From Antedon mediterranea (taxonomy: Eukaryota; Animalia; Echinodermata): a DNA stretch of 64,000 nt. The stretch is taken from the NCBI RefSeq assembly GCF_964355755.1, contig NC_092670.1, forward strand, positions 23,050,795-23,114,794. The letters run 5' to 3'. This document shows, in pieces, positions 1 to 64,000 of this stretch. Positions within the stretch are counted from its first letter, which is position 1; every line of letters starts with the position of its first letter. Below the pieces are notes generated by a model. It ran no database searches. It had not been told where the DNA came from and saw only the letters and a list, made by a program, of their open reading frames with translations. The position numbers and the translations under genes are program-made.

Positions 1-1
1 G

Positions 2-2695
2 TTGCCAAATAAGATCGACAAATATAAAGCTCGACCTAATAGTTCTGAATTTAATAAAATGTGCCTTGCAAAATTTTGTTCGGAATATAGAATATTGAGT
101 TCATCAGAAATGAAAGAAAACAAACAAAAAAAGAATGTATATCAGTTAAAAAAACAGTTGGGATTCATCCAAAAAAGAACACGAACTAGTAATGCTATAG
201 TAAGATACCCTCGATTTCCAATGGATACAGCACCTGAGAAATATTTTTTGAGTATACTTCAGTTATTTCTACCATTTCGAAAAGATGAACAGTTAAAACC
301 TCCAAATTTTGAAACGTACGAACAATTTCATGAGAAAGGATGTGTGAATTTATGTGGCTGTCAATTACAAACGGTAAAGTCAATAGTTAATGGAAACATG
401 AAACAATATGAAAAAAGTGCTGAAGATGTTGAAGAAGCACAGGAATTTTTATTAAAATTTGGACCACAAGAAGATGCATGGAGCCTATTATGTCCAGAAA
501 GCGAAAAAGAAAGGTTAGACAACCCAAAGCCAAATGTAGAGGTTGATGATGAAGAAGATGAATTTTTCATTCCAGATTTTGGAATTCAAAAAAATCATAC
601 ATCTAAGGTAGAGTCTAATTCATCTAATATTCCAAGACCAGAATTGAACAAAATGATTCGATCTTTAAATGAAAAACAACAACATATATTTTATAAGACA
701 AGACAATGGTGTTTAGACAAAGTTAATGGTAAAAAACCTGAAGCATTTTACAATTTCATAACTGGAGGCGCTGGTACAGGAAAAAGTCATTTGGTAAATT
801 GTATTTATAATGAAGCGACACGTATTCTTGGAAAGATTATGGAAAATCCCGATGATTTGTCAATATTGAAATTAGCTCCTACAGGAATCGCAGCATATAA
901 TATTAAAGGCCAAACAATTCATAGCGCTTTGTCTATCCCGATTAATATTTCACTTCCGTATCAACCACTTGGAGAAGAAAAAATAAGTGCACTTCGTAAT
1001 AAATTGGGCCAGTTGCAAATTGTTATTATAGATGAAATATCAATGGTAAATCAAAGGTTACTTTGGTATATCCACGGACGATTAAGGCAAATAAAACAAG
1101 TACGCAACGATAGTCCATTTGGTAACATTTCAGTAATTGCTGTTGGTGATTTTTATCAGTTACCCCCGGTGATGGGCAGTTCGTTATATAAAGACACATT
1201 GGAAAGCTCACTGTGGATAGATAACTTTAAGCAAGTACAGTTAGATCAAATCATGAGGCAAAAAGAAGATAAACAATTTGCTTTATTGTTAAACAAATTG
1301 CGTACAAAAGAAAAACATGATTGTTTGTCTGATAACGATTTATTAGTTCTAAAATCACGTGAAACAGGTGAAGAATGTGAAGATGCTGTTCATATTTACC
1401 CACGCAACAAACAAGTTGATGAATGGAATAAAAAAATGTTGCACAAAACCTGTACAGACATTGTATGCATTAAAGCAGAAGATAGTGTAGTAAATAGCAA
1501 GAAACAGAGCAAAAATTGTGACAAACCTCGGAATTCACGTCAAACTAGTTTACTAAGTTATTTGTGGATTGCAATTAATGCCAGAGTGATGTTGATTAAA
1601 AATGTAGATGTTAAAAAAGGCTTAACGAATGGATGTATGGGACATGTTGATGAAATAGTCAAACCTGATCATAACACCGAACCAGTATCTATTAAAGTAA
1701 AATTTGACAATAATGACATTGGTATTCAGGCAATTGAAATGTTTAAAGAATCTATGGGGAAAAAATACAGTCGAAAACAATTTCCTCTCAAATTAGCATA
1801 TGCATGCACAGTTCATAAAGTGCAAGGAATGACAATGGATAAAGCAGTGGTTTGCCTTAAAGATACTTTTATGCATGGTCAAGCATATGTAGGCCTCAGT
1901 CGTGTTACTTCAATAACTGGACTTACTATTGAAAATTTTAAACCTAGTCTGATTTATTGTGATCCAAACATAAAGAAGTGCTTAAATAATATGGATTCAT
2001 ACGTACAATGTGATAAACAAGGTCATGATTCGGCTTCTAGATTTTCAATAATGTTACATAACATTCAAGGGCTTAAACAACATTTTGTTGATCTTCAGTG
2101 TAATGATTTGTTTATGAATTCTAATATCATATGTCTAACTGAAACATGGTTAAACAAGGATGATGATGTTTTTGACGTACGCATTGAGCCGTATAAATTG
2201 TATCACCAAGCAAGGTATGATTCGTATTCTAATACAAATGATCTCAGTTCCAAAATAAAACATCAGGCTCATGGTGGCGTTGCAGTGTATGCCAAGAACA
2301 CGTCTTCAAGCAGATTAAACATATGTAATAATGATATAGAAGCAGTTTCATTTTTAATAACAAGTCCGATTTCTGTTGCCGTGTCAGTAATTTATCGACC
2401 CCCAAGTTATGATATTAATCAATTCTGTCAAAATTTGAGAAAACATTTGGAAGAGTTACATAAAATGAGCACAAAATGTATTGTAATGGGTGATTTTAAT
2501 GAAAATCTTTTCAAACAATCTTCCAGAGTGAATAATTTAATGGCAGAGAATGAGTACAAACAACATGTTACATGTTCCACCACTGAAAACAATACATTGA
2601 TTGATCATGTTTATAGCAAAGGTCTTGATTCAGTACAGGCTGAAGTAATTCCAATTTATTATAGCTATCATGAAGCCATTCAAATTAAATTCTAA
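2..2695 (+). CDS. Helentron Rep-helicase-endonuclease, C-terminal part (PIF1/SF1B helicase + AP/EEP endonuclease); 5' end lies outside the window
   Basis: Open frame from window edge. Helicase motifs GGAGTGKS, IIDEISMV, VGDFYQLPPV, TVHKVQGMT, GQAYVGLSR. Endonuclease motifs HNIQGL, LTETWL, GGVAVY, IYRPP, MGDFN, IDHVY, SYH. Colinear with 44662-47355 with about 32 aa differences in 897 by my count. Confidence 0.95.
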   Translation: MPNKIDKYKARPNSSEFNKMCLAKFCSEYRILSSSEMKENKQKKNVYQLKKQLGFIQKRTRTSNAIVRYPRFPMDTAPEKYFLSILQLFLPFRKDEQLKPPNFETYEQFHEKGCVNLCGCQLQTVKSIVNGNMKQYEKSAEDVEEAQEFLLKFGPQEDAWSLLCPESEKERLDNPKPNVEVDDEEDEFFIPDFGIQKNHTSKVESNSSNIPRPELNKMIRSLNEKQQHIFYKTRQWCLDKVNGKKPEAFYNFITGGAGTGKSHLVNCIYNEATRILGKIMENPDDLSILKLAPTGIAAYNIKGQTIHSALSIPINISLPYQPLGEEKISALRNKLGQLQIVIIDEISMVNQRLLWYIHGRLRQIKQVRNDSPFGNISVIAVGDFYQLPPVMGSSLYKDTLESSLWIDNFKQVQLDQIMRQKEDKQFALLLNKLRTKEKHDCLSDNDLLVLKSRETGEECEDAVHIYPRNKQVDEWNKKMLHKTCTDIVCIKAEDSVVNSKKQSKNCDKPRNSRQTSLLSYLWIAINARVMLIKNVDVKKGLTNGCMGHVDEIVKPDHNTEPVSIKVKFDNNDIGIQAIEMFKESMGKKYSRKQFPLKLAYACTVHKVQGMTMDKAVVCLKDTFMHGQAYVGLSRVTSITGLTIENFKPSLIYCDPNIKKCLNNMDSYVQCDKQGHDSASRFSIMLHNIQGLKQHFVDLQCNDLFMNSNIICLTETWLNKDDDVFDVRIEPYKLYHQARYDSYSNTNDLSSKIKHQAHGGVAVYAKNTSSSRLNICNNDIEAVSFLITSPISVAVSVIYRPPSYDINQFCQNLRKHLEELHKMSTKCIVMGDFNENLFKQSSRVNNLMAENEYKQHVTCSTTENNTLIDHVYSKGLDSVQAEVIPIYYSYHEAIQIKF

Positions 2696-2810
2696 TTGCA
2701 GCAATGGTTTTTAAGTATTTGAATTATATTTCTCTAACAACTTTTTAAGAATTGAAAATAGAACTGGATACAAATAAAAAAATACAATTTGATAAAAACA
2801 AGATGAAAAT

Positions 2811-3520
2811 CAACCCATGTCATTCTCCTGTATAGGAAAAACAAAATCTGGTGTCTAAACACATTTCAATCTTGTTTTTATGTGAGTTATATTATTATAG
2901 ATTTTGTTCTGAATTTGAATATGCAATGTTGCAATCTGTGCACATAATAATCGTTCAATATCTACCAGTATTCAAGTAATGTTAAAAATAAAAAGTAAAA
3001 TTTCACAGAAGAAGAAAATACGTTTTGTTTTATACGATTACCAATACTTCATTAGGTCTAAACATAATTTCAGTTGTATAATTGTTTTTTTTATATTATT
3101 TTTTTTTTATCTATCCAGGTCCACATAAAATTACTAATACAGTAATTTACTCATTTGGAAGAAAAATCAAGTTATTATCTATGCAAGAGGGGCAGCGAAT
3201 AATCTGTAACTTCAACCCATGTCATTCTCCTGTATAGGAGAAACAATATCTGGTGAGTAAACACATTTTAATCTTGTTTTTATGTGAGTTATATTATTAT
3301 AAATATTGTTCTAAATTTGAATATGCAATGTTGCAATCTGTGCACATAATAATCGTTCAATATCTACCAGTATTCAAGTAATGTTAAAAATAAAAAGTTA
3401 CATTTTACAGAAGAAGAAAATACGTTTTATTTTATACGATTACAAATACTTCATCTATCCAGGTCCACTTGAAATTACTAATACAGCAATTTATTTCTTT
3501 AAAAGAATAATCAATTTATT
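2811..3520 (+). repeat. ~400-bp direct duplication downstream of RepHel copy 1
   Basis: caacccatgtcattctcctgtatagg... starts at 2811 and again at 3213. Only one copy is present downstream of RepHel copy 2 (~47630). Confidence 0.85.
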
Positions 3521-4734
3521 TTGTTTGGTTTTTAGGTATTTAATGGAATGGTTTCATAACTTCAATTATAATGGGATCCGGATTTTTAGGCAGTCAGTAA
3601 TGCAGTCATTCGCTCTTTCATAGTAATTGCCTAAACGCGGCAAATGATTCAATTATGAATTATAATAATGATTGTTAAAAAATAAGAATCTTCTCTAAAT
3701 AAATCAATAAATATGCGTTTAATGAATCCACAACTAACAAATTAACATGTATATAGTGTAGGAAGTAAAATTACTGATCACCAAATAAACTACTGTATAG
3801 TATAAACAGCCTACTATAATTTTGAAAATTGTGTGCAATTTCCAATAACCAATGAAAGCTTTTATAAACACACACATAAATACATACATTTCATACTTAT
3901 TATTTGTTTGAAATAAAAAAATATTTTTAACAGTTATGGTGTGATTATATTAGTTTTATCAGAACTATTATATCTATTGGAGCAATTGAAACTCCATTAG
4001 ATCAAAACACAGAGCAGAGGAAACAAGAAATTGTTATTATTATTCATACATTCTGTAACTGGTTGTACTGTCGATATTATGGTGTATAGCAGAACTGTGT
4101 TTGATGTTATCAAAAAGAAACATAAAGGCATGTCCAATTTCGAAAAGTAATTCATCTCAACGAGAACATAATAAATTTAATTTAAAAAGAAAATTTGCCA
4201 CTACGACTGAGATACGCAATATGTTGAAGTGATAAATTATGACAAAAACACATGAAAATTCTACCTTTCCAATTACCTTTTCAATTACTGGCCATAGCAT
4301 CATCTGATAGCATGACCCATAGAATGACCTCACAGCATCCAATAGGAAAATTTGTCTGAGCAACAACATGTTCACATTTTGAGGAAATTCAGGCACGTGA
4401 AAGTGAGAGGCGCGGTCTTTTAAAACCGATGAACTTTTACTGAATTGTGTCTATTTTGTTTCATACGTCTAGTATATACTTATATACAGTGAAGCACAGA
4501 AACAATTACGAGACCCATATTTTATTAAAAATTTTTAAATGATGACGTCATAAAAATTAATCATGAAGATAACAATTTAAAAGCATAGATATCTAAATAA
4601 TTACATTCTAAAAAGGTAAAGAATTTTGGCCACGTAAAATTAAGACGCTCGTTTTTTCAAACACGACACGGCAGAATTAGAGATACGCTGCGAATAAAAC
4701 TGGTGGAAAGAAAGAAGAATATAGAAAAAAAAAT

Positions 4735-7700
4735 ATTTGAACTCCTCACTATCAACGAGTTAGGTTATCTGCCGCCGCGTAAACGCTACGTGCACATCAT
4801 ACGTTAGAATATTGCGCACAGAAAAACAATTATGCCATTGACACAGTTTTAGAGTGCTCTCTATTTTGTGTCACGTCTAAGTATATACAATATACACTAT
4901 ATACTATATACGTACTACATACAGTGTAGAATAGGTGAAAATAAGTGACCAAAGTTATTGACGCTTTTGCACATGATGACGTCATAAAAATTGTAAAATT
5001 GTTAATCATGCGAAAGATAATTGATTGACCTAGACAATATAAAAAAATTGAGGGAAATGGAATACGGATAAGTAGAGATGCGCTCTATTAAATTTGACGA
5101 GCTATGACGAAAGAGAAAAAAATCCTATATTTCATATTCGAGTGGCCAAACTATGACGTCACAATGTCCAGTTAGCCATATCGATGCATGATTCGAAATC
5201 TACAACTAATCAACTTCCAGAATATGTAATTTTAAAAAAGTTCACTACGTAGTTTAGAATCTATGACTTTTTTAAAAAAGGCATAATTTTCACGAATTTT
5301 TGAACTTTTTCATCAAAAACGCGCGCAAATTGTTCAATTCTACGTGCTCGTATGACGTGATTTTAATTCGAAATTGATTGAAAATTGGTAAATTTACTAG
5401 AAAAGGCTGGAAAAACAAAAATCAAGCAAAAAAAAGATGTTTTTGCGCTACGTGCGCACGCGCGCGTAAGAAAAGTGCGCACGCGTGGGAATTTTTGAAA
5501 TGCTCAAAATGACATGAAACGCGTAGAAAGTTGATTAGAAATTGATTTTTCGCATTTTGAAATTTTAAACGCGCGTGCGCGCGTCACTTTCTGTTAAACA
5601 TGCAATTTTCTCTCCATACAAATTTAGCGCATGATATAAATTAAACTTTTGCCAAGTTTCAATTTAAATGGTTTAATAGTTTTCGATCTAAATTAAATAC
5701 TCGAAATTCATAAAATCGCGCGTAACTTACGCTGCGCAACTCGGACGGTACCGAAAACCTTATTACGACATCTTCAGATAGAGGTCAATCTTTTGATAAA
5801 ATTATACAATGTTATTTTGAGAAGATTTAGAGATACACGCGCAACAAAATTCTGGGAAAGAAAGAAGAATAAGAAAGAAAAAAAAAAAAGATCCTGACAA
5901 TAACAAGGGGTTATCCGCCAAGTGCGGATAACCAACTAGATTTGAACTCGTCACTACGGACGAGTTAGGTTATCCGCAGCGCAAAAGCCAAGTGCACGTC
6001 GTACGTTAGAATATTGCGGGCAGATAAACGATGATGCCATTGAAACAATTTCAGTTTTCTCTCTATTTTGCGTCACGTCTAAGTATATACGGTATACACT
6101 ATATTATACTCTATACGTACTACATACAGTGCAGAATAGGTGAAAATAAGTGACCAAAGTTATTGATGCTTTTGGACATGATGACGTCATCACAATTTTT
6201 AAACTAATGAATCATGCGAAAGATAATTGATTGACTTAGACAATATAAAGAAATGGAGGGCAATGGAATACGGATAAGTGGAGATGCGCTCTATTAAATG
6301 TGATGAGCTATACGAAAGAGAAAAAAATCCTATATTTTATATATGGGTGGCCATACGATGACGTCACAATGTCCGGTTAGCCATATCAATGCATGTTTCA
6401 AGAAATACAACTCATTTACTTCCAGAATATGTAATTTTAAAAAAGTTCACCACGTAGTTTAGAGTTTATGACTGTTTAAAAAAAGGTCTAATTTTGACGA
6501 TTTTTTGAAGTTTTTCATCAAAAACACGCGCAAATTATCCAATTATACGTGCTCGTGTGACGTGATTTTAAGTCGAAATTGATTGAAAATTGATAAATTT
6601 AATAGGAAAGGGTGAAAAAACAAAAATCAAGCAAAAAAACGATGTTTTTGCGCTACGTGCGCACGCGCGCGTAAGAAAAGTGCGCACGCGTGGGAATTTT
6701 TGAAATGCTCAAAATTACATGAAACGCGTAGAAAGTTGATTAGAAATTGATTTTTCGCATTTTGAAATTTTAAACGCGCGTGCGCGCGTAACTTTCAATA
6801 AAACATGCCATTTTCTCTCCATAGAAAGTTAGCGCATGATATGACTTAAATTTTCACCAAGTTTCAATACAAAATGACATATAGTTTTTATTCTATGATC
6901 AATCATTGAAATTCATAAAATTGCGCGTAACTTACGCTGCGCGACTCGAAATTAAAAAAAAAAAGTTTCTTGCACATCTACAGCTACAGGGTTATTTTTT
7001 GACAAAGTTATACATTCATATGTTGGCGAGAATTAGAGATACGCTGCCAACAAAAAATGGGAGAGAAGTGTGTAAAGAAAGAAATAAATACTAGATTTGA
7101 ACTCGTCACTACGGACGAGTTAGGTTATCCGCAGTGCAAAAGCCACGTGCACGTCATACGTTAGAATAGTGCGCGCAAAAAAATAAAACGATTATGGCAT
7201 TGAAAAATGTTAGTGCGCTCTCTATGTTGCGTCGCGTCTAAGTATATACGGTATAACACTATATACTGTATACGTACTACATACAGTGCAGAATAGGTGA
7301 AAATAAGTGACCAAAGTTATTGACGCATTTGAACATGATGACGTCATCACAATTTTTAAAATGGTGGATCATGCGAAAGGTAATTGATTGATCTAGACAA
7401 TATAAAAAAATTGAGTGAAATGGAATAAGGATAAGTAGAGATGCGCTCTATTAAATTGACGAGCTATGACGAAAGAGAAAAAAATCCTATATTTTATATT
7501 CGGGTGGCCATACGATGACGTCACAATGTCTGGTTAGCCATATCAATGCATGATTCGAGAAAAACAACTACTCTACTTCCAGAATCTGAAATTTTAAATA
7601 TTTTCACCTCGGAGTTTAGAATCTATGACTGTTTTAAAAAAGGCATAATTTTGACAAATTTTTGAACTTTTTCTTCAAAAACGCGCGCAAATTGTTCAAT

Positions 7701-8240
7701 TCTACGTGCTCGTATGACGTGATTTTAAGTCGAAATTGATTGAAAATTGGTAAATGTACTAGAAAAGGCTGAAAAAACAAAAATCAAGCAAAAAAAAGAT
7801 GTTTTTGCGCTACGTGCGCACGCGCGCGTAAAAAATATGCGCACGCGTGGGAATTTTTGAAATTCTCAAAATGACCTGAAACGCGTAGAAAGTTGATTAG
7901 AAATGAATTTTTCGCAATTTTAAATTTTAAACGCGCCTGCGCGCGTAACTTTATGTCAAACATGCCATTTTTAATCCATAGAAAGTTTGCCCTTGATATG
8001 ACTTAAATGTTCACTAAGTGTCATTACAAAATGACTTTTGCTTTTTAGTCTATGTTAAATACGCGAAATTCATAAAATCGCGCGTAGCTTACGCTGCGCG
8101 ACTCTAAAGTAAAAAAACGAGCTGTCCTGCACTTCTACACATAGAGGTAAATCTTCTGACAAAGTTATACGATGTAATGTTGATCAGAATTTGAGATACA
8201 CGTGACACAAAATTTTGGGAAAGAAAGAAGAATAACATAG

Positions 8241-8278
<38 letters not shown>

Positions 8279-11200
8279 TCCTGACAATAACAAGGGGTTA
8301 TCCGCCAAGAGCGGATAACCAACTAGATTTGAACTCGTCACTTTGACGAGTTCGGGTTATCCGCGCAAACGCAACATGCACATACGTTTAAAATATATGA
8401 ACGCCGATAATTATTATGCCATCCTATGACATGAATTAAATATGTTTACAGTGCTGAATTGTACCTATTTTGTAGCATACATCATATTACAGTGTTTACA
8501 GAATACACTGTATATGTTATATACAGTGAAGCATAGACGGAATTACGAGACCCATCTTTTAAATCTAATTATTAACACGATGACTTCATCAAATTGACAT
8601 ATAAAAACAACAATTTTAGAAGATAATTATCTAATTAATTACATTAATACAAATTTGAAGAATTTTGGGCACGTAAAAGTGAGATGCGCTCTCGTTTAAA
8701 CGCAATGAACTTTTACGCAAGAGGTGAAAATACGACTTTTTTTATTCAATTGGCCATATGATGACGTCACAACATCTGATTGGCAAAATGTTCACATGAT
8801 TTCGTATCTACAATCCAATAGCTTCCAGAAAACGTTTTAATCATGATTATCACTTTTTATTCAGACGAGCTATAACAGAGTAAAATTTACTGTAAAGATG
8901 AAAATAAGTAACCCACGTTATTTACATTTTTAGACATGATGCCGTCATAACAATTAACATATTTTTATCTCATGCGAAAGATAATTGATTGACGTAGACA
9001 ATAATAAAATCTCGGGGGAAATGGAATTCGTATGAGCGAGATGCGCTTTGTTGAATGTGATGAGCAATAACGAAATAGACAAAAATCCTATATTTTATAT
9101 TCGAGTGGCCATATGATGACGTCACAATGTCCGGTTAGCCATTTTCATGCATGATTTGATATCTACAACTCATCTACTTCCAGAATCTGAAATTTTAAAA
9201 ATGTTCACCACGGAGTTTAGAATCTATGACAGTTTAAAAAAAGGCATAATTTTGACAAATTTTTGAACTTTTTCATCAAAAATGCGCGCAAATTGTTTAA
9301 TTCTACGTGCTCGTATGACGTGATTTTAAGTCGAAATTGATTTAAAATTGATCAATTTACTAGAAAAGGCTGAAAAAACAAAAATCAAGCAAAAAAAAGA
9401 TGTTTTTGCGCTATGTGCGCACGCGCGCGTAAAAAAATTGCGCACGCGTGGGAATTTTTGAAATGCTCAAAATGACATGAAACGCGTAGAAAGTTGATTA
9501 GAAATTGATTTTTCGCATTTTGAAATTTCAAACGCGCGTGCGCGCGTAACCTTTTGTGAAACATGCCATTTTTAATCCATAGAAAGTTTGCGCATGATAT
9601 TACTTAAATTTACACAAAGTTTCAATACAAAATGACTTTTGGTTTTTAATCTATGATCAATCATTGAAATTCATAAAATCGCGCGTAACTTACGCTGCGC
9701 AACTCTAAATTCATTAAAAAAAGTTTCTTGCACATCTACAGCTACAGGGCAATCTTTTGACAAAGTTAAACAATTTTATGTTAACCAGAATTAGAGATAT
9801 GCCACCAACAAAATTCGGGGAAAGAAAGAAGAATAACATAGAAAAAAAAAAAAAAGATCCTGACAATAACAAGGGGTTATCCGCCAAGTGCGGATAACCA
9901 AAAAAAAAAAAAAAGATCCTGACAATAACAAGGGGTTATCCGCCAAGTGCGGATAACCAACTAGATTTGAACTCGTCACTACGGACGAGTTAGGTTATCC
10001 GCAGCGCAAAAGCCACGTGCACGTCATACGTTAGAATATTGCGCGCAAAAAAAAAAACGATTAATGACATTGAAAAAATGTTAGTGCGCTCTCTATTTTG
10101 CGTCACGTCTGAGTATATACAGTATGTACTATATACTGTATATGTACTACGTACAGTTCAGAATAGGTGAAAATAAGGGACCAAAGTTATTGACGCTTTT
10201 GAACAAGATGACGTCATAAAAATTTTAAAAATGGTGAATCATGCGAAAGATAATTGATTGACCTAGACAATATAAAAAATAGAGGGCAATGGAATACGGA
10301 TAAGGGGAGATGCGCTCTATTAAATGTGACGAGCTATGACGAAAGAGACAAAAATCCTATATTTCATATTTGAGTGGCCAAACGATGACGTCACAATGTC
10401 CGGTTCGCCATATCGATGCATGATTCGAAATCTACAACTAATCAACTTCCAGAATATGTAATTTTAAAAAAGTTCACCACGTAGTTTACAATCTATGACT
10501 TTTTTAAAAAAGGCATAATTTTCACGAATTTTTTAACTTTTTCATCAAAAACGCGCGCAAATTTTTCAATTCTACGTGCTCGTATGACGTGATTTTTAGT
10601 CGAAATTGTTTGAAAGTTGGTAAATCTACTAAAAAAAGACAGGAAAAACAAAATTCAAGCCAAAAAATGATGTTTTTGCGTTACGTGCGCACGCGCGCGT
10701 AAAAAAATTGCGCACGTGTAGGAATTTTTGAAATGCTCAAAATGACATGAAACGCGTAGAAAGTTGATTAGAAGTTGATTTTTCGCATTTTGAAATTTTG
10801 AACGCGCGTGCGCGCGTAACTTACTGCACAACCTGCCATTTTTAATCCATAGAAAGTTTGCGCTTAATATGACTTAAATTTTCACCAAGTTTCAATACAA
10901 AATGACTTTTGGTTTTTAATCTATGATCAATAATTGAAATTCATAAAATCACGCGTAACTTACGCTGCGCAACTCGGACGGGACCGAAAACCTTATTACG
11001 ACATCTTCAGATAGAGGTCAATCTTTTGATAAAGTTATACAATGTTATGTTAAGAAGATTTAGAGATACACGCGCAACAAAATTCTGGGAAAGAAAGAAG
11101 AAAAAAGAAAAAAAAGAAAAAAAATAAAAAAAAAAAAAAAAAGATCCTGACAATAACAAGGGGTTATCCGCCAAGTGCGGATAACCAACTAGATTTGAAC

Positions 11201-14200
11201 TCGTCACTACGGACGAGTTAGGTTATCCGCATCGCAAAAGCCACGCGCACGCCACACGTCAGAATATTGCCTGCAGAAAAACGATTATGCCATTGAAAAA
11301 AAAATTAGTGCGCTCTCTATTTTGCGTCACGTATAAGTATATACGGTATACGCTATATACTGTATAGGTACTACATACAGTGCAGAATAGGTGAAAATAA
11401 GTGACCAAAGTTACTGACGCTTTTGCACATGATGACGTCATAGAAATTTCAAAAAATGTGAATCATGCGAAAGATAATTGATTGACCTAGACAATATAAA
11501 AAAATGGAGGGAAATGGAATACGGATAAGTGGAGATGCGCTTTATTAAATGTGACGAGCTATGACGAAAGAGAAAAAAATCCTATATTTTATATTCGAGT
11601 GGCCATACGATGACGTCATAATGTTCGGTTAGCCATATTAATGCATGATTCGATAAATACAACTCATCTACTTCCAGAATATGTAATTTAAAAAAAGTTC
11701 ACCACGTAGTTTAGAATTTATTACTGTTTAAAAAAAGGCATAATTTTGACGAATTTCTTAACTTTTTTTTCAAAAATTCGCGCAAATTTTCAAATTCTAC
11801 GTGCTCGTATGACGTGATATTAAGTCGAAATTGTTTGAAAGCTGGTAAATTTTCTAAAAAAGACAGGAAAAACAAAAATCAATCAAAAAAATGATGTTTT
11901 TGCGCTACGTGCGCACGTGCGCGTAAAAAAATTGCGCACGCGTGGGAATTTTTGAAATGCTCAAAATGACATGAAACGCGTAGAAAGTTGATTAGATATT
12001 AATTTTTCGCATTTTAAAATTTTAAATACGCGTGCGCGCGTAACTTTTTATGAAACATGCCATTTTTAATCCATAGAAACTTTGCGCATTATATGACTTA
12101 AATTTTCACAAAGTTTCAATACAAAACGACTTTTAGTTTTTATTCTATGATCAATCATTGAAATTCACAAAATCGCGCGTAACTTACGCTGCGCGACTCG
12201 AAATTTGAAAAAAAAAGTTTCTTGCACATCTACAGCTACAGGGCAATCTTTTGACAAAGTTATACAATCATATGTTGGCCAGAATTAGAGATAGGCTGCG
12301 CACAAAAAATGGGGGAGAAGGATGTAAGGAAAGAAATAAATACTAGATTTGAACTCGTCACTACGGACGAGTTAGGTTATCCGCAGCGCAAAAGCCACGT
12401 GCACGTCGTACGTTAGAATATTGCGCGCAGATAAACGATGATGCCATTGAAACAATTTCAGTTTTCTCTCTATTTTGCGTCACGTCTAAGTATATACGGT
12501 ATACACTATAATTATACTCTATACGTACTACATACAGTGCAGAATAGGTGAAAATAAGTGACCAAAGTTATTGACGCTTTTGGACATGATGACGTCATCA
12601 CAATTTTTAAACTAATGAATCATGCGAAAGATAATTGATTGACTTAGACAATATAAAGAAATGGAGGGCAATGGAATACGGATAAGTGGAGATGCGCTCT
12701 ATTAAATGTTATGAGCTATACGAAAGAGAAAAAAATCCTATATTTTATATTTGAGTGGCCTTACGATGACGTCACAATGTCCAGTTAGTTATATTGATGC
12801 ATGATTCGATATCTACAACTCATCTACTTCCACAATATGTAATTTAAAAAAAGTTCACCACGTAGTTTAGAATCTATGACTTTTTAAAAAAAGGCATAAT
12901 TTTCACGATTTTTTTAACTTTTTCATCAAAAACGCGCGCAAATTGTTCAATTCTACGTGCTCGTATGACGTGATTTTAAGTCAAAATCCATTGAAAATTG
13001 TTAAATTTACTAGAAAAGGCTGAAAAAACAAAAATCAAGCAAAAAAAATATGTTTTTGCGCTACGTGCGCACGCGCGCGTAAAAAAATGCGCGCTGGTGG
13101 GAATTTTTGAAATGCTCAAAATGACCTGAAACGCGTAGAAAATTGATTAGAAATTGATTTTTCGCAATTTGAAATTTTACACGCGCGTGCGCGCGTAACT
13201 TTTTTTGCAAACTGCCATTTTTAATCTACAGAAAGTTTTCGCTTTATATGACTTAAATTTTCACCAAGTTTCAATACAAAATGACTTTTGGTTTTTAATC
13301 TATGATCAATAATTGAAATTCATAAAATCGCGCGTAACTTACGCTGCGCGACTCGAAATTTGAAAAAAAAAGTTTCTTGCACATCTACAGATATAGGGCA
13401 ATCTTTTGACAAAGTTATACAATCTTCTGTTGGCTAGAATTAGAGATACGCTGCCCACAAAAAATGGGAGAGAAGTGTGGAAAGAAAGAAATAAATACTA
13501 GATTTGAACTCGTCACTACGGACGAGTTAGGTTATCCGCAGAGCAAAAGCCACGTGCACGTCATACGTTAGAATATTGCGCAGAGAAAAACATTATGCCA
13601 TTGAAAAAATGTTAGTGCGCTCTCTATTTTACGTAACGTCTAATTATACACGGTATACACTATATATTGTATACGTACTACATACAGTGAAGAATATGTG
13701 AAAATAAGTGGCCCAAGTTATTGACGCTTTTGGACATGATGACGTCATCACAATTTTAAAAACTGTATATCATGCGAAAGATAATTGATTGGCATAGACA
13801 ATATAAAAAAATGGGGGGAAATGGAATTTGGATAAGTGGAGATGCGCTCTATTAAATGTGATGAGCTATGACGAAAGAGACAAAAATCCTATATTTTATA
13901 TTTGAGTGGCCATACGATGACGTCACTATGTCCTGTTAGCCATATCGATGCATGATTCGATATCTACAACTCATCAACTTACAGAATGTGTAATTTAAAA
14001 AAAGTTCACCTCGTAGTTTACAATCTATGACTGTTTTAAAAAAGGCATAATTTTGACAAATTTTTGAACTTTTTCTTCAAAAACGCGCGCAAATTGTTCA
14101 ATTCTACGTGCTCGTATGACGTGATTTTAAGTCGAAATTGATTGAAAATTGGTAAATTTACTAGAAAAGGCTGAAAAAACAAAAATCAAGCAAAAAAAAG

Positions 14201-14315
14201 ATGCTTCTGCGCTACGTGCGCACGCGCGCGTGAAAAAAATGCGCACGCTTGGGAATTTTTGAAATGCTTAAAATGCCCTGAAACGCGTAGAAAGTTGATT
14301 AGAAATGGATATTTT
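4735..14315 (-). repeat. Array 1 of head-to-tail ~1.15-1.2 kb non-autonomous Helentron (HINE/DINE-1-like) units
   Basis: Marker ctagatttgaactcgtcac at 5936, 7091, 8323, 9961, 11189, 12343 and 13498 (degenerate at ~4735). Units end (plus strand) either in polyA-gatcctgacaataacaaggggttatccgccaagtgcggataaccaa (type A) or in gggagagaagtgtgtaaagaaagaaataaata (type B). The unit at 8323 is a longer variant (type C). The last unit is truncated at ~14315. Confidence 0.9.
13498..13539 (-). terminator. Helentron 3' terminus: subterminal IR + stem-loop + CTAG (representative copy)
   Basis: Minus strand reads GCGGATAACC-T-AACTCGTC-cgtagt-GACGAGTT-CAAAT-CTAG, followed by T. Repeated at each unit junction; the variants I saw fall in the loop or extend the stem. 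Confidence 0.8.
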
Positions 14316-14483
14316 TGCGCGTTTCTTCTTTATTTGTGCATTTCGTTTTATATTTTCACGTTTTCTTTTGTTTATATGCGATTCCTTCTTTAATTGTGTG
14401 ATTTCTTCTTTAATTGTGTGATTCCTTCCTTAATTGTGTGAATATGATTTATATAGTGTGCGTGACAGTCGTGGGCCACCGTA
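14316..14483 (-). mobile_element. One end of a different, probably TA-targeting non-autonomous DNA transposon with ~20-bp subterminal repeats
   Basis: Abruptly replaces the core unit at ~14315. Contains (gattccttctttaattgtgt)x3 and ends ...gacagtcgtgggccaccg|TA. No matching second end found in the window. Confidence 0.35.
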
Positions 14484-14719
14484 TAAAACAGAATATAACT
14501 GTATTTATGAAATATTCTAAATATGTTATACAGTGTAGGAAAGATTAAATTACGAGACTTATTTTTTAATTCAATTTTTAACTTGAAGGAATCATGAAAA
14601 TGTAATATAAAATAGTAATTTAAATCTAGTATTTTGTGCTGCCACCTAGCATAGTTTTTTTTTTCACTTCTGGTCAACATGTATCATGTATGCATCCTCT
14701 GTCTGCTGAAAGTAGACAA

Positions 14720-14940
14720 TACGCGCATGCGCGAGAGTAGTTCGGGTTAAGCCACGCCCATTTATGTAAATTACCCACGTTCGTCATGGAAAAAAAAATT
14801 GGACGGGGGTAAATGTGATATATTTTATGTTGTGATTGGGTATTTAGTTATTTGGTAATGACTGAACATGCGCACTTTATTTTTATATTGAGTATTTGAT
14901 TGGTTAAAAATTTCCATATATGACGTTGTTGCATAAAAGT
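14720..14940 (+). promoter_or_regulatory. Putative promoter of the OB-fold gene
   Basis: NRF1-like palindrome cgcgcatgcgcg (14722-14733), Sp/KLF-like gccacgccc (14751), two inverted CCAAT boxes (gattgg ~14834, ~14898) and tgacgt, all within ~280 bp upstream of ATG 15000. Partly conserved upstream of the decayed copy (23030-23160). Confidence 0.5.
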
Positions 14941-14999
14941 TAAGATAGAGTAAAGTAGTTAGTTGGAAAGTCAATGTAAAGTCAAGGTGTTGGGAAAGG

Positions 15000-17900
15000 A
15001 TGTCGAAAGTACGGAAGATTTACATAGTCGAAAAATTCGAAAGGAGGGAATCTTCCAAGGGGCGGAGATCCTTCGGTGTTGGTTCAGTATTGGAATGTGG
15101 CGATACAGAAGTAAGGAATTGCTTTATAAATGAGACAGAAAGTGTAGTAGCAGAACGGTTATATAACTTAGAAGTGGGAACAAAGGTTATGATAACCGAA
15201 GTGAAACCGAGCCTTGATAATAATTCGTTGAAATTAACAGACAAATCTAAGGTATGCAATTAATGTATTTTTTATTAAATTATTATTATTATTATTGTTT
15301 ATTTAATAGGTCTATGTCTATGTTGATATAAAATAGAATCCGTGCGTCACTATTGTTCTTAAAAAACTAAAACGGTACTTATATATAATTATGATCCATG
15401 ATAACAATTATAATACAATGTCATTTAATTAGATTTAGAAACCAGTTGATAACAATTGAATAATAAATAATAAACAGACGTTATTAACAGAATAGGGAGA
15501 AGAAATTGTTTATTATAAATTAATTTACTCATTGATTGTTTATTTAAATTTTGTCATGAAATTTGCAATTTGTAGCCTAGGCTATTGTTTATAACATTAA
15601 AAAAACATTTAAATTGACAAAATTATGATTGAGTATAATTCTTCTGAGTGTTAGGTCTATGTCATATTGCCAGTATAGGTTAATTGTAAATTCTGCTTTG
15701 TAAATACAATTTTCTGTTCAAGTACAAATTGAAGTAAGAAATTACGAAACTGTGGTAGGTGTATATATATTTTATTTTAACCAAACTTTTTCTTTTGTGA
15801 TTTTAAGGTTTTGACAAACATTGCTGATTTTGATGTTAATATAGAAGTTGTTCGTAATTTTATCAGACCACCGACAGTGTCAATGTCAGCAGCTAGGGGA
15901 AGCCCGAAGAAAACGAGGCTATCTTTGAATGGGACAGTAATGAAGGTAACATTTTCTTTTGATTTAATCTGGGGTTAGGCTTATAGCACAGTTGTGAAAT
16001 TATGAGCTAGTTTCGTTTCGTACCTTACTTTTATTTCGACTCTAAATTTGTTAAGGAAAAGTAACAAATAAATCCTTTAAATTGAGTGATTTTCAGACGT
16101 GTTTTTTGCACATGATTTGTAAATTTCCCTAATTGACATTTCTATGGAGCGCCAAAAAAGCAACTATAATATAGGGCTAAAAAAATCAGTGGAATTCGTA
16201 TGTTTAATACATCTATTGATGAAAATTACGTTCAATTTCAAAACAATTTAGTCAATTTCAATACAACTAAAATGTTACTCTTTATTAACTTTGAAGAATA
16301 AAAATCGACAAATTCATAATAATAAGGTGTACTGAGGTTTATATACCTCAATGATTTACATAATATACTTTTTAGTCTTAGTCCCGGGCATAGACTAATT
16401 AGTTATGCTGATTTAGGGTCGGTTAATGTTTTTTGAAAACAGTACATTCTCAGAAGTAACATGTTACAACATTTTTATTGGGAAAAAAAATGGAAATCAA
16501 AACGTGTATTTCATAAATAGATGCATAAAAAGTAGACGCATTCCACTGAGTTTTAAACCTCTATTATAGTTTCTCTTTTGGTGCTCCATATAAACGAAAA
16601 TATTGAAGTTTGTGTATACAAAATTCGAAATTTACACGTTAGTAAAATCATTAAAACATTTTATTTGTTACTTTTTATGTGATTTTTCATACAAGTACTT
16701 TGAGCCTCAATTGTAAGGTGTGGTATTTATAATAAGTTACTTAACAAGTTTGAAGTTGAAATAAAAACAGGTGCTTAAAGGAACTAGCGACGTTATGAAC
16801 AGTTATAACTTTCGTACTTTGTTTAGACTTGAGGATGAATGAATTTATATTATCATATTAGGATGCTTTATTTAGATACTCATTAATCAGTTTTACTATG
16901 CAATATGATGGAATATGATAAATAAACATTTGTTGTTTATCATATTAAAGTAATGTATAGATATTCACCAGTAGTATAAATTACTTAAATTATAATTATA
17001 AACTATTAGACTATTAGTGTAGGTCTATTATAATTTGAAAATTGTTAATTTGGTAATATAATTTTAATAATCAATTACTAGATTAAAAGAAACCCAAAAA
17101 TATATAATATAGCACCAGTTTTAACATCACATGCCTTTGTTGTTTTTTTGGTTGGTTTAGGTTGGTGAACTTTACGAAACACAAAAGTATAAAAGAAGAT
17201 TGTTGACATTAGGCAGTAGCCCAGATAATTGTATCGACGTAGTTTTGTGGGGGGAGACCGCCTCAAATGTGTCAAGTGATATGAAAAATCAAGAACTAAC
17301 CCTATCAGCACTAGTAATGGAAGACAAAGAGTTGAGAAGTACTCCATCAACAGTGTTGGAGGTATGCATTTTTTTTTATTACTTTTTGGTAAATGAATAT
17401 GTAACAGTGGTTTTGTTTTTAGAATGAAAACAACATTGATATCATATTGAATAAATGTATAGAAAGTATTATAGTGCCAATATCTATCAATAGCTTGGGA
17501 AGTCATATTGAAACATTGGAATATTTTGTTAGAAATTATTTATAGGTTGTTTGAAAGTAATGTGTGATAGTGTTGTCTTAACTCAAAAAAGGAATAAAAA
17601 AACATAATATTTGTATATTGTTTTATATTTAGGTTATTTTTGTGAGAGATAAATATCAATTAGTTGTGTATATGTTGTAGATAAGGTTATTTTATATGTG
17701 TATTAAATCATAACCAATGTTCAATATATTTCATTTGATTTTTTTGTGCTGTAGGCTGGCGGAGTTAATTCAGTTGATGGTGTAATTGTGGCTGTAGGAG
17801 ACGAAAGTGATGGGTATGTACTTTTTTGTATTGTTTAAATTGTTTATATTATATTTGGTGATTGTGATATAATTGACTTTGAAAAAATAATTTTTCCAAA

Positions 17901-18344
17901 AAAAATTGTGTTCAATATGTCATTTTAATATGAAATAATAGTTTAATGAAATTGGTGAAAAAAGTTATTTACCTAAAAATACCATAATTTAAGGCAAAAA
18001 TAGTCAAAATGGTTGCTTTTGGTTAAGATGTGAAGATTTTGTTTCTTCTTTTTTTTATGAAAGTGATTACTTTCATTAAAGTCTAATGTTAATAATTTTT
18101 TTTTTCTAATAATTTTTCATGTATTTGGGGGACAATGCATCTTTAAAATATTACATTTTATATCTATTTTGATTATTATAATGATTGTTTTGATTGCAGG
18201 TATCCTGTTGACATGTACATGGAAAATGATTCTCTACTACAAATACCAGAAGATCTACATTTTGATTTCAACGTTAATTTGCCATGTCGTGTGAATTATT
18301 CTGCTAATAGTTTTGGGTGTATTACCGATATTCAATTTTTGTAA
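15000..18344 (+). CDS. Spliced 5-exon gene, 264 aa, OB-fold / RPA70-like putative ssDNA-binding protein
   Basis: Exons 15000-15251, 15808-15945, 17161-17361, 17755-17813 and 18200-18344. All introns are GT-AG (phases 0,0,0,2) and join into one stop-free frame: MSKVRKIYIVEKFERRE...LKLTDKSK/VLTNIADF...RLSLNGTVMK/VGELYETQKYKRRLLTLG...IDVVLWGETA...LRSTPSTVLE/AGGVNSVDGVIVAVGDESDG/YPVDMY...ITDIQFL*. The pattern GxVxxVG...KRxLxL...VVLWGE...STxxTxxE resembles RPA1 OB folds (by eye). Confidence 0.75.
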
Positions 18345-18565
18345 GGTAACAGTTGTTTGCAAGTTTGTTTTAATGTGTTTTTATTTTATATATTTGTTGA
18401 AAAGTAAATTTAATGAGTTTGTACTTAAAATCATTAAATTTACTTTTATTATTTATTAATATACTGAATTAACATTGATTATTTAATAGACATATATGAT
18501 AATCTTATCTACAAAATATACAATGCTAATTAATATTTTTTTAAAGTAATAAAAGAAATACATAC

Positions 18566-19005
18566 CTCCAACACTATTGAAGGGTAGTTCTTAACTCCTT
18601 TTCTTCCATTATAAGTGCTGATATTGTTAATTTGATTTGTCATAGCACCCGACAGACCCAAGGTTGCTTCCCCCCCCCTCCACCATATAACTACGTCGAT
18701 ACAATTAAGTAGGGTAATGCCTAATGTCAACACTTTTTTTATATTTTGGTGTTTCATAAGGTATATATTAATTGCGTACCTTAGATTTGTTTGTCAACCT
18801 CAACGAATTATTATCAAGAGTTGGTTTAAATTTGGTTATCATAACTTTCCTTCCCACTTCTAACATGAATAATTGTTTTGCTACTACACCTTCTGTCTCA
18901 TTTATATAGCAATTTTTTTACTTTGGTATTATTACTTTAAGTTATTGAACCAACACTGAATATCTCCACTTCTTGAAGATTCCCTCTGTTCAAATTTTTC
19001 AATTA
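18566..19005 (-). pseudogene. Inverted, internally deleted copy of the OB-fold gene (exon 1 joined through ~20 nt of intron to exon 3)
   Basis: The reverse complement matches exon 1 (gaaaaatttgaacagagggaatcttc...aaatctaag|gt) then exon 3 (ttgacattaggca...tgtatcgacgtagtt...gtgttggag|gtatgt), with frameshifts. Confidence 0.8.
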
Positions 19006-19149
19006 TAATTTTATCAATTTAAATGTTTAAAAAACAATATATTATAAACCAACTAACCTACAAAGTTTAATAAACACTGGATATTAAAAACTTGAAATCT
19101 GAAATGTCTTTTCAATTTTTAAGTAATCAATTTCAGTAAATTTTTTTTT

Positions 19150-21260
19150 TTAAATGCTGTATTTTGTTTCTAAATGAGGTAAATGATTAATGTAAATTTA
19201 ATAATTTTGTATTTATAATCAGTGTAATTTGCTGCTAATTTAGATAACTGTAAATTTTTTATTATAATCTTTGTATTTTGTTGTTAATTAAAATAATTTA
19301 AAATTAGTGTAAATGAGTTAAATGAATAATATAAATATATTATTTTTGTATTATATAAATTTATTAAATTATAAATGAAAAAATTTAAATTTATATTAAT
19401 TATTTATATTCATTAACAATAAATTACACTAACTATAAATACAACATGTAGGCTTCATGAAATATTTATTAGCAGCAAATTACACTGATTATAAACATAA
19501 AAACATTAAATTAACATTAATGATTTAACTCATTTAGCAACAAGTCACTGATTTTGAGTAGAAAATCATTAAATTTACATTAATTATTTATTTAAACTAG
19601 TGCCAAACTCAACTGATTATAAATACAAAATAATATCAATATGTTAAAGGGTGGTCTTACCATAGAGATATTATGTATAGTGAACTATAATATCTCTATG
19701 GTCTTATCTGTTATCTCTTTAATTTTGTTTACATTTTATTTAGCCTTGAACATTACCAAAACAACCACACAATTTGGTAAAAAACAGAAATTATGCATTA
19801 TAACATCCCCTGAAATTACCTGTTTTTGTTTGACATCATGTTGCCCTTACATGGAAATCAAGATAAATTTAATAATTTTGTATTTATAATCAGTGTAATT
19901 TGCTGCTAATTTAGATAAACAATTTAAATTTTGTATTATAATCTTTGTACTTTGTTATTAATTAAGATAATTTAAAATCAGTGTAAATTGTTGGTAAATG
20001 AGTTAAATAATGATGTAAATATAATAATTTTGTATTTATACAAATTTATTAAATTATAAATACACTAATTATAATACAAAAAAGCAAAACTGATTATAAA
20101 TACAAAATAACATCAATTGAAGGGTGGTCTTTTCTGTTTAATTTAGTTTATATTTTATTTAGCCTTAAACATTACCAAAACAACCACACAATTTGGTAAA
20201 AAAAACCCAGAAATTATGCATTAAAAAATCCCTTAAATTAGCTGTTTTTGTTTGACATCATGCTGCCATTATGTGGAAATCCATGTAAATTTAATAGTTC
20301 TGTATTTATAATCAGTGTAATTTGCTGATAATTAAGATTAACAATGTAAATTTTGTATTATAATATTTGTAGTTTGTTGTTAAGATAATTAAAAATCATT
20401 GTAAATTTGGGTTAAATGAAAAATATAAATACAACAAATATTCAAAATAAACTGATTATAAATATAAAATAATATCAATATGTTGAAGGGTGGTCTTACC
20501 TGTTTAATTTAGTTTACATTTTATTTAATCTTAAATGTTATGCGAAAACCAACCGGATTTTTGGGTACATAAACAAATTGTTATGTATCCATCTCCATGA
20601 TATAAGCAGAAATAATTAATTTTGTTTGTTTGTTTTTTTACTAAATTCAATAAAAACTCCATACAAATTCTACAAGCTCAACTGTTGTAATTTGCTGCTA
20701 ATTAAGATAAATGATTAATGTAATTTTGATAATTTTGTATTTATAATCAGTGTAATTTGTTGCTAATAAATATTTATTGTAAATTTTGTATTTATAATTA
20801 GTGTAATTTATTGCTAATTAGTATAAATAAATAATGTAAATTTGAATATTTTTAATTATTAATCTAAATATATAATGATTTTGTATTTATAATCAATGTT
20901 TTTTTTTTTTGCTAATTACAGTAGATTAAATGTAAATTGAAATCATGTTGTTTAATCAGTGTAATTTGCTGCTAATTAAGATAAATAATGTAAATGTTGT
21001 ATTTAATCAGTGTAATTTTTTTTGGTAAATAGTTAAATGATTAAAGTATGATGTGAATTTGTTTATTTTTTGTACTTTGTTGTTAATTAAGATAATTGAA
21101 ATCAGTGGTAAATGAGTTAAATGAATAATATAAATGTAAATATAATAATGTTGTATTTATAATCATTGTAATTTGTTGCTAATTAAGATAAATAATTATT
21201 TTAATCATGTTTGCACAAGATAACTATTAAATGTCATTATGATATGATTTAATTGTTTTA
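19150..21260. repeat. AT-rich degenerate minisatellite (tttgtatttataatcagtgtaatttgctgctaattaagataaa), in both orientations
   Basis: Dozens of degenerate copies; inverted copies at ~19420-19640 and 20060-20110. The same motif recurs at 22560-22890. Confidence 0.8.
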
Positions 21261-23252
21261 GTCATTTTTTTTATTTTATTTCATTTTATGTAAGCCGCTA
21301 GTCTTTACACAGTTATGGGGAAAATGGTAAAATCAGCATTGTGGTCATATGATGTTACAAGAGTTTTGCAAAATCAGCACATCGTGGGGCGCGTCAAACT
21401 GTTCGTTAATAGGCTTGTTTTATGGTAAAACCTTTTAACTACCCGATAAGCTAACAATTTCAAGTTTTGCTAAATAGTGTAAAACCAGGTGGGTATAATA
21501 AACTAATAGCTAAAGGGTCAGTATCAATCTTACCAACGTCGAGAAAAGCCGACAATGGAAAATGTCGTCTAGTCACCAATGTCGAGAAAGACCTTTCATT
21601 TGGTAGAAACATTAGTTACTGTAAATGGAAAAAAGTTTTAACATGCACTTTGGTGAATGAGATATAAAAGTGTTTTTATTTTGAATAGTTGTGTTCTCTA
21701 TACTGCTTATAACATAAATATGTAATATTTAGATTGAAAACAAAAAAAATATATATTGAAAAAAAAAAGAAAATTGAAAAAAAAGAAAAATTGTTTTGGG
21801 GCATTTTTTTTTTATATAACCATGAATCTAAAAAAAAAAATTAAAATGTAGCTTATTTAATAAGAATCATTTTTTCATATACTAACAGAAAGTGGTTTAA
21901 ATTGTCAACAAAGGGAACTGTTTTTAAAAACGAGAAAAAATAATTAAAATAAAAAAGAATGCGTTTTAATGTGAATTGTGCTTAAAAAGAATCCGGTATG
22001 ATAAGGCCGTGCTATTTATGTTATATTTTATGCCTAATAATTATCTAAATAGATTCGCGTATACACTCATCATGTTTGATTATTTTTATGTAACGATTGT
22101 TTTTTTTTATTCAAGTCATATTGTGTCAAATTTTACTTTTACAAAAGTGCCCAAACTGTTGGAAAGTTGTGCATCCGTATGCGTCATATTTTAAAAATGA
22201 GAATGACAGTCTTCAACTTTCGATAAACAATAAATTATATTGTTATAGCGACACTTATATTAGCAACGTACAGACTTTTCTCTGAGCGGCGTGGCAAAAA
22301 AATGTTTGACATTCCATTCTCTATGAAATCAACACGTGTACTTCTCTTCCCAATAAACTGAACAGCGATAAAGTTCATTGACTGGCGGTGAATAAAAGGT
22401 AACTGATATGCCGATCAAATAACATGTGGGGTTGTTTTGGTATTGTTTAAGCATGGACGTATAATTTAGATATAGGTCCAAGGTTTAAGGCTAAATAAAA
22501 TGTAAATTAAATTAAACAGAAAACAGATAAGACCATCCTTTAACATATTTATATTATTTTGTATTCATAATCAGTTTAGTTTGGTGCTAGTTATAATAAA
22601 TAATTAATGTAAATTTAATGATTTTGTACTTATCATCAGTGTAATTTGTTGCTAAATGGGTTAAATGATTAATGTAAAGTTAATGTTTGTATATTTATAA
22701 TCAGTGTAATTTGCTACTAATAAATAATTAAATTTTGTATTATAATTAGTGTAATTTATTGGTAATGAAGATAAACAATGTAAATTTGAATAATTTTCGT
22801 ATTTATAATTATTGTAATTTATTGATAATTTAAATTAATTATTAATGTCAATTTAATGATTTTTTATTTATAATCTGTAATTTTTTGCAAATTACGAGAC
22901 CCCTTTTTTAATCTAATTTTTAATTTGAAGGCATGATCAAAATGTAATATAAAAATAGCAATTTAAATCTAGTATTTTGTGCTGCCACTTAGCATAGTTT
23001 TTTTTTTCACTGCTCGTCACCATATCGGGTAAATGTGATATACTTTACGTTGTGATTGGACATTTAGTTACTATTTTTGGTAATGACTGAACATGCGCAC
23101 TTTATTGTTATATTGATCATTTGATTGGTTAAAAAATGTCCATCAATGACGCTCATGCGCAAAAGTTGCGGTATAGTAGGTACGTAAACTAGTTAGTTAG
23201 TTGGATCAGAAAGTCAATGTGAAGCCAAGGTGTATGGATTGTCGAGAGAGGG

Positions 23253-25140
23253 ATGTCGAAAATACGTAAATTGTATAGGCCTAGGCCTAGTCGAAAAATT
23301 TGAACGGAGGGAATCTTCCAAGAAGGAGCGGAGATCCTCGGTGTTGGTTCAGTGTTCGAATGTGGCGATACCAAAGTAAAGTATTGCTATATAATTTATA
23401 AATGAGATAGCATGCAGAACGATTATTCATGTTAGAAGTGGGAAGAAGAGTTATTTTATGATAACCGAAGTTAAACGAAGTCTTGATATTGATAAACATT
23501 CGTTGAGGTTGACAAATCTAAGGTATGGAATTATTATTAATATTAATGTATATTTTTTGTTATTATAGGCCTAGGCCTATTTGTTTATTTAATTTACAAA
23601 AGTGCCATTTATTTGTTATTAGGCCTAGCTAGGTCCTAGCTAGGCTACGTCTAGGTCTATGTATGTTAATATAAAATAAAATCAGTTAAAAAACTAAGAC
23701 GGTACCTAAATACTTAACCATGTTAACAATTATAATAGTGTAATACAATGTCATTTAATAAGATGTAGAAACCAGTTGATATATATAAATAATTGAATAA
23801 TAAACAGACGTTGTTAAAGGAATAGGGAGGAGTAATTGTTTTTTGAGGGGAAGGACATTTCAGTCTTGAATTTTCTAATATCCGGTGTTTATTTAAACTT
23901 TGTCATCATGGAATTTGCAATTTGTAGGCTAGTTGGAGGCCATATGGTAGGCCTAGGCCTATCTATATATAACATTGAAATAACATTTAAATTGATAATA
24001 TTATAATTGAAGTATAATTGTTATGCCATATTGCCAGTATAATTGTAAATTCTGAGTTGTATGATTTTTTTTTTTAATAAATAAAATTTTCTGATGTTTG
24101 TTCATCAAATACAAATTGAAGTAAGAAATGACCAACCTGTGGAGTGTGGTGGTGTAAGCCTAGACCGCCTATATACATATTTTGTTTTAATGATTATTTT
24201 TCTTTTGTGTTAATAGGTCTTTACAAATATTGCTGATTTTAATGTCAATATGGAAGTTGTTCGTAATTTTGTCAGACTATCGACGGTGTCAATGTCAACA
24301 GCTAGGGGAAGCCCGAAGAAAACAGGGCTATCTTTGAATGGGACATTATAGAAGGTAATATTTTCTTTTGATTTAATCTAGGCCTAGGCTTATGTAGCAC
24401 AGTTAGTTTAATGAACGGCGCTAGTTTCGTTTCGTACCTGAATTTTATTTCGACTCCAAATTTGTTAAGAAACTTTTTCCTGAATACCACACCTTCGAAT
24501 TAGACCTCATATATACTTTTACGATGTAGAGTTACAGAAAAAGTAACAAATAAATCCTTTAAATTGATGAATTTACGACGTGTTTCTTGCACATGATTTG
24601 TCAATTTTGCATATATTGACGTTTTTATGGAGCGCCAAAAGAGCCACTATAATAGAAGGCTAAAAGTCAGTGAAATGTGTATAGGCTATTCCTATTTAAT
24701 GCATCTATAGTTTAATAAAATTGGAGAAAAAAGTTATTTACCTAAAAATAATGTAATTTAAGGCAAAAATAATCAAAATGGTTGCTTTTGGTTAAGATGT
24801 GAAAATCTTGTTTTTTTAAATTTTTTTATGGAAGTGATTACTTCATTAAAACTACAAACTGGGCTATTTAAAGTCTGATGTTAATAACCTTTTTTTTTTT
24901 TTTAAATAATTTTTCATGTATTTGGGGGACAATGCATCTTTAAAATAGTATTTTATATCTATTTTGATTATTATAATGATTGTTTTGATTGCAGGTATCC
25001 TGTTGACATGTTAATGGAAAATGATGCTCTCTCTACTACACATACCAGAAGATCTACACTTTGATTTCAATGTTAATTTGCCATGTCGTGTGAATTATTA
25101 TTATAGTTTTGGGTGTATTACTGATATTCAATTTTTGTAA
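23253..25140 (+). pseudogene. Decayed direct copy of the OB-fold gene (exons 1, 2 and 5 present; exons 3-4 deleted)
   Basis: ATG 23253; exon 1 carries ggccta insertions, frameshifts and a stop. Exon 2 at ~24217-24354, exon 5 at ~24995-25140 with indels. Confidence 0.85.
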
Positions 25141-25361
25141 GGTAACAGTTCTTTGCAAGTTTGTTTTAATGCGTTTTTATTTTATATATTTGTTGAAAAG
25201 TAAATTTAATGATTTTGTACTTAAAATCATTAAATTTACTTTTATTATTTATTAATATACTGAATTAACATTGATTATTTAATAGACATATATGATAATC
25301 TTATCTACAAAATATACAATGCTAATTAATATTTTTTTAAAGTAATAAAGGAAATACATAC

Positions 25362-25800
25362 CTCCAACACTGTTGAAGGGTAGTTCTTAACCCCTTTTCT
25401 TCCATTATAAGTGCTGATATTGTTAATTTGATTTGTCATAGCACCCGACACACCCAAGGCTGGTTCCCCCACCCCCACCATATAACTACGTCGATACAAT
25501 TAAGTAGGCTAATGCCTAATGTCAACACTTTTTTTATATTTTGGTGTTTTATAAGGTACACATTAATTGCATACCTTAGATTTGTTTGTCAACCTCAATG
25601 AATTATTATCAATAGTTGGTTTTAAGTTCGGTTATCATAACCTTACTTCCCACTTCTAACATGAATAATTGTTTTGCTACTACACCTTCTGTCTTATTTA
25701 TATAGCAATTTTTTACTTTGGTATTATTACTTTAAATTACTGAACCAACACTGAATATCTCTGCTGCTTGAAGATTCCCTCTGTTAAAATTTTTCAATTA
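25362..25800 (-). pseudogene. Second inverted exon1-exon3 deletion copy of the OB-fold gene
   Basis: Near-identical to 18566-19005, as part of the block duplication. Confidence 0.8.
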
Positions 25801-26122
25801 TAATTTTATCAATTTAAATGTTTAAAAAACAATATATTATAAACCAACTAACCTACAAAGTTTAATAAACACTGGATTTTAAAAACGTGAAGTCTGAAAT
25901 GTTGTTCCCTGCAAATTTTTAAGTAATAAATTTCAGTAAATTTTTTTTTTTAAATGATGTAATTTGTTTCTAAATGAGGTAAATGATTAATGTAAATTTA
26001 ATAATTTTGTATTTATAATCAGTGTAATTTGCTGCTAATTAAGATAAATAATGTATATTTTGTGTTATAATCTTTGTAATTTGTTGTTAATTAAGATAAT
26101 TTAAAATCAGTGTAAATTATTA

Positions 26123-26690
26123 GTCATAGCACCCGACACTCTGGAGGCTGCTTCTCCCCACATAACTATGTCGATACATCACTATGTCATACAAGGCAAT
26201 AAATACACTGTTTTGTTTTTTGAAATCATAACATGTGATGGTAAAACTGAATCTATATTATATATATTTGGATTTTCTTTTATATAATTATATTAATAAA
26301 TAATAGTTTATAATTGAATATATACATCTGGTGAATATTTTATATCGACATAGATGTGGGCCTAATAACAAATAAATGGCACTTTTGTAAATTAAATAAA
26401 CAATTATATTACCAAAAAATATACATTAATTGCATACCTTAGATTTGTCTGTGAAACTCGATGAATTATTATCAAGGCTTGGTTTAACGTTTGGTTATCA
26501 TAACTTTTCTTCCGATCTCTAACATGAATAATCGTTTTGCTAGTACACCTTCTGTCTCATTTATATAGCAATTTTTTATTTTGGTATCATTACATTTCAT
26601 TACTGAACCAACACCGAAGGATCTCCGCCACTTAGAAGATTCAATCCTTTCAAATTTTTCGACTATGTACATCTTCAGTACTTTCGACAT
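26123..26690 (-). pseudogene. Third inverted OB-fold gene fragment (exon 1 with its leader and donor, plus a small exon-3 piece)
   Basis: ORF 26484-26690 MSKVLKMYIVEKFERIESSKWRRSFGVGSV... is a close paralog of exon 1 that goes out of frame near 26490. Donor aaatctaag|gtatgc at ~26437; exon-3 remnant at 26123-26177. Confidence 0.85.
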
Positions 26691-26919
26691 CCTTTCGACA
26701 ACACCTTGACTTTACATTGACTTTCATTGAATTTTTGATTATAAGTTTATCAATTTCAATGTTTAAAAAACAATATGTTATAAACCATACAACTAGCCCA
26801 CAAATTGCAAATTTCATGATGACAAAGTTTAAATAAACACTGGTTTTAAAAATGTCAAGTCTGAAATGTGTTTCCTCTCCAATTTTTAATTAACAATCAG
26901 TTCGAGTAAATTAGTTATA

Positions 26920-29430
26920 AAAAAATTGATGTAATTTGGTGTTAAATGATTAATGTAAATTTAATATGTTTATATTTATAATCAGTGTAATTTATTGCTA
27001 ATTAAGATAAATAATTAATGTAAATTTGAATATTTTTTTAAATTTATAATTAGTGTAATTTATTGGTAATTCAGATAAATTATTATTGGTGTAATTTGCT
27101 GCTAATTAAGATAAACAATGTAAATTTTGTATTATAATTTTTGTACTTTGTTATTAATTAAGATAATTTAAAATCAGTGTAATTTGTTGGTAAATTAGTT
27201 AAATGAAAAATATAAATATAATAATTTTGCTAATTGAGATAAATTATTAATCTAAATTTAATAATTTTGTATTATAATTGATGATTTTTTTTAAAAATTA
27301 CAATAGATAATGTAAAGTGTTATCATTTTGTATAATCACTGTAATTTACTGCTAAAGATGTAAAGTTTGTATTATAATCTTTGTACTTTGTTGCTAATTA
27401 AAGATGATTTAAATTAGTGTAATTTGTTGGTAAATGAATAATATAAATATACTAATGTTATATTTACAATCAGTGTAATTTGCTGCTAATTAAGATTTTA
27501 AAATCAGTTTTATTGTTGTTGTTTGTTGACTTAAATATATAATATAAATATAGGCCTAATAATGTTGTATTTTTAATCGGTGTAATTTGCTGCTAATTAA
27601 GATAAATAACTATTGTACTGTTTGCTACAAGATACCTATTAAATGTCAGTATGATATGATTTATTTGTTTTAGTCGTTTTTTAAAATGTTATTCCATTTT
27701 ATGTAAGCCGTTAGTTGTGGTCATTATATGATGTTACAAGAGTTTTGCAAAATCAGCATATCGAGGGGCGCGTCAATAGGCTTGTGTAACTTTAGTACGT
27801 TGCAGTTTTGTTGTAAAACCTTTTAACGACCACGATAAGTTAACAATTGCAAGTTTCGCTGAGAAAACCGGTTGGGTATAATAATAAACAAGGAGCTAAT
27901 GGTTCAATATATCAAGTTTTTTAATAGTGTTTGATAAAAGGGGCAGATGCTTTTTTTTTTTTAGGAGTGTTCAAAAAGTGCGTGGTATGTGAGGAATTAT
28001 TTTATCATTTCCAAAAGTGCGAGGCATAGTTTACAATTTCAAAAAGGTGCGAGGCATATCCTATTATGCTATATTATAGGCCTAAATAACCAACTGTTTA
28101 TATTTTTATAATAGGCCTAGCGTATCTAAACAGATTGGTGTATATACCCATCATGTTGTTTATTTTTATGTAACGATTGTTACATATTGATTGTGTCAAA
28201 TTTTACTTTTACAAAAGTGCCGAACTGTTGAAAAGTTTTGCATCTGTATGCGCCATATTTTAAAAATCTGAACGACAGTCTTCAACTTTCGATAAACAAT
28301 AAGCGACACTCATCAATTGACTGTTATGTCATGCTTGTTGGTATTTCGAGCGTGTGTACTTTACAAATTGATTACAATCGATTTAATTACATGTCTCTCA
28401 AACATAGCAGAGTGAAAATAATATTGTCTCACCCCGGTAGTTGATCTGAGAGATGGAAAATCCCTCCCTGAGAGGATTCGGCCTTGTGGCACGAGGTTTT
28501 AGCACCAACGCACAGCCTTCTCTCTGAGCGGCGTGCCAAAGACATTTTTGACATTCCATTCTCTAGGAAATCAACACGTGTACCTCTCTCGGAAATAAAG
28601 TGAACAGCGATGGCCAGGACAAGTTCAATAACTGGCGGTGAATAAAAGGTAACTGATATGCCGATCTAATAACATGCCGCAAAGAAAAAAAAACTGCGAG
28701 AGAATTCTGGAACGTGTGTGAAAAAGACTTACGCCCGACAACTAGGCCTAAACAAAAATTAAACTTTAGCTAATAATATGCCTAGCACTAATCTAGACCA
28801 CCCTTCAACACATTGATATTATTTAATTTTGTATTTAGTTTAATTTGGTGCTAGTTAAAATAAAATTTATTTAATAATTAATGTAAATTTAATGATTTTG
28901 TACTTAAAGTCAGTGTCAGTTGCTAAATGAGTTAAATGTTTTTATATTTATAATCAGTGTAATTTGCTGCTAATAAATATTTAATGTAGCTTTAATTTTG
29001 TATTTATAATTAGTGTAATTTATTGCTAATAAAGATAAATAATTAATATAAATTTAAAAAATATTTTTTTATTGGTAATTGAGATAAATTATTAATGTCA
29101 ATTTAATGATTTTGTATGTATAATTGGTGAAATTTTTGCTGATTGTAATACATCATTATGTAAAGTGTAATAATTGTGTATTATCAGTGTAGTTTGTTGG
29201 TAAATGAGTTAAGTAATTAATGTAAATTTAATAGTTTTGTATTTATAATCAGTGGAATTTGCTGCTAATTAAGATAATATATAATGTACGTAAATTTGGT
29301 ATTATAATCAGTGTAATTTGTTGTAAATAATAATAAATAATATAAATATAGGCCTAATAATGTTGTATTTATAATCGGTGTAATTTGCTGCTAATTAAGA
29401 TGAATAATTAATGTTCTGTTTGCTACAAGA
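26920..29430. repeat. AT-rich minisatellite blocks (26920-27620 and 28800-29430), same motif as 19150-21260
   Basis: Repeated atcagtgtaatttgctgctaattaagataaa variants. Confidence 0.75.
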
Positions 29431-29839
29431 CAACTATTAAATGTCATTATGATATGATTTAATTGTTTTACTCGTTTTTTTTTTTTTATTGCATTTTATG
29501 TAAGCCGTTAGTCCTTAAGGGATGGCAAAATCAGCATTGTAGTTGTCAAGAGTTGTCAAAACAACAATGCAATATATATTTTTTATTAAATGATTTGCAT
29601 AAAATCAATAATTAAATATCAAAATAGAATTTAATATGATTGGTTTTTTTTTCATGAAAACACAACCTTTGGTCCAGGCTCAGATTGCGAGTGTGACCTT
29701 CACAAAAAGTTGTATACTTCCTAATCTATGGTGGCGCCGTATCGGATGGACAATCAGAGCCATATGCTTTGTGGACAATATTACTGGTACAGGGAAAACC
29801 TTGTGATTATTATATATTTTGGTACATACTACCTCCATA

Positions 29840-30130
29840 TATCACTTGATGACGTCATGATACCAGATAGACAACATGAATTCATATCTACAATTCAACA
29901 ACTTCCATATTAAATTTTAATCATTTGGGTCACTTTTCATTCCGATGAGATCTAAACAGATTAAAATATACTGTATAGATAAAATTAAGCAACTGATGTT
30001 ATTCTAATTTTTTTTATGATGACGTAGGCCTAATGAAAATTAAAAAATGTTTAACATGTGAAGGAAATTTGATTTCTGTTGAACATTACATTTGTTTTTT
30101 CAATAGGAAGTTAGGGCACGATATAAATTA
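29840..30130 (-). repeat. Decayed remnant of the type-C terminal core unit
   Basis: gatgacgtca...catgaattcatatctacaattcaaacaacttcca...ttttaatcat...tcacttttcattccgatgag... aligns by eye with 8760-9040. Confidence 0.6.
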
Positions 30131-31123
30131 AACTTTTATGGTGAAAATGTGGTGAATTGTGTCTGGGCCTAGGCCTACAGCATTTATGTTACTTTTGGCG
30201 ACGATTGCGTGCCATATTAGTGAAGAACAACGTGGTTACACCTCCATGTTGGATTTGTAATAATTTATTATAGTATTGCTCCCGATATTGCTTCGCAATT
30301 TTATTTGTTAAAACGAACATATAGCCTATATTACAAAAAGTTTAAACACAATTGTGTTAAATATAATAGTAAGAAATAGGTAAGATATATTTTGCTTAAT
30401 TTGGATTTTTGATTTGTAATATTTAATTGCTTTTGTGTTTGTCATCAACATGAAATGGCCTATTCTAAGATAGGCCTAGGCCTAGGCCTAGGCTAGTCGT
30501 ATCCCGGATTACCTCTTCAGGAAGGCCTAGACCTAGCCTTGATTTAGCTGTACAGTACTGTAGTAGAGGCATAATGACGCTAGCCTAGTTCCACTTTGCA
30601 TCTGGCTTATAATTATATATTAACTCCTAATTTGTTAACAAACTTTATCTTGAATACCATGCCTTAAAATTAACACCGGTATAATTATAGCCTACTATTG
30701 TACTACTAGTCTTAGTTTAGAGGTCTTAATAGCATTGTGTTAGCAAGGTGAGCCTGCTTTGTAAAGTTCTCTTCTATGCCTACTAGCCTAGGTAGGGGCT
30801 AGGCCTAGTTTTTAGTTGTATAAGTTCCTAAAGAGAAGAAACAACGACTCGTTGAACAAGCTTACAGTAGCAAGTAGCCTGGGTTTAGGCTAGTCTATAC
30901 TATAGTCTAGTAAGTAGTAGTGTAGGTCAATTCAGTTCACTTTTTCACTTGTCTTATGTCATTAGCCTATATATTTTTGTCTTGTAGTTGTTGGAAGAGA
31001 TATAAGTACAGTAATAACATTATTGTTTCTACAGTACTTCATAATCTCTAGAATATTGTAAGTAGTGAACATAAAATAAATAATTTGTAGAGATGATTTA
31101 TGGTCTCGTGATTGGGAGAGAAG

Positions 31124-34100
31124 TGTTGCCTGTTATTTTGTAGGCATTCACTATTATGAAACATTTACATAATTCAGATTTTATTGTTTGTGATCAAACT
31201 ATTAAATGAAATTACCATTGAGACAACACGTAGGCCCCAATCAGCCGACCCATACCCAAAGTCATTTTGAGGAAATTTCTTAATTTTTCAGACATTGATT
31301 AAGAAGCTTGTTGATTTGGAAAAAGTGTTAATGTTGTTTATTACCATTATCAATGTTTTTCCTTGTTTTTTTTAGATTGTAGAAAATATACAGTTTCAGC
31401 TACAGCTGTGAGTATCAGTAGATTATTTGTTAAACGGAGAAAACATATTTTCCTTACTTTGTGAACTGTTGCCTGCCCTAATCAGTTGTCTCATACCCAA
31501 AGTCATTTTGAGGAAATTTCTTAATTTTTCAGACATTGATTAAGAAGCTTGTTGATTTGGAAAAAGTGTTAATGTTGTTTATTGCCATTATCAATGTTTT
31601 TCCTTGTTTTTTTGTAGATTGTAGAAAATATACAGTTTCAGCTACAGCTGTGAGTATCAGTAGATTATCTGTTAAACGGAGAAAACATATTTTCCTTCCT
31701 TTGTCAACTGTTGCCTGTTATTTTGTAGACATTTTCTATTAGGAAACATTTACGTAATTCAGATTTTATTGTTTGTGATCAAACAATTAAATGAAATTAC
31801 CATTGAGACAACATGTAGGCCGCAATCAGCCGGCCCATACCCAAAGTCATTTTGAGGAAATTTCCTAATTTTTCAGACATTGATTAAGAAGCATGTTGAT
31901 TTGGAAAAAGTGTTAATGTTGTTTATTGCCATTATCAATGTTTTTCCTTGTTTTTTTTTAGATTGTAGAAAATTAACAGTTTCAGCTACAGCTGTGAGTA
32001 TTAGTAGATTATCTGTTAAACGGAGAAAACATATTTTCCTTACTTTGTGAACTGTTGCCTGCCCTAATCAGTCGTCTCATACCCAAAGTCATTTTGAGGA
32101 AATTTCTTAATTTTTCAGACATTGATTAAGAAGCTTGTTGATTTGGAAAAAGTGTTAATGTTGTTTATTGCCATTATCAATGTTTTTCCTTGTTTTTTTT
32201 TAGATTGTAGAAAATATACAGTTTCAGCTACAGCTGTGAGTATCAGTAGATTATCTGTTAAACGGAGAAAACATATTTTCCTTACTTTGTGAACTGTTGC
32301 CTGTTATTTTGTAGACATTTTCTATTATGAAACATTTACGTAATTCAGATTTTATAGTTTGTGATCAAACAATTAAATGAAATTACCATTGAGACAACAT
32401 GTAGGCCGCAATCAGCCGGCCCATACCCAAAGTCATTTTGAGGAAATTTCCTAATTTTTCAGACATTGATTAAGAAGCATGTTGATTTGGAAAAAGTGTT
32501 AATGTTGTTTAGTGCCATTATCAATGTTTTTCCTTGTTTTTTTTAGATTGTAGAAAATTAACAGTTTCAGCTACAGCTGTGAGTATCAGTAGATTATCTG
32601 TTAAACGGAGAAAACATATTTTCCTTACTTTGTGAACTGTTGCCTGTTATTTTGTAGGCATTTTATATTATGAAACATTTACATAATTCAGATTTTATGG
32701 TTTGTGAATAAGATATTAAATGAAAGTAGTATTGAGACAACATGTAGACCCCAATCAGCCGGCCCATACCCAAAGTTATTTTGAGGAAATTTTTAAATTT
32801 TTCAGACATTAATTAAGAAGCATGTTGATTTAGCAAAAGGGTTAATGTTGTTTATTGCCATTATCAATGTTTTTCCTTGTTGTTTTTAGATTGTAGAAAA
32901 TATACAGTGTTAGCTACAGCTGTGAGTAGATTATTTGTTAAATGGAGAAAACATATTTTCCTTACTTTGTGAACTGTTGCCTGTTATTTTGTAGACATTT
33001 TCTATTATGAAACATTTACATCATTCAGATTTTATGGTTTGTGAATAAAATATTAAATTAAATTAGCATTGAGACAACATGTAGGCCCCAATTAGCCGAC
33101 CCATACCCAAAGTCATTTTGAGGAAATTTCTTAATTTTTCAGACATTGATTAAGAAGCTTGTTGATTTGGAAAAAGTGTTAATGTTGTTTATTGCCATTC
33201 TCAATGTTTTTCCTTGTTTTTTTTTTAGATTGTAGAAAATATACAGTGTCAGCTACAGCTGTGAGTATTAGTAGATTATCTGTTAAACAGAGGAAACATA
33301 TTTTCCTTACTTTGTGAACTGTTGCCTGTTATTTTGTAGGCATTTTCTATTATGAAACATTTACATCATTCAGATTTTATGATTTGTGAATAAAATATTA
33401 AATGAAATTAGCATTGAGACAACATTTAGGCCGCAATTAGCCGACCCATGCCCAAAGTCATTTTGAGGAAATTTCTTAATTTTTCAGACATTGATTAAGA
33501 AGCTTGTTGATTTGGAAAAAGTGTTAATGTTGTTTATTACCATTATCAATGTTTTTCCTTGTTTTTTTTAGATTGTAGAAAATATACAGTTTTAGCTACA
33601 GCTGTGAGTATCAGTAGATTATTTGTTAAACGGAGAAAACATATTTTCCTTACTTTGTGAACTGTTGCCTGCCCTAATCAGTCGTTTCATACCCAAAGTC
33701 ATTTTGAGGAAATTTCTTAATTTTTCAGACATTGATTAAGAAGCTTGTTGATTTGGAAAAAGTGTTAATGTTGTTTATTGCCATTATCAATGTTTTTCCT
33801 TGTTTTTTTTTAGATTGTAGAAAATATACAGTTTCAGCTACAGCTGTGAGTATCAGTAGATTATCTGTTAAACGGAGAAAACATATTTTCCTTACTTTGT
33901 GAACTGTTGCCTGTTATTTTGTAGACATTTTCTATTATGAAACATTTACGTAATTCAGATTTTATAGTTTGTGATCAAACAATTAAATGAAATTACCATT
34001 GAGACAACATGTAGGCCGCAATCAGCCGGCCCATACCCAAAGTTATTTTGAGGAAATTTCTTAATTTTTCAGACATTGATTAAGAAGCATGTTGATTTAG

Positions 34101-36155
34101 GAAAAGGGTTAATGTTGTTTATTGCCAATATCAATGTTTTTCCATGTTGTTTTTAGATTGTAGAAAATATACAGTGTTAGCTATAGCTGTGAGTATTAGT
34201 AGATTATCCGTTAAACGGAGAAAACATATTTTCCTTACTTTGTGAACAGTTGCCTGTTATTTTGTAGGCATTTTCTATTATGAAACATTTACATAATTCA
34301 GATTTTATGGTTTGTGAATAAAATATTAAATGAAATTAGCATTGAGACAACATGTAGGCCCTAACCAGCCGTCCCATACCTAAAGTCATTTTGAGGAAAT
34401 TTCTTAATTTTTCAGACCTCGATTAAGAAGCATGTTGATTTGGAAAAAGTGTTAATGTTGTTTATTGCCAATTATTAATGTTTTTTCTTGTTTTTTTTTA
34501 GATTGTAGAAAATATACAGTGTCAGCTACAGCTGTGAGTATTAGTAGATTATCTGTTAAACGGAGAAAACATATTTTCTTTACTTTGTGAACCGTTGCCT
34601 GTTATTTTGTAGGCATTTTCTATTATGTAATATTCACATCATTCAGATTTTATGGTTTGTGAATAAAATATTAAATGAAATTAGCATTGAGACAACATGT
34701 AGGCCCTAACCAGCTGTCTCATACCCAAAGTCATTTTGAGGAATTTCTTATTTTTTCAGACATTGATTAAGAAGCTTGTTGATTTGGAAAAAGTGTTAAT
34801 GTTGTTTATTGCCAATTATTAATGTTTTCCCTTGTTTTTTTGTTTTAGATTGTAGAACATATACAGTGTTAGCTACAGCTGTGAGTATTAGTAGATTATC
34901 TGTTAAACGGAGAAAACATATTTTCCTTACTTTGTGAACTGTTGCCTGTTATTTTGTAGACATTTTCTATTATGAAACATTTACGTAATTCAGATTTTAT
35001 TGTTTGTGATCAAATAATTAAATGAAATTACCATTGAGACAACATGTAGGCCGCAATCAGCCGGCCCATACCCAAAGTCATTTTGAGGAAATTTCCTAAT
35101 TTTTCAGACATTGATTAAGAAGCATGTTGATTTGGAAAAAGTGTTAATGTTGTTTATTGCCATTCTCAATGTTTTTCCTTGTTTTTTTTTAGATTGTAGA
35201 AAATTAACAGTTTCAGCTACAGCTGTGAGTATTAGTAGATTATTTGTTAAACGGAGAAAACATATTTTCCTTACTTTGTGAACTGTTGCCTGTTATTTTG
35301 TAGGCATTTTATATTATGAAACATTTACATAATTCAGATTTTATGGTTTGTGAATAAGATATTAAATGAAAGTAGTATTGAGACAACATGTAGACCCCAA
35401 TCAGCCGGTCCATATCCAAGGTTTTTTTGAGGAAATTTTTTAATTTTCAGTCATTGATTAAGAAGCACGTTGATTTAGCGAAAGGGTTAATGTTGTTTCT
35501 TGCCATTATCAATGTTTTTCCTTGTTGTTTTTAGATTGTAGAAAATATACAGTGTTAGCTACAGCTGTGAGTATTAGTAGATTATCTGTTAAACGGAGAA
35601 AACATATTTTCTTTACTTTGTGAACAGTTGCCTGTTATTTTGTAGGAATTTTCTATTATGAAACATTTACGGCATTCAGATTTTATGGTTTGTGAATAAA
35701 ATATTAAATGAAATTAGCATAGAGACAACATGTAGGCCCTAACCAGCTGTCTCATACCCAAAGTTATTTTGAGGAATTTCTTAATTTTTCAGACATTGAT
35801 TAAGAAGCATGTTGATTTGGAAAAAGTGTTAATGTTGTTTATTGCCAATTATTAATATTTTTCCTTGTTTTTTTGTTTTAGATTGTAGAACATATACAGT
35901 GTCAGCTACAGCTGTGAGTATTAGTAGATTATCTGTTAAACGGATAAAACATATTTTCTTTAGTTTGTGAACCGTTGGCATTGATTAAGAAGCATGTTGA
36001 TTTTAAAAAAGTGTTAATGTTGTTTATTTGCCATTATTAATGATTTTCCTTTTATTTTTTAGATTGTAGTTGTACAGAAAATATACAGTGTCAGTTACAG
36101 CTGTGAGTATTAGAAAATTATCTGTAAAACGGAAAAAACATATTTTCCTTACTTT
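31124..36155 (+). repeat. Tandem array of 16 units (~344-bp long and ~241-bp short forms, last unit truncated), each with a putative 32-nt micro-exon
   Basis: gctacagctgtgagt-type marker at ~31400, 31641, 31986, 32226, 32570, 32914, 33251, 33595, 33836, 34180, 34524, 34871, 35215, 35558, 35904 and 36094. Confidence 0.92.
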
Positions 36156-36734
36156 ATGCCCTCCCTTAATTGATAAACATGTGTTGTTTGTAAATTTACT
36201 ATACTGAGTGACCAAATATTTTTGTGTATAAAATTCTATTTTATTAGAACATTGAATAATTAAACCTATTTTCAGATTAATTTTGAAGGTGAAATTTTTA
36301 TGAAAGAATTTGTTTCCGACACATTCCATGTAATGAAGTTTTGACATATTTTTAGGTCAAAATATCTTCTATAGTGATTTATTTATATTGTATAAACCAA
36401 AGTCACAAATATATTATCACCGTTTACTTCAAAATTTGGGACAATCATCCTTTTTAACATAAATGTGGTGGTCAGTTTCTCCAGACATAAATTTGCAATT
36501 TTATAAAATGGGTCTCTATCCTAAATTTAGTAGTGAGTTGGTCCTAATTTGTTTTGCTAGGCCCAATAGATCATGTTACATTCCACAAGGGGGATATGTA
36601 TATTATTATTTAGGTATTTGTAAAAACACTGATTTATCTACTGATTCAATTTATAATTGTTTGACTGGAATTCTTAGTACTGTACCGTGTATCTTAAAAT
36701 TAATAACTAACTCTTTTTTTTTTCTTTTGTTGTA

Positions 36735-36830
36735 GGTGACTGTCTTATATAAACCCACTGGATCTCAGAAGAGATCCGGGTCTTTAGAAAAAGATCCACT
36801 CTCCAAAGAGAGTTTCTACGAGGGGTTACC
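36735..36830 (+). other. Cluster of three adjacent tetraloop hairpins inside a possible closing stem
   Basis: ggatctc-agaa-gagatcc (36760-36777), ggtcttt-agaa-aaagatc (~36779-36796) and actctc-caaa-gagagt (36798-36813). The flanks ggtgact... and ...ggttacc can pair using G-U pairs. Confidence 0.6.
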
Positions 36831-36889
36831 GAATTTTAATATATGCACAATTTCTTTTTAAACATTTTTTAAAAGTATCTTTGAAACAT

Positions 36890-37256
36890 TCAATAAAACC
36901 TTGAAGTAAACAGAAGTTTATCACAAGGAAAAACTAATAAACAAAAGTTTATTACAAACCATTTTTGCAAAAGCAAAAGTGTAAAACCTTGAAGATAACA
37001 AAAGTTAATCACAAGGAAACAACTAATAAACAAAAGTTTATTACAAAACCATTTTTGCAAAAGCAAAAGTGTAAAACCTTGAAGATAACAGAAGTTAATC
37101 ACAAGGAAACAACTAATAAACAAAAGTTTATTACAAAACCATTTTTGCAAAAGCAAAAGTGTAAAACCTTGAAGATAACAGAAGTTAATCACAAGGAAAC
37201 AATTAATAAACAAAAGTTTATTACAAAATCATTTTTTGCAAAAGCAAAAGTGTAAA
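36890..37256 (+). repeat. 93-bp tandem repeat, ~4 copies
   Basis: aaagcaaaagtgtaaaaccttgaagataacagaagttaatcacaaggaaacaactaataaacaaaagtttattacaaaaccatttttgca repeated, ATG-free. Confidence 0.92.
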
Positions 37257-37812
37257 GTTAAAGTTTGATTATACAAACAAAAGTTTGAAGAATATAACAG
37301 AAGCTTATTATAAAGAAATAAATATTAAACAGAGTTTATTACAAAGGAATTAATTAAAGAAGATTTAAAGATCACTTTTATTTGAATCTGTTATTAAGTA
37401 GAATTGTAAAAAGAATAAAAATTAGAATCTGAAACTATTTAGCATAACCAAGTATTACAGAGAAGTTTAAATTAATATAAAGTATTTCATCAAGCCAATA
37501 TTAAATAGAAGCTAATTTTTTTATTCAGTGAAATTGTATAATCGAATTATTGAAAAAAAGCAGACAAAAAAAATTATTGACAAAGAGAAAAGAAATTAGG
37601 ACAAAAGTTAAAAATCATAGAAACAAAAGACAATATAAAATTGAATTGTTTTTGGAATTTTAATAATTTATTTTGTTTTAGCAAGGATTTCTTGAATTGA
37701 TAAAAAGAACCTAATTGTAATATTCATTGGAATTGCAGAATACATTTTAATTTAATTTGTAAACAAAGTTTATTAATTTGAAGAAACTTGTTTCTTATAC
37801 AAATTTTGAATA

Positions 37813-40800
37813 ATGGATATGGAATTCATAGCAGTAGTTAGTATCTTTTTGTTGATTATCTTTACAATGATAATTTATTTGTGTAAGAATGTGAATAAAG
37901 AAGTTACAAGTAAAAAGCAGATTTTTGTCAATACAACTGGTAATGTTAATAATGGAGTTATGGATAAGACAGCAGAATTTAAAATAGTTGTAAATGACAT
38001 CTTGGACCTACTTGATGAATGCTGTTCAACTGAGAATGTCACAGACGAGAGAAATGATGATACAGGTAATGTCAATTGTGAATTTATGAAAGATACAACT
38101 GAATTTAAAGGAATAATTGATGATATCATAAACATATTATCTTATGGTACAGAGGTCACTTCAGAGTTTGATGATACATGCGATTTCTGTAATATTGAAG
38201 TGAAAGTAGACGACAATTGCATAACATGTGACTGTTGTAGTCAATATTTTCATGTGAAATGTGTAAGAGATGTTTTTGAAGACAAACTATGTAATTCCCG
38301 GGTAATTTGGATTTGTTCAATGTGTGGAAATAGTAATTTTGTTGATAACATGTTGGGTGAAATAGGAATTCCCTGTCATTTCAATAGATATACGATTCTA
38401 GAACCTGATGAATCTGTCACGTCAGACTTTCCAGAATTAACGAAAAATAAAGAAAAACGTTGTAATAATGCAAAATTAAAATGTCAACAAACAGAAAGTG
38501 AAGATTTACTTGGTAGTGATTGGATGAGAGTAAGATCAAAGAAAAGAACCGACAACAGAAAAAAAAGATGTAAAAATAGAGGAAATAAGAAAAGGAGAAA
38601 GCGCGTTATAAATGGTATTAGTATAGAACCAGGTGTAAAATATATTGGCAAAGGTGTAAAAGATTTCTATGAAAGACGAAATAACAAAATGGAATGGAAT
38701 ATGAGTACAAATACTTACAGAGAATACAACAAAGAAAATGCTAAGACGAATGTATTGGGAAATTCACAAACAATAATTGACGACAGTGGTAGGCCTATGT
38801 GTGATGTTTTGAAAAATACAAAAGTTACACACGGAATACAACAACAATCAGGTGGTGGTTCGAAACGTTTACGAAATAACAAGGGTCGTTTTGTCAAAAC
38901 TAAGAAGATTGATAACAAAAAAGAACAAGGTAATGTGGACCTGAATTTAAAGAATGATTGCGATACTATGGAACGGTTTGACAAAAATATAAAGAACATG
39001 GGTAATAATGACAATTCAGAAACGAAAACTGACGAGGATTTTAAAATGAAATGTACTGTAGAAAACGACAACACAGCGACCGACGATGCGAAAGCACAAA
39101 ATAATAGCAAAACGAATGACAGAAGTAGAATAATTGATAGTAATGGTACAGATCATAAAAATCAAACATGTGCAAGTTGTGAATTTGAGGAAAATGAAGT
39201 ATTGATAATTGATGACGGATGCAAACAAGCAGTGACTGAAAAAATTAGGTCCCATACTAAACCTAAATGTGACCAACATACTATCGATGTGGATATTGAA
39301 GTTTTAACAAAAAATAATTTTTCGGAAGAATTGATAATCGATGATGTACCAAAACGAAAAAATACACGAAAAAGGCAGAAAACACAATCAATAAATGAAT
39401 TACAAGTATATAATAGTAATGCAAATATAACTGTAGCACAGGGTAATTTTAATCAAGGGAATTACAGATTTGGCTTTGCAAGTGGTAAACAGTGTGTTGC
39501 AAATAGTCTTGTAGCTATTCTTTATTCTACAAAGAGGAATGGAAATGAATTTTACACCAAAGACCTTGATACAATATTGACTCTTGGAAACGAGTTGTAC
39601 CGTTACATTCAGAAAGATTCCACTATGCACGAGGACCTTTTAATGATTTCTGAACTGCCGAAAGAATTGGATATCTTGGATAACACATTTGTAATATCTC
39701 CCAAAGAATCAGTTTTTGGCATAATAGATGGGAATCTCGAATTTATGGCTGAATATGGAGCCTTGTCATTAAACCAAGCTCTTGAACAAGAATTACACCA
39801 ACATGATGCATTTTTTATGAATTTCAACAGAAGCACATTTTCTATTATCAAACGTGTAAATGGATTTCTTATATTTGATCCACATGCAAGAGATCGATTT
39901 GGTTGTGTTAGTGAACATGGGAAGAGTATTTTACTTTACAGTCCATCTTGGCAAGGTGTGTACGATTATTGTATAAGATTAGCAAGGTCAATGAACTGTA
40001 ATTTACATGAAACCGAGTTTGAACTGACTGGTGTAAATATTGAAAATAAGTGTATGATGTTATGTTCCGCTTCTGTGCTCGATGATAATTGTGAACAAAG
40101 CAACTTGGGAAACGTCGATGTTGATGAACCTAGTACGTCTTATCAGTATAAATGTAGTACAAGATTACCAGACAAGAATATTGATTATAAAGTTAAAGGC
40201 AAAACACATAATAAAGAAGGTCATGTCTCATCAAGTAATGAATGGCAAAGTGATAGTGATATTGAAATTGTTAATGTTCAGTATGGAGAAAGACCTGACA
40301 AGAATTTTAAATTTATTCCAATCACAGAAGCACAAAAGAAAAACATGTGTAAAGAAGTAGGCATTCATTGTGAACATACCGATATGAATTGTGGTATTAA
40401 CAGAGCTAGTCAGATTGGACATCCTCTTCAAATTACGAATATTACAGGTGATGGTAATTGTTTTTATCGTGCAATTTCATACATTATTTCTGGGACTGAA
40501 GATAATCATTTACTTTTAAGAAGAGCAATTACTAATCATTTATTGGAAACTGATGACTTATTTATTAATACATTTAGTCACGAATATAGATCAGTTAAGG
40601 AATATGTGTTTAAAAAAAGAGTAATGGATAATGGAACGTGGGCATCCAATACTGAAATAAGTGCAATGGCAAACTTTCTTAATACAGATATTTATTCATT
40701 TAATGATCAACTTTTGACGTGGCAATTGTTTTCTGCTAAAAAGCCGGGAAGAATAGATGATGTTACAACTGACAATGGTATATATATTTTGTACACCATG

Positions 40801-43800
40801 AATGTGCATTTTAATGTAGTAGAATCTGTCAATGTGAGTCAAAATAATGTTCAGGAAACAACAGGACAAGTTGATATGAATGTGACATCCCACAATAAAC
40901 TGTCAAATACAGAGGCGATTTTTTTGGTAAAGAATTCTACAACAAAGAAACGAAAGCAAACGGGAAATGAAACTTGTGACACATTTGAAGATATACAACC
41001 AAAACACAAACAGAGTAAAACTGTTGAAAGACCTTGTTCAGAAAGCAGAGTAAAACGAAAACGATCTTATAGAAATTCAAAAGAAATTAAAAAGAATCGA
41101 CAGAGAATTAAACGTCAAAGTGAAGAAAAAAAAAACTCAGAAGAAATAGATGAAATTAGAATCAAATATCAAAGTGATTCTGTATACAGAGAAGAAAAGA
41201 AACGTAAAGTAAAAGAGGCGCAACAAATAAGATATGGTGATGATGATTATAAGTTCAAAAAAAGGAAGGAAAACAGAGAAAGACAATACAAAATGTATAG
41301 ATGTGAACCAGAATATAATGTTAAGGTACGCAATAAAGCGAGACATAACTACAAAATTGATTTGGATTACCGAACAACTAAAAAAGCCAACAATCTGATA
41401 AATTATAAATTTAATGAAAAATTTACGCAAAATTTGAAAGAATCAAAGAAAAATAGATACAACAATGATACAATATTTAGACATAAATCTAGACAAGATA
41501 ATAAACAAAGAAATAAGGAAAAATATCACAATGATCCTAAATTTCGACAAAATTTGAAGCAAAAATTAGCAGCGAAGTATTGTAATAATTCAAAATTCAG
41601 AGAAAATGTTACGAAAACATTGGCAGAGAAGTATCGGAATAATTTGAAATTTCGACAAAAGTGTAAGCAGAAATTGGCAGAAAAGTATCGAAGTAATTTG
41701 AAATTTAGACAAAACTGTAAGCATAAATTGGCAGAGAAGTATCGGAGTAATTTGAAATTTAGACATAACTGTAAGCATAAATTGGCAGAGAAGTATCGGA
41801 GTAATTTGATATTTAGACAAAACTGTAAGCAAAAATTGGCAGAGAAGTATCGGAGTAATTTGAAATTTAGACAAAACTGTAAGCATAAATTGGCAGAAAA
41901 GTATCGGAGTAATTTGAAATTTAGACAAAACTGTAAGCATAAATTGGCAGAAAAGTATCGGAGTAATTTGATATTTAGACAAAACTGTAAAGAAAGATTA
42001 GCAAAAAAGTATCGGAGTAATTTGATATTTAGACAAAACTGTAAAGAAAGATTAGCAAAAAAGTATTGGAGTAATTTAAAATTTAGACAAAACTGTAAAC
42101 TAAAATTGGCAGAGAAATATCGAAGTAATTTAAAATTCCGTGAAAGTGTTAAGCAAAGGTGTAAGCAAAGATTTACAGAAAAGTATCATGGTGATAAAGG
42201 GTTCCGAAAAAATGTCATGAAGAAAAACATGAAGAATCGGGAAAAAAGGAAAACAAAAAACACTAATTTTGAGTTTGTTTTAGAAAACTTCAGAGAAACA
42301 GTTTCTCGTGGTCCTGAATATGTTTGTTGTGTATGCTTTAAAATGTTATTCAAAGATCAAGTTATGAAGTGCACCAAAGCTAAGTACAAAAATAAGGCTT
42401 GTATAAATGAAAAGTATTTGCATATTTGCAACAATGAATGTATTAAACCTTGTCAATTTATCGAATCACCAAGATGTCGTTTATGGATTTGTTTCACATG
42501 CCACAGGAAATTGTTAAACGGGAAAGTCCCTGCAGAAGCCAATTCAAACAATTTACAACTACACGATATTCCTCCTGAGCTTAGGTGTTTAAATAATTTA
42601 GAGCAGCATTTGATTGGATTGAATATTCCTTTTATGAAATTAATGAATTTACCTAAAGGTGGACAGCATGGAATACATGGACCTGTTGTATGTGTACCTT
42701 CAAATACTATTAAAACTGTAAAAATGCTTCCTAGACCACAGGTTGATGATCAATTAATATCTGTAAAATTGAAGCGAAAGTTGTCTTACAAAGGTTATTA
42801 CAAATATAAATTTGTTAACACTGCCAATGTTATTCAAGCTCTTAGATATTTACAGGATCATAACAAGTGCTATTTTGATATAGCTATTAATGAAGAATGG
42901 CACAATTATTTATCTGAAGATAACATCGAAAGGGAAACTACTAATGAAAATGAAAACAATGAAGAAGAAGAAAATGAAGAAGAAATAGAAGACCGATTAT
43001 GTGGTGCTACCTTTGATACAAGTCTTCAACCTGTTGACAGGCGACAAAATTTGGTTGATGAATATTTTAATGACATAATTTGTTGTGCACCATGTGAAAA
43101 TAATAGTCCTATTGCATTGTTAAGTAATAAAAGCAATGAAGCAAAATCATTTCCAGTTTTATTTCCAACAGGCCAACCAACATTCCATGATACGAGAGAT
43201 GTTAAAATAACACTTGGACGTTATTTTCACAATAGATTAATGCATATAGATAACAGGTTTGCACAAAATACAGAATTCATATTTTATGCTCAATCTTTAT
43301 ATGAACTTCAACAAATTTTATCAAGTATTTCTATTGCATTGCGAAAAGGGTCAAGTAAAAAAGATGATTTTAGCAAAGTTACTGTATCCGATTTAAAAAA
43401 TGTTACCAAAATTCAGGAGATTTTAAAATCTGATAGGGGTTATAAATTTCTAAAACAAATTCGTGGAACTCCACCGTACTGGCAAGCTACACAAAAAGAT
43501 ATAATAGCAATGGTTAGACAGATTGGAAAACCAACATTCTTTCTTTCATTCTCAAGTGCTGATTTCCGTTGGAAAGAAATAATGACGACATTGCTAAGTC
43601 AGTCTGGAGACCAAAGAAACATTGAAGAATTAGAATGGGCAGATAAATGTAATTTGTTGAAATCAAATCCAGTGACTGTTGCCAGAATGTTTGATAAACG
43701 CTTTCATACTTATTTGAAAAATGTAATTTTGTCTCAAGCACAGCCTATTGGTAAAGTCGTAGATTATTTTTATCGAATTGAATTTCAAATGAGAGGAAGT

Positions 43801-46800
43801 CCACATGTTCATATGTTAGTATGGGTTGAAAATGCTCCTATTTTTGGTACAGATAAAGATAATGAAGTTATTAATTTTGTTGATAAATATATTTCTTGTG
43901 CTGTGCCATGTGAAACTGTAGATCGTGAACTGAATGAAATTGTTAAAAGTGTGCAAATTCACAGTAAAAGACATTCTAAATCATGTAAAAAAAAGGGAAC
44001 AAATTGCAGATTTAACTTTCCCAGACAACCTTCTGGAAATACATTTGTTATGAGACCTACAATTGTGGATAAAGACAATGATGATAATGATGACAATAAA
44101 CAAGCAACGGAGCTGTTAACCTCAGTAAAAGATGCTGTGACTAATGAAGAAACATATAAAAATGCAATAGAACTTTTCCAAAGTTTAGGTATTACACAGA
44201 GTGCATTTGAGAAAGCAAATAATTGTGTAGCTACTGAGGAAAAAATTGTTATAAAGAGAAACCCTCAAGATGTGTGGGTAAATCAATATAATCCTTCCTT
44301 ATTGAGAGCATGGAATGCAAATATGGATATTCAATATATTACAAATGTATATGCATGTATAATTTACGTTATAGGATATATGTCAAAATCTGAACGTGAA
44401 ATGGGTTTACTGTTAAATCATGCAGCATCAGAAGTAAAAGAAGGCAATGAAGATGCTAGGCAAAGTTTGCGAAAACTTGGTAATGTTTATATGAATAATC
44501 GAGAAGTGTCTGCACAAGAAAGTATTTATCGTGTTTGTAGTTTAAGATTAAAAGAATGTTCAAGGAAAGTTGAATTTATCCCAGTAGGACCTAATCCTGT
44601 CAGAATGAGTTTACCACTAAGTGTAATTAAAAACAAAGAAGATGATGATGTAAGTGCATGGTTGCCAAATAAGATCGACAAATATAAAGCTCGACCTAAT
44701 AGTTCTGAATTTAATAAAATGTGCCTTGCAAAATTTTGTTCGGAATATAGAATATTGAGTTCATCAGAAATGAAAGGAAACAAACAAAAAAAGAATGTAT
44801 TTCAGTTAAAAAAACAGTTGGGATTCATCCAAAAAAGAACACGAACTAGTAATGCTATAGTAAGATACCCTCGATTTCCAATGGATACAGCACCTGAGAA
44901 ATATTTTTTGAGTATACTTCAGTTATTTCTACCATTTCGAAAAGATGAACAGTTAAAACCTCCAAATTTTGAAACGTATGAACAATTTCATGAGAAAGGA
45001 TGTGTGAAATTATGTGGTTGTCAATTACAAACGGTAAAGTCAATAGTTCATGGAAACATGGAACAATATGAAAAAAGTGCTGAAGATGTTGAAGAAGCAC
45101 GGGAATGTTTATCAAAATTTGGACCACAGGAAGATGCATGGAGTTTATTATGTCCAGAAAGCGAAAAAGAAAGGTTAGACAACCCAAAGCCAAATGTAGA
45201 GGTTGATGATGAAGAAGATGAATTTTTCATTCCCGATTTTGGAATTCAAAAAAATCATACATCTAAAGTAGAGTCTAATTCATCTAATATTCCAAGACCA
45301 GAATTGAACAAAATGATTCGATCTTTAAATGAAAAACAACAACATATATTTTATAAGACAAGACAATGGTGTTTAGACAAAGCTAATGGTAAAAAACCTG
45401 AAGCATTTTACACTTTCATAACTGGTGGCGCTGGTACAGGAAAAAGTCATTTGGTAAACTGTATTTATAATGAAGCGACACGTATTCTTGGAAAAATTAT
45501 GGAAAATCCCGATGATTTGTCAATATTGAAATTAGCTCCTACAGGAATCGCAGCATATAATATTAAAGGCCAAACAATTCATAGCGCTTTGTCTATCCCG
45601 ATTAATATTTCACTTCCGTATCAACCACTTGGAGAAGAAAAAATAAGTGCACTTCGTAATAAATTGGGCCAGTTGCAAATTGTTATTATAGATGAAATAT
45701 CAATGGTAAATCAAAGGTTACTTTGGTATATCCACGGACGATTAAGGCAAATAAAACAAGTACGCAACGATAGTCCATTTGGTAACATTTCAGTAATTGC
45801 TGTTGGTGATTTTTATCAGTTACCCCCGGTTATGGGCAGTTCGTTATACAAAGACACATTGGAAAGCTCACTGTGGATAGATAACTTTAAGCAAGTACAG
45901 TTAGATCAAATCATGAGGCAAAAAGAAGATAAAGAATTTGCTTTATTGTTAAACAAATTGCGTACAAAAGAAAAACATGATTGTTTGTCTGATAACGATT
46001 TATTAGTTCTAAAATCACGTGAAACAGGTGAAGAATGTGAAGATGCTGTTCACATTTACCCACGCAACAAACAAGTTAATGAATGGAATAAAAAAATGTT
46101 GCACAGAACCTGTACAGACATTGTATGCATTGAAGCAGAAGATAGTGTAGTAAACGCCAAGAAACAGACCAAAAATTGTGACAAACCTCGGAATTCACGT
46201 CAAACTAGTTTACTAAATTATTTGTGGATTGCACTTAATGCCAGAGTGATGTTGATTAAAAATGTAGATGTTAAAAAAGGCTTAACGAATGGATGTATGG
46301 GACATGTTTATGAAATAGTCAAACCCAATAATAACGCCAAACCAGTATCTATTAAAGTAAAGTTTGATAATAATGACATTGGTATTCAGGCAATTGAAAT
46401 GTTTAAAGAATCTATGGGGGAAAAATACAGTCGAAAACAATTTCCTCTCAAATTAGCATATGCATGCACAGTTCATAAAGTGCAAGGAATGACAATGGAT
46501 AAAGCAGTGGTTTGCCTTAAAGATACTTTTACGCATGGACAAGCATATGTTGGCCTCAGTCGTGTTACTTCAATATCTGGACTTACTATTGAAAATTTTA
46601 AACCTAGTCTGATTTATTGTGATCCAAACATAAAGAAGTGCTTAAATAATATGGATTCATACGTACAATGTGATAAACAAGGTCATGATTCGGATTCTAG
46701 ATTTTCAATAATGTTACATAACATTCAAGGGCTTAAACAACATTTTGTTGATCTTCAGTGTAATGATTTGTTTATGAATTCTAATATACTATGTCTAACT

Positions 46801-47355
46801 GAAACATGGTTGAACAAGGATGATGATGTTTTTGACGTACGCATTGAGCCGTATAAATGTTATCACCAAGCAAGGTATGATTCGTATTCTAATACAAATG
46901 ATCTCAGTTCCAAAATAAAACATCAGGCTCATGGTGGCGTTGCAGTGTATGTCAAGAACACGTCTTCAAGCAGATTAAACATATGTAATAATGATATAGA
47001 AGCAGTTTCATTTTTAATAACAAGTCCGATTTCTATTGCCGTGTCAGTAATTTATCGACCCCCAAGTTATGATATTAATCAATTCTGTCAAAATTTGAGA
47101 AAACATTTGGAAGAGTTACATAAAATGAGTACAAAATGTATTGTAATGGGTGATTTTAATGAAAATCTTTTCAAACAATCTTCCAGAGTGAATAATTTAA
47201 TGGCAGAGAATGAGTACAAACAACATGTTACATGTTCTACAACTGAAAACAATACATTGATTGATCATGTCTATAGCAAAGGTCTTGATTCAGTACAGGC
47301 TGAAGTAATTCCAGTTTATTACAGCTATCATGAAGCCATTCAAATTAAATTTTAA
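37813..47355 (+). CDS. Helentron transposase (3180 aa): hydrophobic N-terminus, PHD finger, herpes-tegument-type (C76-like) protease, OTU protease, basic repeats, Zn-binding region, HUH Rep, PIF1 helicase, AP/EEP endonuclease
   Basis: Single intact ORF with an in-frame TGA at 37807. PHD C4HC3 at 38179-38325. QGNFNQG..F...GKQCVANS...FDPH at ~39435-39890. GDGNCFYRA...W...EI...HF at 40441-40820. EFQMRGSPHVHMLVW (~43780) and YVIGYMSK (~44365). GGAGTGKS at 45424, DEISMV, GDFYQLPPV, TVHKVQG. ETWL, YRPP, GDFN, IDH and SYH at 46710-47350. Confidence 0.96.
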   Translation: MDMEFIAVVSIFLLIIFTMIIYLCKNVNKEVTSKKQIFVNTTGNVNNGVMDKTAEFKIVVNDILDLLDECCSTENVTDERNDDTGNVNCEFMKDTTEFKGIIDDIINILSYGTEVTSEFDDTCDFCNIEVKVDDNCITCDCCSQYFHVKCVRDVFEDKLCNSRVIWICSMCGNSNFVDNMLGEIGIPCHFNRYTILEPDESVTSDFPELTKNKEKRCNNAKLKCQQTESEDLLGSDWMRVRSKKRTDNRKKRCKNRGNKKRRKRVINGISIEPGVKYIGKGVKDFYERRNNKMEWNMSTNTYREYNKENAKTNVLGNSQTIIDDSGRPMCDVLKNTKVTHGIQQQSGGGSKRLRNNKGRFVKTKKIDNKKEQGNVDLNLKNDCDTMERFDKNIKNMGNNDNSETKTDEDFKMKCTVENDNTATDDAKAQNNSKTNDRSRIIDSNGTDHKNQTCASCEFEENEVLIIDDGCKQAVTEKIRSHTKPKCDQHTIDVDIEVLTKNNFSEELIIDDVPKRKNTRKRQKTQSINELQVYNSNANITVAQGNFNQGNYRFGFASGKQCVANSLVAILYSTKRNGNEFYTKDLDTILTLGNELYRYIQKDSTMHEDLLMISELPKELDILDNTFVISPKESVFGIIDGNLEFMAEYGALSLNQALEQELHQHDAFFMNFNRSTFSIIKRVNGFLIFDPHARDRFGCVSEHGKSILLYSPSWQGVYDYCIRLARSMNCNLHETEFELTGVNIENKCMMLCSASVLDDNCEQSNLGNVDVDEPSTSYQYKCSTRLPDKNIDYKVKGKTHNKEGHVSSSNEWQSDSDIEIVNVQYGERPDKNFKFIPITEAQKKNMCKEVGIHCEHTDMNCGINRASQIGHPLQITNITGDGNCFYRAISYIISGTEDNHLLLRRAITNHLLETDDLFINTFSHEYRSVKEYVFKKRVMDNGTWASNTEISAMANFLNTDIYSFNDQLLTWQLFSAKKPGRIDDVTTDNGIYILYTMNVHFNVVESVNVSQNNVQETTGQVDMNVTSHNKLSNTEAIFLVKNSTTKKRKQTGNETCDTFEDIQPKHKQSKTVERPCSESRVKRKRSYRNSKEIKKNRQRIKRQSEEKKNSEEIDEIRIKYQSDSVYREEKKRKVKEAQQIRYGDDDYKFKKRKENRERQYKMYRCEPEYNVKVRNKARHNYKIDLDYRTTKKANNLINYKFNEKFTQNLKESKKNRYNNDTIFRHKSRQDNKQRNKEKYHNDPKFRQNLKQKLAAKYCNNSKFRENVTKTLAEKYRNNLKFRQKCKQKLAEKYRSNLKFRQNCKHKLAEKYRSNLKFRHNCKHKLAEKYRSNLIFRQNCKQKLAEKYRSNLKFRQNCKHKLAEKYRSNLKFRQNCKHKLAEKYRSNLIFRQNCKERLAKKYRSNLIFRQNCKERLAKKYWSNLKFRQNCKLKLAEKYRSNLKFRESVKQRCKQRFTEKYHGDKGFRKNVMKKNMKNREKRKTKNTNFEFVLENFRETVSRGPEYVCCVCFKMLFKDQVMKCTKAKYKNKACINEKYLHICNNECIKPCQFIESPRCRLWICFTCHRKLLNGKVPAEANSNNLQLHDIPPELRCLNNLEQHLIGLNIPFMKLMNLPKGGQHGIHGPVVCVPSNTIKTVKMLPRPQVDDQLISVKLKRKLSYKGYYKYKFVNTANVIQALRYLQDHNKCYFDIAINEEWHNYLSEDNIERETTNENENNEEEENEEEIEDRLCGATFDTSLQPVDRRQNLVDEYFNDIICCAPCENNSPIALLSNKSNEAKSFPVLFPTGQPTFHDTRDVKITLGRYFHNRLMHIDNRFAQNTEFIFYAQSLYELQQILSSISIALRKGSSKKDDFSKVTVSDLKNVTKIQEILKSDRGYKFLKQIRGTPPYWQATQKDIIAMVRQIGKPTFFLSFSSADFRWKEIMTTLLSQSGDQRNIEELEWADKCNLLKSNPVTVARMFDKRFHTYLKNVILSQAQPIGKVVDYFYRIEFQMRGSPHVHMLVWVENAPIFGTDKDNEVINFVDKYISCAVPCETVDRELNEIVKSVQIHSKRHSKSCKKKGTNCRFNFPRQPSGNTFVMRPTIVDKDNDDNDDNKQATELLTSVKDAVTNEETYKNAIELFQSLGITQSAFEKANNCVATEEKIVIKRNPQDVWVNQYNPSLLRAWNANMDIQYITNVYACIIYVIGYMSKSEREMGLLLNHAASEVKEGNEDARQSLRKLGNVYMNNREVSAQESIYRVCSLRLKECSRKVEFIPVGPNPVRMSLPLSVIKNKEDDDVSAWLPNKIDKYKARPNSSEFNKMCLAKFCSEYRILSSSEMKGNKQKKNVFQLKKQLGFIQKRTRTSNAIVRYPRFPMDTAPEKYFLSILQLFLPFRKDEQLKPPNFETYEQFHEKGCVKLCGCQLQTVKSIVHGNMEQYEKSAEDVEEARECLSKFGPQEDAWSLLCPESEKERLDNPKPNVEVDDEEDEFFIPDFGIQKNHTSKVESNSSNIPRPELNKMIRSLNEKQQHIFYKTRQWCLDKANGKKPEAFYTFITGGAGTGKSHLVNCIYNEATRILGKIMENPDDLSILKLAPTGIAAYNIKGQTIHSALSIPINISLPYQPLGEEKISALRNKLGQLQIVIIDEISMVNQRLLWYIHGRLRQIKQVRNDSPFGNISVIAVGDFYQLPPVMGSSLYKDTLESSLWIDNFKQVQLDQIMRQKEDKEFALLLNKLRTKEKHDCLSDNDLLVLKSRETGEECEDAVHIYPRNKQVNEWNKKMLHRTCTDIVCIEAEDSVVNAKKQTKNCDKPRNSRQTSLLNYLWIALNARVMLIKNVDVKKGLTNGCMGHVYEIVKPNNNAKPVSIKVKFDNNDIGIQAIEMFKESMGEKYSRKQFPLKLAYACTVHKVQGMTMDKAVVCLKDTFTHGQAYVGLSRVTSISGLTIENFKPSLIYCDPNIKKCLNNMDSYVQCDKQGHDSDSRFSIMLHNIQGLKQHFVDLQCNDLFMNSNILCLTETWLNKDDDVFDVRIEPYKCYHQARYDSYSNTNDLSSKIKHQAHGGVAVYVKNTSSSRLNICNNDIEAVSFLITSPISIAVSVIYRPPSYDINQFCQNLRKHLEELHKMSTKCIVMGDFNENLFKQSSRVNNLMAENEYKQHVTCSTTENNTLIDHVYSKGLDSVQAEVIPVYYSYHEAIQIKF
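41560..42155 (+). repeat. In-frame 54-bp (18-aa) coding tandem repeat, ~11 copies
   Basis: KLAEKYRSNLKFRQNCK(H/Q) repeated, with more degenerate Y..D/N..FR repeats on both sides. Confidence 0.92.
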
Positions 47356-48639
47356 TTGCATCAATGGTTTTTAATTATTTTAATTATGTTTATGTAAATG
47401 GAAATTGAACTTGCATAGTATTATTATTTCGACTTGTTTATTGCATTTATGAAATGGCAAAAAGAGAAAAAACAAAATGAAATACTATTAGGGCTATCAA
47501 AATATATTAGTAAATAATAATAACAATTTATCCAACAGAATACTATAAAAAGTTTTTACAAATTGAAAATACAACTGGATACAAATCAAGACTCTCTATG
47601 CACAAGGGGCAGCGAATAATCTGTAACTTCAACCCATGTCATTCTCCTGTAAAGGAGAAACAATATCTGGTGAGTAAACATATTTTAATCTTGTTTTTAG
47701 GTGAGTTATATTATTATAAATATTGTTCTGAATTTGAATATGCAATGTTGCACATGATAAAGTTACATTTTATAGAGGAAGAAAATACGTTTTGTTTTAT
47801 ACGATTACCAATACTTCATTAGGTCTATACCTAATTTCAGTTCCATAATTTTTTGTTTTTTTATATTATTTTTCTATCTATCCCGGTCCACATGAAATTA
47901 ATAATATAGTAATTTACTAATTTGCAAGAATAATCAATTTATTTTGTTTTTGTTTTTAGGTGTTCAATGGAATGGTTTCATCTCTTCAATCATAATGGGA
48001 TCCGGATTTTTAGGCAGTCAGTTACTGCAGTCATTCGCTCTTTTATAGCAATTGTCTAAACGTGTCAAATGATTAAATTATTAATTATGTTGATGATACT
48101 TTCAAAATAAAAATCTTCTATAAATAGATCAATAAATATGCGTTTAATGAATCCACATTTAGCAAATTAACATGTATATAATGTACTAAGTAATATTATT
48201 GATCACCAAAATGTTCATGAACAGACTACTATATGTTGACAATTTTGTACAATTTACAATAACCAATGAAAGCTTTTATAAATACATACATTTTATACTT
48301 ATTTGTGGGTTTTCTTCAATTTGTTTGAAATAAAAGATTATTTTTAACAGTTATGGTCTTATAATATTAGTTTTATCAGAAATATTATATCTATTGGAGC
48401 AAGTTTCACTGTAACTGAGATTTCATTAAATCAAAACACGGAGTAGAGGAGACAAGAAATTATTATTATTCACACAATTCTTTAACTGGTTGTACTGTAG
48501 TATATTATGGTGTATATATACGGGAACAACATTGTTTTATGTCATAAAAAAATGAAAAATAGAGGTATGTCCATTTTCGAAAAGTAATTCATCTCAACGA
48601 GAACATACCAAATTTAATTTATAAAGACGTTTATTTCGC

Positions 48640-49418
48640 AATAGTGTGTGCGAAAGACGCAATTATACAATTTTGAAATGATCAAAATGACCTCAAATGT
48701 ACGTGAAATTGATTAGAAAAGAATTTTGCGAATTTTGAAATTTCAAATACGCGTAATCGCGTATTGTTTTTGCGTAGCACGTCATTTTTATAATGTCAAA
48801 AGTTGGTCCATATTATGAAATACACTTTCATAAATTTTCATTGATAAAATACATTTTTTTTTTCAGAATTATGAGCAACCATAACATTTCATTAAATCGC
48901 GCGTAACTTGCACTGCGCAACTCTAACGCCATATAACGAAGTTTTTTGCACATATCTATAGCTACTGGTTAATCTTATGACAAAGTTATACAATCTTATG
49001 TTGACCAGAATTAGAGATACGCTGCGAACAATCTTTTTTCTTTTTTGTGTCTAAGTATATACACTATATTGTATACATACGGTACTACATACAGGGCAGA
49101 CTAGGTGAAAATAACGGAAACCGCCATTTATTTCAATTTTTGACATGATGACGTCATCATAATGAAACGCGTAGATAGTAATTTTGGAAAGGAATTATCT
49201 GAGCAACAACATATCAACGTGTTGAAGAAATTTGGATACGTAAAGTATGGATGCGCGCTCTTTAAATGTCATGAACTATGACGCAAAATATGAAAATACG
49301 ACCTTTATAATTCAACTGGCCATATCACGTCACACAACATGCGATGCGCATAATTTTTACATGAATTCGTATCTACAATTCAACAGCTTCCAGAAACTTT
49401 TTAATCACGAGTATCATG
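48640..49418 (-). repeat. Decayed, rearranged fragments of the terminal core unit
   Basis: Degenerate versions of core motifs (cgcgcgtaacttgcactgcgcaactc, gacaaagttatacaatc, gaattagagatacgctgcg, acatgatgacgtca). Similar remnants at 4340-4735 after copy 1. Confidence 0.7.
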
Positions 49419-50516
49419 GCAAACGCCACGTGCACGTCATACGTTAGAATATTGCTCACAGTATAATGATTATACCATTGAAAAAATGTTAGTGCGCCCT
49501 CTATTTTGTGTCACGTCTGAGTATAATACGGTATACACTACTGTATACGTACTACATACAGTGCAGAATAGGTGAAAAGAAGTGACCAAAGTTATTGACG
49601 CTTTTGAACATGATGACGTCATAACAATTTTAAAAATGGTAAATCATGCGAAAGATAATTGATTGAACTAGACAATATAAACCAATGGAGGGAAGTGGAA
49701 TATGGATAAGTGGAGATGCGCTCTATTAAATGTGACGAGCTATGACGAAAGAGACAAAAATCCTATATTTAATATTCGAGTGGCCATACGATGACGTCAC
49801 TATGTCATGTTAGCCATATCGATGCATGATTCGATATCTACAACTCATCAACTTCCAGAATGTGTAATTTAAAAGAACTTCACCTCGTAGTTTACAATCT
49901 ATGACTGTTTTAAAAAAGGCATAATTTTGACGAATTTTTCAACTTTTTCTTAAAAAATGCGCGCAAATTGTTCAATTCTACGTACTCGTATGACGTGATT
50001 TTAAGTCGAAATTGATTGAAAATTGGTAAATTTACTAGAAAAGGCTGAAAAAACAAAAATTAAGCAAAAAAAACATGTTTTTGCGCTACGTGCGCAAGCG
50101 CGCGTAAAAAAAATGCGCACGCGTGGGAATTTTTTAAATGCTCAAAATGCCCTGAAACGCATAGAAAGTTGATTAGAAATGGATATTTCGCAATTTGAAA
50201 TTTTAAACGCGCGTGCGCGCGTAACTTTATGTCAAACATGCCATTTTTAATCCATAGAAAGTTTGCCCTTGATATGACTTAAATTTTCACCAAGTGTCAT
50301 TACAAAATGACTGTTGCTTTTTAGTATATGTTAAATACGCGAAATTCATAAAATCGCGCATAGCTTACGTTGCGCGACCCTAAAGAAAAAAAACGAGCTG
50401 TCCTGCACTTCTACACATAGAGGTAAATCTTCTGACAAAGTTATACAATGTAATGTTGATCAGAATTTGAGATACACGTGACACAAAATTTTGGGAAAGA
50501 AAGAAGAATAACATAG

Positions 50517-50554
<38 letters not shown>

Positions 50555-53500
50555 TCCTGACAATAACAAGAGGTTATCCGCCAAGAGCGGATAACCAACT
50601 AGATTTGAACTCGTCACTACGGACGAGTTAGGTTATCCGCAGTGCAAAAGCCACGTGCACGTCATACGTTAGAATAGTGCGCGCAAAAAAATAAAACGAT
50701 TATGGCATTGAAAAATGTTAGTGCGCTCTCTATGTTGCGTCGCGTCTAAGTATATACGGTATAACACTATATACTGTATACGTACTACATACAGTGCAGA
50801 ATAGGTGAAAATAAGTGACCAAAGTTATTGACGCATTTGAACATGATGACGTCATCACAATTTTTAAAATGGTGGATCATGCGAAAGATAATTGATTGAT
50901 CTAGACAATATAAAAAAATTGAGTGAAATGGAATAAGGATAAGTAGAGATGCGCTCTATTAAAATGACGAGCTATGACGAAAGAGAAAAAAATCCTATAT
51001 TTTATATTCGGGTGGCCATACGATGACGTCACAATGTCTGGTTAGCCATATCAATGCATGATTCGAGAAAAACAACCCATCTACTTCCAGAATATGTAAT
51101 TTTAAAAAAGTTCACCACGTAGTTTAGAATTTATGACTGTTTAAAAAAAGGTCTAATTTTGACGATTTTTTGAAGTTTTTCATCAAAAACACGCGCAAAT
51201 TATCCGATTCTACGTGCTCGTGTGACGTGATTTTAAGTCGAAATTGATTGAAAATTCATAAATTTACTAGAAAAGGCTGAAAAAACAAAAATCAAGCAAA
51301 AAAAAGATGTTTTTGCGCTACGTGCGCACGCGCGCGTAAAAAAATGCGCACGCGTGGGAATTTTTGAAATGCTCAAAATGACCTAAAACGCATAGAAAGT
51401 TGATTAGAAATGGATTTTTCGCAATTTGAAATTTTAAACGCGCATGCGCGCGTAACTTTTTGTGCAACCTGCCATTTTTAATCCATAGAAAGTTTGCACC
51501 TAATATAACTTAAATTTTCACCAAGTTTCAATACAAAATGACTTTTGGTTTTTAATCTATGATCAATCATTGAAATTCATAAAATCGCGCGTAACTTACG
51601 CTGCGCGACTCAAAATTCATAAAAAAAAGTTTCATGCACATCTACAGCTACAGGGCAATCTTTTGACAAATTTATACAATCATATGTTGGCCAGAATTAG
51701 AGATACGCTGCCAACAAAAAATTGGAAAGAAGTGTGTAAAGAAAGAAAAAAATACTAGATTTGAACTCGTCACTGCGGACGAGTTAGGTTATCCGCAGTC
51801 CTAAAGCCACGTGCACGTCATACGTTGGAATATTGCGCGCAGAAAAACGATTATGCCATTGAAAAAATGTGAGTGCGCTCTCTATTTTGTGTCACGTCAA
51901 AGTATATACGGTATACACTATATACCGTATACGTACTACATACAGTTCAGAATAGGTGAAAATAAGTGACCAAAGTTTTTGACGCTTTTGCACATGATGA
52001 CGTCATAACAATTTTTAAAATGGTGAATCATGCGAAAGATAATTGATTGACATAGACAATATAAAGAAATGGAGGGCAATGGAATACGGATAAGTGGAGA
52101 TGCGCTCTATTAAATGTGATGAGCTATACGAAAGAGAAAAAAATCCTAAATTTTATATTCGAGTGGCCATAGGATGACGTCACAATGTCCTGATAGCCAT
52201 ATTGATACATGATTCGATATCTACAACTCATCTACTACCAGAATATGTAATTATAAAAAAGTTTACCACGTAATTTAGAATCTATGACTGTTTAAAAAAA
52301 GGCATAATTTCGACAAATTTTTGGACTTTTTCATCAAAATTGCGCGCAAATTGTTTAATTCTACGTGCTCGTATGACGAGATTTAAAGTCGAAATTGATT
52401 GAAAATTGGTAAATTTACTAGAAAATGCTGAAAAAACAAAAATCAAGAAAAAAAAAGATGTTTTTGCGCTAAGTGCGCACGCGCGCGTAAAAAAATTGCG
52501 CACGCTTGGGAATTTTTGAAATGCTAAAAATGACCTGAAACGCGTAGAAAGTTGATTAGAAATTGATTTTACGCATTTTGAAATTTTAAACTCGCGTGCA
52601 CGCGTAACTTTATGTGAAACATGCCATTTTTAATCCATAGAAAGTTTGCGCATGATGTGACTTAAATTTTCACCAAGTTTCAATACAAAATGACTTTTAG
52701 TTTTTATTCTATGATCAATCATTGAAATTCATAAAATCGCGCGTAACTTACGCTGCGCGACTCAAAATTCATAAAAAAAAGTTTCTTGCACATCTCCAGC
52801 TACAGGGCTATCTTTTGACAAAGTTATACAATCATATGTTGGCCAGAATTAGAGATACGCTGCGAACAAAAAATGGGGGACAAGTATGTAAGGAAAGAAA
52901 TAAATACTAGACTTGAACTCGTCACTTCGGACGAGTTAGGTTATCCGCAGCGCAAAGGCCACGTGCACGTCATACGTTAGAATATTGCGCGCAGAAAAAC
53001 GATTATGCCATTGAAAAAATGTTAGTGCGCTCTCTATTTTGTGTCACGTCAAAGTATATACGGTATACGCTATATTCTGTATACGTACTACATACAGTGC
53101 AGAATAGGTGAAAATAAGGGACCCAAGTTATTGACGCTTTTAGACATGATGACGTCATCACAATTTAAAAAATGGTAGATTATGCGAAAGATAATTGATT
53201 GGTCTAGACAATATAACAAAATGGGGGGAAATGGAATACGGATAAGTGGAGATGCGCTCTATTAAATGTGATGCGCTATGACGAAAGAGACAAAAACCCT
53301 ATATTTGATATTCGAGTGGCCATACGATGACGTCACAATGTCCGGTTAGCCATATCGATGCATGATTTGATTTCTACAACTCATCTACTTCCAGAATCTG
53401 AAATTTTAAAAAAGTTCACCACGGAGTTTAGAATCTATGACTGTTTTAAGAAAGGCATAATTTTGACAAATTTTTGAACTTTTTCATCAAAAACGCGTGC

Positions 53501-56486
53501 AAATTGTTCAATTCTACGTGCTCGTATGACGTGATTTTTAAGTCGAAATTGATTGAAAATTGGTAAATTTACTAGAAAAGGCTGAAAAAACAAAAATCAA
53601 GCAAAAAAAAGATGTTTCTGCGCTACGTGCGCACGCGCGCGTAAAAAATTTGCGCATGCGTTGGAATTTTTGAAATGCTTAAAATGACCTGAAACGCGTA
53701 GAAAGTTGATTAGAAATTGATTTTACGCATTTTGAAATTTTAAACGCGCGTGCGCGCGTAACTTTACGGAAAAGTGCGATTTCCAATCCATAGAAAGTTA
53801 GCGCATGATATAAACTACACTTTTGCCAAGTTTCAATTAAAATTGCTTTTTGGTTTTTGATCTATGTTAAATACGCGAAAATCACAAAAACGCGCGTAAC
53901 TTACGCTGCGCGACTATAAAGTCAAAAAACGAAACGTCCTGCACATCTACAGCTACAGGTCAATCTTATGAAAAAGTTACACAATCTTTTGTTTGCCAGA
54001 ATTTGAGATACGCTGCCAACAAAATTCCGGGAAAGAAAGAAGAATAACATAGAAAAAAAAAAAAAAAAAAAAAAAAAAAGATCCTGACAATAACAAGGGG
54101 TTATCCGCCAAGTGCGGATAACCAACTAGATTTGAACTCGTCACTACGGACGAGTTAGGTTATCCGCAGAGCAAACGCCACGCGCACGTCATACGTTAGA
54201 ATATTGCGCAGAGAAAACCATTATGCCATTGAAAAAATGTTAGTGCGCTCTCTATTTTACGTCACGTCTAAGTATACACAGTATACACTATATATTGTAT
54301 ACGTACTACATACAGTGAAGAATATGTGAAAATAAGTGGCCCAAGTTATTGACGCTTTTGGACATGATGACGTCATCACAATTTTTAAAACGGTATATCA
54401 TGCGAAAGATAATTGATTGGCATAGACAATATAAAAAAATGGGGGGAAATAGAATTAGGATAAGTGGAGATGCGCTCTATTAAATGTGATGAGCTATGAC
54501 GAAAGAGACAAAAATCCTATATTTTATATTTGAGTGGCCATACGATGACGTCACTATGTCCTGTTAGCCATATCGATGCATGATTCGATATCTACAACTC
54601 ATCAACTTCCAGAATGTGTAATTTAAAAAAAGTTCACCTTGTAGTTTACAATCTATGACTGTTTTAAAAAAGGCATAATTTTCATGAATTTTTTAACTTT
54701 TTCATCAAAAACGCGCGTAAATTGTTCAATTCTACGTGCTCGTATGACGTGATTTTAAGTCGAAATTGTTTGAAAGTTGGTAAATTTACTAAAAAAGACA
54801 GGAAAAACAAAAATCAAGCAAAAAAAAGATGTTTTTGCGCTACGTGCGCACGCGCGCGTAAAAAATTTGCGCACGCGTGGGAATTTTTGAAATGCTCAAA
54901 ATGACCTGAAACGCGTAGAAAGTTGATTAGAATTTGATTTTTTGCCTTTTGAAATTTTAAACGCGCGTGCGCGCGTAACTTTTTAGAAAAGTGCCATTTT
55001 AAATCCATAGAAAGTTAGCGCATGATATAAATAACACTTTTGCCAAGTTTCAATTAAAATTGCTTTTTGGTTTTCAATCTATGTTAAATACGCAAAATTC
55101 ACAAAATCGCGCGTAACTTACGCTGCGCGACTCTAAAGTCAAAAAACGAAACGTCCTGCACATCTACAGCTACAGGTCAATCTTATGAAAAAGTTACACA
55201 ATCTTCTGTTTGCCAGAATTAGAGATACGCTGCCAACAAAATTCAGGGAAAGAAAGAAGAATAACATAGAAAAAAAAAAAAAAAAAAAAAAAAGATCCTG
55301 ACAATAACAAGAGGTTATCCGCCAAGTGCGGATAACCAACTAGATTTGAACTCGTCACTACGGACGAGTTAGGTTATCCGCAGCGCAAAAGCCACGTGCA
55401 CGTCATACGTTGGAATATTGCGCGCAGAAAAACGATTATGCCATTGAAAAGAATGTTAGTGCGCCCTCTATTTTGCGTCACGTCTGAGTATATACGGTAT
55501 ACACTATAATACTGTATACGTACTACATACAGTGCAGAATAGGTGAAAAGAAGTGACCAAAGTTATTGACGCTTTTGAACATGATGACGTCATAACAATT
55601 TTAAAAATTGTAAATCATGCGAAAGATAATTGATTGACCTAGACAAAATAAAAAAATTGAGGGAAATTGAATACGGATAAGTGGAGATGCGCTCTATTAA
55701 ATGTGACGAGCTATGACGAAAGAGACAAAAATCCTATATTTCATATTCGAGTGGCCAAACGATGACGTCACAATGTCCGGTTAGCCATATCAATGCATGA
55801 TTCGATATCTACAACTCATTATCTTCCAGAATGTGTAATTTAAAAAAAGTTCTCCTCGTAGTTTACAATCTATGACTGTTTTAAAAAAGGCATAATTTTG
55901 ACGAATTTTTGAACTTTTTCTTAAAAAACGCGCGCAAATTGTTCAATTCTACGTGCTCGTATGACGTGATTTTAACTCAAAATTGATTGAAAATTGGTAA
56001 ATTTACTAGAAAAAGCTGAAAAAACAAAAATCAAGCAGAAAAAAGATGTTTTTGCGTTACGTGCGCACGCGCGCGTAAAAAAATGACGCACGCGTGGGAA
56101 TTTTTGAAATTCTCAAAATTACCTGAAACGCGTAGAAAGTTGATTAGAAATTGAATTTTCGCATTTTGAAATTTTAAACGCACGTGCGCGCGTAACTTTT
56201 TGGAAAAGTGCCATTTTAAATCCATAGAAAGTTAGCGCATAATATAAATTAGACTTTTGCCAAGTTTCAATTAAAATTGCTTTTTGGTTTTCAATCTATG
56301 TTAAATAGGCAAAATTCACAAAATCGCGCGTAACTTACGCTGCGCGACTCTAAAGTCAAAAAACGAAACGTCCTGCACATCTACAGCTACAGGTCAATCT
56401 TATGAAAAAGTTACACAATCTTCTGTTTGCCAGAATTAGAGATACGCTGCCAACAAAATTCAGGGAAAGAAAGAAGAATAACATAG

Positions 56487-56521
<35 letters not shown>

Positions 56522-56800
56522 TCCTGACAATAACAAGGGGTTATCCGCCAAGAGCGGATAACCAACTAGATTTGAACTCGTCACTTTGACGAGTTCGGGT
56601 TATCCGCGCAAACGTAACATGCACCACATACATTATATGAACGCCGACAAGTATTATGCCATCCTATGACATGAATTAAATATGTTTACAGTGTTGAATT
56701 GTACCTATTTTGTGTCATCAAGCATAATGGTACTATTTACGGAATACTCTCTATGTTATACAGTGTGGCAAAGATGACATTACGAGACCCATTTATATAG
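49419..56800 (-). repeat. Array 2 of ~1.15-1.2 kb non-autonomous Helentron units
   Basis: CTAG junctions at 50599, 51755, 52907, 54126, 55340 and 56566. Order on the plus strand: A (no CTAG end), B, B, A, A, A, then a type-C start truncated at ~56800. Confidence 0.9.
50553..50598 (-). other. Helentron 5' terminus (representative copy): TT + subterminal IR forming a hairpin, followed by a T-tract
   Basis: Minus strand TT-GGTTATCCGC-tcttg-GCGGATAACC-tcttgttattgtcaggatc-(T)n. GGTTATCCGC is the inverse of GCGGATAACC next to the 3' hairpin (asymmetric TIR). Confidence 0.8.
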
Positions 56801-56809
56801 AAATATCAA

Positions 56810-58293
56810 AGGTGTTACGACGTAAGTTCACCGATCATAGGTCATGACAGAGCCCCCGACGGCATGTTATTTTTCCAGCTTAATATCCGTCCATTAATAA
56901 TTAAAGTGAACATTTACGCGAAAAATATACAGTTATCTTCTTAACGCTAGAAACATTTATCAATTTTAACAAGACATGTCTCATGTAAAACTACAGATTG
57001 TCGGAACCAAAGTAAGATTTATTATAACAACAAGTTTAAAAAAAATCGTTCTTTTTTATAGTTTTGTTGATTTTATTTTATTCTGTCTAGCCCTACTATT
57101 ATAGATAGAGATAATATGGCTACTTTTAATACGTGGTTAAAATAAACTTTAAACAGAAGGCTTCTTCAAAAATGGAAATGGTTTTCGGGGTTTCGAATCT
57201 TTAATTTGCTTATAGCCTAACATTAGTTGACCAATGGCAAGCGGCAGTCCGAATAATTCACTGCTTGTGATTGGTCAAATCAGGGAAGAGTTAAATTCCC
57301 TGGTCAAATAGCTAGCGTTGTGCGCCTAAGATAACATCATTGCATTGGATGCCGTCTCATGTTGCGTGTACACGTCCTTGCGATGCGTCCTAGTGGGCAC
57401 CAACCTCAGGTTGGGTTCTGGCTTGAATTTCCACTTTCTTACGTTTCCCTGATCTTCTCACTTTGTTATTCTGCGCTTTACAAATACAAAGTTGTACATA
57501 TAATATAGGTATTTTTCAAGGCATCAGCCACTGATACCCACAGCATTGCCATTATTTTCATTAATTTGCCTATTTGTTTTATATTCTGATTCCAGGAATA
57601 AAATGAACTTTTCCATTAGAAAAAATAAACATTCCAAATAATAAACTTTAGGCCTAAGCCTGAAATATTAGATAATTCGTTATGTTTTACCGTGCATAGG
57701 CACAAACCTCTATGCTTGTAGACTCCTAACACTCTATTATCATGTGTTACAACATATTCATTAATGTATAATTCGGTATACTTTAAAATTGTAGGATATG
57801 CTTCCAACTTTTCTGGGTGATGTCACCTGTGACACGTGGACACATTAAACACGTTTACGAGAGAAATATACGACAGTTGGAAACAAGAACTTTACACAGA
57901 ACGGCAGTTATGAGATATATTGTTTGGAATGTAATTACCAACATTTTACACGGATTATAGCACGTTCCCAGCTCCAATGGACATAACCTTAGAATACCTG
58001 TCAACATATATTGTATACGGTTCATCAGACCTTTAGTTTGCAGTCAAATGAAATACGGAACATTACGTGTCTGCAGCTTGTAAATTGTAACAAAGAATAG
58101 CAACAAAGAAAGTCCTAAAATAAAACCCACTCTGCGGCGTGATTGAAGTTAAATCTGAGAGATTGAAAATGGACTTAATACGACTAATTATATCTCAACA
58201 AAGATTGGGAATTAATGAATAAGATTTATCATGACCTTACTATCGTTTTTGTTAGCTAATAAGTAATATTGTGAAATCATAATGTCCTCCTTT
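56810..58293. other. Non-array sequence: host flank and/or an unrelated non-autonomous DNA element
   Basis: No similarity to the rest of the window. Contains an imperfect CCAAT inverted repeat at 57227-57278. Ends cataatgtcctcct-TTAA at ~58293, reminiscent of TTAA-flanked element ends, but no convincing partner end. Confidence 0.3.
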
Positions 58294-58509
58294 AAAAACA
58301 ATGTTCCTAATACTAAAAGAAAGAGTGTGTTTAGGACGTATTGTAGGCCTAGGTGACAGACACACACTACAGCCATGCGAGAGAAAGGTAGACAGACCGA
58401 ATGGAACGGAGAGAGGAACAGTAGATAAGAAAATAAAACTTATTACCAGACATAGAACAGCGGAGACTTGCCCAGGAAAGAGGGAACTGGCATTCAGTTG
58501 TGGATGATC

Positions 58510-58819
58510 AATGGTAACACCAACATGACACCGGGAATAATGACAGTAAAATACTGACACCGATAATAACAAAATTAGCCTACATTGATACCGATAATGA
58601 TAACAATCTACCAACGATATTGATGACATTAAACTGATAGATAACAAACATACACTGGCACTGATAATGATAACTAAATACCGTACTGACAATAATGATA
58701 ACATTATAAAATATTGACACCAATAATGATAACATTATAAAATACTGACACCAATAATGATAACATTATCACTGACACCAATAATGATAACAGTATCACT
58801 GACACTAATAATGATAACA
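58510..58819 (+). repeat. Minisatellite, ~21-30-bp unit (actgacaccaataatgataacattat)
   Basis: Increasingly regular copies running up to the CTAG junction at 58820. Confidence 0.85.
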
Positions 58820-61800
58820 CTAGATTTGAACTCGTCACTACGGACGAGTTAGGTTATCCGCAGCGCAAAAGCCACGTGCACGTCGTACGTTAGAATATTG
58901 CACGCAGATAAACGATGATGCCATTGAAACAATTTCAGTTTTCTCTCTATTTTGCGCCACGTCTAAGTATATACGGTATACACTATATTATACTCTATAC
59001 GTACTACATACAGTGCAGAATAGGTGAAAATAAGTGACCAAAGTTATTGACGCTTTTGGACATGATGACGTCATCACAATTTTTAAACTAATGAATCATG
59101 CGAAAGATAATTGATTGACTTAGACAATATAAAGAAATGGAGGGCAATGGAATACGGATAAGTGGAGATGCGCTCTATTAAATGTGATGAGCTATACGAA
59201 AGAGAAAAAAATTCTATATTTTATATTTGAGTGGCCATACAATGACGTCACAATGTCCAATTAGCTATATTGATGCATGATTCGATATCTACAACTCATC
59301 TACTTCCACAATATGTAATTTAAAAAAAGTTCACCACGTAGTTTAGAATCTATGACTTTTTAAAAAAAGGCATAATTTTCATGAATTTTTGAACTTTTTC
59401 ACCAAAAACGCGCGCAAATTGTTCAATTCTACGTGCTCGTATGAAGTGATTTTAAGTCAAAATCCATTGAAAATTGGTAAATTTACTAGAAAAGGCTGAA
59501 AAAACGAAAATCAAGCAAAAAAAATATGTTTTTGCGCTACGTGCGCACGCGCGCGTAAAAAAATGCGCGCTGGTGGGAATTTTTGAAATGCTCAAAATGA
59601 CCTGAAACGCGTAGAAAGTTGATTAGAAATTGATTTTTCGCAATTTGAAATTTTAAACGCCCGTGCGCGCGTAACTTTTTGCGCAACCTGCCATTTTTAA
59701 TCTACAGAAAGTTTGCGATTTATATGACTTACATTTTCACCAAGTTTCAATACAAAATGACTTTTGGTTTTTAATCTATGATCAATAATTGAAATTCATA
59801 AAATCGCGCGTAACTTACGCTGCGCGATTCGAAATTTGAAAAAAAAAGTTTCTTGCACATCTACAGATATAGGGCAATCTTTTGAAAAAGTTATACAATC
59901 TTCTGTTGGCTAGAATTAGAGATACGCTGCCCACAAAAAATGGGAGAGAAGTGTGGAAAGAAAGAAATAAATACTAGATTTGAACTCGTCACTACGGACG
60001 AGTTAGGTTATCCGCAGCGCAAAGGCCACGTGCACGTCATACGTTAAAACATTGCGCGCAGAAAAACGATTAAGTAATTGAAACAATTTCAGCGTGCTCT
60101 TTATTTTTCGTCACGTCTGAGTATATACGGTATACACTATATACTGTATACGTACTACATACAGTGCAGAATAGGTGAAAATAAGTGACCAAAGTTATTG
60201 ACGCTTTTGAACATGATGACGTCATCACAATTTTTTAAATGGTGAATCGTGCGAAAGATAATTGATAGACCTAGACAACATAAAAAAAATGGGGAGAAAT
60301 GGAATACAAATAAGTGGAGATGCGCTATATTAAATGTGACGAGCTACGAGGAAAGAGAAAAAAATCCTATATTTTATATTCGAGTGGCCATGTGATGACG
60401 TCACATTGTCCGGTTAGCCATATTGATGCATGATTTGATATCTGCAACTCATCTACTACCAGAATATGTAATTATAAAAAAGTTCACCACGTAGTTTAGA
60501 ATTTATGACTGTTTAAAAAAAGGCATAATTTTGACTAATTTTTGAACTTTTTCATCAAAAATGCGCGTAAATTGTTTAATTCTACGTGCTCGTATGACGT
60601 GATTTTCAGTCGAAATTGTTTGAAAATTGGTAAATTTTCTAAAAAAGACATGAAAAACAAAAATCAAGCAAAAAAATGATGTTTTTGCGCTACGTGCGCA
60701 CGTGCGCGTAAAAAATTGCGCACGCGTGGGAATTTTTGAAATGCTTAAAATGACATGAAACGCGTAGAAAGTTGATTAGATATTGATTTTTCGCATTTTG
60801 AAATTTTAAACGCGCATGCGCACGTAACTTTTTGTAAAACATGCCATTTTTAATCCATAGAAAGTTTGCGCATTATATGACTTAAATTTTCACCAAGTTT
60901 CAATACAAAATGAATTTTATTTTTTAATCTATGATCAATAATTGAAATTCATAAAATCACGCGTAACTTACGCTGCGCGACTCGAAATTTGAAAAAAAAA
61001 GTTTCTTGCACATCTACAGATATAGGGCAATCTTTTGACAAAGTTATACAATCTTCTGTTGGCTAGAATTAGAGATACGCTGCCCACAAAAAATGGGAGA
61101 GAAGTGTGTAAAGAAAGAAATAAATACTAGATTTGAACTCGTCACTACGGACGAGTTAGGTTATCCGCAGCGCAAAGGCCACGTGCACGTCATACATTAA
61201 AATATTGCGCGCAGAAAAACGATTAAGTCATTGAAACAATTTCAGTGTGCTCTTTATTTTTCGTCACGTCTGAGTATATACGGTATACACTATATACTGT
61301 ATACGTAGGCCTACTACATACAGTGCAGAAAAGGTGAAAATAAGTGACCAAAGTTATTGACGCTTTTGAACATGATGACGTCATCACAATTTTGAAAATG
61401 GTGAATCGTGCGAAAGATAATTGATAGACCTAGACAACATAAAAAATGGGGGGAAATGGAATACAAATAAGTGGAGATGCGCTATATTAAATGTGATGAA
61501 CTACGAGGAAAGAGACAAAAATCCTATATTTTATATTCGAGTGGCCATACGATGACGTCACAATGTCCGGTTAGCCATATTGATGCATGATTTGATATCT
61601 GCAACTCATCTACTACCAGAATATGTAATTATAAAAAAGTTCACCACGTAGTTTAGAATCTATGACTATTTAAAAAAAGGCATAATTTTGACAAATTTTT
61701 GAACTTTTTCATCAAAAATGCGCGTAAATTGTTTAATTCTACGTGCTCGTATGACGTGATTTTAAGTCGAAATTGTTTGAAAGCTGGTAAATTTTCTAAA

Positions 61801-64000
61801 AAAGACAGGAAAAACCAAATTCAATAAAAAAAATGATGTTTTTGCGCTACGTGCGCACGTGCGCGTAAAAAAATTGCGCACGAGTGGGAATTTTTGAAAT
61901 GCTCAAAATGACATGAAACGCGTAGAAAGTTGATTAGATATTGATTTTTCGCATTTTGAAATTTTAAATACGCGTGCGCGCGTAACTTTTTATGAAACAT
62001 GCCATTTTTAATCCATAGAAAGTTTGCGCATTATATGACTTAAATGTTCACCAAGTTTCAATACAAAACGACCTTTAGTTTTTATTCTATGATCAATCAT
62101 TGAAATTCACAAAATCGCGCGTAACTTACGCTGCGCAACTCGAAATTTGAAAAAAAAAGTTTCTTGCACATCTACAGCTACAGGGCAATCTTTTGACAAA
62201 GTTATACAATCATATGTTGGCCAGAATTAGAGATACGCTGCGCACAAAAAATGGGGGAGAAGGGTGGAAGGAAACAAATAAATACTAGATTTGAACTCGT
62301 CACTACGGACGAGTTAGGTTATCCGCGGCGCAAAAGCCACGCGCATGACACCTAAGTTAGAATATTGCGCGCAGAAAAACGATTATACCATTGAAAAAAT
62401 GTTAGTGAGCCCTCTATTTTGCGTCGCGTCTAAGTGTGCACGGTATACACTATATACTGTATACGTACTACATAAAGTGCAGAATAGGTGAAAATAAGTG
62501 ACCAAAGTTGTTGACGATTTTGCAAATGATGACGTTATAACAGTCTTAAAAATTGTTAACCATGCGAAAGATAATTGATTGACCTAGACAATATAAAAAA
62601 ATTGAGGGAAATGGAATACGGATAAGTAGAGATGCGCTCTATTAAATGTGACCAGCTATGACGAAAGAGAAAAAACTCCTATATTTTATATTCGAGTGGC
62701 CATACGATGACGTCATAATGCTTGGTTAGCCATATTAATGCATGATTCGATAAAAACAACTCATCTACTTCCAGAATATGTAATTTAAAAAAAGTTCACC
62801 GCGTAGTTTAGAATTTATGACTGTTTAAAAAAAGGCATAATTTTGACGAATTTCTGAACTTTTTTTTAAAAATGCGCGCAAATTGTCAAATTCTAAGTGC
62901 TCGTATGAGGTGATATTAAGTCGAAATTGTATAAAAATTGGTAAAATTACTAGAAAATACTGGAAAAACAAAAATCAAGCAAAAAAAAATTGTTTTTGCG
63001 CTACGTGCGCACGCGCGCGTAAAAAAAGTGCGCATGCCTGGCAATTTTTGAAATGCTCAAAATGACATGAAACGCGTAGAAAGTTGATTAGAAGTTGATT
63101 TTTTGCATTTTGAAATTTTAAACGTGCGTGCGCACGTAACTTTTAGCGCAATCTGCCATTTTTAATCCATAGAAAGTTTGCGCTTGATATGACTTAAATT
63201 TTCACCAAGTTTCAATACAAAATGACTTTTGGTTTTTAATCTATGATCAATCATTGAAATTCATAAAATTGCGCGTAACTTACGCTGCGCGACTCCAAAT
63301 TCATAAAAAAAAGTTTCTTGCACATCTACAGCAACAGGGCAATCTTTTGCCAAAGTTATACAATCATATGTTGGCCAGAATTAGAGATAGGCTGCGAACA
63401 AAATTCGTGGAAAGAAAGAAGAATAAAGAAAAAAAAAAAAAAAAAAAAAAAGATCCTTACAATAACAAGGGGTTATCCGCCAAGTGCGGATAACCAACTA
63501 GATTTGAACTCGTCACTTTGACGAGTTCGGGTTATCCGCGCAAAGGCAACATGCACATACTTTAAACTATATGAACTTCGACAAATATTATGCCATCCTA
63601 TGACATGAATTAAACGTGTTTACAGTGCTGAATTGTACCTATTATGTAGCATACAGCATGTTATAGAATACACTGTTATATGTTATATACAGTGTAGTAT
63701 AGAGGAAATTACAAGACCATCTTTTAAATCCAATTATTAACACGATGATGTCATCAAATTGACATATAAAGATAACTATTTTAGAAGATAATTATCTAAA
63801 TAATTACATTAATACAAATTTGAAGAATTTTGGGCACGTAAAAGTGACATGCGCTCTCGTTTAAACGCAATGAACTTTTACGCAAAGGATGAAAATACGA
63901 CTTTTTTTATTCAACTGGCCATATGATGACGTCACAACATCTGGTTGGCAAAATATTTACATGAATTCGTATCTACAATTCAATGACTTCCAGAAAACGT
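58820..64000 (-). repeat. Array 3 of ~1.15-1.2 kb non-autonomous Helentron units (runs off the right edge)
   Basis: CTAG junctions at 58820, 59974, 61127, 62285 and 63498. Order B, B, B, A, then type C to the window end. Confidence 0.9.

What the first reader, a model, noticed from the sequence alone, without database searches (positions are those of the whole stretch)
13498..50598. ~37-kb Helentron whose two ends share the core of the 1.2-kb mini-elements arrayed around it
Seen: the unit at the right end (49419-50598) has the 5' hairpin terminus but no hairpin-CTAG. The unit at the left end (13498-14315) has hairpin-CTAG but no 5' terminus. Both contain the same ~0.8-kb core as a direct repeat, and no intact terminus lies between them. 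Known: Helentrons have asymmetric subterminal IRs plus a 3' stem-loop and spawn HINE/DINE-1-like derivatives. Inference: this is one very large autonomous element. Recombination or template switching between its two cores would produce exactly the 1.2-kb unit (a solo-LTR-like product), giving a system of large parents embedded in arrays of their own mini-derivatives.
Basis: partly seen in the sequence, partly recalled or inferred. Interest (0 to 1): 0.85.

Follow-up and report, generated by a model that had tools for sequence, protein, structure and literature searches.

The report
Helentron bracketed by its own mini-elements
An intact rolling-circle transposon gene in a feather-star-like genome sits between arrays of its own 1.2-kb mini-elements and likely borrows them as its ends, giving a 37-kb composite of a known transposon kind; the mini-elements most likely multiply on their own and are not cut-out products of the large element.

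Summary
In detail: 13498-14314 has hairpin-CTAG only, 49419-50598 has the palindromic end only, they share 774 bp at 92%, and no terminus lies between. Inside are an intact 3,181-aa Helentron RepHel (OTU, DUF6570, endonuclease) and an intact five-exon RPA-like gene on the same strand. A second RepHel copy also runs into a mini-element with a broken terminator, so the right end is probably a real start, recruited by self-insertion.

The solo-LTR-like model is not supported. Eight of 14 whole units lack the palindrome and cannot arise that way. None of the 6 units that have it is best explained as a left-core/right-core hybrid.

The left end looks like a 5'-truncated three-unit mini-element. In contigs of one sample, the 15-30 kb interior has about a quarter to a sixth of RepHel's depth (a rough measure, no single-copy baseline), so most RepHel copies probably lack it.

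Verdict: a large, probably low-copy composite Helentron in self-nested arrays, a mechanism already proposed for Fusarium elements. A young family of several 37-kb copies is not excluded.

The parts
37810..47355 (+). RepHel open reading frame, 3,181 aa stop to stop, no internal stop: Herpes_teg_N, OTU, DUF6570, Rep (RGSPHVH, YVIGYMSK), PIF1 helicase, C-terminal AP endonuclease
   Evidence: nearest relatives Antedon mediterranea models at 84-98%
15000..18344 (+). Five-exon RPA-like OB-fold gene (15000-15251, 15808-15945, 17161-17361, 17755-17813, 18200-18344), 264 aa, intact, GT-AG introns
   Evidence: 245 of 264 identical to P0123, XP_071947654; REPA_OB_2 E 0.0055 on one exon, below Pfam cut-off; Atlas hits for the homologue are RPA/OB-fold proteins
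13498..14314 (-). Left unit L: intact 3' end (subTIR, stem-loop, CTAG) plus core positions 1-817/825; 5'-truncated palindrome-type unit, 95.8% to unit 54126
11189..13497 (-). Two units with 3' ends but no 5' palindrome, directly left of L; alternative left ends at 12343 and 11189
49417..50598 (-). Right unit R2: palindromic 5' end (TT + GGTTATCCGC inverted repeat), poly-T, core; its own 3' hairpin, CTAG and subTIR are missing
48671..49416 (-). Older diverged core pieces (about 67-75% to young units) between the shared RepHel flank and R2
18500..26711 (.). Broken copies of the RPA-like exons in both orientations, AT-rich short repeats and nested high-copy insertions
29844..30137 (-). Fossil remnant of the same mini-element family without terminus; contig depth rises to its right
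31120..36158 (+). 242/343-bp tandem array upstream of RepHel
1..2695 (+). 3' part of a second RepHel copy, 897 codons open, 97.5% nt to the first, dN/dS 0.32
4731..5935 (-). Unit R1 next to the second RepHel copy: palindromic 5' end intact, own 3' end degenerate (8 changes, CTAG lost, hairpin -2.7 against -6.9 kcal/mol)
9902..9960 (-). 59-bp orphan 5' end (palindrome + poly-T); with the tail at 4637-4730 it matches one normal 5' terminus split by the array 4731-9901
   Evidence: pairing inferred
50599..56565 (-). Array of five whole units right of R2 (two without, three with palindrome)
58820..63497 (-). Four-unit mini-element (one 5' end, four 3' ends); last CTAG is followed by T of unrelated flank
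8323..9901 (-). 1.58-kb variant (V) mini-element: variant hairpin, old core half, then a terminator-less core and palindrome; V-type 3' ends also at 56566 and 63498

Best explanation
This is an intact Helentron coding block (RepHel plus an RPA-like gene) that likely uses its own mini-elements as replaceable ends, forming a probably low-copy 37-kb composite, while the 1.2-kb units likely multiply on their own by rolling-circle copying. Shown: termini, genes, the damaged terminators next to both RepHel copies, mosaic units. Inferred: RepHel would nick at a palindromic TT end and copy leftwards until it meets a hairpin-CTAG. Mini-elements land at T-runs, often in or beside resident copies. A unit landing right of RepHel would cut the gene off from its start, so only copies whose nearest unit has lost its terminator stay mobile. 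From 50598 the first intact stop is 13498, with read-through to 12343 or 11189 possible. Unequal exchange between array units then shuffles their cores.
For: Both RepHel-adjacent units have a broken 3' end (R1 eight changes, R2 deleted), against 0-2 changes in the 15 other young 3' ends. Counting the three intact V-type ends and the terminator-less inner core of the V element, 2 of 2 against 1 of 19, Fisher p 0.014, copies not independent. All 18 CTAG ends are followed by T. The 4637-4730 tail plus the 9902-9960 stub match one 5' terminus split in its poly-T. The two RepHel copies align to about 4190/48627, then reach their palindromes through different core pieces, and the ORFs show dN/dS 0.32. 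The RPA-like gene lies upstream on the same strand, the layout reported for HLE2 (PMC11417382 passages), and a named relative holds the same C-terminal 136 aa on two different chromosomes. L plus its two neighbours repeats the one-5'-end, several-3'-ends pattern of 50599-54125 and 58820-63497. In run X7 the 8 listed interior contigs have depth 49-57 and 5 substitutions in about 5.5 kb, the 4 near-identical ORF contigs listed 233-330, core bins 30,000-84,000.
Against: No empty site, second full copy or circle was seen, so movement of 13498-50598 as one piece is untested. Contig depth is not a copy number (the tool says so), only the longest contigs were listed, X4 and X7 are one sample that may be the window's source, X4 shows a GC bias, and no single-copy baseline was laid. 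Many diverged contigs in X7 have depth 8-19, so depth 55 could mean several near-identical copies. The 59-bp stub may be a plain tandem duplication. In the named relative the two RPA-like accessions are not adjacent to any of 10 long RepHel accessions looked up (weak, accession order only).
Confidence: 0.55

Rival explanations
1. A young family of several near-identical 37-39-kb autonomous Helentrons has moved as whole units; it is a minority among RepHel copies but real.
For: Uniform X7 depth 49-57 over 15.3-29.9 kb with a few fixed differences from the window; many diverged contigs sit at depth 8-19, so 55 may be 3-6 copies. Both genes are intact. No terminator between the ends.
Against: The same depth fits one diploid locus. 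The interior is full of broken duplicates and nested insertions. No contig bridging 14314/14315 was among the rows shown (tables were cut).
Confidence: 0.2
2. The 37-kb span is a pile-up that never moved as one piece: a RepHel module of about 20 kb (30-50.6 kb), a separate RPA-carrying relic (14.3-29.9 kb) and a truncated mini-element lie side by side in a Helentron-rich region.
For: Depth steps up near 30 kb, at a fossil core remnant. An orphan 3' end with truncated core also occurs at 56566-56830 next to non-RepHel DNA. L is closer to array unit 54126 (95.8%) than to R2 (92.5%). 18 3' ends against 10 5' ends in the window.
Against: No terminator is detectable near 30 kb, so copying from 50598 would run on to 13498. 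The RPA-like gene is intact, upstream and on the same strand as RepHel.
Confidence: 0.17
3. One reading: the two cores are paired direct repeats of a standard 37-kb parent, and recombination or template switching between them makes the 1.2-kb units, like solo LTRs.
For: Geometry works: L(1-x) joined to R2(x-end) gives a complete unit. L and R2 are among each other's three nearest units in the six 75-column windows from 350 to 725 and in 800-850.
Against: The best L/R2 hybrids reach 86.4-93.6% and never rank first among 105 two-parent models; array-by-array hybrids reach 96.6-96.7%. 8 of 14 whole units have no 5' end. Core depth is about 100 times RepHel depth (rough). The second RepHel copy's right unit still shows a terminator remnant, so a whole unit needs no recombination.
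Confidence: 0.08

Closest known systems
Helentrons and HINE/DINE-1 partners (Thomas, Vadnagara, Pritham 2014, PMC4067079; passages and section 11 read)
   Same: RepHel with fused AP endonuclease and GSP motif, OTU, separate RPA gene, subTIR with 5' inverted repeat, 3' stem-loop, T-rich targets, far more non-autonomous than autonomous copies; minus-oriented ORF known from Helentron-Da-40.
   Different: The span is 37 kb; the mite RPA has no introns, this gene has four; the 3' end is CTAG; the mini-elements form multi-unit arrays and appear to serve as the ends instead of being simple deletion derivatives.
HLE2 group, 'HLE2-reverse' layout and HelenXT233 with two left termini in direct repeat (HELIANO, PMC11417382; passages and section 18 read)
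   Same: DUF6570, Herpes_teg_N, endonuclease; RPA upstream of RepHel; stem-loop upstream of the ORF; alternative termini shared with non-autonomous subfamilies.
   Different: That paper reports RPA limited to subgroup a and endonuclease/Herpes_teg_N enriched in subgroup b; here they occur together (the RPA-like gene scores below Pfam cut-off and would be missed). Subgroup membership was not tested by a tree.
Self-insertion and composite FoHeli elements of Fusarium oxysporum (Chellapan et al. 2016, PMC5148889; passages and section 16 read)
   Same: Self-insertion, multiple termini, and deletion or mutation of inner termini proposed to give composites with reversed ORF.
   Different: There the duplicated ends are under 200 bp and 5'; here whole 1.2-kb units and stacked 3' ends are involved, around a much larger animal element.
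proto-Helentron of Phytophthora infestans (PMC4067079 section 11)
   Same: 5' TT and 3' CTAG ends with a Helentron-type Rep; reverse layout according to PMC11417382.
   Different: proto-Helentron (about 14 kb) lacks the endonuclease and inserts between A and T; this element has the endonuclease and a palindromic subTIR.
Large maize Helitrons and end-bypass capture (review PMC6431247, passages)
   Same: Length up to 39 kb, growth by bypass of the terminator hairpin.
   Different: Those grow by capturing host gene fragments; here the cargo is the element's own intact machinery plus decayed copies of it.

Membership tests
Helentron (HLE2 with endonuclease) | Rep (HUH, two Tyr) fused to PIF1 helicase | tested here: met
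   Helitron_like_N E 2.9e-36, PIF1 E 1.4e-28; RGSPHVH, YVIGYMSK, helicase motifs
Helentron (HLE2 with endonuclease) | AP endonuclease at the C-terminus | tested here: met
   Exo_endo_phos 2971-3158, E 6.3e-09
Helentron (HLE2 with endonuclease) | S between G and P in Rep motif 2; DUF6570 marker | tested here: met
   RGSPHVH at 1995; DUF6570 E 4.4e-20; criteria
Helentron (HLE2 with endonuclease) | Asymmetric subTIRs, 5' inverted repeat and 3' stem-loop | tested here: met
   10-bp subTIR in a 5' hairpin (-11.5 kcal/mol, z -10.3) and before an 8-bp 3' stem-loop (z -2.7). Published subTIRs are 11-17 bp; that these ends belong to this RepHel is inferred
Helentron (HLE2 with endonuclease) | Insertion at TT without target duplication, shown by an empty site | tested here: inconclusive
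   All 18 3' ends are followed by T and one array sits in a poly-T; no true empty site is available, no genome is held
HINE / DINE-1-like non-autonomous partner | No coding capacity, termini shared with a Helentron, high copy number | tested here: met
   No ORF of 150 aa in the arrays; shared ends; core depth about 100 times RepHel (rough)
HINE / DINE-1-like non-autonomous partner | Simple deletion derivative of the autonomous element | tested here: inconclusive
   Geometrically possible, but no unit matches an L/R2 join best
proto-Helentron | No endonuclease domain | tested here: not met
   Endonuclease present
Solo-LTR-like product of paired terminal repeats | Free units are hybrids of the two terminal repeats | tested here: not met
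   0 of 6 complete units best fit by the L/R2 hybrid; 8 of 14 whole units lack the 5' end
Autonomous 37-kb element family | Several copies share both ends and the interior, with different flanks | not testable with these tools

The most novel reading that the evidence does not exclude
A young family of 37-39-kb autonomous animal Helentrons, carrying an intact 3,181-aa RepHel and an intact spliced RPA-like gene, that keeps rebuilding its ends from its own mini-elements: units that land beside the gene and lose their terminator become the new start, so parent and mini-elements form a cycle of recruitment. It would rival the largest Helitrons described while staying fully coding.
Probability: 0.2. 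Interest if true: 0.7.

Novelty: new member of a known kind. Interest (0 to 1): 0.42.

Why it matters
The locus is a natural case for a mechanism so far proposed from Fusarium elements: self-insertion followed by loss of inner termini. Both RepHel copies have lost the terminator of the nearest mini-element while 15 other young 3' ends are nearly invariant, which makes the model testable across the genome. It also shows why large Helentrons are missed: HELIANO's default search window is 10 kb, and the spliced RPA-like gene lies 20 kb upstream and below Pfam cut-off. If several 37-kb copies exist, the size that an animal rolling-circle transposon can move would need revising upwards.

Tried and rejected
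No whole genome is held, so copies could not be mapped. L/R2 hybrid origin of the units: tested and rejected. Hidden termini or strong hairpins in the interior: none found but one at 48746-48765 inside an old core piece. RPA-like exon searches: Pfam found 1 of 4 exons, weakly; exon 1 gave no hit among longer proteins and one 49% hit among representatives; PDB sequence search of one exon found nothing; the single-sequence fold of exon 1 was poor (pLDDT 56) and was not used; the whole homologue has no Pfam hit. Accession adjacency of RPA-like and RepHel models in Antedon mediterranea: none among 10 RepHel accessions, weak. Runs X1-X3 hold only 0.10-0.12 of the ORF words and short pieces; nothing is concluded from them. 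Junction rows at 14314/14315 and 49416/49419 could not be read from the cut tables. Literature searches found no description of crinoid Helentrons; the library lacks most subscription journals and Repbase, and no supplements were read. Earlier-findings look-ups by 7 words and by sequence found nothing.
Full report
Observation. A self-comparison of the window shows arrays of about 1.15-1.23-kb units at 4.7-14.3, 49.4-56.6 and 58.8-64 kb. There are 18 ends of the form subTIR, stem-loop, CTAG and 10 palindromic ends starting TTGGTTATCCGC, all on the minus strand. The subTIR occurs 39 times against 0.99 by chance, never between 13540 and 50571, and terminal profiles find nothing there. The left unit covers profile positions 1-825 and the right unit 44-1224; they share 774 bp at 92.1%.

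What lies inside. 37810-47355 is one open frame of 3,181 aa with Herpes_teg_N, OTU, DUF6570, Rep, PIF1 and endonuclease domains and intact catalytic motifs. The best of 467 relatives are Antedon mediterranea models at 84-98%, then sea urchins, molluscs and fish, so the host is probably a crinoid and the protein type is widespread. At 15000-18344 a five-exon gene gives 264 aa without stop, 245 of 264 identical to an annotated A. mediterranea protein of the same length. That homologue's nearest Atlas clusters are RPA and other OB-fold proteins; Pfam support is weak. Broken copies of its exons lie at 18.5-26.7 kb in both orientations. RPA, OTU, endonuclease and a minus-oriented ORF are all known in Helentrons (PMC4067079, passages), and RPA lies upstream of RepHel in HLE2 (PMC11417382, passages).

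The units are of several kinds. Of 14 whole units, 6 carry the palindromic 5' end and 8 do not; seven of the junctions behind a CTAG are unit tails without palindrome plus one more at 13498, nine are CTAG|TTGG, and one is unrelated flank. Read on the minus strand the arrays are strings of one 5' end followed by one to four 3' ends (50599-54125, 58820-63497, 5936-8322). The left end of the large span, L plus 12343 plus 11189, has the same form, minus the 5' 400 bp of L. L is 95.8% identical to unit 54126 and 92.5% to the right unit. So 13498 is the first stop, not a unique end. An orphan 3' end with a truncated core also stands at 56566-56830 beside non-coding DNA.

Test of the recombination model. 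For each of the 6 complete units I took the best single-crossover hybrid of L and the right unit and ranked it among 105 two-parent models. Identities were 93.6, 88.1, 89.4, 91.8, 90.5 and 86.4%, ranks 5, 65, 43, 34, 35 and 89. Hybrids between array units fit better (96.7 and 96.6% in two cases). In its favour, L and the right unit are near neighbours over much of columns 350-850. The units are mosaics from exchange within the arrays, not products of these two cores.

The right end. A second RepHel copy (1-2695; dN/dS 0.32 against the first) aligns with the first to about 4190/48627, then runs through different old core pieces to a palindromic end 3,240 bp after its stop, against 3,243 bp for the first. 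In both, the unit next to the gene has lost its 3' end: eight changes and no CTAG in one, deletion in the other, against 0-2 changes in the 15 other young ends. With the V-type ends and the V element's terminator-less inner core counted, this is 2 of 2 against 1 of 19 (p 0.014, copies not independent). The tail at 4637-4730 ends in a poly-A that fits the 59-bp stub at 9902-9960; together they match one normal 5' terminus, split by the array between them. This pairing is inferred; a tandem duplication of the stub is possible.

Copy number, rough. One run search on the ORF listed 7 runs, 4 of them one sample holding 0.65-0.66 of the words; this may be the window's own source. Only contigs were available, and the tool warns that their depth is no copy number. 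In run X7 the 8 listed interior contigs (of 1,765 laid) have depth 49-57 and 5 substitutions in about 5.5 kb; the 4 listed near-identical ORF contigs have 233-330, the one at 36.4-37.0 kb 173, and core bins 30,000-84,000. Run X4 gives 95-124 against 633-779 at similar GC but shows a GC bias. The ratio of about 4-6 suggests that most RepHel copies lack this interior. The absolute number is open: 55 may be one diploid locus, or several copies, since many diverged contigs lie at 8-19. No single-copy baseline was laid.

Mechanism. Shown: ends, genes, damaged terminators, mosaic units, T after every CTAG. From established work: copying starts at the 5' end, stops at the hairpin, can bypass it, and passes through circles (PMC6431247, PMC5148889, passages); tandem Helitron arrays are known. 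Inferred: mini-elements insert in T-runs of resident copies; a unit landing between RepHel and its start blocks the gene unless its terminator decays; survivors use that unit as their start; fossil cores at 14488, 22889 and 29844 mark earlier rounds. From 50598 the first stop is 13498, so 37 kb would be copied if this locus is active, which is untested.

Comparison and verdict. It is a Helentron by every protein criterion tested. Self-insertion with loss of inner termini was proposed for Fusarium elements (PMC5148889 section 16), and direct-repeat termini shared with non-autonomous subfamilies occur in Xenopus (PMC11417382 section 18). Unusual points are the size, the TT...CTAG ends otherwise described for the endonuclease-less proto-Helentron, and the spliced RPA-like gene. 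Five literature searches found no account of crinoid Helentrons. Earlier scan notes from other genomes describe similar self-nesting; they are leads only. New member of a known kind, interest 0.42; a young 37-kb family remains possible at about 0.2.

Noticed in passing
window 31374-36108: Each monomer of the 242/343-bp array carries an exon-like segment (AG, 32 nt, GTGAGT), 16 times; possibly repeated 5' exons of the RepHel transcript. No RNA evidence.
   Followed up: partly
window 41539-42137: Eleven 54-bp repeats inside the RepHel ORF encode an 18-aa Lys/Arg-rich unit (KLAEKYRSNLKFRQNCKQ type); a contig joint skipping 54 bp shows copy-number variation.
   Followed up: no
window 47356-48627 against 2696-4190: The 3' flanks of the two RepHel copies differ by about 6-21% in alignable blocks while synonymous sites in the ORF differ by 5%, hinting at exchange between subfamilies.
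   Followed up: partly
window about 16.0-17.1, 19.6, 22.0-22.3, 24.4-24.8, 28.0-28.8 kb: Short stretches with contig depth in the thousands inside the low-depth interior: probably nested high-copy insertions of other families.
   Followed up: no
window 56830-58819: About 2 kb unrelated to the units, ending in a 31/59-bp tandem repeat into which a four-unit element has inserted before a T.
   Followed up: no
P0008 (XP_071965644): The closest named RepHel model carries a tandem duplication of its Herpes_teg_N-OTU region.
   Followed up: no
window 36894-37256: Four 90-bp repeats just upstream of the RepHel ORF; their Pfam hits are below cut-off and probably artefacts of repetition.
   Followed up: no

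Follow-up and report, generated by a model that had tools for sequence, protein, structure and literature searches.

Internal tandem repeats of Helentrons are usually regarded as inert satellite seeds. Here we asked whether the ~5-kb tandem array at 31124-36155, on the forward strand within a Helentron rolling-circle transposon in a 64,000-nucleotide stretch of Antedon mediterranea DNA (the window), is such a satellite or a working splicing cassette in the transposase leader. Each of its 16 intron-plus-exon units holds a pyrimidine tract ending in TAG, an ATG-free exon and GTGAGTA (Table 1). An initial annotation had placed 16 such cassettes here, beginning with the exon at 31376-31407, and all 16 were found. 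Its uniform exon length of 32 nt holds for 15 of the 16 copies, copy 16 measuring 40 nt through an 8-nt insertion that is present also in the DNA-like public sequencing run X4; its donor, given as GTGAG and nearly always GTGAGTA, is GTGAGTA in 16/16 units, and the acceptor is TAG/A in 16/16. Short and truncated units keep acceptor, exon and donor as it had described, the three short ones being 242 bp and not 241 bp long, each with a 210-nt intron. The intron before exon 16, in the truncated last unit, is 149 nt, and the remaining full introns are 307-318 nt.

Scanned on both strands, the window gave exactly these 16 matches to the cassette pattern and no others. When a single unit was dinucleotide-shuffled, the cassette arose by chance in 25 of 5000 shuffles, and since the 16 copies represent one event, this 0.5% is the fair chance figure. 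As had been claimed for the exons and their self-junction, the 520 nt of joined micro-exons contain zero ATG while each array intron contains 2-7, although ATG is absent from a 32-nt exon in 69% of shuffles by chance anyway. The joined micro-exons carry 8-9 stops in each frame (longest open run, 32 codons), and a coding role is ruled out by these stops and the missing ATG. Their predicted fold was no better than that of shuffles (-126.3 versus -125.0; three exons, z -1.0). Repeated exon-intron cassettes with spliced, non-coding exons are also known from snoRNA/miRNA host arrays such as SNORD115/116 and C19MC, but the Antedon array gave no Rfam match at E<=1 and one folded intron was no more stable than shuffles (z 0.25), and we rejected the idea of small-RNA host introns.

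Splice-site columns were invariant in 11 of 11 cases across all 16 copies, compared with 69 variable columns of 282 in the introns (p~0.045, by simple arithmetic, post hoc and on copies that are not independent). Conservation of the exon body did not exceed that of the intron (6 of 32 exon columns variable; Fisher p=0.66), consistent with selection for splicing rather than for a particular exon sequence. Units 3, 5 and 13 and units 2, 4 and 9 form groups with 0.6-1.7% divergence within and ~5% between groups.

Table 1. Features of the transposon and its leader, with window positions.
Feature	Position	Strand	Basis or remark
Candidate 5' subterminal inverted repeat, 13 bp, uncertain	14432..14444	.	
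Candidate upstream donor	30380..30385	+	sequence
Candidate upstream exon, 70 nt, ATG-free	30988..31057	+	sequence
Tandem array, 16 intron+exon units	31124..36155	+	~343 bp per unit; three of 242 bp; last truncated
Micro-exon 1, 32 nt	31376..31407	+	sequence; X1 contigs break exactly at both ends and continue with exon sequence
Micro-exon 2, 32 nt	31618..31649	+	sequence pattern
Micro-exon 3, 32 nt	31962..31993	+	sequence pattern
Micro-exon 4, 32 nt	32204..32235	+	sequence pattern
Micro-exon 5, 32 nt	32547..32578	+	sequence pattern
Micro-exon 6, 32 nt	32890..32921	+	sequence pattern
Micro-exon 7, 32 nt	33229..33260	+	sequence pattern
Micro-exon 8, 32 nt	33572..33603	+	sequence pattern
Micro-exon 9, 32 nt	33814..33845	+	sequence pattern
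Micro-exon 10, 32 nt	34157..34188	+	sequence pattern
Micro-exon 11, 32 nt	34502..34533	+	sequence pattern
Micro-exon 12, 32 nt	34849..34880	+	sequence pattern
Micro-exon 13, 32 nt	35193..35224	+	sequence pattern
Micro-exon 14, 32 nt	35535..35566	+	sequence pattern
Micro-exon 15, 32 nt	35882..35913	+	X1 joint to 36063
Micro-exon 16, last of array, 40-nt variant	36063..36102	+	diagnostic 3' end directly before 36736 in X1 contig
Intron, last micro-exon to large exon, 633 nt	36103..36735	+	sequence and X1 joint
5' part of large exon, likely 5' UTR	36736..37812	+	1077 nt, one ATG, no consensus donor
Chain of short hairpins, N-R-A-A tetraloops, predicted	36758..37250	+	12 hairpins have 6-9-bp stems
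Single upstream ORF, 9 codons, weak start context	36843..36872	+	
90-bp x 4 tandem repeat	36894..37256	+	ATG-free; each unit predicted to form three hairpins
Intact intronless Helentron transposase ORF, 3180 codons	37813..47355	+	39.7% A
Candidate 3' subterminal inverted repeat, 13 bp, uncertain	48467..48479	.	weak stem-loop follows

The ORF downstream of the array is intact and encodes a PHD-like Cys/His cluster, Herpes_teg_N, OTU, DUF6570, Rep, PIF1 helicase and AP endonuclease; it is nearest to Antedon proteins, those of Antedon mediterranea being 81-92% alike. In the available part of PMC4067079, Helentrons are defined by a Rep/Helicase that carries an AP endonuclease at its C-terminus, and here PF03372 (aa 2971-3158, E 6.3e-9) lies after PF14214 and PF05970. 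The Helentron Rep described there, with F/Y-x-R ahead of motif 2 and an S separating G and P, has its counterpart in FYR-IEFQMRGSPHVH at aa 1987, and the OTU protease, an accessory feature of Helentrons, is found in the same ORF (PF02338, aa 880-962, E 2.6e-10). The element thus resembles a Helentron (Helitron2-type) in its Rep-helicase with fused AP endonuclease, its OTU domain, its diagnostic Rep motif and its intronless ORF. An RPA-like second ORF is an occasional Helentron feature in the same text; a small multi-exon gene upstream gave 0 Pfam matches for 3/3 exon pieces. Helentron ends are described there as having subterminal inverted repeats of 12-15 bp, set 2-4 nt inside the 5' end and 38-60 bp inside the 3' end, with a 3' stem-loop and insertion into TT. 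The 13-bp inverted match listed in Table 1 could be chance; its left arm and the edge of the flanking repeat are ~110 bp apart, and the stem-loop near 48490-48525 is weak (-4.1 kcal/mol).

We compared array units 1, 15 and 16 with contigs, not reads, of public sequencing runs. X1, one run from one study, is RNA by our guess; X3 and X4 are DNA-like, although no kind is recorded for runs X2-X5, and the control runs come from other samples than X1. None of the runs listed as containing the sequence is recorded as RNA, which speaks neither for nor against transcription. In X1, a likely-RNA run, three kinds of joint occur at exact GT/AG borders, each supported by 1-2 listed contigs with a short side of 8-20 letters. 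First, matches break off at 31376 and 31407 (at least two contigs each) and continue with the opposite exon end, a self-joint of exon to exon at which the array copies are indistinguishable; those at 35882 (at least two contigs) and 35913 (at least one) likewise continue with the other exon end. Second, 35913 is joined to 36063 at a depth of 86.1, skipping 149 nt bounded by GT..AG, with 0 occurrences in X3. Third, the end of exon 16 is directly joined to 36736 in at least one contig, and at least two further contigs start matching at 36736. X3 contigs run unbroken across 36028-36723 and 36672-36890. Thus, both the exon-exon concatemers and the joining to 36736 that the initial annotation had predicted from an amplified, spliced cassette were present at the exact bases, in a run whose RNA nature is guessed. 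X1 also contains unspliced contigs with introns covered. It carries copies unlike that of the window, one 433-letter piece differing at 27 letters, for example, so a different member of the family may be the one transcribed. When X1 was set against X3, summed contig depth looked higher over exons than over introns, but this was not counted, as such depth is no basis for ranking the parts of a gene. The long loose ends seen at 30229, 36219 and 36255 probably come from unrelated contigs sharing a short match, and AG/GTGACT at 36736 was rejected as a recursive splice site, as X1 contigs read on through it.

The annotation had also drawn a donor at 30380, an exon at 30988-31057 and an acceptor at 36735 into the leader. 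All three exist as sequence, but use was seen for 36735 only: the two upstream candidates showed no joint among the X1 matches listed, which is no proof of absence, since short-sided joints appear there only among loose ends. One X1 contig passes the 30380 donor unspliced, and in other copies of the family the acceptor of 30988-31057 is deleted or its donor changed or weakened; the upstream part of the proposed leader is accordingly not supported. The annotation had further suggested that a leader of variable length could tune transposase expression. Skips of 155 and 115 bp near 30835-30990 are also present in DNA-like runs and are not bounded by GT..AG, and were therefore taken as deletions in other copies, not as introns.

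Downstream of the array, 36736-37812 contains a single ATG compared with 12.6 expected (0 of 2000 shuffles were as low) and 11 on the opposite strand. The predicted hairpin chain folds far better than shuffles (z -8.6) and would constitute a second RNA module in the transposase leader, which thus holds two separate tandem amplifications, the micro-exon array and the 90-bp hairpin repeat. An Rfam match to Hairpin-meta2 at 36694-36816 (20 bits; cut-off 210) is chance.

We favor, with reasonable but not high confidence, the interpretation that the array is an amplified intron-plus-micro-exon cassette in the Helentron, and that its joined exons likely form an ATG-free transposase leader; micro-exons lie end to end in a likely-RNA run, and hence the apparent satellite DNA is likely a spliced leader. 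Transcription would begin upstream of 31376, the spliceosome would remove each intron of 149-318 nt to leave up to 520 nt of repeated exon, and these micro-exons would be followed, within a single ~11-kb exon, by a hairpin-rich UTR of 1.08 kb and then the transposase start at 37813. A single intron-plus-exon of the leader was likely multiplied in blocks by unequal exchange, with selection probably acting mainly on the splice sites. Since the introns hold ATGs, retention of any one would put 2-7 ATGs before the transposase, and the cassette is likely kept spliceable; skipped or extra exons would be harmless, which would leave copy number free to drift. As a side effect, at least 17 splicing events would take place ahead of an otherwise intronless A-rich exon. 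Amplification by unequal exchange with avoidance of ATGs is the most likely account, and selection for intron density is the bolder one.

In that bolder account the anatomy is the same but copy number itself is selected: at least 17 leader introns would make the 11-kb, 40%-A exon look host-like, escape silencing directed at intronless mobile DNA and be better exported and translated. The transposase ORF is intronless and 39.7% A, and in human cells, according to the accessible part of PMC8770142, HUSH silences long, A-rich, intronless units and introns protect, L1 ORF2 being 41% A. The two tandem amplifications in one leader and the presence of the array in other copies of the family also favor selection on copy number. 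However, the same source reports that protection grew with intron length, that short introns gave little and that splicing was unneeded, whereas the array introns span 149-318 nt; Helentron-family elements readily acquire internal tandem repeats without known function (PMC7492417, as far as the available text goes); and among 80 related metagenome loci (26-51% identity, 400 kb), 0/80 had a tandem cassette array or the exon motif within the small flank available, ~8 of them having at least 1.5 kb upstream. We therefore regard copy-number selection as possible but doubtful. Equally tentative is its fullest form, a leader acting as an intron factory in which cassette and hairpin repeat were amplified, the intronless A-rich transposase exon passes as a spliced host gene, and repeat number is a heritable dial of output; if so, some of the satellite-like repeats at the center of Helentrons would descend from spliced leaders as relics.

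Improbable, in our judgment, is a separate non-coding RNA of micro-exons and hairpin chain that ends before the ORF, with the transposase expressed from another promoter or from the acceptor-like tract ending at 37681. At least one X1 contig beginning at 36736 extends past 36890, but RNA-like cover was followed just to ~36985, and the hairpin chain resembles a structural RNA module. Against this, ATG depletion reaches the ORF start, 36843-37813 being the longest ATG-free stretch on the forward strand of the window (970 nt versus 582 for the next), 36736-37830 has no consensus donor, and 0.48 of the words of 36700-46600 occur in X1; we infer that the large exon continues from ~36985 to the ORF. 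Very unlikely, finally, are joints that stem from a processed DNA copy present in the X1 sample alone, or arise by back- or trans-splicing among identical exons: X1 is RNA by guess, covers introns and differs in sample from the controls, and the self-joint alone cannot separate linear from circular RNA, but the joints of 32-mer to 40-mer and of 40-mer to 36736 connect distinguishable exons in genomic order, and a processed copy would in turn be a trace of earlier splicing at the same positions.

We found no literature case of a Helentron internal repeat serving as a spliced exon cassette; the portion of PMC12730594 consulted has nothing on repeated exons. The array resembles the central repeats of HINE/DINE-1 elements as an internal satellite-like array, but those are non-coding repeats of non-autonomous elements (PMC4067079 and PMC7492417, available parts), whereas the Antedon array has units that are likely spliced and precedes an intact 3180-codon ORF. 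Oyster central-repeat monomers are 140-180 bp, and "exon" and "splic" do not occur in the main text of PMC7492417. Maize Helitrons give spliced RNAs too, but from captured host gene fragments (PMC4528327, in part), unlike this self-amplified leader repeat. In LPA, DMBT1 and NBPF, exon and intron were likewise tandemly amplified by unequal exchange, but in units of >2 kb coding for protein domains (PMC2588610, in part); the Antedon unit is non-coding and in a transposon. Alike in operation is the major internal repeat IR1 (BamHI W) of Epstein-Barr virus, where every tandem unit supplies exons (W1/W2) that enter the mRNA in its 5' part, exon number tracks repeat number and skipping is rare (PMC12451641, available part), a likeness that for Antedon rests on X1 joints at units 1, 15 and 16. 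IR1 units are 3 kb long, each with a promoter and two exons encoding EBNA-LP according to the same text, whereas an Antedon unit measures 0.24-0.34 kb and has a single 32-nt exon, ATG being absent and every frame closed by stops; by analogy the two would work alike, with no homology. The Antedon array marks a route from an exon-intron unit to a satellite monomer. Copies differing in unit number would form a natural series for testing the effect of intron number alone on silencing, and the array is a clean model for splicing over 16 near-identical 32-nt exons.

The satellite-like array contains 16 matches to its 32-mer, allowing up to six mismatches, each with a T-rich tract and TAG on its 5' side and GTGAGTA on its 3' side (16/16 for either flank), consistent with the acceptor and GTGAG donor ascribed to every unit in the initial annotation. 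Its reading of the copies as sixteen 32-nt exons holds for their number and for the length of 15; the last copy, however, is longer. The introns are 307-318 nt, except in three short units (210 nt) and the last (149 nt), and carry 2-7 ATGs each, whereas the joined micro-exons (520 nt) contain no ATG, as had been claimed, and have 8-9 stops in every frame. A cassette rule built on our own consensus rather than a trained splice-site model (at least 14 pyrimidines per 17 nt, YAG, and GTRAGT shortly downstream) was satisfied in 25 of 5000 shuffles of a single unit; a scan of the entire window, both strands included, gave 16 matches, exactly the array micro-exons.

Features of the element and its surroundings (window positions)
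Feature	Position	Strand	Remark
Flanking tandem units	1-14320; 48670-64000		1.15-1.25 kb, 85-95% alike, with poly-A stretches
Non-satellite block carrying the element	about 14320 to about 48600
Candidate element ends	14432/48467		13-bp inverted match, then weak stem-loop
Small multi-exon gene, two direct copies	14999-18346; 23254-25142	+	second with frameshifts
Inverted fragments of that gene	near 18750-19000, 25550-25800, 26390-26725
Dispersed AT-rich motif copies	19130-29420		~30-65 bp
Look-alike of flanking unit	~29840-29910		short, inside element
Candidate upstream donor	30380
Deletion in other copies	30835-30989		155 bp, also 115 bp
Candidate upstream exon	30988-31057
Micro-exon array	31124-36155	+	16 units
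Sixteenth micro-exon	36063-36102	+	40 nt
Likely 5' UTR	36736-37812	+
Predicted hairpin chain	36758-37320	+
Transposase ORF	37813-47355	+	intact, intronless
Coding repeat	41539-42137	+	54 bp x 11
Donor-like site	47672	+
Acceptor-like tract ends	47700; 47960	+	GTGAGT directly after 47700

Parts of 36700-46600 occur in five public sequencing runs: X1, which we guess to be RNA (0.48 of words), and X2-X5 (0.64-0.65), which come from one sample other than X1's and whose kind is not on record. We compared 29400-31470 with contigs of X1, X2, X4 and X5, and 35850-36890 with those of X1 and X3. X1 contigs stopped matching exactly at 31376 and 31407 (two each), 35882 (two) and 35913 (one) and resumed at the exon's opposite end; thus, micro-exon is joined to micro-exon. 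One X1 contig joined 35913 to 36063, skipping 149 nt bounded by GT..AG (depth 86.1, short side 20 letters), a joint absent from X3 contigs over 35850-36890. In another joint, seen in one X1 contig, the last 11 letters of exon 16, diagnostic T included, directly preceded 36736; the match started at this position in two further X1 contigs, one a slightly different copy, and another contig passed over it unspliced. X3 contigs were unbroken over 36028-36723 and 36672-36890, and no exon-border break was among the loose ends listed for X2-X5. Three kinds of joint, two linking distinguishable exons in genomic order, are therefore present in X1 and not in the controls, as contigs rather than reads from one run of one study, its kind guessed and the controls taken from different samples. 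The exon-exon and exon-36736 joints predicted by the initial annotation were found in one or two contigs each, and the array is likely a spliced micro-exon leader of the Helentron.

The donor and exon also proposed upstream of the array fared worse: neither appeared in a joint among those listed for X1, X2, X4 and X5, copies in all four runs carry a 155-bp deletion removing the exon's acceptor, and G-to-A at 31062 weakens its donor (291.9/358.6 depth in X2). About half of the depth in the DNA-like runs carries this deletion or a 115-bp one, marking two subfamilies that differ immediately upstream of the array.

The stretch from 36736 to the transposase ORF holds one ATG versus 12.6 in shuffles (0/2000 as low; 1/2000 with three of its four 90-bp units removed). 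Its start context is weak, and the frame it opens is nine codons long. Eleven ATGs occur on the opposite strand, and the adjoining introns show no such depletion. Because of this depletion, and since no consensus donor was found within 36736-37830, the stretch is likely 5' UTR running without interruption into the ORF, as part of a large exon; with the donor-like site as its end, this exon would span ~10.9 kb. Acceptor-like tracts follow that site past the stop codon, so that splicing may extend to the 3' UTR.

Folding of 36736-37700 gave -195 versus -132 +/- 7 kcal/mol for 20 shuffles (z -8.6), a feature absent from the initial annotation. The predicted chain consists of short-stemmed hairpins with AGAA, CAAA or AAAA loops (N-R-A-A tetraloops), three at its head (z -3.0) and three per unit of the 90-bp x 4 repeat. 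The minus strand folds as well (single unit, z -5.7 on + and -3.8 on -); G-U pairs closing several stems on the + strand would lean towards RNA over DNA palindromes. Three contigs of the DNA-like run X3 leave at 36778 into more CTC-AGAA-GAG-type repeats, so hairpins may vary in number among copies or recur elsewhere.

Units 3, 5 and 13, and units 2, 4 and 9, diverge by 0.6-1.7%, 6 and 14 by 3.6% and other units by ~5% or more; the near-identical groups thus indicate growth by block duplication. Exon bodies and introns vary alike (6/32 versus 69/282 columns, p=0.66; identity 93.2 and 93.1% in units 2-15). Splice-site positions are invariant (11/11; p ~0.045, weak), and none of the deletions within the array removes an acceptor, exon or donor, as had been noted for the shortened units. 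The simplest account, and in our judgement a probable one, is that a single leader intron and exon were multiplied: a skipped or extra micro-exon would cost nothing while a retained intron would place extra ATGs ahead of the transposase, so that splice sites would be kept as unit number drifts. A bolder idea, that intron number is itself selected to shield or boost the intronless 39.7%-A ORF, seems unlikely to us; PMC8770142 reports that introns protect such units in human cells, but that short introns give little protection, and carry-over to echinoderms is an analogy.

Central tandem repeats are common in Helentron-family elements, and the available portions of two accounts mention no splicing (PMC4067079, PMC7492417). 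The best working analogue of the multiplied leader is EBV IR1, where every repeat supplies seldom-skipped W1/W2 exons to the transcript, although there the exons encode protein and each 3-kb unit has a promoter (PMC12451641); human one-exon-per-unit arrays differ from the non-coding leader in encoding protein-domain repeats (PMC2588610). Searches of the openly accessible literature, mostly at the level of listings and abstracts, turned up no DNA transposon, Helitrons and Helentrons included, described as having an internal repeat that is spliced, and no similar array was seen in 80 distant related loci, whose upstream flank is scant.

The transposase has Herpes_teg_N, OTU, DUF6570, Helitron Rep, PIF1 and AP endonuclease domains and a PHD-like Cys/His cluster. 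Its Rep motif, FYR-IEFQMRGSPHVH, satisfies both Helentron signatures as defined in PMC4067079. Of 718 matches, the best five come from Antedon mediterranea (proteins with 81-92% identity across 34-100% of the searched part), and the next, unnamed proteins and those of sea urchins, reach 58-66%; a crinoid is thus the probable host. The coding repeat, with 18 residues per unit and basic in character, lies just before the Rep region; distant relatives L002, L003, L008, L012, L029 and L035 have 54-57-bp repeats at a similar place. The element's block lies between arrays of the ~1.15-1.25-kb repeat, its borders not firmly fixed. The small multi-exon gene, three exon pieces of which gave no Pfam match, could be the element's second gene, and we would guess a single-strand-binding type. 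The AT-rich motif (core TTTATAATCAGTGTAATTTGCTGCTAAT) recurs in many direct and inverted copies, forming a foldback-like patchwork.
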